DNA from: Candidatus Thorarchaeota archaeon
GTDB lineage: Archaea > Asgardarchaeota > Heimdallarchaeia > Hodarchaeales > Hodarchaeaceae
Direction: 5' to 3'
Assembly (NCBI GenBank): GCA_048882505.1
Contig: JBHLRO010000003.1
Span: 90,001 to 122,000 of the forward strand
DNA length: 32,000 nt
Shown: one piece after another, positions 1 to 32,000 of the stretch
Position numbering within the stretch: position 1 is the first letter of the stretch
How the letters are laid out: each line of letters begins with the position of its first letter
Notes under the pieces: model-generated
What the model saw: only the letters and a program-made list of their open reading frames with translations
Told to the model about the DNA's origin: nothing
Database searches by the model: none
Program-made: the position numbers and the translations under genes

Positions 1-2
1 AG

Positions 3-1040
3 AATCCGACCGCCTCGATTTCATCAGAATTTTTCGAAGAACTCGTACGCCGAAGATTTATAGAAGCAAAGGAACGCCAAGAAACCTCCCTTGCCCTGAC
101 CCCCTTGGGTAAGGAGTCTTTGGCAGATTTAGAGATCCAATCTCGGGTTACCAGGCTGTCTCCTGAACTAATTCGATCAGGAAGATGGCGTGACCTGACG
201 TTAAAGAGCTATAACATGTCTGCAGCGCCCAAGTCCGTTGAAACAGGTAGTAAACACCCATATTTGTCGTTTTTGGAGGAGGTGAAAATAAAATTGGTTG
301 GCCTTGGATTTACGGAAATGCGAGGCCCCCCTGTAGAAAGCGAGTTTTGGAATTTCGACGCCCTATTCCAAGCACAAGACCATCCAGCTCGAGAATGGTC
401 TGACGTGTACATAGTAAAGGCACCTTCCCATGGCCGATTACCTAAAGATAAGCAAGTCATTGAAAATGTAAAACGGGCTCATGAAACGGGAGAACCTGTT
501 GGTTCCCGTGGGTGGCGGTATCGTTGGGATCCTTTGAAGTCTGCACGACTAGTACTGCGTCCACAAGGCACCGCTGTAAGTGCAAGAACCTTATACAAGA
601 TGCCTATTCCCTCCAAATATTTCTGCATTGCCAGATGTTATCGTCCGGATTCAGTGGATGCAACGCATCTGTCGGAATTCAATCAGCTTGAGGGAATCTC
701 ATGTGATCCTAGTATCTCACTTCGAGATCTTCTTGGGCTCCTCAAAACATTCGCTATTGAAATTGGGGGCGCCACCGAGGTTCGGTTTAAACCAGATTTT
801 TACCCGTTTACATCTCCCTCCGTTGAACTAAGTGCCAAACATCCAACGTTAGGATACATCGAATTTGGCGGTGCTGGGATTTTTCGTCCGGAGGTAACGG
901 CCCCATTTGGAATCCGTGATCCCGTCATTGCATGGGGTTTGGGAATAGATCGGCTTTTTATGGTAAAAAAAGGAATTGATGACATTCGCGAACTATTCTC
1001 CCAGGATCTCCGGTGGCTTCGCACCGTTCCAATTACGTAG
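3..1040 (+). CDS. pheS: Phenylalanine--tRNA ligase alpha subunit, archaeal type (5' truncated by window edge)
   Basis: The frame is open from base 3 (NPTASISSEFFEELVRRRFIEAKERQETSLALTPLGK...), so the TTG at 105 is internal. Motifs: FWNFDALFQAQDHPARE, class II motif 2 CYRPDSVDATHLSEFNQLEG, YPFTSPS, EFGGAGIFRPE, AWGLGIDRL. Confidence 0.97.
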   Translation, partial: NPTASISSEFFEELVRRRFIEAKERQETSLALTPLGKESLADLEIQSRVTRLSPELIRSGRWRDLTLKSYNMSAAPKSVETGSKHPYLSFLEEVKIKLVGLGFTEMRGPPVESEFWNFDALFQAQDHPAREWSDVYIVKAPSHGRLPKDKQVIENVKRAHETGEPVGSRGWRYRWDPLKSARLVLRPQGTAVSARTLYKMPIPSKYFCIARCYRPDSVDATHLSEFNQLEGISCDPSISLRDLLGLLKTFAIEIGGATEVRFKPDFYPFTSPSVELSAKHPTLGYIEFGGAGIFRPEVTAPFGIRDPVIAWGLGIDRLFMVKKGIDDIRELFSQDLRWLRTVPIT

Positions 1041-1052
1041 AAGGTAGGCAAG

Positions 1053-2768
1053 ATGGTTTCCTTTAAAATTGCATATAGTGATGTTGTGTCAATGCTCCAG
1101 CTATCCGAGACCACTCCAATGGAGGAGCTGGACACCCTTTTTAGCTATTCTAAATGTGAGATAGAGGAGTATGATCTCTCCGACGATTATATCAAAGTTG
1201 ACTGCAAAACTTCCAATCGTCCTGATCTATGGGGTGTTGAAGGGCTCACTCGAGAACTTGCTGGGATTTTAGGTTCGGAAAAAGGCCTTCCGGAACTGAC
1301 CACAAAACCAAGTGGGTTTGTTTTGGAGGTAGATCCATCAATAAAGGAGGTACGTCCTTATATCGCCTGTTCAATTGTACGCGGTATTTCATTTACAGAT
1401 TTCTTGATAAAACAACTAATCCAACTCCAGGAAAAAATAGATTTTTCCTTCGGTCGTAAACGACGTAAGTCATCTATTGGAATCTATAACATAAATCTAG
1501 TAGAGAGTCCTATTTTTTACGGGCTCACGCCACGTACAACGTCCTTTGTACCCCTTGGCTACCATGATGAGATGAATCTTTCTGAAATTTTGCTCAATCA
1601 TGAAAAAGGTATTGAATATGGCCATATACTACCTGAAGAAGGTGATTTGCCAATTCTTCGTGGCGCCAATGGTGTAATATTGTCCCTACCACCGATTATA
1701 AACAGTAACGACGTGGGCCGGGTAAATGAGGAAACTACCGATGTTTTAATCGAGGTTACAGGAACAAACCTTGAAGTCGTTCAGACTGTGACCAATATTG
1801 TAACGCAAGCGCTCAGAGATCGTGGGGGTGAGGTCTATAGTGTTGAAGTCAAGTATCCTCGGAATCACGGTGAAGCCCCCCCGGTAATGATCTCGCCAGC
1901 AACTGTTCCTTTCGAGATTGAGGTTGACCCAAAGGAAATAGCGAGATACTTGGGTCTGAATCTCAAAAAAAAGGATATTAAAGGCCTTCTCCTAAAACGT
2001 CGCCTTGATGTCGCAGAACGGGGGAAATTATTGGTCGTTAAATATCCTCCATACAGAGTGGACATTTTGCATTGGGTTGATGTCGCTGAAGAGGTTGCCA
2101 TCGCTTACGGATATATGCAAATCCCGCCAAAGGATCTGGGATTTACTACAATTGGTAGAATATCACCACGCAGCTCAAGTGAGAATTATGCACGGGAAAT
2201 TCTTAGTTGTTGCGCTCTTCAAGAAATCTTGAGCTTTACGTTAACTTCTCCCGACTACCTCTCCATAAAAATGGGTCATGATGACTCTATTCTGAGCAAA
2301 TGCATTGAGGTAGCAAATCCCGTGAGCCAAACTTATTCGATGATCCGAAATAGACTCCTTCCAGGCTTACTAAGCTTCTTATCACGAAATACACACGTCG
2401 AATATCCACAACAGTTGTTCGAAGTTGGTGAAACAGTGACCCGTACCAAAAACGGGATCGAAACCATTACAAAAGCAGCCGTTGCCCTTGCAGGAGCAGA
2501 AATATCTTTTGAAGATTGTCATAGTATATTAGATACGTTTATGACTCGTCTCGGAGTAAAATACTCGATAATTTCTACCAAGGACTCTGAATTCTTACCT
2601 GGTAGAGCTGCCAAGATCGTTGTTGATGGACAGCAGGCGGGAATAATTGGAGAGATTTCGCCAGATCTCTTGGAAAATTGGCAGATATTCGTACCTACGG
2701 TGTCCTTTGAACTTGATCTATCCGTTTTTAAACCTCTCTCCCTTCCGCCGCTTTTCACATATGAATAA
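1053..2768 (+). CDS. pheT: Phenylalanine--tRNA ligase beta subunit, archaeal/eukaryotic type (571 aa)
   Basis: SNRPDLWGVEG, RPYIACSIVR, GRKRRK, LSLPPIINS, B5 metal motif YRVDILHWVDVAEEVAIAYGY, VANPVS..YSMIRNRLLPGLL. Short archaeal length. Starts 12 nt after pheS. Confidence 0.97.
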   Translation: MVSFKIAYSDVVSMLQLSETTPMEELDTLFSYSKCEIEEYDLSDDYIKVDCKTSNRPDLWGVEGLTRELAGILGSEKGLPELTTKPSGFVLEVDPSIKEVRPYIACSIVRGISFTDFLIKQLIQLQEKIDFSFGRKRRKSSIGIYNINLVESPIFYGLTPRTTSFVPLGYHDEMNLSEILLNHEKGIEYGHILPEEGDLPILRGANGVILSLPPIINSNDVGRVNEETTDVLIEVTGTNLEVVQTVTNIVTQALRDRGGEVYSVEVKYPRNHGEAPPVMISPATVPFEIEVDPKEIARYLGLNLKKKDIKGLLLKRRLDVAERGKLLVVKYPPYRVDILHWVDVAEEVAIAYGYMQIPPKDLGFTTIGRISPRSSSENYAREILSCCALQEILSFTLTSPDYLSIKMGHDDSILSKCIEVANPVSQTYSMIRNRLLPGLLSFLSRNTHVEYPQQLFEVGETVTRTKNGIETITKAAVALAGAEISFEDCHSILDTFMTRLGVKYSIISTKDSEFLPGRAAKIVVDGQQAGIIGEISPDLLENWQIFVPTVSFELDLSVFKPLSLPPLFTYE

Positions 2769-2796
2769 GTGACTAATGACGTCTTGATTGAATTAG

Positions 2797-3483
2797 GTGT
2801 ATTTTTTGGATTCCCTTCATGGTTTAAATCAAGTGGAGATCATTATATTTGATTTTGACGGGACACTTCATCGCAGCGAGGTTTTGAGTCTAAAGATATT
2901 TCAGGAATGTTTGGAGCGCATCAATAAAACTCATCATCTATTTGTACGAAGACCCTCTAATGAGGAGATCATTTCACAGTTTGGGAAACAAGCATCTGAA
3001 ATATATCCTGACATTCTATCCACGTCAGACTCTGATATTATTGGTGAATTTGCAGGTTGTGTCGAGAGTGCAGAAATACAGGCATTCAATTCGGGAAAGG
3101 GAGAATTATATCCGCGTGTATTGGAAACCTTGGCTAAACTGAAAAAGCGAGGTTACAGATTGGCAATGTGTACTAATGGCCGAATTGATTACATTGAGGC
3201 CGCACTGTCTCGTTTCAACCTCTCATCCTATTTTGAAGAAATATTTGCGGCTGGATACTACCCTGGGAAAAATAAGGATTGGATGGTAAAGGAAATACTC
3301 AAAAGATTCGACCTAAAGAATTCAGGATTCGTGGTTGTTGGAGATCGAATCCATGACATTCAGGCAGCCAAAGTTAACGGGGGAATTTCAATTGGCTGCT
3401 CCTTTGGTTTTGGACATAATGAAGTAAGAGAAGCAGACTTGATCATTTCCACCTTTTCTGAACTCTTGGAGCTTTTCAAATAA
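2797..3483 (+). CDS. HAD-family hydrolase (phosphoglycolate-phosphatase-like)
   Basis: Motif I IFDFDGTL, motif II CTNG, motif III Lys (KNKD), motif IV VGDRIHD. Start codon uncertain (GTG 2797 or slightly downstream). Confidence 0.9.
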   Translation: MYFLDSLHGLNQVEIIIFDFDGTLHRSEVLSLKIFQECLERINKTHHLFVRRPSNEEIISQFGKQASEIYPDILSTSDSDIIGEFAGCVESAEIQAFNSGKGELYPRVLETLAKLKKRGYRLAMCTNGRIDYIEAALSRFNLSSYFEEIFAAGYYPGKNKDWMVKEILKRFDLKNSGFVVVGDRIHDIQAAKVNGGISIGCSFGFGHNEVREADLIISTFSELLELFK

Positions 3484-3618
3484 CATTACTATACTCTAAT
3501 AAACCTGGAAGGGATATATGCCAAGTAATAGCAGATTTTCCTAATGTCAAGCAGGACGCTTCTTTCTCTTACCAACAACCCTTGGTTTATAATTGGGATA
3601 CAGAAATCCATTCATGCC

Positions 3619-4131
3619 ATGGTTTTCTCATTAAAAGATACATTGGATATATTATCACGAACCTCTTCTATACTTAGGAATTTATTGGAAAATCTAGATG
3701 TCCAGTGGCTGAACTTCCGCAAACATGATGCAGCCTTCTCCCCAAAGGATGTAATTGGGCACCTTATATTGGGTGAAAAATACGACTGGATACCAAGAAT
3801 GAGATTAATGTTAGATAATGATCCCCCAAAAAAATTTCTTCCTTTTGAACGTACAGGGTTTGATACAACTTTAGGATTGGAAGACTCTTTATCACAATTT
3901 GAAACATTAAGAGTTGCTAATCTGGAAATTTTGCAGAAAGAAGCGGGAGATAATGATCTCCTGAGAACTGGAATTCATCCCGAACTTGGTGAGGTGACTT
4001 TAGAACAGCATTTGGCAACGTGGGTTGTTCACGACTATACCCATATTTTTCAGATCATTGAGACGTTGGCACTCCGATACAAACAGGTTGTAGGACCTTG
4101 GATCGAATACTTAAGGATTTTACAGTTATAA
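3619..4131 (+). CDS. DinB/YfiT-like four-helix-bundle metalloprotein
   Basis: FSPKDVIGHL, HPELGEVTL and WVVHDYTHIFQI (HxxxH) match the DinB_2 pattern. ATG 3619 is preferred over the ORF-track start at 3544. Confidence 0.85.
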   Translation: MVFSLKDTLDILSRTSSILRNLLENLDVQWLNFRKHDAAFSPKDVIGHLILGEKYDWIPRMRLMLDNDPPKKFLPFERTGFDTTLGLEDSLSQFETLRVANLEILQKEAGDNDLLRTGIHPELGEVTLEQHLATWVVHDYTHIFQIIETLALRYKQVVGPWIEYLRILQL

Positions 4132-4227
4132 AGGAATAAATCAATGGTTAAAAAACATTAATCACGTATTGATACCGCCTAGCTTCCTTTCCTTCTCAAT
4201 GGGCGTTAGAACCAAATTAGTTCGGGG

Positions 4228-4250
4228 AATTTCACCTGGGGATGAAATTA
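4228..4250. promoter_or_regulatory. Candidate operator site 1: AATTTCA-N8-TGAAATT inverted repeat containing GGATGAAATTA
   Basis: AATTTCA (4228-4234) and TGAAATT (4243-4249) are exact reverse complements. The 11-mer GGATGAAATTA recurs at 4352-4362 (+) and 4912-4922 (-). Confidence 0.4.
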
Positions 4251-4350
4251 CTGCGCTATTGAATCCTTGCTTTTATTCCCTCCAAAGAACCAAGCTATAA
4301 TGTAATTCAAAAATAAGACGATGTTTTTAAAAATGCGCCGGGACATGTAA

Positions 4351-4362
4351 GGGATGAAATTA
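4351..4362 (+). repeat. Second copy of GGGATGAAATTA (12-bp direct repeat of 4239-4250), upstream of SCP2
   Basis: Exact 12-nt match to 4239-4250. Half-site only. Confidence 0.45.
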
Positions 4363-4436
4363 TCAAAATGTTTACTCCTATCACAGAGTGAACCAACAGA
4401 TTTTTTCTATACTATCTAAGTAAAGTGTGATTAAAT

Positions 4437-4781
4437 ATGGGCATTGGTAAAGATACGGTAATTGAGTTTGTGAATTCAATAAATAACAGTGAAGAAATTC
4501 GTGGGATGCTCAAAAATTGGGAGAAAGTTGCTATGTATAAATTGGATGGTGAAGACGGTCCTTTTCATGTCCTCCATAAGGCAGATGGATCAGCTGAATT
4601 TGTCGAAGGTTCACATGAAAAACCCAGTTTTACCATAGTAGGACCTGGCCAAATTTGGGCTGATATTGCTGCAGGAAAAGAGGATGCGCAAAAAGCCTTT
4701 TTTGCAAAGAAATACAAAATCGAAGGGGACGTAATGGGGACAATGAAGCTCTTGCCTGTAATCAAAAAACTACAGAGTTAA
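4437..4781 (+). CDS. SCP2 sterol/lipid-binding domain protein
   Basis: 114 aa with the typical SCP2 ending WADIAAGKEDAQKAFFAKKYKIEGDVMGTMKL. Lies upstream of the beta-oxidation genes. Confidence 0.9.
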   Translation: MGIGKDTVIEFVNSINNSEEIRGMLKNWEKVAMYKLDGEDGPFHVLHKADGSAEFVEGSHEKPSFTIVGPGQIWADIAAGKEDAQKAFFAKKYKIEGDVMGTMKLLPVIKKLQS

Positions 4782-4814
4782 GCCAGTTCTGAAGGAACGG
4801 TTTCACTCCAAATC

Positions 4815-4830
4815 TTTTTTTGTTTTATTT
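4815..4830 (+). terminator. Oligo-T tract, probable archaeal terminator of SCP2
   Basis: TTTTTTTGTTTTATTT 34 nt after the stop codon. Confidence 0.5.
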
Positions 4831-4911
4831 GCCAATCTATACTTTTTTGGCCGCACGAACAGATTGGCCATGATAGCAGGAAATCCAGTCAGAGAAAACC
4901 TCGGGCAATTT

Positions 4912-4933
4912 TAATTTCATCCATTCTGAAATA
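4912..4933. promoter_or_regulatory. Candidate operator site 3: AATTTCA-N7-TGAAATA, with GGATGAAATTA on the minus strand
   Basis: TAATTTCATCC (4912-4922) is the reverse complement of GGATGAAATTA. Second arm TGAAATA at 4927-4933. About 200 nt upstream of the thiolase gene. Confidence 0.4.
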
Positions 4934-5115
4934 ATCACAATATAGCCCCAATTAAGTCATCCTCCAATTTAGGGCACAAGTTTTTATAATCTAATTCGTT
5001 AAGGTACTTCAAAGTTTAATATTGAAAGCGTAAATGCTTTTTTCTTTATATAAACTCCAAAAGTACGTCTTCTAGGCAAACGAATGCAGAACCAAAGTTT
5101 TAGATGAATTAGAAT

Positions 5116-5121
5116 AGGTGA
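5116..5121 (+). promoter_or_regulatory. Shine-Dalgarno site AGGTGA of thiolase
   Basis: AGGTGA 6 nt before ATG 5128. Confidence 0.7.
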
Positions 5122-5127
5122 CATTAT

Positions 5128-6315
5128 ATGAAAGAAGTAGTAATTGCAGATTATCTGCGTACACCGTTTTCACGCTCACGACCAAATCAACCTGAACGAG
5201 ATAAACTCAACTCATTTCGTATGGATCAAATGGCAGGCAATTTGATCAAAACTATGGTCGAACGAAAGGGTGTCAATCCAAAGGAGATCGGTGACGTATT
5301 AATAGGCTGTGCTTTACAAGTAGGAGAACAATGGCTATACGGAGGCCGCGCCATAGTGGCCATGGCAGAATTACCAGAGACAGTGACAGCTCAAAGTATC
5401 GATCGTCAATGTGGCTCTTCTATGAATACAATTCACACGGGAGCCATGCAGATAATGACGGGATATTCCGATATCGTGATTTCTGCGGGACTTGAACATA
5501 TGACGCACGTTCCAATGGCCAATAATCCCCACATGGATCCTCCAATGTTCTTGGCAAGTGAAGATAAGTATGATCATTATGATTTTGCAACCGGTTTTGT
5601 TATGGGATTTACCGCGGAAAAGCTCTTTGAAAGAGCCGCTAAAAAGTTTGGATTAACGCGAGAGGATCTCGACCGGTATAGTCTTGAATCCCATGAGTTC
5701 GCAGCGAAAGCGCAAGACGAGGGATTCTTTAAAGACGAAATTTTGCCAATAAAAGTGAACGGGGAGATGTTCGACTTAGATGCCAGCGTCAGACGAGGGG
5801 GAACCATGGACGCAATGCAAAGCCTTAGTCCCGTATTTGATTTCGAAGGGGTGGTAACGGCGGGAAACTCCTCTCCATTAAATGCGGGGGCCTCAGCCAT
5901 GATTCTCATGTCAAAAGAAAAGGCTAAGGAGTATGGAATTGAGCCTCTTGCAACCATAAAATCTATGGGTTGGGCAGGCGTCAATCCTGGAATTATGGGA
6001 CATGGACCTGTGCCTGCAAGTCAAAAAGCAGTAGAAAATGCGGGCTTACGAATCTCGGATATAGACTATTGGGAAATCAATGAAGCATTTGCGGTTGTAG
6101 CTCTTAACGCCATCAAAGAATTGAACCTAGATAGAAACAGGGTTAACGTGAAAGGAGGAGCTATTGCCTTAGGTCATCCTCTCGGTGCTACGGGAACACG
6201 TATTGTGGGAACTTTAGCTCGGATTCTTCATTGGGAGGATGGTCAATATGGCCTGTCGACTGCATGCATCGGTGGAGGACAAGGAATAGCTACGGTTATC
6301 GAAAAAGGTAGCTGA
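5128..6315 (+). CDS. Acetyl-CoA C-acyltransferase (thiolase)
   Basis: Catalytic motifs DRQCGSS, NEAFA, GHPLGATG and CIGGGQG are all present. Confidence 0.96.
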   Translation: MKEVVIADYLRTPFSRSRPNQPERDKLNSFRMDQMAGNLIKTMVERKGVNPKEIGDVLIGCALQVGEQWLYGGRAIVAMAELPETVTAQSIDRQCGSSMNTIHTGAMQIMTGYSDIVISAGLEHMTHVPMANNPHMDPPMFLASEDKYDHYDFATGFVMGFTAEKLFERAAKKFGLTREDLDRYSLESHEFAAKAQDEGFFKDEILPIKVNGEMFDLDASVRRGGTMDAMQSLSPVFDFEGVVTAGNSSPLNAGASAMILMSKEKAKEYGIEPLATIKSMGWAGVNPGIMGHGPVPASQKAVENAGLRISDIDYWEINEAFAVVALNAIKELNLDRNRVNVKGGAIALGHPLGATGTRIVGTLARILHWEDGQYGLSTACIGGGQGIATVIEKGS

Positions 6316-6372
6316 TAATTTTCTTGGTTTGCGCGTGTAGGAAAAATCAAAGTACAATTAGAGGTGAAAAAA

Positions 6373-8349
6373 ATGAATGTTGACGATATTAAGACTGTAG
6401 CAGTTGTTGGCGCGGGTGATATGGGTCACGGAATCGGCCAGGCCGCGCTAATGGCGGGCTTTAAAGTCAATTTATATGATATCGCAGACGAATTCGTTGA
6501 AAAAGGGAAATCACGAATTGATTGGAGTCTCAACAAGTTTGAGGAAAAAGGAAGAATCGCAAAAGGCGATCGAGACAAATTTATGGGAAACCTAAAAATA
6601 ACTATAGATCTGGAAGAGGCGGTCAGTGATGCAGAATTGGTTATCGAAGCAGCGCCTGAAAATCTCGAGCTTAAGAAGAAAATATTCGGAAATTTAGATA
6701 AGTTCGCGCCAAAGAGTGCCATTCTAGCTTCTAATACTTCCAATATGAGTATCAATGAACTCGGAGCAGCCACGAGCCGACCTGAGAAGGTGGTTGGGAT
6801 GCACTATTTCAATCCCGTAGTTCTAATGAATTTAATCGAAATAACTCGTGGTGAGAAGACTTCTGATGAAACGGTCGCTATACTTGTTGACGTTACAAAG
6901 AAGATGAAGAAAACTTCTATTATTTGCAAGAAGGATAGTCCCGGATTTATTGTAAATCGAATTGGAGCTCCAACCAGTCTATACCTGCAATTGTTGATTG
7001 ATCGTGGCGAATACACCGTTGAACAGATAGATTCTGCGGCAAACCAGATGGGTTTACCCATGGGAGTTTTCCTGATGCTCGATAATTCAGGAGTAGACAT
7101 TGGATATCATTCCATGAAATACTGGGCGGAACGCCTCCATCCGGATTATAAACCAACACCCACTCTAGAAAAAATGATTGAGGAAAACAAACTAGGGAAA
7201 AAAACAGGAGAAGGGTATTACAAGTGGCCTGAGGTTGGAAGGCCGACGATCGACACATCCGTTGAGTCAGATTTTGATCTAATGAATCTAATTAAGATCC
7301 AAATCAATGAAGCATCAAAAATTCTGGAAGAAGGACTTTGCTCTGCGGACGAAATAGATACGGGGATGAAACTGGGAATGAGTGCTTTTGGTCCTATAGA
7401 AATGGCCGAAGGACAGGATTTCAAAGAGTTGACAGAGTTCTTGGACGGTTTGGCGGAAAAATTTGGTACTGAAGTCTTTAAGGCTCATAAATATATTCGT
7501 GAAGGAACTTTGTTGGATATTGCAAAGGGTACGACGGCCAAACAAGAGAAGAAAGAAGATGAATTTGAAACCATCCGTCTCGATCGGGATCCAGACAACT
7601 TTGTTACGACGATCTGGTTTGCTAGACCTTACCCAAACTTGATTAATGAACAAGTTTTAGATGATCTATCCGCAGCCCTGGATTTACTTTGGAACGATAA
7701 TAAAACACGAGTTATCGTGATTCGTGGTGAAAATCGTGTCTTTTCTGCAGGATTTGAACTTGATATTTCGAAATTCCTTGACGCAGACTCGTGGTTTGTC
7801 GTTAACATGGTTAGAAAAGGGCAATATACCTTTAAGAAATTGAGAGATATCCCGAAGGTCGTCATTGCTGCCATGCAGAAATATTGTTTTGCAGGCGGTT
7901 TAGAGCTAGCTATGAGTTGTGATCTAAGAATTGCTTCTGAGAAAACCAAGATGGGATTAACAGAGGTCGGCCTTGGAATTATCCCAGGATGGGGAGGCAC
8001 CCAGAACCTACGCCGACACATTGGCTTGGGTCGAACGATGGAAATGATATTAACTGCGAAACGAATAGATGCAGAAGAGGCAGAAGAAATCGGACTCATT
8101 AATAAGGAAGTCGACGAGGAAGATTTCGAAGAATATGTCGATAAATATGCGAAAAAAGTGGCCAAATTGAGTGCCCCTATTTCAGTTGGGATAGCAAAGC
8201 GGTTAGTTAACCAAGCAGCAGAAGTTCCGATCGATATAGGACTTCAAATGGAATCACTAGGGGCTGGAATCGCATTCTTGACCGAAGATGCGAAAGAGGG
8301 AGTTATGTCAATGTTCCAGAAAAAGGAACCCGAGTTCCAAGGAAAATAA
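6373..8349 (+). CDS. Bifunctional 3-hydroxyacyl-CoA dehydrogenase / enoyl-CoA hydratase (archaeal order: HAD N-terminal, ECH C-terminal)
   Basis: GAGDMGHGI Rossmann motif, ASNTS, GMHYFNP, PGFIVNR. Crotonase part FSAGFEL, AGGLELAMSCD, GLTEVGLGIIPGWGGTQ with both catalytic Glu. SD GAGGTG (6361-6366) favours ATG 6373. Confidence 0.95.
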   Translation: MNVDDIKTVAVVGAGDMGHGIGQAALMAGFKVNLYDIADEFVEKGKSRIDWSLNKFEEKGRIAKGDRDKFMGNLKITIDLEEAVSDAELVIEAAPENLELKKKIFGNLDKFAPKSAILASNTSNMSINELGAATSRPEKVVGMHYFNPVVLMNLIEITRGEKTSDETVAILVDVTKKMKKTSIICKKDSPGFIVNRIGAPTSLYLQLLIDRGEYTVEQIDSAANQMGLPMGVFLMLDNSGVDIGYHSMKYWAERLHPDYKPTPTLEKMIEENKLGKKTGEGYYKWPEVGRPTIDTSVESDFDLMNLIKIQINEASKILEEGLCSADEIDTGMKLGMSAFGPIEMAEGQDFKELTEFLDGLAEKFGTEVFKAHKYIREGTLLDIAKGTTAKQEKKEDEFETIRLDRDPDNFVTTIWFARPYPNLINEQVLDDLSAALDLLWNDNKTRVIVIRGENRVFSAGFELDISKFLDADSWFVVNMVRKGQYTFKKLRDIPKVVIAAMQKYCFAGGLELAMSCDLRIASEKTKMGLTEVGLGIIPGWGGTQNLRRHIGLGRTMEMILTAKRIDAEEAEEIGLINKEVDEEDFEEYVDKYAKKVAKLSAPISVGIAKRLVNQAAEVPIDIGLQMESLGAGIAFLTEDAKEGVMSMFQKKEPEFQGK

Positions 8350-8352
8350 CTA

Positions 8353-8373
8353 TTTTTTCCTTTTTCTTTTTTT
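8353..8373 (+). terminator. T-rich tract terminating the thiolase-HAD/ECH unit
   Basis: TTTTTTCCTTTTTCTTTTTTT directly after the stop, between convergent genes. Confidence 0.65.
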
Positions 8374-10885
8374 ATGTCCGAGTGCTCTGGATAAACGATC
8401 TTGTTTTTTTCATTTCTTTCTCCCACTTTTTTCTTTCAGAACGTAGCTGAAAAATGTCTACATCTTTATAGATCAAATCTTCCTTTTTAGGGGGAATGTT
8501 ATATTCAGTTCTCTCCTTTTCAGGAGTATAGATGAAAGAATTACCAAACTCGGCAATATTGGCGAAGAAACAGTAGGCATAAATCGATCTTCGGGCATCG
8601 AAATGCGCCGCTTTGAAATCAGCGGTAACTGGTGTAAAAGCTGGATTAAAAATAATGTCTACTGGTGGATCGAAGTTTTTCAACTCTGCTCTGAAATCCA
8701 GATCAAGAAAATCGCGACAGATTAAGATTGCCATTCTTCCGTACTCTGTGTTGCATACAATGGTGGTTCTGGGAAATTTATCAACGGATATGCCCTCCTT
8801 GATCTTTTTTCCAGCAATATAAATGATTGCGGGGTGATGCTTCTCTTGCTCCCACAGCACACCTTTTGGGCCAAACGCAATACTTACATTTCGATTTGTC
8901 GTTTGATCATGAAAAGACCCAGGAATTATGTACATTCCATACATCTGAGCAGATTTTGAGATATCCTCTCTTAACAACTTGCAATTAAGGTCGATGATAA
9001 GCTCGGGGAATAGCAAAATGTTGATCCCCTCCGAGACAGCCCTCTGTATTTTATTTTTGATGGAATTTCTGATGAGTTCAACTTTTTCTTTCCGTATATT
9101 AAATAAACCAGGAATTTTTGAATAAAAGAGTTCGCTTACAATATCATCAGTTTCTGAGATTCCTATTTGCGCTATTCCGATTCGACATTTTTGTTTCTGA
9201 GTTCTAGCATGAGTGTGATATAGATCCTTATAGATCAGTCTGAATCTTGTTACCGTTTTAAACTTATTTTCTAAGACATCATTTATGGCGTTCGAAATGT
9301 ATTCACGGAGGTTTAAAAGCTCAATCCTTTCCTGTAATGTCGAATTACTGATAAATAGTTCTTTCCATTCATCTAATTGACCTATAAGTTCTTCTTGCTG
9401 AATTAATAATTTCGAATGTATCAGTCCCAATCCTTTATCTTCAGCGATCGCAAGCGCTTTTTCAAGTAATTTTTTCGATAGATCAGATTTGCCTTCAATT
9501 AATGCAAGTCTTGCTTGAAGGGAATATAAGCTGACCAAGGTTGTAATTGATCTTTGTTTGTTTGCTACATTGGAAATCTGATCTAATAATTGTTGTATAT
9601 CTAATATAATTGCCTCTTCTCCGGAATATTTCAGTTCATCTAATAATAATTCACAGAGATTTACTTTGATCATAAACTCAATTTCATAGTCAAATCTGTC
9701 TTCCTTGATTTCTTGCAGAATCTGTTGAGCTTGAAATTTATAGACTGCTCTTTTTTTCTCTTTTAAAACGAGTGCCTGAGCTAACTTTTTTACAACATCT
9801 AACCATGGCCACCTCTCTACGTATTCATCTAGCTTCTGCTGTGACACGTCAATTTTTTGTTCATTGTGGAGTTCCACATATGCCATGATTAAGTATAAAT
9901 GAAGGATGGCCAGCTCAAAATCCAAGAAAGTATTTCTGGATTTGCATATTGATTCGTGAACATCGATTGCTTTGTTGAAATATTCAATGGCCTTCTCTAG
10001 TTCACCTTGGTGATAATGAACAGCGCCCAAATACCGAAAGGTAACACAATAACCATGGGGAACATCTCGAGATGAAGATGGAGAATAATCCTTTAGAGCT
10101 TTATCATAATACTGAATTCCTTTCCTGAAATTTCCTTTTCCTTGATGGACTGAACCCATAAGAGTTGAAACTTCAGAAAGACCTATTTCATGTTCCAAAT
10201 CATCAAAGATCTCAAGACTTTCTTCAGCACATCGTAATGCTGTGTCTAATTCCCCTTTATAATAGTGGATGTAACCTAGGGAATAATTGGACCAAGCGAT
10301 ATACTTGGTATTTCCTATAGCTTTACTGATTTCCAATTGTCTCTGTATATAGTCTTGCGCTTCGTCTAAACTTCCTCTGGCCCTCAATATCCAGCCTATA
10401 TTATTTAATTGATAATAAATACCTTGTTTATGATTGATTTCCCTAAACAAGTTCAAACTTCTCTTGAAAAAATCTAAGGCCTTATCGAATTCACCAATAG
10501 AAATTTGAAACCCCCCCTTAAATGCCAATAATTCTCCTTCCCATTCCCGTATTTTTTGCCTGTCAGAATCATTCATCCTCGATAAAATAATGTCACACAA
10601 TTCGACTTCTTCTGTAATCTCAGAAAATCTCCTTAATTTGTACAAGGTTTGTATTTTCGCATTTCGTGCTCCAAATTCTTGAACAAGATTAAGTTGTTCC
10701 AGGCGGGAATTGAGAATTTTTTCTAAAATCGATAATGCACCATCGTAATCACGTCGTGTCCGAAATATGAGGCTCTTAAGTACTTCTCCTTCAATTCGAT
10801 CCTTCTTCTCGAGTGTTTCAATTCTTGAGAGAGCATCATCTAGTTTCTCATCTTGGATTAATTTCTGAATTTCTTCCAAGCTCAT
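8372..10885 (-). CDS. TPR-repeat protein with C-terminal carbon-nitrogen hydrolase (nitrilase-fold) domain (protein A, ~837 aa)
   Basis: Tandem ~40-aa TPRs (GEFDKALDFFKRSL...LNNIG; GSLDEAQDY...YSLG; GELDTAL...; GNFRKG...; GELEKAIEYF). C-terminal IGIAQIG, LLFPEL (Glu), EQEKHHP (Lys), AILICRD (Cys), NIAEFGNS. Minus-strand SD AGGTGA at 10896-10901 supports ATG 10885 over the ORF-track start at 10966. Confidence 0.85.
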   Translation of the reverse strand: MSLEEIQKLIQDEKLDDALSRIETLEKKDRIEGEVLKSLIFRTRRDYDGALSILEKILNSRLEQLNLVQEFGARNAKIQTLYKLRRFSEITEEVELCDIILSRMNDSDRQKIREWEGELLAFKGGFQISIGEFDKALDFFKRSLNLFREINHKQGIYYQLNNIGWILRARGSLDEAQDYIQRQLEISKAIGNTKYIAWSNYSLGYIHYYKGELDTALRCAEESLEIFDDLEHEIGLSEVSTLMGSVHQGKGNFRKGIQYYDKALKDYSPSSSRDVPHGYCVTFRYLGAVHYHQGELEKAIEYFNKAIDVHESICKSRNTFLDFELAILHLYLIMAYVELHNEQKIDVSQQKLDEYVERWPWLDVVKKLAQALVLKEKKRAVYKFQAQQILQEIKEDRFDYEIEFMIKVNLCELLLDELKYSGEEAIILDIQQLLDQISNVANKQRSITTLVSLYSLQARLALIEGKSDLSKKLLEKALAIAEDKGLGLIHSKLLIQQEELIGQLDEWKELFISNSTLQERIELLNLREYISNAINDVLENKFKTVTRFRLIYKDLYHTHARTQKQKCRIGIAQIGISETDDIVSELFYSKIPGLFNIRKEKVELIRNSIKNKIQRAVSEGINILLFPELIIDLNCKLLREDISKSAQMYGMYIIPGSFHDQTTNRNVSIAFGPKGVLWEQEKHHPAIIYIAGKKIKEGISVDKFPRTTIVCNTEYGRMAILICRDFLDLDFRAELKNFDPPVDIIFNPAFTPVTADFKAAHFDARRSIYAYCFFANIAEFGNSFIYTPEKERTEYNIPPKKEDLIYKDVDIFQLRSERKKWEKEMKKTRSFIQSTRT

Positions 10886-11095
10886 AAGGATCGCCTCACC
10901 TAAAAAGAATCGACCGTAAATAAACAATATTCCTATAGTAACCAAAAACATCTCAACCACTGCCAATTGTGGAATCCCAGCAGAATTTTCAAACCAGTAG
11001 AGTGAGAAAGATCCAACAGATCCTAACTTCCATTCCCTCTATTCATATCGTAAAAACAGCTATTTAACTGACGGGGTGAATTTCGAAGAGAGATC

Positions 11096-12355
11096 GTGGT
11101 TACCATGTCCAAAAAGTCTCTTTTCGTTTTTTTCCTCGTAGTTAGTCTTGCTGGTTTGAATATATTTCAGTTTTACTATTTCACAACCTTGCTTCCAGTA
11201 ACTCCGCAAGAGGACGTACCACTCGATGTTGTAACAATTCTAAATAATAATAAGGCCGATTACATCGGGAAAACGGTTACTCTAGATGGATATTATGTCG
11301 AAGGAGGATCCAATATATCCCTGCTCATTACTGAGCCAGTTATATTCGAAAATAATTCACTAACACCAAACAATTATCTGATAATAGGTGGTAATGTGCC
11401 ATCATCACTACAAACACAGATAGGAGCGCAAGTACACCTTAAAGGGCGAATTACTTGGGCCAATGAAACCGAAGGCTTGTTGGAAATTACCTATGGATCT
11501 CACTCACTTATTAGGGAAGGGGCATTGAATCACTTACAAAACAAGTTCATCGACACTTCCAAACTTTATGATATTACCCAGTTTCCCTTCAACCAACGGA
11601 AATACGCTGTATTGATTAGTGGTGGGATTAAACCAGAAAAGGCTTACTCCAGGTATTGGAATGATATCACTGCTATGTATTTCATTTTGACATGGTTATA
11701 TGGCTATGATCCGCAGAACATCTATATCGTTTATAAGGACGGAATTCCCGAAAATGGCTTCGCTCCCGTTCATGGCCCCGCGACTCATACTTACCTGCAG
11801 ACTGTGTTTACTGAACTTGAGAATAAGATGACCCGATCAGATAATTTATTCATTTACACCACTAATCACGGCGGGAGTTCTGGTCTCAGTTTGTGGGGAC
11901 CGATGGATCCCTACGCTCTTACTCCCAATGAGCTTAATAATATGCTTATGAATATTCAGTATAATCAAGAAATCATAGTTATGGAACAGTGCAAATCAGG
12001 TGTCTTTATTCCCACTTTAAGTAAATCAGGCAGAGTTATCCTAACTGCTGCAAGTCCAATACAATCTTCATACGGCTGCGACACAGAAGGGCCCTGGGAT
12101 GAATTTGTTTATCATTTCATGAGCGCTGTTGCCGAACTAAAAATAAATGGAGACCCCGGCATTGTAAATTCGGATTTAAATAACGATGGCAAAGTCTCAA
12201 TGTATGAAGCCTTCATGTATGCTAGTGAGCAAGACTCCCGTCTCGAAAATCCATATTATGATGATGACGGTGACGGTAGCGGATTACCAGCGATTCTATT
12301 GAGTTTATTAGATCCGGCTGATGAGGGGGCGTTAGGTCAAAACACCTTTTTGTAA
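11096..12355 (+). CDS. Membrane-anchored/secreted C13-family (legumain/caspase-fold, clan CD) cysteine peptidase
   Basis: N-terminal hydrophobic segment (SLFVFFLVVSLAGL). KYAVLISGG...RYWND, His motif FIYTTNHGG, Cys motif IVMEQCKSG, VILTAAS. Ca-loop-like DLNNDGKVS. Start GTG 11096 or ATG 11105. Confidence 0.8.
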   Translation: MVTMSKKSLFVFFLVVSLAGLNIFQFYYFTTLLPVTPQEDVPLDVVTILNNNKADYIGKTVTLDGYYVEGGSNISLLITEPVIFENNSLTPNNYLIIGGNVPSSLQTQIGAQVHLKGRITWANETEGLLEITYGSHSLIREGALNHLQNKFIDTSKLYDITQFPFNQRKYAVLISGGIKPEKAYSRYWNDITAMYFILTWLYGYDPQNIYIVYKDGIPENGFAPVHGPATHTYLQTVFTELENKMTRSDNLFIYTTNHGGSSGLSLWGPMDPYALTPNELNNMLMNIQYNQEIIVMEQCKSGVFIPTLSKSGRVILTAASPIQSSYGCDTEGPWDEFVYHFMSAVAELKINGDPGIVNSDLNNDGKVSMYEAFMYASEQDSRLENPYYDDDGDGSGLPAILLSLLDPADEGALGQNTFL

Positions 12356-12452
12356 CCTATAACTAAATAGTTACAATGTGGGCAATCGGAATTCCAAAAC
12401 CTGACGACCAATTAGAGAATCGCGAATTGACTCTTGGTAAATACTCACTGTG

Positions 12453-12493
12453 GGATTCAAGGCCAAGGGATTTCTCTATGTTGGCCCGAATCC
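12453..12493. other. Stem-loop between convergent genes (possible bidirectional terminator or RNA stability element)
   Basis: GGATTC/GAATCC and GGCCAA/TTGGCC nested complementary pairs. Confidence 0.45.
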
Positions 12494-12527
12494 GTTTGAC
12501 GAGCTAGAGCCAACTCATTATAGGCCC

Positions 12528-13439
12528 CTAGTCTGAACGTTCTGCGGCTTTCTGCAAGTACCGAGGATGGTAATTTAAGAGATTGTAGAGAAATTTGTCA
12601 GAAGATCTTTCCCGTGAGCCTGTGGGGATTATAATATCTTCCAGTTTCTTTACTCGAAATTTTTTCTTTACAATATTGAAGTAATGCTGTTCCTGAAGAA
12701 GAAGCAAGTTACGGATTGATATCATAACCTCATCTACTATTTCCCGCGCTGTTTCATAGAATTCAGCTTTTGAATCATCCCATCCTCCAGTGCGAAAATA
12801 ATCATCGAAGTATAGGGGCTTTCCAAAAGAAACGGACACAAACGCTTTGTATTTGGGAACCAGTCTACCGATTCCTAAAGCTTCAGCCGCCCCGTGGCAA
12901 TAAAACGGGATAACTGGGACTTTTCCATTTAATTTAAGGATAACACGACCTACACCGGTCCGTCCTTCTTTCAATAGATTGAAGTAATCATGAAGTGGAT
13001 GACTAAAGATTCTCTTTCCCTGGGGAGCGATCAAAACCGCCAATCCTTTCCTTAATAGGCGTACTGCATAATCTAGTGCGACATTGGAATTTTCACGATA
13101 TACGGGAAATGCCCCGAGCACTCGGACTAATCCAAAAAACGTGTTCCCATCCATAGCCTTTCCTGATGCCATGAAACCCAGCCTGGTCCGGTTTCCATAC
13201 GGTTTAATGATTGCACTTCCCAGCAATAACGCATCAAGATGTGATCGGTGATTTCCACAAAATATCACTGGATTACCCTCGGGAAGTTCAGAGGTATTTT
13301 CTAATCCACTCACATCGAACTGAAAGAAGTTATGGCAAAATTTCGGAACGACCAGAGCGGCAAACCTAAATAAACTCCTCTGGATGAAGTTCCATTCGAG
13401 GTGGATTAAATTTGCAGGTAGTTCCATATAGGAAGTCAC
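12528..13439 (-). CDS. Lysophospholipid acyltransferase (PlsC/LPLAT family)
   Basis: Block I NHRSHLD (HxxxxD), block II GAFPVYR, block III APQGKR (canonical PEGxR), block IV VPVIP. Start GTG 13439 or ATG 13427. Confidence 0.88.
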   Translation of the reverse strand: MTSYMELPANLIHLEWNFIQRSLFRFAALVVPKFCHNFFQFDVSGLENTSELPEGNPVIFCGNHRSHLDALLLGSAIIKPYGNRTRLGFMASGKAMDGNTFFGLVRVLGAFPVYRENSNVALDYAVRLLRKGLAVLIAPQGKRIFSHPLHDYFNLLKEGRTGVGRVILKLNGKVPVIPFYCHGAAEALGIGRLVPKYKAFVSVSFGKPLYFDDYFRTGGWDDSKAEFYETAREIVDEVMISIRNLLLLQEQHYFNIVKKKFRVKKLEDIIIPTGSRERSSDKFLYNLLNYHPRYLQKAAERSD

Positions 13440-13542
13440 CAGATCTGTACTTCATACGCTATTAAAGATTTTTTAGGATATTGACTCGGAATACGAATCG
13501 GATAAGCCATTTGTATTACCCAGTCTTTCGAGTTTTAACTTA

Positions 13543-14751
13543 TTAGCTATAAATGATTAATTCCTCTAAGGTTCGAGGATATTCCGTGACAATTTCTATT
13601 CCATCTGTTGTTATTACAATGGTGTCCGAGTGCCTAAAACCTCCTATAGAACGGTCATAAATTCCTGGTTCAACCGAAAAAACCATTCCAGGTTTTAGAA
13701 GTTCATCCATTCCGAGATCGAGAAAAGGGCGCTCATGACCTTCTAATCCGAGAGCATGGCCCGTGTGATGTTGAACTAAGTTTAACACACCAGAATCTTT
13801 AAAAACAGCACGTGTGGCCTTATCTACTTTGGATAAAGGTATCCCAGGCCCAAGTGTTTCAAAAGCAGCCTTCTGGGCGCGAACCATTATATCAAAGTAA
13901 TCTTTCTGCTTTTTATTTGGCTCTCCCATAAACATGGTTCTTTCTAATTCCGAAAGATATCCTGCGACGTTTCCGCCTGCTCCCGTAACCAATGTATCAC
14001 CTTTATGAAATACGGCATTGCGGGTCATTGCGTGAGGGATTGCTGAATAAGGTCCTATCTGTCCTCTGTAGCCTGCACCGCAGGGACGCGCGCCATACCC
14101 AATCGGCGAATAATCTGAACCAAGAGTTTCCCGCATACGTTTCGATGCTTCGTGAGAGGCGCGAAACGACACATCAATTTCATTTGCTCCGACCACAGTA
14201 TAATCTTGTAACAATCGATGAGCCAAATTGCCCCATTTTGCACTTTCACGAATGGAGGCCAATTCATCTTCGTCTTTAATAATCCGCATGTCAGTAATAA
14301 CGTCAGAGACGATTTTCACCGGAAATTTCAAAACATCACTGAAAGATGGACCTATATATCCCCATTTACCTGGAGCTCCTGCGCCCTCTGCCCCAATGTT
14401 ACCAGAAATCCTCAATTTGTCCTTCAGAAAAGATGCAAATTTGGTCATTGGGTGTACTGTGTCTGGATATTCAAAATAGCTTTCAACTTCCTTAACAGAA
14501 GGAACCTCCTCCTGGACGTGCTGTTTTTCGAGTTCTGGTACGAAAAAATTAATGGAAGGACTACTCGTTACATTGGTACATATCAAAAAGAAAGGACGTT
14601 CGGTAGGTATTAAGACAAAGCCAGTCAAATAATAGATTGAGATGGGATTAAGGACTATAAAGTGCCGTAGTTCGTGTTCTTTGATGATAATCTTAAAAAA
14701 CTGATCCCGACGTTCACTTAATCGCGATTGAGGAATTTTTATGGGTATCAT
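13543..14751 (-). CDS. M24 (pita-bread fold) Xaa-Pro peptidase/creatinase-like protein with degenerate metal site
   Basis: LNPISIYYLTGF, DMRIIKDEDEL, SAIPH, GYLSELERT, HHTGHALG, VFSVEPGIY, GGFRHSDTIV. Confidence 0.88.
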   Translation of the reverse strand: MIPIKIPQSRLSERRDQFFKIIIKEHELRHFIVLNPISIYYLTGFVLIPTERPFFLICTNVTSSPSINFFVPELEKQHVQEEVPSVKEVESYFEYPDTVHPMTKFASFLKDKLRISGNIGAEGAGAPGKWGYIGPSFSDVLKFPVKIVSDVITDMRIIKDEDELASIRESAKWGNLAHRLLQDYTVVGANEIDVSFRASHEASKRMRETLGSDYSPIGYGARPCGAGYRGQIGPYSAIPHAMTRNAVFHKGDTLVTGAGGNVAGYLSELERTMFMGEPNKKQKDYFDIMVRAQKAAFETLGPGIPLSKVDKATRAVFKDSGVLNLVQHHTGHALGLEGHERPFLDLGMDELLKPGMVFSVEPGIYDRSIGGFRHSDTIVITTDGIEIVTEYPRTLEELIIYS

Positions 14752-14792
14752 GGCTAACTATATCCCTTTTGCTCAAAATATGACAGCTGTCG

Positions 14793-15308
14793 TTATAGGT
14801 AAGGTAGAACTACGTTCAAGCTTTGGATCAGGTTTTCTGGGGTCGCGATTGGCCGCACTTTGACCGTTAAAAAGACTAGAAACCCGAGGAATAATGTTAT
14901 TGTCCAACAAATAACCGTTGCAATCATCAATGGTCTGAAATTGATCAAAGTTCGCAAGCGTATTTCAAAACGTTTTACAGCGAAAGAAATGGTGATGAAA
15001 AGACTTAGTGCAATTGTAATTGATCCCATGGTCCAATGGGCAAAGGGAATCCACCGTCCAAGAGGATCGGCCAAAACTCGGGGGGCCGCTCTTAGTGCAT
15101 TGGGCAGCATCACTAGCAACCAAACTGTCAAGTGTGCAATTGTCGCCCCATAGACCATCCAATGATGCAGCGTGATGTTCAAGCGTCGTGCACCAAAATA
15201 CCACCCAACGAATAAGCCACAGAAAAGGACAACCTCAACAATGAGCACCAATAAGGCGAGAGTCGGAATATTATAACCGTTGAGAACTAGATCTTGCACG
15301 AGCGTCAT
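14793..15308 (-). CDS. DUF420-like multi-pass membrane protein
   Basis: Four hydrophobic segments with His residues at helix starts (LHHWMV, IAHLT, FAHWTMG). Family call by resemblance only. Confidence 0.55.
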   Translation of the reverse strand: MTLVQDLVLNGYNIPTLALLVLIVEVVLFCGLFVGWYFGARRLNITLHHWMVYGATIAHLTVWLLVMLPNALRAAPRVLADPLGRWIPFAHWTMGSITIALSLFITISFAVKRFEIRLRTLINFRPLMIATVICWTITLFLGFLVFLTVKVRPIATPENLIQSLNVVLPYL

Positions 15309-15318
15309 AATTAACCCA

Positions 15319-16053
15319 TTATTTCTCAGTAACTATCTTAGAAATACTTCCTCTTGTTGTAAATTGACAAGATTCAATGGTTGCTCTATCCCCTTTATGA
15401 CTTGTAATTATGGCTGATCCAATCATTCCCCATGGACAGAATCTGACATTTGATTTTTGATAGGCTTCTGATTTATGTATGTTAGCAAAATAACATTTGT
15501 TTGCGGCGATTCGAACGGAAGTCCCTTTTATTCTCACACTGGTATATTGTACAAATCTTTTTTCTCTGATATAGTCCAGGTAGGCATTCAATTTTTCTTC
15601 TAACGTTTTTTCCTCCCCAAGAAAGACATCTGGTAGGTAGGAGGACAAGATATCTGCTATTCGACTAAAAACATACGTCTTGATCGCAGTTTCTCCTAAG
15701 ATGTCGATAAAGACGCTTTCATATCCGAAGATCGCAGCTCTTAGCTGCCAAATCTCCTCTAATGAGAACATTACGCTCTTTTTCAGTTCACGTGCGCGAG
15801 AAATCTTTAGTTTAAAGTCATCCAACCATGATCTTAGGTCAGATACCAATCGTTCGGGGTCAGGGGCGGCCTTATTGAAAATGCCCGGCAAAAATTCTCG
15901 AACATAATAGACCATTTTTGGCAATACATAATCCTCTACAACATTTGGGCCAATTAATTCCATACCTACCGCTTCATAGGCGTCTAAAATACCGCCATAT
16001 AAGAAAACTGCATCCAATCTCCCCTTTTGACCCTCTTTAATAGCATGTGACAT
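15319..16053 (-). CDS. V4R/MetOD-like domain protein with duplicated N-terminal helical unit
   Basis: C-terminal beta-rich part with three spaced Cys (KCYFANIH, FCPWG, SCQF). Internal repeat residues 21-59 vs 106-144. Confidence 0.6.
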   Translation of the reverse strand: MSHAIKEGQKGRLDAVFLYGGILDAYEAVGMELIGPNVVEDYVLPKMVYYVREFLPGIFNKAAPDPERLVSDLRSWLDDFKLKISRARELKKSVMFSLEEIWQLRAAIFGYESVFIDILGETAIKTYVFSRIADILSSYLPDVFLGEEKTLEEKLNAYLDYIREKRFVQYTSVRIKGTSVRIAANKCYFANIHKSEAYQKSNVRFCPWGMIGSAIITSHKGDRATIESCQFTTRGSISKIVTEK

Positions 16054-16136
16054 TTATCGATCCCATAAAAAGAGGTTATACCTTCTTACCCCTTCTAAAT
16101 GTTAGATGGTTTAAGTTTTTGTTAGGAATTGAAGAT

Positions 16137-17168
16137 CTATCTTGATGAGAATAATTCGATATTGTAGTTTTCATTATCATTCTGCTTTGAGATCACTATC
16201 CTCTCGTTGTGTTCCTTAGAGTGGCAAACTATTTCGAATAATTCGAAATTTCTTGGAGTAAGTAATCGAAAGAAACCCTTAACGATATTGATCAGGGCGA
16301 GAAAGGTAATTGCAAATTGAACGGGCAACGGTTCTCCAAGTAGTTGCTTGAAATTGCCATCAAACTGTAGAATGGCTTGAGTTACTAAGTTGGTTTTGAA
16401 TTTTTGACCGATTAGTTCATCTAAATTGGAATAGTGGAACATTGCTAACGCAGTCTCCACTACTTCTTTCTTATTTGTATACAATGATCCTGAAGCAACA
16501 CTACACCTAGAGCCACTCCTTACCACGGATGTTACATACTCCTTGGATGATATATTGAAATACGAATAACTTTCGATCCCTAATCGCGACAATGTTGTTG
16601 ATAACGTGTCGTTCAGAAGAAAAAAGTCCGTAGCGTGTTGTGCTCTAAACAGCGGCCGAGGGCGGGCGAACTTGGCTATGAGTTCCCTATTATCTGTATC
16701 GACAAGGAATGCCAAGGAAATATTTGTCCGCTTTTCAAGGAGTTCTTCAATGTAAGTTGCTTCTCCCTCACGACCAAAGAAGCGGTCGGTAAATTCGGAA
16801 AGTTCCTTTGAAAGAGCCCTTTTCTCTGGGGTATTTAGATCAATTACTACGTTTTCTTCTGGTAAGTCAGCCGCAGCAATAAGGTCCTGGATTCGTTTTA
16901 AACCTCTAAGCGCAAGAGAATCTGGGGTATCACGTTCGAAAACTCCCACGAGGACATTGTCTGTCTTCGGATAACGTATAAATAGGAAGTGCTCTCTCTC
17001 TGTAAAAAAGGACTCTAAGAAATCCGACCGTGCCGTCTTACTGAAGTCAGTCAATGCACTCAAAAGACCAGAACTGAGAATGACCTCATCACTAACTGTG
17101 GTTTGTGATTCTCTTCCGAAATGATATGCTAACATGCCATCTCGCATCAAAAAGATTTCTTTAAGCAT
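16137..17168 (-). CDS. Protein with N-terminal longin-like domain and further roadblock/longin-like units
   Basis: N-terminus MLKEIFLMRDGMLAYHF...DEVILSSGLLSALTDFSK...FLFIR...VLVGVFE fits the beta-beta-alpha-beta-beta-beta-alpha longin-like pattern. ATG 17168 (TTG 17177 alternative). Confidence 0.6.
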   Translation of the reverse strand: MLKEIFLMRDGMLAYHFGRESQTTVSDEVILSSGLLSALTDFSKTARSDFLESFFTEREHFLFIRYPKTDNVLVGVFERDTPDSLALRGLKRIQDLIAAADLPEENVVIDLNTPEKRALSKELSEFTDRFFGREGEATYIEELLEKRTNISLAFLVDTDNRELIAKFARPRPLFRAQHATDFFLLNDTLSTTLSRLGIESYSYFNISSKEYVTSVVRSGSRCSVASGSLYTNKKEVVETALAMFHYSNLDELIGQKFKTNLVTQAILQFDGNFKQLLGEPLPVQFAITFLALINIVKGFFRLLTPRNFELFEIVCHSKEHNERIVISKQNDNENYNIELFSSR

Positions 17169-17413
17169 TTTTTTCAATCCTAATAATGATAGAACCTCTT
17201 CCTAGTTATTTCCACCAATTTTAAACTAGATATCCAACTCATATTTTACATATAGGCATGTATATTCCCTCCTTCCTCATTTTTATGGCTATGCGTTTTG
17301 ATTGTATCCCAGTTATATTACCTAATAGCCCCCGTATATTAGTCTAAAGTTCTTTTAATCCCCGTAATGGTAAACTAGCCTTATTTTCGTACCTTTGTAT
17401 CTTGTCGTTCAGC

Positions 17414-18877
17414 TTAATCGGCATTAGAGACAGGAATCGAAATAGAATCGGTTATAATAGACAGTTCCTCGTGAGAAATCCCGACTGACAGTAGAAATTC
17501 ATGAATTCCTCCCTGAGTATCTATAAAATCTAAAAGCGAGCGAATGAAGATAGAATCCATCTCTGGAGCAGAAACCAAATAATCTAAAATAATATTTACT
17601 TCCTCTGATCCGAGAAGGAGGTGTAAAAGAGCGATAATTATTCCAGTTCGATCCTTCCCGCCGTAGCAATGAATAATCAAGGGATAATTTTCCGGATTCG
17701 CCAGTATAGCAAATAAATCCCTAATTTGGCCCTTTCGGTTTTCCAAAACCCAAATATAGAGATCCTCGAGGGCAATATCAACCCCTGATTCAAGGTTAGG
17801 CCCATCTTCGTCCAAACCAACTCCAGGAATGAGGGGGATTTGGTAGTATCGTACCTTCGATATGAAATCCTTAGAATATGGACGCTTTTGAATTTCAAGA
17901 TTTGTCTGAAGATTGATTATCGTCTTTATTCCAATTTTATCTATCCATTCAATGAAATATGGATCGTCGATATAGTTATGTAACGTTGCAGAGCGAAAAA
18001 TCATATTTTTGCGAATTTTGGTAGGATTAAAACGAGCCAAATCGCGAAGATTCCAAAAGTAATCTCTTCGATATATTTTATCACAAAAAGACTTGATTTT
18101 ATCTACACTTAACCTTAGGTCGAGCCTCCCTTCAGCCTCAATTAGAATCCTGTCAAATACATGCTTCAACCTTAATTTTGCTTCATTCATATCTTTGAGA
18201 CGGATGCTACCTCCCAAATACCTGAATAGTATTTGTTCATCTCTTGAAAGGTAGCTGGTTGCGAAAAAATCAGGAGGACGTGTGAATTCAGTTTTTTCAT
18301 CATTTCGCAGAGTAGAAATAAGTTCTACGAGCCCTTGAAGAGCCAAACCATAGTAATAATAGGCTTGGTACCCATCGCTGATCCTGTGGGCATTGGAAAA
18401 GGCCTCGAATGCAAAAAGGAAATCCTGTACTTTATCGTATATCATATCTTCCTCTGATTCTAATCCAGGCCTCCATTCCATCAAGATGTCGGTCAAACTG
18501 CCATCCTGATCATACAGGATATATGTACTCGATGTTATAGATTCCTCAAAGCTTTTAAGATCAGTAGTATATTTTAATTCTAGTTTTAAATACTCTTCCC
18601 CAAGGTAGAGAACAACACGTAATGGATTCTTGTATTCCAGTTGAAATGTTATGTGAGGATTGATTTTATCAAGAATAGCAGAATTAATGTCTGGAATATT
18701 TGCCGAATCCTTTGTGATAAGGATCAGCCCCGTAGAAAGCCCCATGTTTACACCAACATAGTCAGGAGCCTTTGTTAATGCCAAACCTGAGATTTGGGGA
18801 TCCTTCTTGGCACTGTAAACAAGAATTTCCAAAACTGGATTTAATATGGTTGAGGGATAAAGCTTGTGATCCAACAT
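17414..18877 (-). CDS. Tyrosine-protein phosphatase (Y_phosphatase3/IphP-like) fused to an N-terminal degenerate nucleotidyltransferase-like region
   Basis: FWNLRDL, IFRSATL, TIINLQ, P-loop IHCYGGKDRTG (CX5R), ILDYLVS. The N-terminal ~270 aa resembles an ANT(6)/LinB-type NTase plus helical domain but lacks the catalytic motifs. Confidence 0.8.
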   Translation of the reverse strand: MLDHKLYPSTILNPVLEILVYSAKKDPQISGLALTKAPDYVGVNMGLSTGLILITKDSANIPDINSAILDKINPHITFQLEYKNPLRVVLYLGEEYLKLELKYTTDLKSFEESITSSTYILYDQDGSLTDILMEWRPGLESEEDMIYDKVQDFLFAFEAFSNAHRISDGYQAYYYYGLALQGLVELISTLRNDEKTEFTRPPDFFATSYLSRDEQILFRYLGGSIRLKDMNEAKLRLKHVFDRILIEAEGRLDLRLSVDKIKSFCDKIYRRDYFWNLRDLARFNPTKIRKNMIFRSATLHNYIDDPYFIEWIDKIGIKTIINLQTNLEIQKRPYSKDFISKVRYYQIPLIPGVGLDEDGPNLESGVDIALEDLYIWVLENRKGQIRDLFAILANPENYPLIIHCYGGKDRTGIIIALLHLLLGSEEVNIILDYLVSAPEMDSIFIRSLLDFIDTQGGIHEFLLSVGISHEELSIITDSISIPVSNAD

Positions 18878-18931
18878 TGTTCCTAACCTCTAAAATGATA
18901 CACCTAAAACGATCCACGGTTTAAGAGCATT

Positions 18932-20059
18932 CTATTCTCCTGGAAAGTTACCTAATGCAGTTTCGTTTGCTGCACGAGCAACAAACGGGATAATCGTACC
19001 CAATGCTCCAAAACGTTGATCTTGGGTTTGTTTATTAACGAAACGTATATAGATCTGAGCAATAATCACAGTAAGACGAAACAGACCGAGTGTATGGTAA
19101 AATTGGACATTGCTTACAGCTATCCCGCTTTTCGCTTCATACCTTTCGATTAACTCTTGACGAGATGGCCACCCGATACTTTCGTGGGTCGGCATCGTTG
19201 ATAAGACCTGAAGGTAAGGAGGATCAGTGGGATCAGTCCAATAGGTAAGTAGCGCACCTAGATCGGACAAAGGGTCCCCAAGAGTGCACATATCCCAATC
19301 AAAAATTGCAACTATCTGTCCAGAGCTATCAACCATGACATTGTCAAGTTTAAAATCATTGTGGACAAGGGAAAAATGCTCAGTCTTCGGGATGTTCTTC
19401 CTTAACCAATTATAAACTTGATCAACATCTTCATTGTCTTCGGTTTTCGCCCTATGCCATCTTCGATACCATCCTTCCACTTGGCGCTTGATAAAGCCCT
19501 CAGGCCGCCCTAACTCCGATAATCCCAAACGTTCGTAGTCTACGTTATGGAATTCGACCAAACGATCAACTAATTGATTGCTGATCTCGGTAGCAAGTTT
19601 TGGTGAAGGAGTTAATCCTTTGGGAAACGATCTACGGATAACAAAGCCCTTTTTCCGCTCCATTATAAAAAACGGGGCACCTATGATTGACAGATCTTCA
19701 CAAAACATGTAGGCCTTAGGAGCATAAGGAAATGCCTTATGTAGCACAGAAAGCACTGTATATTCCCGATTCATATCGTGCGCCGATTTCGCTACTGGGC
19801 CGAGGGGAGGACGACGTAGAACATATTCCTTACCTTCAAAGTCAAGGAGATATGTCAAATTTGCTGCCCCACCCCAAAACTGTCTTACCGTTAAAGATGA
19901 TTTCGTACCAGGGAGTTTATCAATGAGGTAACGAGCAAGAGATTTTGTATCAAAGGTTTCGTCATCACGGACAGAAATAGTATCATTTTCCGTTCGCTCA
20001 TCGGGAATCACGTTAAATATACCACCGATTTGGCTGAACGAGGTCGGGCTAGCAATCAA
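18932..20059 (-). CDS. APH-family phosphotransferase (ACAD10/11 kinase domain / LvaA-like)
   Basis: GGAANLTY, YVLRRPP, AHDMNREY, FFIME, VHNDFKLDN, FDWD, GDPLSDLG. TTG start overlaps the ACAD stop (TTGA). Confidence 0.92.
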   Translation of the reverse strand: MIASPTSFSQIGGIFNVIPDERTENDTISVRDDETFDTKSLARYLIDKLPGTKSSLTVRQFWGGAANLTYLLDFEGKEYVLRRPPLGPVAKSAHDMNREYTVLSVLHKAFPYAPKAYMFCEDLSIIGAPFFIMERKKGFVIRRSFPKGLTPSPKLATEISNQLVDRLVEFHNVDYERLGLSELGRPEGFIKRQVEGWYRRWHRAKTEDNEDVDQVYNWLRKNIPKTEHFSLVHNDFKLDNVMVDSSGQIVAIFDWDMCTLGDPLSDLGALLTYWTDPTDPPYLQVLSTMPTHESIGWPSRQELIERYEAKSGIAVSNVQFYHTLGLFRLTVIIAQIYIRFVNKQTQDQRFGALGTIIPFVARAANETALGNFPGE

Positions 20060-21240
20060 GATTCGTATTGGCTTAAAATTCGCTTTGCAACCGAAAATTT
20101 GTGCACCTCGTCGGGGCCATCATAAATACGAGCACCCCTTTCGAGGGCATACCAAAGCCCAAGGGGAGTCTGATTGGTCATCCCCAGTGCCCCATGGACT
20201 TGAATTGCCCGATCCAAGACCCTTTGAAGAGTATTGGCCACAAAGAACTTGATCAGCGAAATATCAATACGGGCTGCGTAAACGCCTTCAGCATCAATCT
20301 TATGGGCCGTATCCAGAACCAATAAACGAGCAGCGTTTATTTCTGCCCTGCTTTCTGCAATCCAATTACGGATAGTCTGCTGGATAGCCAAAGTTCGTCC
20401 TGGCGCAACTTCCCTGTCAACTGCTCTACGACACATCAGGTCAAAAGCCCTTTCACATATGCCAAGCCATCGCATACAATGATGGATACGTCCTGGGCCC
20501 AAGCGTTGTTGGGCTATTACGAAACCCATTCCTTCATCACCCAGTCGATATTTTTGTGGAACCCTACAATTATCGTATTTTATCTCTCCGTGACTGGCCC
20601 AAGCTTCTCCAACATGACCCATTACGGGAATGTTTCTAACCAAGTTGAATCCTGGCGTATCTGTTGGAACAATGATTTGGCTTGCCTTAAAATGACGTTT
20701 TTCCTGTTCAGGGTTTGTAACCGCCATTACAATTGCAAAAGCTGCCCCGTCGGCTGATGAAGTAAACCATTTGTGACCATTGATGACATAATCTTCCCCG
20801 TCTTTTTCAGCAGTTGTCTCGATCCAGGTAGGATTTGACCCTGGGCAATCTGGTTCTACAATTGAAAAACAGCTTCTAATATTTCCGCTTAATAATGGCA
20901 TTAGGTACTTCTCTTTCTGCTCATCAGTACCGTATTCAATAAGGATTTCCATATTGCCTGCATCAGGCGCCTGACAGTTGAATAAATAATGGCCCCAGGG
21001 TGATCTTCCTAATTCCTCGCTTAAAATCCCGTGTTCAAGTAATGTCAGACCCAATCCGCCATACTTTTTTGGGATTTGAGGTAGCCATAAACCCAGGCCT
21101 TTAACCTCTTTTCTCAGGTTGTTAAGAGTCGGAAGCATTTCCCGAAACGATTTTCCTGCAAATTGGGCTTCTAACGGTATAGCTTTCTTTGTTATAAATT
21201 CACCTACTTCCTCCAAAATTGATTGGAATTTCTGTGACAT
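20056..21240 (-). CDS. Acyl-CoA dehydrogenase, ACAD10/11 (FadE2/LvaC-like) subfamily
   Basis: FNCQAPDAGNME, RSCFS..EP, INGHKWFTS, QQRLGPGRIHHCMR, QVHGALG, RIYDGPDEVH. ATG 21240 preferred over 21279. Confidence 0.93.
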   Translation of the reverse strand: MSQKFQSILEEVGEFITKKAIPLEAQFAGKSFREMLPTLNNLRKEVKGLGLWLPQIPKKYGGLGLTLLEHGILSEELGRSPWGHYLFNCQAPDAGNMEILIEYGTDEQKEKYLMPLLSGNIRSCFSIVEPDCPGSNPTWIETTAEKDGEDYVINGHKWFTSSADGAAFAIVMAVTNPEQEKRHFKASQIIVPTDTPGFNLVRNIPVMGHVGEAWASHGEIKYDNCRVPQKYRLGDEGMGFVIAQQRLGPGRIHHCMRWLGICERAFDLMCRRAVDREVAPGRTLAIQQTIRNWIAESRAEINAARLLVLDTAHKIDAEGVYAARIDISLIKFFVANTLQRVLDRAIQVHGALGMTNQTPLGLWYALERGARIYDGPDEVHKFSVAKRILSQYES

Positions 21241-21588
21241 CGTTAGATTAAGTATACTCGTGATCATGTTCAGAATCACCTGGATTATAGGAGAAGAAGG
21301 AGGATTATGAACCTTATGCTAGTTCCGTTAGATCAGAATGGCCATTTATTTCACCTAGCAAAACGATAGCACCCTTATTTATCAACTCAGATTTCCTGCT
21401 GAACCTGTTTTATGACAATAGGCGAAGGGGATTTCAATTTCTTAAAATTTAATTGGAGGATAATAGTAGCATGGAACCAGGCAGATAGCTTCATAATTTC
21501 GCCCATTACTGGCTTTGGTCGGGTTTTCCTAAAATGCCCGATCGGTCTGGATAAAAAGCGAATCATTATTGTAGGATCAGGTGGTTAC

Positions 21589-21933
21589 ATGTCGAAAATT
21601 GACGCGTTCAATCGATACCGAGACAAAATGAACGAGATCATACTGGAAAAATCAAATCTTGAGATCAAGCGGTTCTTCAATCTAGATACTCGTACTTATT
21701 ATGATGGTGCTCTCTCAGCCAAGACAAAGGAACTTCTTGGCCTTGTTGCGTCCATGGTTCTGCGTTGCAATGACTGTATTACGTACCATATACTCCAATG
21801 CCGACAGCTTGGTACAACAGAAGCCGAATTTTATGAAGCATTCACAGTTGCTCTTGTTGTGGGCGGATCCATCGTTATTCCCCATCTGAGAAAGGCGGTG
21901 GAGATGTTGGAAGAGGCACTAGAGACATCCTAA
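21589..21933 (+). CDS. Carboxymuconolactone decarboxylase/AhpD-family protein
   Basis: GALSAKTKELLGLVASMVLRCNDCITYH (CxxC...H). SD-like GGTGG before ATG 21589. The upstream extension to 21412 is probably spurious. Confidence 0.9.
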   Translation: MSKIDAFNRYRDKMNEIILEKSNLEIKRFFNLDTRTYYDGALSAKTKELLGLVASMVLRCNDCITYHILQCRQLGTTEAEFYEAFTVALVVGGSIVIPHLRKAVEMLEEALETS

Positions 21934-21959
21934 GGCGAACACTCGTCCATTCCCAATTT

Positions 21960-22787
21960 TTACAGTTTTATCGTCTCTGAACTTCCGGTTTCTGCTATCG
22001 ACTTATTTCCTTCAACCCTGAAAAACAGTCTATTACGTGTACCAAATGACACCTTTTTCTTTATATAATTGTAATCATTGGTTTTAAGGCGATCCTCCAC
22101 CTCAATAAAGATCTTAGTATTTAAAAGTTGAAAATAAATGTCAGGAAAGGCGGTGTACGATGATCCCTCTTCCAGAAGTTTTATCAAGAATTCGAATCCT
22201 TTTTTTCCGCCCACCAATTCTGTTTTTTGACCTCTAAACCCTTTTATACTTTGTAGTTTGTTCTGATAGTACTGTTCATCATACTGAGGGGGATTACAGA
22301 CTACAGCATCGAATTGTGAGATTGATTTGAACACATTGATCAAGATTTGATTTGGGTTTTCCACATACCGAAGGGAAATTCGGTTTTGCAAGGAATTGCA
22401 GACAATGTTCTCTCTCGCTGATAAATATGCGGTCTTACTACATTCTGTCCCCACCACCTTACATCCCATAGCGGCAAACATTAATGCCAATATCGCTGAT
22501 GCTCCTGTTCCTACTTCCAACACTTTTTTGGCATGGTATTGAAGAATCCATTCCACAAATGCCCAACGATTGCAGACTGTGGGGACCAAAAACTCTTTTG
22601 GAAGAGTGAATTCTAGATTCAAAAAGTCCCTGAATATTGCCTGATTGTATAATAACAAAGTTTCTGGATCTCCCAGGTCAATATGGCCACTCTTACTTAA
22701 TGTTTTTTTCTTTAATTCTGGCAAAATGTTTAGGAAATCCTTGATTTGAAGTCCACATCGTTTTTGCGGAATTGGATAGGAGGCCAT
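21960..22787 (-). CDS. RlmF/METTL16-family RNA adenine-N6 methyltransferase
   Basis: IDLGDP...LVPTVCNRWAFVEWI, SAM motif LEVGTGASAI, CNPPQY, ELVGG..G. ATG 22787 preferred over 22850. Confidence 0.8.
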   Translation of the reverse strand: MASYPIPQKRCGLQIKDFLNILPELKKKTLSKSGHIDLGDPETLLLYNQAIFRDFLNLEFTLPKEFLVPTVCNRWAFVEWILQYHAKKVLEVGTGASAILALMFAAMGCKVVGTECSKTAYLSARENIVCNSLQNRISLRYVENPNQILINVFKSISQFDAVVCNPPQYDEQYYQNKLQSIKGFRGQKTELVGGKKGFEFLIKLLEEGSSYTAFPDIYFQLLNTKIFIEVEDRLKTNDYNYIKKKVSFGTRNRLFFRVEGNKSIAETGSSETIKL

Positions 22788-23213
22788 GGCATTCACTTCA
22801 ATAAGCGGATTTGTCAATATCAGCGGTAGAGAATATGGTTTATGCTGCAAATCTTTTATAATTTTGGAGAAGTTGAGAGCAAATAAGTATTCATTGTGGG
22901 GGAGATTCCATAACCTATGGAATCAAACGCCTAGGGGTTGCCATTACGGGTTAAAATCTTGTTTAATCACGCCCCTTCAAAATAATCATTGAGTCACATA
23001 AAGGTTTTCATTGACTCATCCAAGATTGTTATGGGATTACTCTCAGAATTATTAATTAGGCAATGTTTGGTGAATAAACTCGCTGTTTTCGATCTTATCA
23101 AGTAAAAAAGATATTTATATTTATTGGCAGTAGTCTCCCAACAATAAAAAACAGGGAATTAGCTAAATTCGAAAAAATCATATCAACTCTAATGTATTTG
23201 GTGTTTATCCTTC

Positions 23214-23225
23214 TCGATATATCGA
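23214..23225. promoter_or_regulatory. Perfect 12-bp palindrome TCGATATATCGA upstream of protein B
   Basis: Self-complementary, about 40 nt before the start. Function unproven. Confidence 0.3.
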
Positions 23226-23267
23226 CCATTACAAAGAAGTAAGGTATAGCAGGTATGAAGAACCTTG

Positions 23268-26200
23268 ATGGAGAAAGCAAGGGGTGAGGAGAAGAACCTC
23301 AATTGGATTAAAGCCGCCATTCTTTATGGCCAAGCGAAAGAAGAGTATTTGAAGGATGAAGAGGTGGAATTAGCAGCTAACGCCTGTTACAGACAAGGAT
23401 ATACTTATACCAGATGTGCGGAAACGGCAGGAGGGGCCAATGAATTTGAAGAACATTTTCAGTCTTCTATTGAATCATATAATGAAGCTGCAGATCTTTT
23501 TTCTTGGATAGATGCTTTGCCAGAAAAATGGGCATGCTTGGCAGAATCTGCGTTTTCTGCTGCTTTTATTAGTAAATCAATTCCTGAAATGCTAGAAGCA
23601 TTTGAGAATGCCTACGAACTTTTCTTAGAGGCAAATAAAGGGTATTCAATAAGGAACGATACCAAACACTATATTCGGACTTATGTTCGTGCTGCAATGA
23701 CGCTCTCAAATCTTATCCCTTACAGAAACAACCCAGATGAAATTAATCGTGTACGTCAAGAAGGTAGAGAGATAATCGACAAAATTTGGAACATTGCAAT
23801 AGAACAGAGAGATGCCTTTTCACTTTCACAATCTCTCTTTGCTGACCATCTTTTGAAGTATTATGAGTGGTTTATAGGATTATCAAAAAAGGACCATTAT
23901 TGGAAAAGAAGCGAGGAAGAAACTATCAACAAACTTGAAGAAGCGATTCCAATCATTGAGGCGAATGATAATCCTACGTACCTTGAAATGAGCTATCACG
24001 TCGCAGGTTTGACTAACAATACATATGGATTTCAGTTTGTAGAAAACGATAAAGAACAGAACAAATTTGCGGAACTAGGGTTCAGTTATTTTAGGAGGGC
24101 CGAATCACTGAATAAAAAAACCAAGAATAAATTGCTTAATACCTTAACAACAGCCTGGACCGATTGGTGGGCATTATTCTGGGGTAGAGTCGAGTATCTA
24201 CAAAATCGAATTCAGGACGATCTCGCAGCTTTAGAAAACAATGCAAAAATAATGTATCAGTCCTTTACTAACTTCAATTTTTATGCAAATTTCTTACCTA
24301 CGTTTGCTTATGCGAATTTTGCTCAGAGGAGCTTTTTTTCTAGTTCTCAAAGACGTCAGTTTGCGGAAATGGCAAATAAATATGCCTTAGAATGTTTACG
24401 GATAATTCCCTCTTCCCCAATATCTTTATGGCCCCTACAAATGCAAACGTGGGCATATTCCCAGTTGACTATATTGGCTTCAGATGCACCAGAGCGGCAA
24501 ATGAATGCCCGAATTATGCTTCAGTACGCGGAACGTGGGGAAAATTTCGCGAAAAACTATGAAGGAGGATTTGCCAGAGCCTCGGCTTTCTCTTCTCTTT
24601 ATCGGTGTTACAAAACTTTGGCAGAAATTTCTAAAGATGAGGAATATCGAATTGAATACCTCACTAAGGCAATAGATGCAATGGAGAAATATGCGGATTA
24701 CGCTCTTGAATCACGGGTGGGAGTTATTAATGCACAATTTCGAATAGGACTTTTATATGGGGAACTGTATGAAATAACAGGTCAATCAAACCTTTTAAAG
24801 AAGTTAAGGGACCTATTTCAAAGCATATTAAATGACTGTAACGAGAGGGGATATTTTTCTTACTCAGCTGCCGCTTCAGAGAACTTAGCTCATATAGAGG
24901 ATAAACTGGGTAATTTCAATCTTTCTACGGATTATTATGTTCGAGCCAGAGAAAAACATACCCAATCTTTAGAAAAAATTGAATATAGACCATTAAGGGA
25001 AAAAATCGTCGAGAAAATCAACTATACTAATGCATGGGCATTAATTGAGAGTGCTAAAACGCATCATAAAAGAGAAGATCAACAAAAAGCGGAAGCGGAA
25101 TATTTAACGGCCTCTAAAATTCTCATAAATCTGCCTGACCATTCCTATGAAGCACCATACTTCGAAGCTCTAGCTTTGCAAGAAAAAGCCGAATATCTAA
25201 GTTCGAAAGAAAACTATCAGAATTCTCAATCAGAGTTTCTAAAAGGTCAAATGGCTTTTACAAATGCGTTGAATGCTTTTAATCAAGCTATAAAGGATAT
25301 TGACAACAACAAAGAGCGAGATCGCATTAACAAGATGATTTCCCTTACCAATCTTGGGATTAGTTACTGTTCTGCCCGTTCCTCTATTGATAATGCCCAA
25401 ATTCTCTGGAAAAAAGGAGATCTTATCCCAGCTGCAGAGCAAATGAAATCAGCGGCTTCCCTGTTCAAGGAAACGCCAATAAGCTCTGAAACTAGGAGAG
25501 AACAACGGAAATTTAATGCCTTTAATTATTTATGTCAGGCATGGGAGAATATGATAACTGCAGAGAAGTACGCGGATTCTGAAAAGTACCAAAGTGCCTC
25601 AGGATTATTTAAAAGCGCTAACGACCTGCTACTAGACAGTAGGATAAAATTCTTGGCTTCAGGCAATGCATTTTTTTGTCAAAGTTTAGCAAATGGATGT
25701 AAATTTGACGAATCAAATGATCTCAAGATTAAAGAAGAATTGTTCATTGAAATCAAGTCCCTCCTAAGAAACGCCGCCATACTATATCAAAAAGGAGATT
25801 TCATTACCGCTTCAGGTTGGGTTTTAGCTACGTCCACTTACTTCGATGCCACCTGGCACCTAATTAAGGCAGATAAAGAAATCGAATTGGATAAGAAACA
25901 AACTCTATTGAGGATAGGATCGAGCTACCTAAAGTCTGCAGCTGGACTTTTCAGAAAACACGGTTTCGTTGAAAAAGAGAATGAAGTTCAGACTCGTATC
26001 TCTATGGTTGAAAAAGAAGAGCAAATCTTGGTTACCGCGATTAACACTATCAAAGAACCTTCAATCTCTAGAAGCACAAAAAGCATGAGTTCTTCAACCA
26101 ATCTTGGAGTTTCAAGCTTGCCGTCAGGGATGAGCGAAATCCGAAAGTTTACAGAAGAAGCGAGAAGGGTTTCAATCCTAAGAGAATACCAATTAATCTA

Positions 26201-27056
26201 TGAAGACAATCTTCCAGATTTCCCAAGGAGTCAGAAACGGCATTTTAAAGTAGGCATTGCCCAAATTGGGATTTCAAATAGTGGAGATTTCCTGAATGAA
26301 TTCTATGACAGAAAAAATAACGGATTAATTAGACTAAAACAAAATAAAATTGAATTCATGAGATCTAAAGTAAATGATATGATTACAAGGGCACACGCGA
26401 ACGAAGTCGATATTCTCATCTTCCCTGAACTCTCTATTGATCTAAATTATGAAATTCTCTATAATGAAATTTTGAATCTTTCGAAATCGTACGGAATGTA
26501 CATAATTCCTGGATCGTATCACGATGAAAGTACAAAATATAATCAGAGTGTAGTTATTGGTCCTGATGGTATCCTATGGAGACAAAATAAGCACATACCT
26601 GCCGTAATTCACCTAGATGGAAGAAAAGTGACCGAGGAGATCGATGTTGGTGGCCCAGTTCATAAGACATTGATCTTTAACACGGAGTACGGCCGTATTG
26701 CAATAGCAATCTGCAGAGATTTCTTAGATATGGATTTGAGGGTAGAACTCAAGAACTCGAAACCCCCTGTAGATCTAATAATTAATCCGGCATTCACTCC
26801 AGTAACGGAGGATTTCAAAGCTGCTCATTTTGATGCTCGAAGATCAATTTATGCATACTGTTTCTTTGCCAATGTTGCAGAGTTTGGAAATTCTCTTATA
26901 TTTACCCCTGAAAAGGAACGAAAAGAAAGAATCATGCCACCTAAAAAAGAGGGAATTATTATCAAAGAAGTAGACTTATTTACACTTCGTTCAGAAAGAA
27001 AAAGATGGGAAAATGAACGAAGAAAGACAAAATCATTTATTCAAAGTACACGGTAA
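23268..27056 (+). CDS. Giant alpha-helical (TPR/SNAP-like) repeat protein with C-terminal carbon-nitrogen hydrolase domain (protein B, ~1262 aa)
   Basis: About 950 aa of Ala/Tyr/Glu-rich helical repeats, a Ser-rich linker, then VGIAQIG, LIFPEL (Glu), RQNKHIP (Lys), AIAICRD (Cys), NVAEFGNS. C-terminal ~290 aa closely similar to protein A. ATG 23268 (TTG 23265 alternative). Confidence 0.85.
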   Translation: MEKARGEEKNLNWIKAAILYGQAKEEYLKDEEVELAANACYRQGYTYTRCAETAGGANEFEEHFQSSIESYNEAADLFSWIDALPEKWACLAESAFSAAFISKSIPEMLEAFENAYELFLEANKGYSIRNDTKHYIRTYVRAAMTLSNLIPYRNNPDEINRVRQEGREIIDKIWNIAIEQRDAFSLSQSLFADHLLKYYEWFIGLSKKDHYWKRSEEETINKLEEAIPIIEANDNPTYLEMSYHVAGLTNNTYGFQFVENDKEQNKFAELGFSYFRRAESLNKKTKNKLLNTLTTAWTDWWALFWGRVEYLQNRIQDDLAALENNAKIMYQSFTNFNFYANFLPTFAYANFAQRSFFSSSQRRQFAEMANKYALECLRIIPSSPISLWPLQMQTWAYSQLTILASDAPERQMNARIMLQYAERGENFAKNYEGGFARASAFSSLYRCYKTLAEISKDEEYRIEYLTKAIDAMEKYADYALESRVGVINAQFRIGLLYGELYEITGQSNLLKKLRDLFQSILNDCNERGYFSYSAAASENLAHIEDKLGNFNLSTDYYVRAREKHTQSLEKIEYRPLREKIVEKINYTNAWALIESAKTHHKREDQQKAEAEYLTASKILINLPDHSYEAPYFEALALQEKAEYLSSKENYQNSQSEFLKGQMAFTNALNAFNQAIKDIDNNKERDRINKMISLTNLGISYCSARSSIDNAQILWKKGDLIPAAEQMKSAASLFKETPISSETRREQRKFNAFNYLCQAWENMITAEKYADSEKYQSASGLFKSANDLLLDSRIKFLASGNAFFCQSLANGCKFDESNDLKIKEELFIEIKSLLRNAAILYQKGDFITASGWVLATSTYFDATWHLIKADKEIELDKKQTLLRIGSSYLKSAAGLFRKHGFVEKENEVQTRISMVEKEEQILVTAINTIKEPSISRSTKSMSSSTNLGVSSLPSGMSEIRKFTEEARRVSILREYQLIYEDNLPDFPRSQKRHFKVGIAQIGISNSGDFLNEFYDRKNNGLIRLKQNKIEFMRSKVNDMITRAHANEVDILIFPELSIDLNYEILYNEILNLSKSYGMYIIPGSYHDESTKYNQSVVIGPDGILWRQNKHIPAVIHLDGRKVTEEIDVGGPVHKTLIFNTEYGRIAIAICRDFLDMDLRVELKNSKPPVDLIINPAFTPVTEDFKAAHFDARRSIYAYCFFANVAEFGNSLIFTPEKERKERIMPPKKEGIIIKEVDLFTLRSERKRWENERRKTKSFIQSTR

Positions 27057-27095
27057 GCCCAGGTGTCGCTTGGAACAGACATAAGCTTAAACCTG

Positions 27096-27584
27096 CTATA
27101 TCGAGGATTCTTTATACCAGTTATTCTCTATGCACACACCAAAGTCTTTCCCAGGATTAGCAAGTTCGAGTTTATCATTCAGGTGATTATCGCTTAATAA
27201 CTTCAAAGTAATGCGCGCTCTAAAGCCATCTGGAAGATTTTCATTTTCCTGCGTTAGAAAAACCAGTTCTTTATTTGTAACAGACAAACCTTTAAGTGTA
27301 TAATCTGTAAAATAACCCTCGCTATAAAAGACTCTCAATTTCCCAATTTTCTTGTTTGAATCGTAGCTATAGAATTCCCAGTCTTCATGGACTTCACCCT
27401 CAGGATTTTTCTCCTGAGGTTCAAAAACAACTTTATTCTTACCTTGGAAAAACCTTCCTTGAATAATTGGTTTGAAATCCCTTACTCCTTTTCCTAACCC
27501 CGATTTTCCATCAGTCTCGCCTTTCCATCTCCCTTCTAACTTAGATAATACATTCCAATATGATTCTTTGCTATACTCTTCCAT
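27096..27584 (-). CDS. Hypothetical beta-barrel protein (nitrobindin/FABP/lipocalin-like)
   Basis: LSKLEGRWKG lipocalin-type GxW motif, HEDWEFYSYD, alternating beta-strand pattern. Confidence 0.5.
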   Translation of the reverse strand: MEEYSKESYWNVLSKLEGRWKGETDGKSGLGKGVRDFKPIIQGRFFQGKNKVVFEPQEKNPEGEVHEDWEFYSYDSNKKIGKLRVFYSEGYFTDYTLKGLSVTNKELVFLTQENENLPDGFRARITLKLLSDNHLNDKLELANPGKDFGVCIENNWYKESSI

Positions 27585-27710
27585 TAGACATCTATCCAAG
27601 AATTTGATAAGACTTAATTATATACTACGGGCCTTTTCCCAACAATAAGAAGTTTGTCCATAGACCCAACATTTTACATCTGAAAATCTATTCAAATCTT
27701 AAAAAAATTT

Positions 27711-28751
27711 ATGAGGTTCCCCCATATTATGAATCCTTTCGTTCCGACAGATCTGTTGGACATTCCTGCGATTGCGTTTTTCAAATACAGGAATAATGGG
27801 ACAATTGATGACCCCATTGATGCCAAAACCGTAAAGCGTTATCTCGCGTTTTATAGGAAAAATCCAAGAAAACTCTTCGTTACAAAGGAAAGGATCAATG
27901 GCGATAAATTAGAGTGGATACCCACAAAACTTCAACGAGGATTTCAGCTTTCAAAGGCCATCGTTAAAACACCGTATCAGCCAATTGTGAAGGATATTCT
28001 GGCGCTACCCAAATTTCATCCCGTTAAGCAGCTCCGACTTCAGCGTTACAAAAAAAACATACGGGATGGTAAGAAAAACTGTATACTGTTTATTCATGGA
28101 TATGCCGAAGGAACTTTCTTTTTTCACGAACAGAGTTATTTTTGGATTTTTAACCAGTTACTAGATAGCGATATCTATGCGATGGAACTCCCCCACCATC
28201 ATGCTAGACAACCCACAGACTCTCCGTTTTCAGGTGCCTATTTTTTGAATGGCAATCCGGTCCGAATGCTGGAAGCGTTCCGCCAATCGATTCAAGAAAT
28301 ATGTATATTCGCACGATATTTGAAAGAGCAATACGATAATGTCGCGATATTTGGGGTTTCCTTGGGAGGACACTTGACAGCTTTATCCTCACAGTTCATT
28401 GATTCAGTTCGGATAATTGCCGCGCTAGCTAGTCCCTTTCTATTTAGATTAAATCCAAAAATTGCCCCCGTTTCGAAATCTCTGGTTTCAAAACTTAAAA
28501 CTGAGGGTTTATTAGGATGGTATAAAATCCTATACGCTTGTAATATGAAATACTTTTATCCTTTCACCACAAATCAAAAAACTGCGATAATAGGCGGCCG
28601 CTATGACAGAATCGTACCTTTTCCTCGCGTACAGAGCCTGGCCAACATGCTTCAAAAGCCCCTTTTTGCTTATCCTGGAGGCCACATTTCTCTAGTTTTT
28701 TGGGTATGGCCTCTCCTTCGCAAGATCGACCATTTTTTCGACTCAGGGTAG
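27711..28751 (+). CDS. Alpha/beta hydrolase (serine esterase/lipase-like)
   Basis: LFIHGY oxyanion motif, nucleophile elbow GVSLGG, Asp in GGRYDRIVP, His in YPGGHIS. Confidence 0.88.
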   Translation: MRFPHIMNPFVPTDLLDIPAIAFFKYRNNGTIDDPIDAKTVKRYLAFYRKNPRKLFVTKERINGDKLEWIPTKLQRGFQLSKAIVKTPYQPIVKDILALPKFHPVKQLRLQRYKKNIRDGKKNCILFIHGYAEGTFFFHEQSYFWIFNQLLDSDIYAMELPHHHARQPTDSPFSGAYFLNGNPVRMLEAFRQSIQEICIFARYLKEQYDNVAIFGVSLGGHLTALSSQFIDSVRIIAALASPFLFRLNPKIAPVSKSLVSKLKTEGLLGWYKILYACNMKYFYPFTTNQKTAIIGGRYDRIVPFPRVQSLANMLQKPLFAYPGGHISLVFWVWPLLRKIDHFFDSG

Positions 28752-28775
28752 ATTGGCCTTACTAATAAGATTCCA

Positions 28776-28791
28776 TTTTTTCTCCTTTTTT
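28776..28791 (+). terminator. T-rich tract after the alpha/beta hydrolase
   Basis: TTTTTTCTCCTTTTTT 25 nt after the stop. Confidence 0.45.
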
Positions 28792-28973
28792 CCAAAGTGT
28801 TCCTGCCTGTTTTCATATCAGAAGAACACTCCCATATGCCTTATGCGTGGATTCTTCTTCCTCTAGATCCTACAAAGCTAATTGAACCAAACTATGGCCA
28901 ATATCCTTTTAAAAACAGGTCCTAAAAGTGCTTCCTGTCCAATGAGTATCCCCATAATGGGATTAGCGAGAAA

Positions 28974-29807
28974 ATGGAATTCATAAAAGGGAAAAACAAA
29001 GACGGATTTATCCGTGAGAATACAATCGAATTTGCTTTTTCGGATCGTCTCTCCGCATTTGATCGGATTGTTGGAGAGACACTGGGAAGGGGTCAGGTTC
29101 TCGCCGAGTGTACACGAGTAATCTTCAAATATTTATCCCGGAATAATGTCGCCACAGCTTTATTGGACGAGGGTCAGAAAAACGTCATCATCCAACGCAA
29201 ATGCAAACCTTTGGATTTTGAGTTTATTTTAAGAAACCTCCTAACGGGATCAGCATTAAAGAGGGCTAAAATGGGGGTATTAAAGCTACCTGCAGGAATG
29301 GATACGTCAGAATATGCTCTTTTCCCTGAAACATTTGTTGAAGTTAGTACCAAGAGGGAAACTAAGGACCGTTACGGGTTATCTGAAGAAGAAATTCAAA
29401 CCATCATGGTGAATTCCTTTTCCAATTTATCTGGGGAAGAAGGACTTTATTTATTCAAACAAGCATTAGAAAGGGCAAAAGAGATCGCCCAGTTGCTTAC
29501 AAATCTATTCCGGAAGTCCGAGTTATTTCTAATTGATGGAAAAGTTGAATTTGGGGTGTCAGATTCAGGCCAATTATGTTTAATCGACAGTTTCGGACCC
29601 GATGAATTTAGAGTTGCGGAATTGACCTGGGCAAATGGGCCTCGAGATACGGATCCTGATTTCTTGGACAAAGAATTTATCAGGAAATATCTCGAAGGAA
29701 AAACTGAATCTGAATATGCAGAAATTTTACTGAAATACGGTCCTACTCTTGTTTCACGGTATAGTACAGTCACCAATCGATTGAAGGAAGCAAGTGGGTT
29801 ATATTGA
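28974..29807 (+). CDS. purC: Phosphoribosylaminoimidazole-succinocarboxamide (SAICAR) synthase
   Basis: KGKNKD, FSDRLSAFD, EFILRNLLTGS, EVSTK, LIDGKVEFG, IDSFGPDEFR, LDKEFIR. First gene of the pur cluster. Confidence 0.92.
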   Translation: MEFIKGKNKDGFIRENTIEFAFSDRLSAFDRIVGETLGRGQVLAECTRVIFKYLSRNNVATALLDEGQKNVIIQRKCKPLDFEFILRNLLTGSALKRAKMGVLKLPAGMDTSEYALFPETFVEVSTKRETKDRYGLSEEEIQTIMVNSFSNLSGEEGLYLFKQALERAKEIAQLLTNLFRKSELFLIDGKVEFGVSDSGQLCLIDSFGPDEFRVAELTWANGPRDTDPDFLDKEFIRKYLEGKTESEYAEILLKYGPTLVSRYSTVTNRLKEASGLY

Positions 29808-30667
29808 CCTCGTTTATAGAAAGGAACCTCCATAAATGCATGGATGGGAATAAACTTTCCGAGATCATTTTATCCCAGGTCAAAGACGATATTCAAGGGA
29901 AGAAGTACAGCCCTCGACTTGCTGCTATTATTGTGGGGAACGATCCGAGCCTGTATACCTATCAGCGAATGAAAGAGAAAAAATGCGCCGAGGTAGGAAT
30001 CCGCTATTCTCTATACGTCTATAAAAAACCCCCCTCCCAAGAAGAACTAACCACCAAGATCAGACAGATGAATGACGATCCTGATGTCACAGGCGTAATG
30101 GTACAACTTCCCCTGCCTTCAGACTGGAATGAGAACAGAATCTTGGAGCTAATAGAAACTGAAAAGGATGTGGATGGTTTAAATTATGTAAACATCGGGA
30201 GATCTCTCTATAACTCCAATGTTTTTGTCCCTTGTGCGGCGGAAGGCATTATGACAATGTTGAAACACTATCACATCCCGATTGAAGGGAAAAAGGCGGT
30301 TGTTTTAGGGAGAGGACGTTTATTGGGAACTCCAGTTGCCATGCTTCTGGAACATAATGATGCATTTGTCACAAAAATCCATTCAGTGGTGAATCAAACG
30401 GATATTGAAAGAGAGTTAAAAGCTGCAGATATAGTAATTTCAGCAACAGGAAAACCTTGTTTTATTAAAGCTTCTATGTTAAAGGAAGGCGTCATTACCA
30501 TCGATTGTGGTAATACGCGTCAAGAGAGGGAGTTCGAGGACCGTGTATTTGAAATTGCTTCGCATTTTTCAACAACTCCAGGAGGCGTAGGTCCGATGAC
30601 CATTGCAATTTTGATAAATAATACGTTAAAGGCATATAAACACTTACACGGAGTTGAGGATGAATGA
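29804..30667 (+). CDS. folD: Methylenetetrahydrofolate dehydrogenase/cyclohydrolase
   Basis: YxxxK (YQRMK), GVMVQLPLP, EKDVDG, PCAAEG, ADIVISATG, PGGVGPMT. TTG start overlapping the purC stop, or ATG 29840. Confidence 0.95.
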   Translation: MTSFIERNLHKCMDGNKLSEIILSQVKDDIQGKKYSPRLAAIIVGNDPSLYTYQRMKEKKCAEVGIRYSLYVYKKPPSQEELTTKIRQMNDDPDVTGVMVQLPLPSDWNENRILELIETEKDVDGLNYVNIGRSLYNSNVFVPCAAEGIMTMLKHYHIPIEGKKAVVLGRGRLLGTPVAMLLEHNDAFVTKIHSVVNQTDIERELKAADIVISATGKPCFIKASMLKEGVITIDCGNTRQEREFEDRVFEIASHFSTTPGGVGPMTIAILINNTLKAYKHLHGVEDE

Positions 30668-31392
30668 AGATTGGTGTTTTAGCCAGTGGTGGAGGTTCAA
30701 ATCTCCAATCAATTATTAACGCCTGTGAAAGTGACTACATTCCCGACTCAAGAGTAGAACTAGTAATCAGTAATAAAAAAGATGCTTATGCCCTAGAACG
30801 GGCCAAGAAACATGAGATAGAGTCCATGTGGTTAAAACCACCCCTGGGTATGAAAAAATTTCAGAAAGGAGGGAATTTGGCTGAAATTCTGGCTGATCCA
30901 GTCAGGCAGAAATATGATACACAAATCAAAAAAGCCCTGCTTGACCTTCACATTGATGTTCTCTGCATGGCAGGATATATGCTCTTTGCTACTCCAATTC
31001 TTTTGGATAATTGGGATATTATTAACATACATCCAGCGCTTCTCCCTGCGTTTCCGGGTATGCATGGAGTTCAGGATGCATGGGATTATGGTACACAGGT
31101 GATAGGCTGTACTACTCACTTTGCTGATCAAAAGATGGATCACGGCGCAATAATACTCCAGGCAACAACTCCTGTATTCCCAGGGGAAGATCCTAAGGCT
31201 TTGGCCGATAGAAATCTTAGACGGGAACACTTGATTTATCCCGAATCGCTGAGATTATACCAACAAGGCCTTTTAACAAGAAAAGGAAGAAGAATTACAA
31301 TTGAATGGGATGAAACCCATTACTTGTTTCACCAAGAATTGTTAGAATTATGGAGGAATGATTTTCATGATTACTATAATAGCAGGCAGTAG
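30664..31392 (+). CDS. purN: Phosphoribosylglycinamide formyltransferase
   Basis: GVLASGGGSNLQSI, AGYM, INIHPALLPAFPG, GCTTHF, MDHGAII. ATGA overlap with folD. Confidence 0.95.
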   Translation: MKIGVLASGGGSNLQSIINACESDYIPDSRVELVISNKKDAYALERAKKHEIESMWLKPPLGMKKFQKGGNLAEILADPVRQKYDTQIKKALLDLHIDVLCMAGYMLFATPILLDNWDIINIHPALLPAFPGMHGVQDAWDYGTQVIGCTTHFADQKMDHGAIILQATTPVFPGEDPKALADRNLRREHLIYPESLRLYQQGLLTRKGRRITIEWDETHYLFHQELLELWRNDFHDYYNSRQ

Positions 31393-31741
31393 AAGCGATG
31401 AAAAAATTGTGAAAAAGGTAACTGAAGTGTTGGAAAATAAAGTAGAATTCGCAATTCATTATGCCTCATGTCATCGAAACCCTGAAGTAGTGGATAGGGT
31501 TATTTCTGAGTCTTCAGCACAGGTTTTCATTTGTATTGCTGGTCTGGCTGCTGCTTTACCTGGTTATGTGGCGGCTCGGACAGAAAAACCAGTTATAGGT
31601 GTTCCTGTTTCAGGGGTACTTAATGGATTAGATGCTCTGCTATCGATTGCTCAACTACCCAAAGGGGTTCCCGTGGCCTGTGTAGGTATAGATAATGGAC
31701 AGAATGCTGGCCTCTTGGCATTAAGGATTTTGGAAAAATGA
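31367..31741 (+). CDS. purE: AIR carboxylase / N5-CAIR mutase
   Basis: GSRSD, SCHRNP, AGLAAALPG, PVIGVP, GLDALLSIAQLPKGVPVA. GGAGG at 31352-31356 favours ATG 31367 (31358 alternative). Confidence 0.95.
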   Translation: MITIIAGSRSDEKIVKKVTEVLENKVEFAIHYASCHRNPEVVDRVISESSAQVFICIAGLAAALPGYVAARTEKPVIGVPVSGVLNGLDALLSIAQLPKGVPVACVGIDNGQNAGLLALRILEK

Positions 31742-32000
31742 TTCACCCATTTGAAGAGCGGTACCGAACCTCAGTGGCGGACCTGTTTGAGGAGGAAGCC
31801 AGAATAGGATTTATGGTTGATGTCGAAGTTGCTTTGGCCCAAGCCCATTATAATCTGGGAGTTATTACCGAAGATGAGTATCGCCGCATTAGTGAAGCCG
31901 CCAAATCGGTAACCGCTCAAAAGGTAAAAGATATTGAAAAAATAACCCACCATGACATCATGGCCTTGGTACAGGCCCTAACTGAAGCCTCAGAGTGTGA
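31738..32000 (+). CDS. purB: Adenylosuccinate lyase (3' truncated by window edge; not in the ORF track)
   Basis: ATGA overlap with the purE stop. Translation MIHPFEERYRTSVADLFEEEARIGFMVDVEVALAQAHYNLGVI...IEKITHHDIMALV matches the PurB N-terminus (RY, VE.ALA, T.HD..A). Open to the window end. Confidence 0.92.
   Translation, partial: MIHPFEERYRTSVADLFEEEARIGFMVDVEVALAQAHYNLGVITEDEYRRISEAAKSVTAQKVKDIEKITHHDIMALVQALTEASEC

Follow-up and report, generated by a model that had tools for sequence, protein, structure and literature searches.

Two large genes in the window, the 32,000-nucleotide stretch of Asgard archaeal DNA analysed here, raise the question of why proteins with dissimilar helical-repeat N-termini should end in the same enzyme-like module. 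The initial annotation had proposed a modular sensor-effector family, in which variable repeat scaffolds recognise different ligands or proteins and activate a common nitrilase-fold output. The open reading frame (ORF) list and translations confirmed that both large ORFs, protein A on the minus strand and protein B on the plus strand, are real. The open frame of A spans 8372-10966, with a TTG at 10966; its start is likely the ATG at 10885, which in alignment matches the starts of its paralogues, including P0003. Protein B starts with the ATG at 23268 and is identical in sequence to the database protein P0005. The features of both genes are collected in Table 1.

Table 1. Features of the two nitrilase-fusion genes (positions are those of the window).
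Feature	Position	Strand	Basis
Protein A, TPR-nitrilase fusion, 837 aa	8372..10885	-	ORF list and translation; Pfam TPR_12, TPR_MalT, CN_hydrolase
A scaffold, MalT-like TPR array, then helical C-terminal part	9248..10885	-	Pfam; whole-length homology to P0003/P0004 N-termini
A cassette, nitrilase-fold module, stop codon included	8372..9247	-	BLASTP against B; PADLOC
A catalytic codons (Glu 9002-9004, Lys 8840-8842, Cys 8717-8719)	8717..9004	-	Motif positions; invariant alignment columns
A C-terminal tail FIQSTR, followed by one more residue and the stop	8378..8395	-	Alignment
Protein B, large TPR-type solenoid plus nitrilase cassette, 1262 aa	23268..27056	+	ORF list
B scaffold, 38-helix alpha-solenoid, residues 1-930 of the frame as translated	23268..26054	+	AlphaFold model
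B linker, predicted disordered	26055..26183	+	AlphaFold pLDDT < 50, residues 931-970
B cassette, nitrilase-fold module, stop codon included	26184..27056	+	BLASTP, AlphaFold, PADLOC
B catalytic codons (Glu 26427-26429, Lys 26589-26591, Cys 26712-26714)	26427..26714	+	Motif positions
B candidate second Glu	26634-26636	+	Alignment
B C-terminal tail FIQSTR, the final residues of the protein	27036..27053	+	Alignment

BLASTP aligned residues 575-863 of A with residues 975-1263 of B (open-frame numbering) without a gap (289 residues, 57% identity, E 2e-112), and returned no second significant match between the two proteins outside this cassette. The alignment opens at FRLIYKD in A and YQLIYED in B, bearing out the claim that homology begins abruptly at one common point. 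At the DNA level the cassettes are 63% identical, with a third-position identity of 43%; for 82 of the 166 identical residues the codons differ, and no identical run exceeds 20 nt. Because third-position identity is low, codons differ and identical runs are short, the comparison indicates that the two cassettes are the product of an old divergence under purifying selection and not of a recent copying event.

A and B both retain the catalytic residues reported at the outset, namely Glu (FPEL), Lys (KH.PA) and Cys (ICRDF). An alignment of 29 diverse family members shows no variation at these three positions, which are E86, K140 and C181 in cassette numbering. Both proteins score above the gathering cut-off of Pfam PF00795 CN_hydrolase (A, 24.4 bits; B, 40.7 bits; cut-off, 23.2 bits). 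The AlphaFold model of the B cassette (pLDDT 90.4) is an alpha-beta-beta-alpha sandwich that matches Nit2 (Foldseek E 1e-15; VIA Z 25.6, rmsd 3.9, 240 residues aligned), and the cassette thus combines the fold, the Glu-Lys-Cys triad and the PF00795 score of the nitrilase superfamily. Compared with ordinary nitrilases it has an extra N-terminal beta-hairpin. Its FIQSTR tail is 90-100% conserved and ends 0-2 residues short of the C-terminus in all architectures but the one whose cassette is inserted into a STAND protein. Together, alignment and predicted structure demonstrate that the cassette is a nitrilase-fold module with an intact triad.

Which nitrilases are its closest relatives? The initial annotation had suggested placing the cassette against reverse transcriptase (RT)-associated and metabolic nitrilases, and it fell on the RT/CARF side both by PADLOC profiles and by outgroup matches; clustering with housekeeping enzymes was not seen. 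Overall, the cassettes matched the PADLOC models for RT_UG5-, RT-associated and CARF-nitrilases at 1e-9 to 1e-16: the A cassette matched CARF_nitrilase (3e-14) and RT_UG5-nitrilase (1e-10), and the B cassette RT_UG5-nitrilase (9e-16), CARF_nitrilase (2e-14) and RTasNitrilase (2e-14). The three ordinary stand-alone CN-hydrolases of the same genome gave no match to the defence-nitrilase models at E <= 0.1; they score 1e-41 to 1e-17 in Pfam, where the cassettes score weakly. In an exhaustive search, 49 cassette representatives fell below E 1e-30, followed by a gap to about 1e-20, and 58 of the 76 nearest hits outside the family matched the RTasNitrilase model. The family profile also aligns over the whole nitrilase domain of DRT1 (residues 993-1224 of 1229). 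A, B and the C17 copies gave no RT or CARF match, and neither did the neighbour genes examined. These profile comparisons support the view that the nearest relatives of the cassette are the RT- and CARF-associated defence nitrilases and not the ordinary nitrilases of the genome.

The N-terminal scaffolds are both helical repeats, as had been read from the sequence. That of A contains canonical TPRs (Pfam TPR_12, 1e-27; TPR_MalT, 7e-20) and is homologous over its whole length to the N-termini of P0003 and P0004 (23% identity, E 7e-29), two TPR-nitrilase genes on another contig of the same genome of which A is a full-length paralogue. The long SNAP/TPR-like region of B is modelled over residues 1-930 as a single solenoid of 38 helices (pLDDT 87), which in Foldseek resembles giant TPR superhelices such as Ctr9, Ski3 and IFT-A. 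This scaffold, about 370 residues longer than that of A, belongs to a family with 125 matches that is conserved in Asgard archaea. The two N-termini had been called unrelated, and no similarity between them is detectable by BLAST. However, both are TPR-class superhelices, and hhalign aligned their families over 416 columns (93% probability, E 2.6e-7; B 66-598 with A 88-534); they may be very distant relatives, or alike only at the level of the repeats. The reported absence of an NTPase held for A and B: neither they nor P0003 and P0004 contain a Walker A motif, and no NTPase or P-loop Pfam match was found.

A search with the cassette, proposed earlier as a way to list N-terminal partners and copy number, revealed a tight, almost purely Asgard family of at least 801 proteins of at least 516 residues. 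The cassette lies nearly always at the extreme C-terminus and is joined to at least seven unrelated partner classes: A-type TPR, B solenoid, Ras plus kinase, RING plus kinase, FIST, beta-helix and alpha/beta-hydrolase. In a further architecture of about 1093 residues, it interrupts the AAA_16 P-loop of a STAND protein, separating Walker A from Walker B; an NTPase-linked form therefore exists elsewhere, which corrects the earlier reading that none was visible. Across Asgard lineages and architectures the cassette remains about 60-66% identical. The architectures intermix on the cassette tree, which requires at least 7 changes for the A type and at least 13 for the B type, several of them forced by starred branches. 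The B scaffold, in turn, carries the nitrilase, a TIR domain, a metallophosphatase or small tails (TIR and Metallophos tails being Pfam-confirmed), and its tree calls for 19 changes of output label, against a minimum of 4; all six TIR forms sit apart. RING-like and Roadblock/longin-like tails were also seen on this scaffold, as leads only. These data strongly support the view that the cassette has repeatedly changed scaffolds and the B scaffold its outputs, so that variable repeat scaffolds with a common, swappable nitrilase stand as proposed.

Of 201 Asgard genomes, 54 encode the cassette; they belong to only 5 of 27 families, and within the window's own genus the copy number ranges from 0 to 8. 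Cassette genes also form tandem arrays with three to five or more members, among which identity is 24-34% over the first quarter of the scaffold, 59-72% over the last and 64-78% over the cassette. These alignments indicate that the N-terminal repeats of the scaffold evolve fastest, along an N-to-C gradient of conservation. In the contexts inspected, the neighbours are housekeeping genes (PheRS, beta-oxidation, purine synthesis) and no conserved partner gene was found; in eight contexts no defence genes adjoined, apart from a lone weak HEPN match. No copy was found in viral contigs.

We see an even chance that A and B are single-chain, NTPase-less sensor-effector proteins, with a TPR-type solenoid as input and the nitrilase cassette as output. 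The fast-evolving N-terminal repeats would bind a protein or other ligand, and binding would lead the scaffolds to self-associate, gathering the cassettes into the oligomeric state on which the activity of nitrilase-superfamily enzymes depends. In the DRT1 nitrilase, a tetramer is required and conserved C-terminal residues form an inter-protomer lid (PMC13275509); these residues align slightly upstream of FIQSTR, and by analogy the tail could act in trans at the active site of a neighbour. The cassette, as a putative Cys-Glu-Lys amidohydrolase of the defence-associated branch, would then cleave a non-peptide C-N bond, and the outcome would be a conflict response, antiviral or abortive-infection-like. 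The patchy presence, 0-8 copies, tandem arrays and diverged N-terminal repeats make an immune-like population pattern, which we counted for the sensor-effector reading. We infer the sensing by the scaffold, the activation of the enzyme, its substrate and the role in defence.

Parts of this design have precedents. The RT-associated class 3 UG/Abi nitrilases (DRT1/UG1, UG5) and the CARF_m7 CARF-nitrilase belong by profile to the same superfamily branch as the cassette, and in them, as in A and B, a larger input part is followed by a C-terminal nitrilase effector; DRT1, whose conserved C-terminus matters for function, also shares with the cassette the motif N..E[FY]G.S...P.KE and the terminal helix. 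In contrast to those systems, which are mostly bacterial, A and B have a TPR solenoid as input and no reverse transcriptase, CARF, primase or CRISPR context, and their cassette forms its own tight, almost purely Asgard clade with its own FIQSTR tail. Like A and B, DSR1 and DSR2 (SIR2 plus a large helical sensor) are single polypeptides without a P-loop that join long helical repeats to an enzymatic effector; theirs is a SIR2 NADase, activated when a phage protein binds. Dsr1 exemplifies a helical sensor that functions without an NTPase, and a DSR-type sensor can be common to STAND proteins (PMC13581612), just as the cassette also occurs in a STAND NTPase form. In A and B, however, the effector is C-terminal and is a nitrilase (with TIR or phosphoesterase as alternatives on the B scaffold) and not SIR2, the scaffolds are of TPR type, with no homology as far as tested, and ligand sensing is putative. 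STAND/NLR-like receptors (Avs, bacterial NACHT) likewise combine a repeat sensor-type part with interchangeable effectors, CN-hydrolase included, and show a variable sensor end, a conserved signalling end and tandem paralogue arrays; CN-hydrolase has already been catalogued among the effectors of bacterial NACHT proteins and the toxins of ParA systems. Unlike those receptors, A and B have no NTPase, the AAA_16 P-loop being confined to the separate STAND architecture. Ordinary nitrilases (Nit2 omega-amidase, N-carbamoyl amidohydrolases, aliphatic amidases) share the fold and the Glu-Lys-Cys chemistry, but are stand-alone proteins of about 270 residues to which the fused cassette is only 15-22% identical, and the genome's own three ordinary members fall in a different clade.

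Some observations speak against a role in defence, and several of them count in favour of A and B being protein-directed modifying enzymes, in which the TPR solenoid recruits a client and the cassette deamidates or de-acylates a protein group for signalling or turnover, not immunity. TPR arrays recruit clients to enzymes in OGT, PP5 (TPR plus metallophosphatase) and CHIP (TPR plus RING-like U-box), and in the nitrilase superfamily Nta1 and Lnt have protein N-termini as their targets. The Ras plus kinase, RING plus kinase and FIST partners, and as leads the RING-like and Roadblock/longin-like tails of the B scaffold, look like signalling and not toxin components; the B scaffold is also found with a metallophosphatase, and the AlphaFold DB matches of its model include the TPR glycosyltransferase SPINDLY. 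The unusually high conservation of the cassette also fits a conserved cellular substrate, and the loci inspected have housekeeping neighbours, no defence context and no counterparts in viral contigs. On the other hand, the nearest kin are RT- and CARF-linked defence nitrilases, unlike the housekeeping nitrilases of the same genome, TIR is among the alternative outputs, and patchy presence in 0-8 copies, with arrays of strongly diverged N-terminal repeats, is unexpected for a conserved regulator with a fixed client. We therefore regard protein modification as possible, though rather doubtful.

We consider it very unlikely that the cassette is a metabolic amidase or nitrilase, used in nitrogen salvage or in nitrile or amide detoxification, with repeats that serve assembly or localisation only. 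Its fold does resemble omega-amidase, carbamoylases and aliphatic amidases, its neighbour genes are metabolic, and a metagenomic study read Heimdallarchaeial 'nitrilases' as nitrogen-acquisition enzymes (PMC11193907). Yet the genome already has three ordinary CN-hydrolases, from which the cassettes differ in their weak Pfam scores and their clade; no operon partner is conserved; the B scaffold swaps the cassette for TIR or phosphoesterase; and 600-970 repeat residues in tandem paralogue arrays are unexpected of a metabolic enzyme. It is also very unlikely that no modules were exchanged, with A and B being old full-length paralogues whose repeats drifted while the enzyme was conserved. Diverged full-length paralogy, named at the outset as a possible refutation, does describe A, P0003 and P0004, and the remote N-terminal profile similarity between A and B would fit it. 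However, TPR profile matches often arise without common ancestry of whole proteins, and the cassette is also found inside a STAND P-loop and attached to partners that lack repeats (kinase, Ras, FIST, beta-helix, alpha/beta-hydrolase). The interleaved architectures on the cassette tree, with their starred branches, and the at least 19 output-module changes on the B scaffold likewise argue for exchange.

Returning to A and B as sensor-effector proteins, their immune-receptor-like design is read from sequence and structural models, and both role and chemistry are putative. As a tentative extension, Asgard archaea may possess a repertoire of NTPase-less receptors: arrays of giant TPR-solenoid proteins whose N-terminal recognition repeats evolve fast and whose C-terminal outputs (nitrilase, TIR, metallophosphatase, RING-like) can be exchanged. 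The nitrilase, as the dominant output, would be switched on by ligand-driven assembly via its invariant C-terminal tail and would destroy an essential amide-bearing metabolite or protein group. If so, this would constitute a second, RT-independent setting for defence-nitrilase chemistry, and a layer of innate immunity resembling that of NLRs in the archaea most closely related to eukaryotes.

The window (contig C3, 90001-122000, of its genome; about 40% G+C) carries, apart from the two large genes for proteins A and B, archaeal housekeeping and lipid/CoA metabolism genes, among them genes for PheRS alpha and beta, a thiolase, a FadB-like protein, an acyl-CoA dehydrogenase and purine synthesis. 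The genome is that of an Asgard archaeon, and Heimdall/Hod-archaeal MAGs are its closest named relatives. At present, genes such as those for A and B are annotated as 'predicted amidohydrolase' or 'nitrilase-related'. We found that the genome contains four copies of the C-terminal cassette that A and B share, not two: a pair of adjacent genes on contig C17 encodes proteins of 892 and 891 amino acids that are full-length paralogues of A, with 23% identity to it over the whole N-terminus (E 7e-29), and B is the odd one out among the four. Protein A itself is most likely 837 amino acids long, since the ATG at 10885 lines up with the starts of its paralogues; for the same reason, the 27 codons by which the frame runs on upstream, which would add a hydrophobic, membrane-like segment, are probably untranslated. 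The gene divergent from A encodes a protein with a Peptidase_C13 (legumain-type) domain; no such gene stands next to A-type genes in the further contexts inspected. The same genome also encodes three ordinary stand-alone CN-hydrolases (approximately 277-316 amino acids).

Coordinates of the genes and repeats discussed (positions without a contig are those of the window or, for L008, of that locus)
Feature	Position	Strand	Remarks
Protein A, open frame	8372-10966	-	ATG at 10885 matches paralogue starts
Upstream run of the A frame	10886-10966	-	extends to a TTG
Peptidase_C13 gene	11096-12355	+	419 aa
Protein B	23268-27056	+	start ATG 23268; 1262 aa; identical to a database protein
Stand-alone CN-hydrolase	C21:30162-30902
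Stand-alone CN-hydrolase	C7:122993-123811
Stand-alone CN-hydrolase	C2:415858-416523
Array L011, Hermodarchaeota MAG	G192:C1:153500-172500		at least 5 B-type genes, head to tail
Array L012, Promethearchaeota MAG	G121:C33		three B-type genes, head to tail
L008, first direct repeat	5573-5925
L008, second direct repeat	8480-8834		2907 nt from the first

The initial annotation proposed that A and B end in a common nitrilase-fold block, and BLASTP bore this out: residues 575-863 of A align with 975-1263 of B without gaps at 57% identity (E 2e-112), the homology begins at the point that had been named, and no further significant alignment between the two proteins was found outside the block. At the DNA level the two cassettes are 63% identical, with 43% identity at third positions; half of the residues identical in A and B are encoded by different codons, and the longest identical run is at most 20 nt. 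The similarity is therefore old and held by selection, and does not stem from recent copying or from gene conversion. Both blocks score above the Pfam cut-off for CN_hydrolase. The predicted Glu-Lys-Cys triad is likewise kept: in an alignment of 29 cassettes drawn from all architectures, the Glu of FPE, the Lys of KH.PA and the Cys of ICRDF are invariant (29/29), as is a further Glu 15 residues past the Lys of KH.PA, and conservation of the final six residues, FIQSTR, is 90-100%. Built on 29 relatives, a model of the B cassette has a pLDDT of 90 and can be superposed on enzymes of the nitrilase superfamily, Nit2 among them (Foldseek E 1e-15; VIA Z 25.6 with 240 residues aligned). Prediction of a cassette homodimer gave a score of 0.42, compared with 0.38 for a control, a difference that speaks neither for nor against a dimer.

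The cassette does not group with a housekeeping enzyme. The PADLOC models RT_UG5-nitrilase, RTasNitrilase and CARF_m7 CARF-nitrilase match the cassettes at 1e-9 to 1e-16, and the Drt1a model matches them weakly; in contrast, the three stand-alone CN-hydrolases of the same genome, which served as controls and match Pfam at 1e-41 to 1e-17, did not match any defence-type nitrilase model even at E 0.1. The picture is similar for the 76 nearest non-family proteins: RTasNitrilase matches 58 of them and CARF-nitrilase 42 (E 1e-5 or better), the best values being 1e-55 and 1e-110, respectively. The closest of these outside proteins are further, more distant repeat-nitrilase fusions, which join TrmB-like, HEAT-repeat and nitrilase parts or LRR and nitrilase parts (P0177 and P0180, approximately 1130 amino acids; P0210, 884 amino acids); in these too, the nitrilase part matches the model for RT-associated nitrilases. 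Searching solved structures with a single sequence gave only weak matches to Nit2 and PH0642; with the family profile, DRT1 was reached. This profile spans the nitrilase domain of the solved DRT1 structure from end to end (9yfd, 993-1224 of 1229), and the alignment takes in a shared N..E[FY]G.S...P.KE motif and the last helix; Nit2 matches it with equal score over the first half only. Mestre et al. set apart one nitrilase branch as immune-related (PMC9226505), and these profile matches place the cassette with it. Together, the sequences and models show the cassette to be a predicted intact Cys-Glu-Lys amidohydrolase of the defence-type nitrilase branch.

Pfam also confirmed the canonical TPRs described for A and added a MalT-like TPR region. 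The helical N-terminus described for B was modelled, over residues 1-930, as a single superhelix of 38 helices (pLDDT 87), followed by a disordered 40-residue linker; structurally, the model comes closest to giant TPR proteins, for example Ctr9, Ski3 and subunits of IFT-A. A Walker A motif was absent from A, B and the two C17 paralogues. The claim that the two N-termini are unrelated did not survive comparison of profiles from 24 B-type and 15 A-type N-termini, which match with 93% probability (E 2.6e-7; 416 columns, B 66-598 with A 88-534), a result that leaves common descent of the whole scaffolds unproven because TPR profiles often match one another. Both scaffolds are TPR-class solenoids, that of B being essentially a longer one, and its model shows a long TPR superhelix predicted to carry the cassette via a flexible linker.

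The cassette defines a distinct family. An exhaustive phmmer search of 1.84 billion representatives recovered 49 clusters below E 1e-30, with full-length members 41-75% identical to the query, followed by a gap before the next full-length proteins at approximately 1e-20 to 1e-13; a word-indexed search of longer proteins found 801 of at least 516 residues at E 1e-20 or better. Clustering of the non-cassette parts, together with Pfam scans, supported the idea that the N-terminal partners vary: besides stand-alone forms, the cassette is joined to the B solenoid (forms of approximately 1275, 875 and 1390 amino acids), A-type MalT-like TPRs, a Ras/Roc GTPase with a protein kinase, RING with a protein kinase, FIST with FIST_C, beta-helix/NosD repeats (1600-1800 amino acids) or an alpha/beta-hydrolase (approximately 570 amino acids). 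In the 209 proteins with a complete cassette, it ends 0-2 residues from the C-terminus in all classes but one. The sole exception is a form of approximately 1093 amino acids (14 clusters, P0127 and 13 related), in which the whole cassette with its FIQSTR tail sits inside an AAA_16 STAND-type NTPase, after the Walker A motif (GEAGIGKT, residues 37-44) and before the Walker B motif (LLIFIDD, at about 464); TPRs and an alpha/beta-hydrolase follow. Sources of this form are metagenomic Asgard contigs, one of them labelled Zixibacteria. On a quick maximum-likelihood tree of 109 cassettes and five outgroups, the architectures are interleaved, with kinase, FIST, beta-helix and STAND forms nested among TPR forms. 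The A-type label changes at least 7 times (2 forced by well-supported branches) and the 1275-aa B-type label at least 13 times (4 forced), counts that are indicative given the modest support on many branches; to that extent, the tree does not show a single origin for each architecture.

The strongest support for the proposal that the cassette is swappable came from the B scaffold. A search with residues 1-970 of B retrieved 125 full-length-type relatives at 33-67% identity, which carry the names of Hod-, Hermod-, Thor- and Loki/Promethearchaeota. Clustering of the C-terminal modules of the 120 listed hits yielded the nitrilase cassette in 87, a Cys-rich tail of about 60-90 amino acids in 12, TIR in 6, a calcineurin-like metallophosphoesterase in 6, a tail of approximately 147 amino acids in 2 and an odd tail in 1, the other 6 being fragments with fewer than 40 residues of tail. 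Relatives with non-enzyme tails are P0042, P0044-46 and P0060 (approximately 1065 amino acids), P0087 and P0116 (approximately 1130 amino acids), and P0040; besides the Cys-rich and 147-aa tails, these include a unique 240-aa tail. No Pfam match was found in the Cys-rich, 147-aa or 240-aa tails. As leads only, language-model similarity likens the Cys-rich tail to RING fingers (score 0.88) and the 147-aa tail to Roadblock/longin domains (0.89-0.91). On a FastTree phylogeny of 102 near-full-length B scaffolds, the output label changes 19 times against a minimum of 4, which indicates that outputs have been exchanged many times on one scaffold family: all six TIR forms stand apart, the Cys-rich tail accounts for 7 changes and the phosphoesterase for 4. 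At the level of sequence, these data show that cassette and scaffold each recombine freely. We also considered whether the alternation of nitrilase and metallophosphatase mirrors that of nitrilase and phosphohydrolase in class 3 UG/Abi RTs; as the RT-linked phosphohydrolase is COG3294, and not of the calcineurin-like fold, the parallel is conceptual only.

The cassette was found in 54 of 201 sampled genomes of the phylum, confined to 5 of 27 families; positive genomes hold 1-8 copies each, and in the genus to which the window belongs the range is 0-8. Species-representative genomes contain 278 loci, and the best 80 of the 278 are almost all in Asgard MAGs; on the viral contigs of IMG/VR, a pattern-based scan for two cassette motifs gave no relative, a result that argues only weakly for true absence. 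In the arrays, pairwise identity rises along the protein: from the N-terminus on, the four scaffold quarters are 24-34%, 32-38%, 46-54% and 59-72% identical, and the cassette is 64-78% identical. The family-wide conservation profile shows the same N-to-C rise. A variable N-terminal recognition end, a conserved output end, and genes that are gained, lost and amplified constitute the receptor-family pattern of conflict systems. Neither recognisable defence genes nor a conserved partner gene was found across eight neighbourhoods of cassette genes (two own, six foreign), and this absence counts against a defence role. At locus L008, direct repeats (about 300 nt at 78% identity plus 46 nt at 98%) lie on either side of an A-type TPR-nitrilase gene, and each encodes a 71-aa fragment that resembles the C-terminal domain of AMP-binding enzymes; a mobile element was rejected in favour of a probable tandem-duplication unit, as the start of another paralogue lies downstream.

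Nitrilase-superfamily enzymes are active as oligomers according to the literature. In DRT1, the nitrilase is the effector and needs a tetramer, an active site in one protomer is closed by conserved residues from the C-terminus of a different protomer, and the substrate is still unknown (PMC13275509). The mechanism that we favour, at about an even chance, is that a ligand would bind the variable repeats and bring the scaffolds into association, that the cassettes would then assemble, that the invariant FIQSTR tail would complete or gate the active site of the neighbouring cassette, and that the reaction product would harm the cell or an invader. Action of FIQSTR at a neighbour's site would explain the near-constant position of the cassette at the extreme C-terminus. 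It is established that TIR effectors are turned on by induced proximity.

The main rival, possible if distinctly less probable, is that the TPR part recruits a protein client for modification, as the TPR parts of OGT, PP5 and CHIP bring theirs. Client modification would agree with the housekeeping neighbourhoods and with kinase, Ras, RING and FIST as partners, but fits less well with the defence-type nitrilase clade, the TIR alternative output and the array pattern. We consider both a metabolic role for A and B and plain paralogy of the two to be unlikely.

Nitrilase effectors fused to RT (DRT1, UG5) or CARF are known, a CN-hydrolase is among the listed effector domains of bacterial NACHT proteins and is listed as a toxin of ParA systems, and helical sensors joined to effectors without an NTPase are represented by Dsr1. 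Whereas DRT1, UG5 and CARF systems fuse the nitrilase to RT or CARF, the cassette proteins contain neither and thus are not members of those systems. New here are a cassette clade that is confined to Asgard archaea and has a C-terminal tail of its own, the unusual promiscuity of this cassette, including its insertion inside a P-loop domain, and a family of giant TPR scaffolds whose outputs include nitrilase, TIR and phosphoesterase. We found no description of the cassette family or architecture in the literature searched, which is not proof that none exists.

The defence nitrilases of DRT1, UG5 and CARF-nitrilase have no known substrate (PMC13275509), and the cassette of approximately 290 residues, which is compact, strongly conserved and at work in proteins of many kinds, gives separate access to their chemistry. 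Metagenomic studies may also mistake such genes for nitrogen-metabolism genes (compare PMC11193907). With exchangeable TIR, nitrilase and phosphoesterase outputs, tandem arrays and variable repeats, these proteins present an NLR-like pattern without an NTPase in Asgard archaea, and the family bears on the emergence, close to the origin of eukaryotes, of modular proteins for immunity and signalling.
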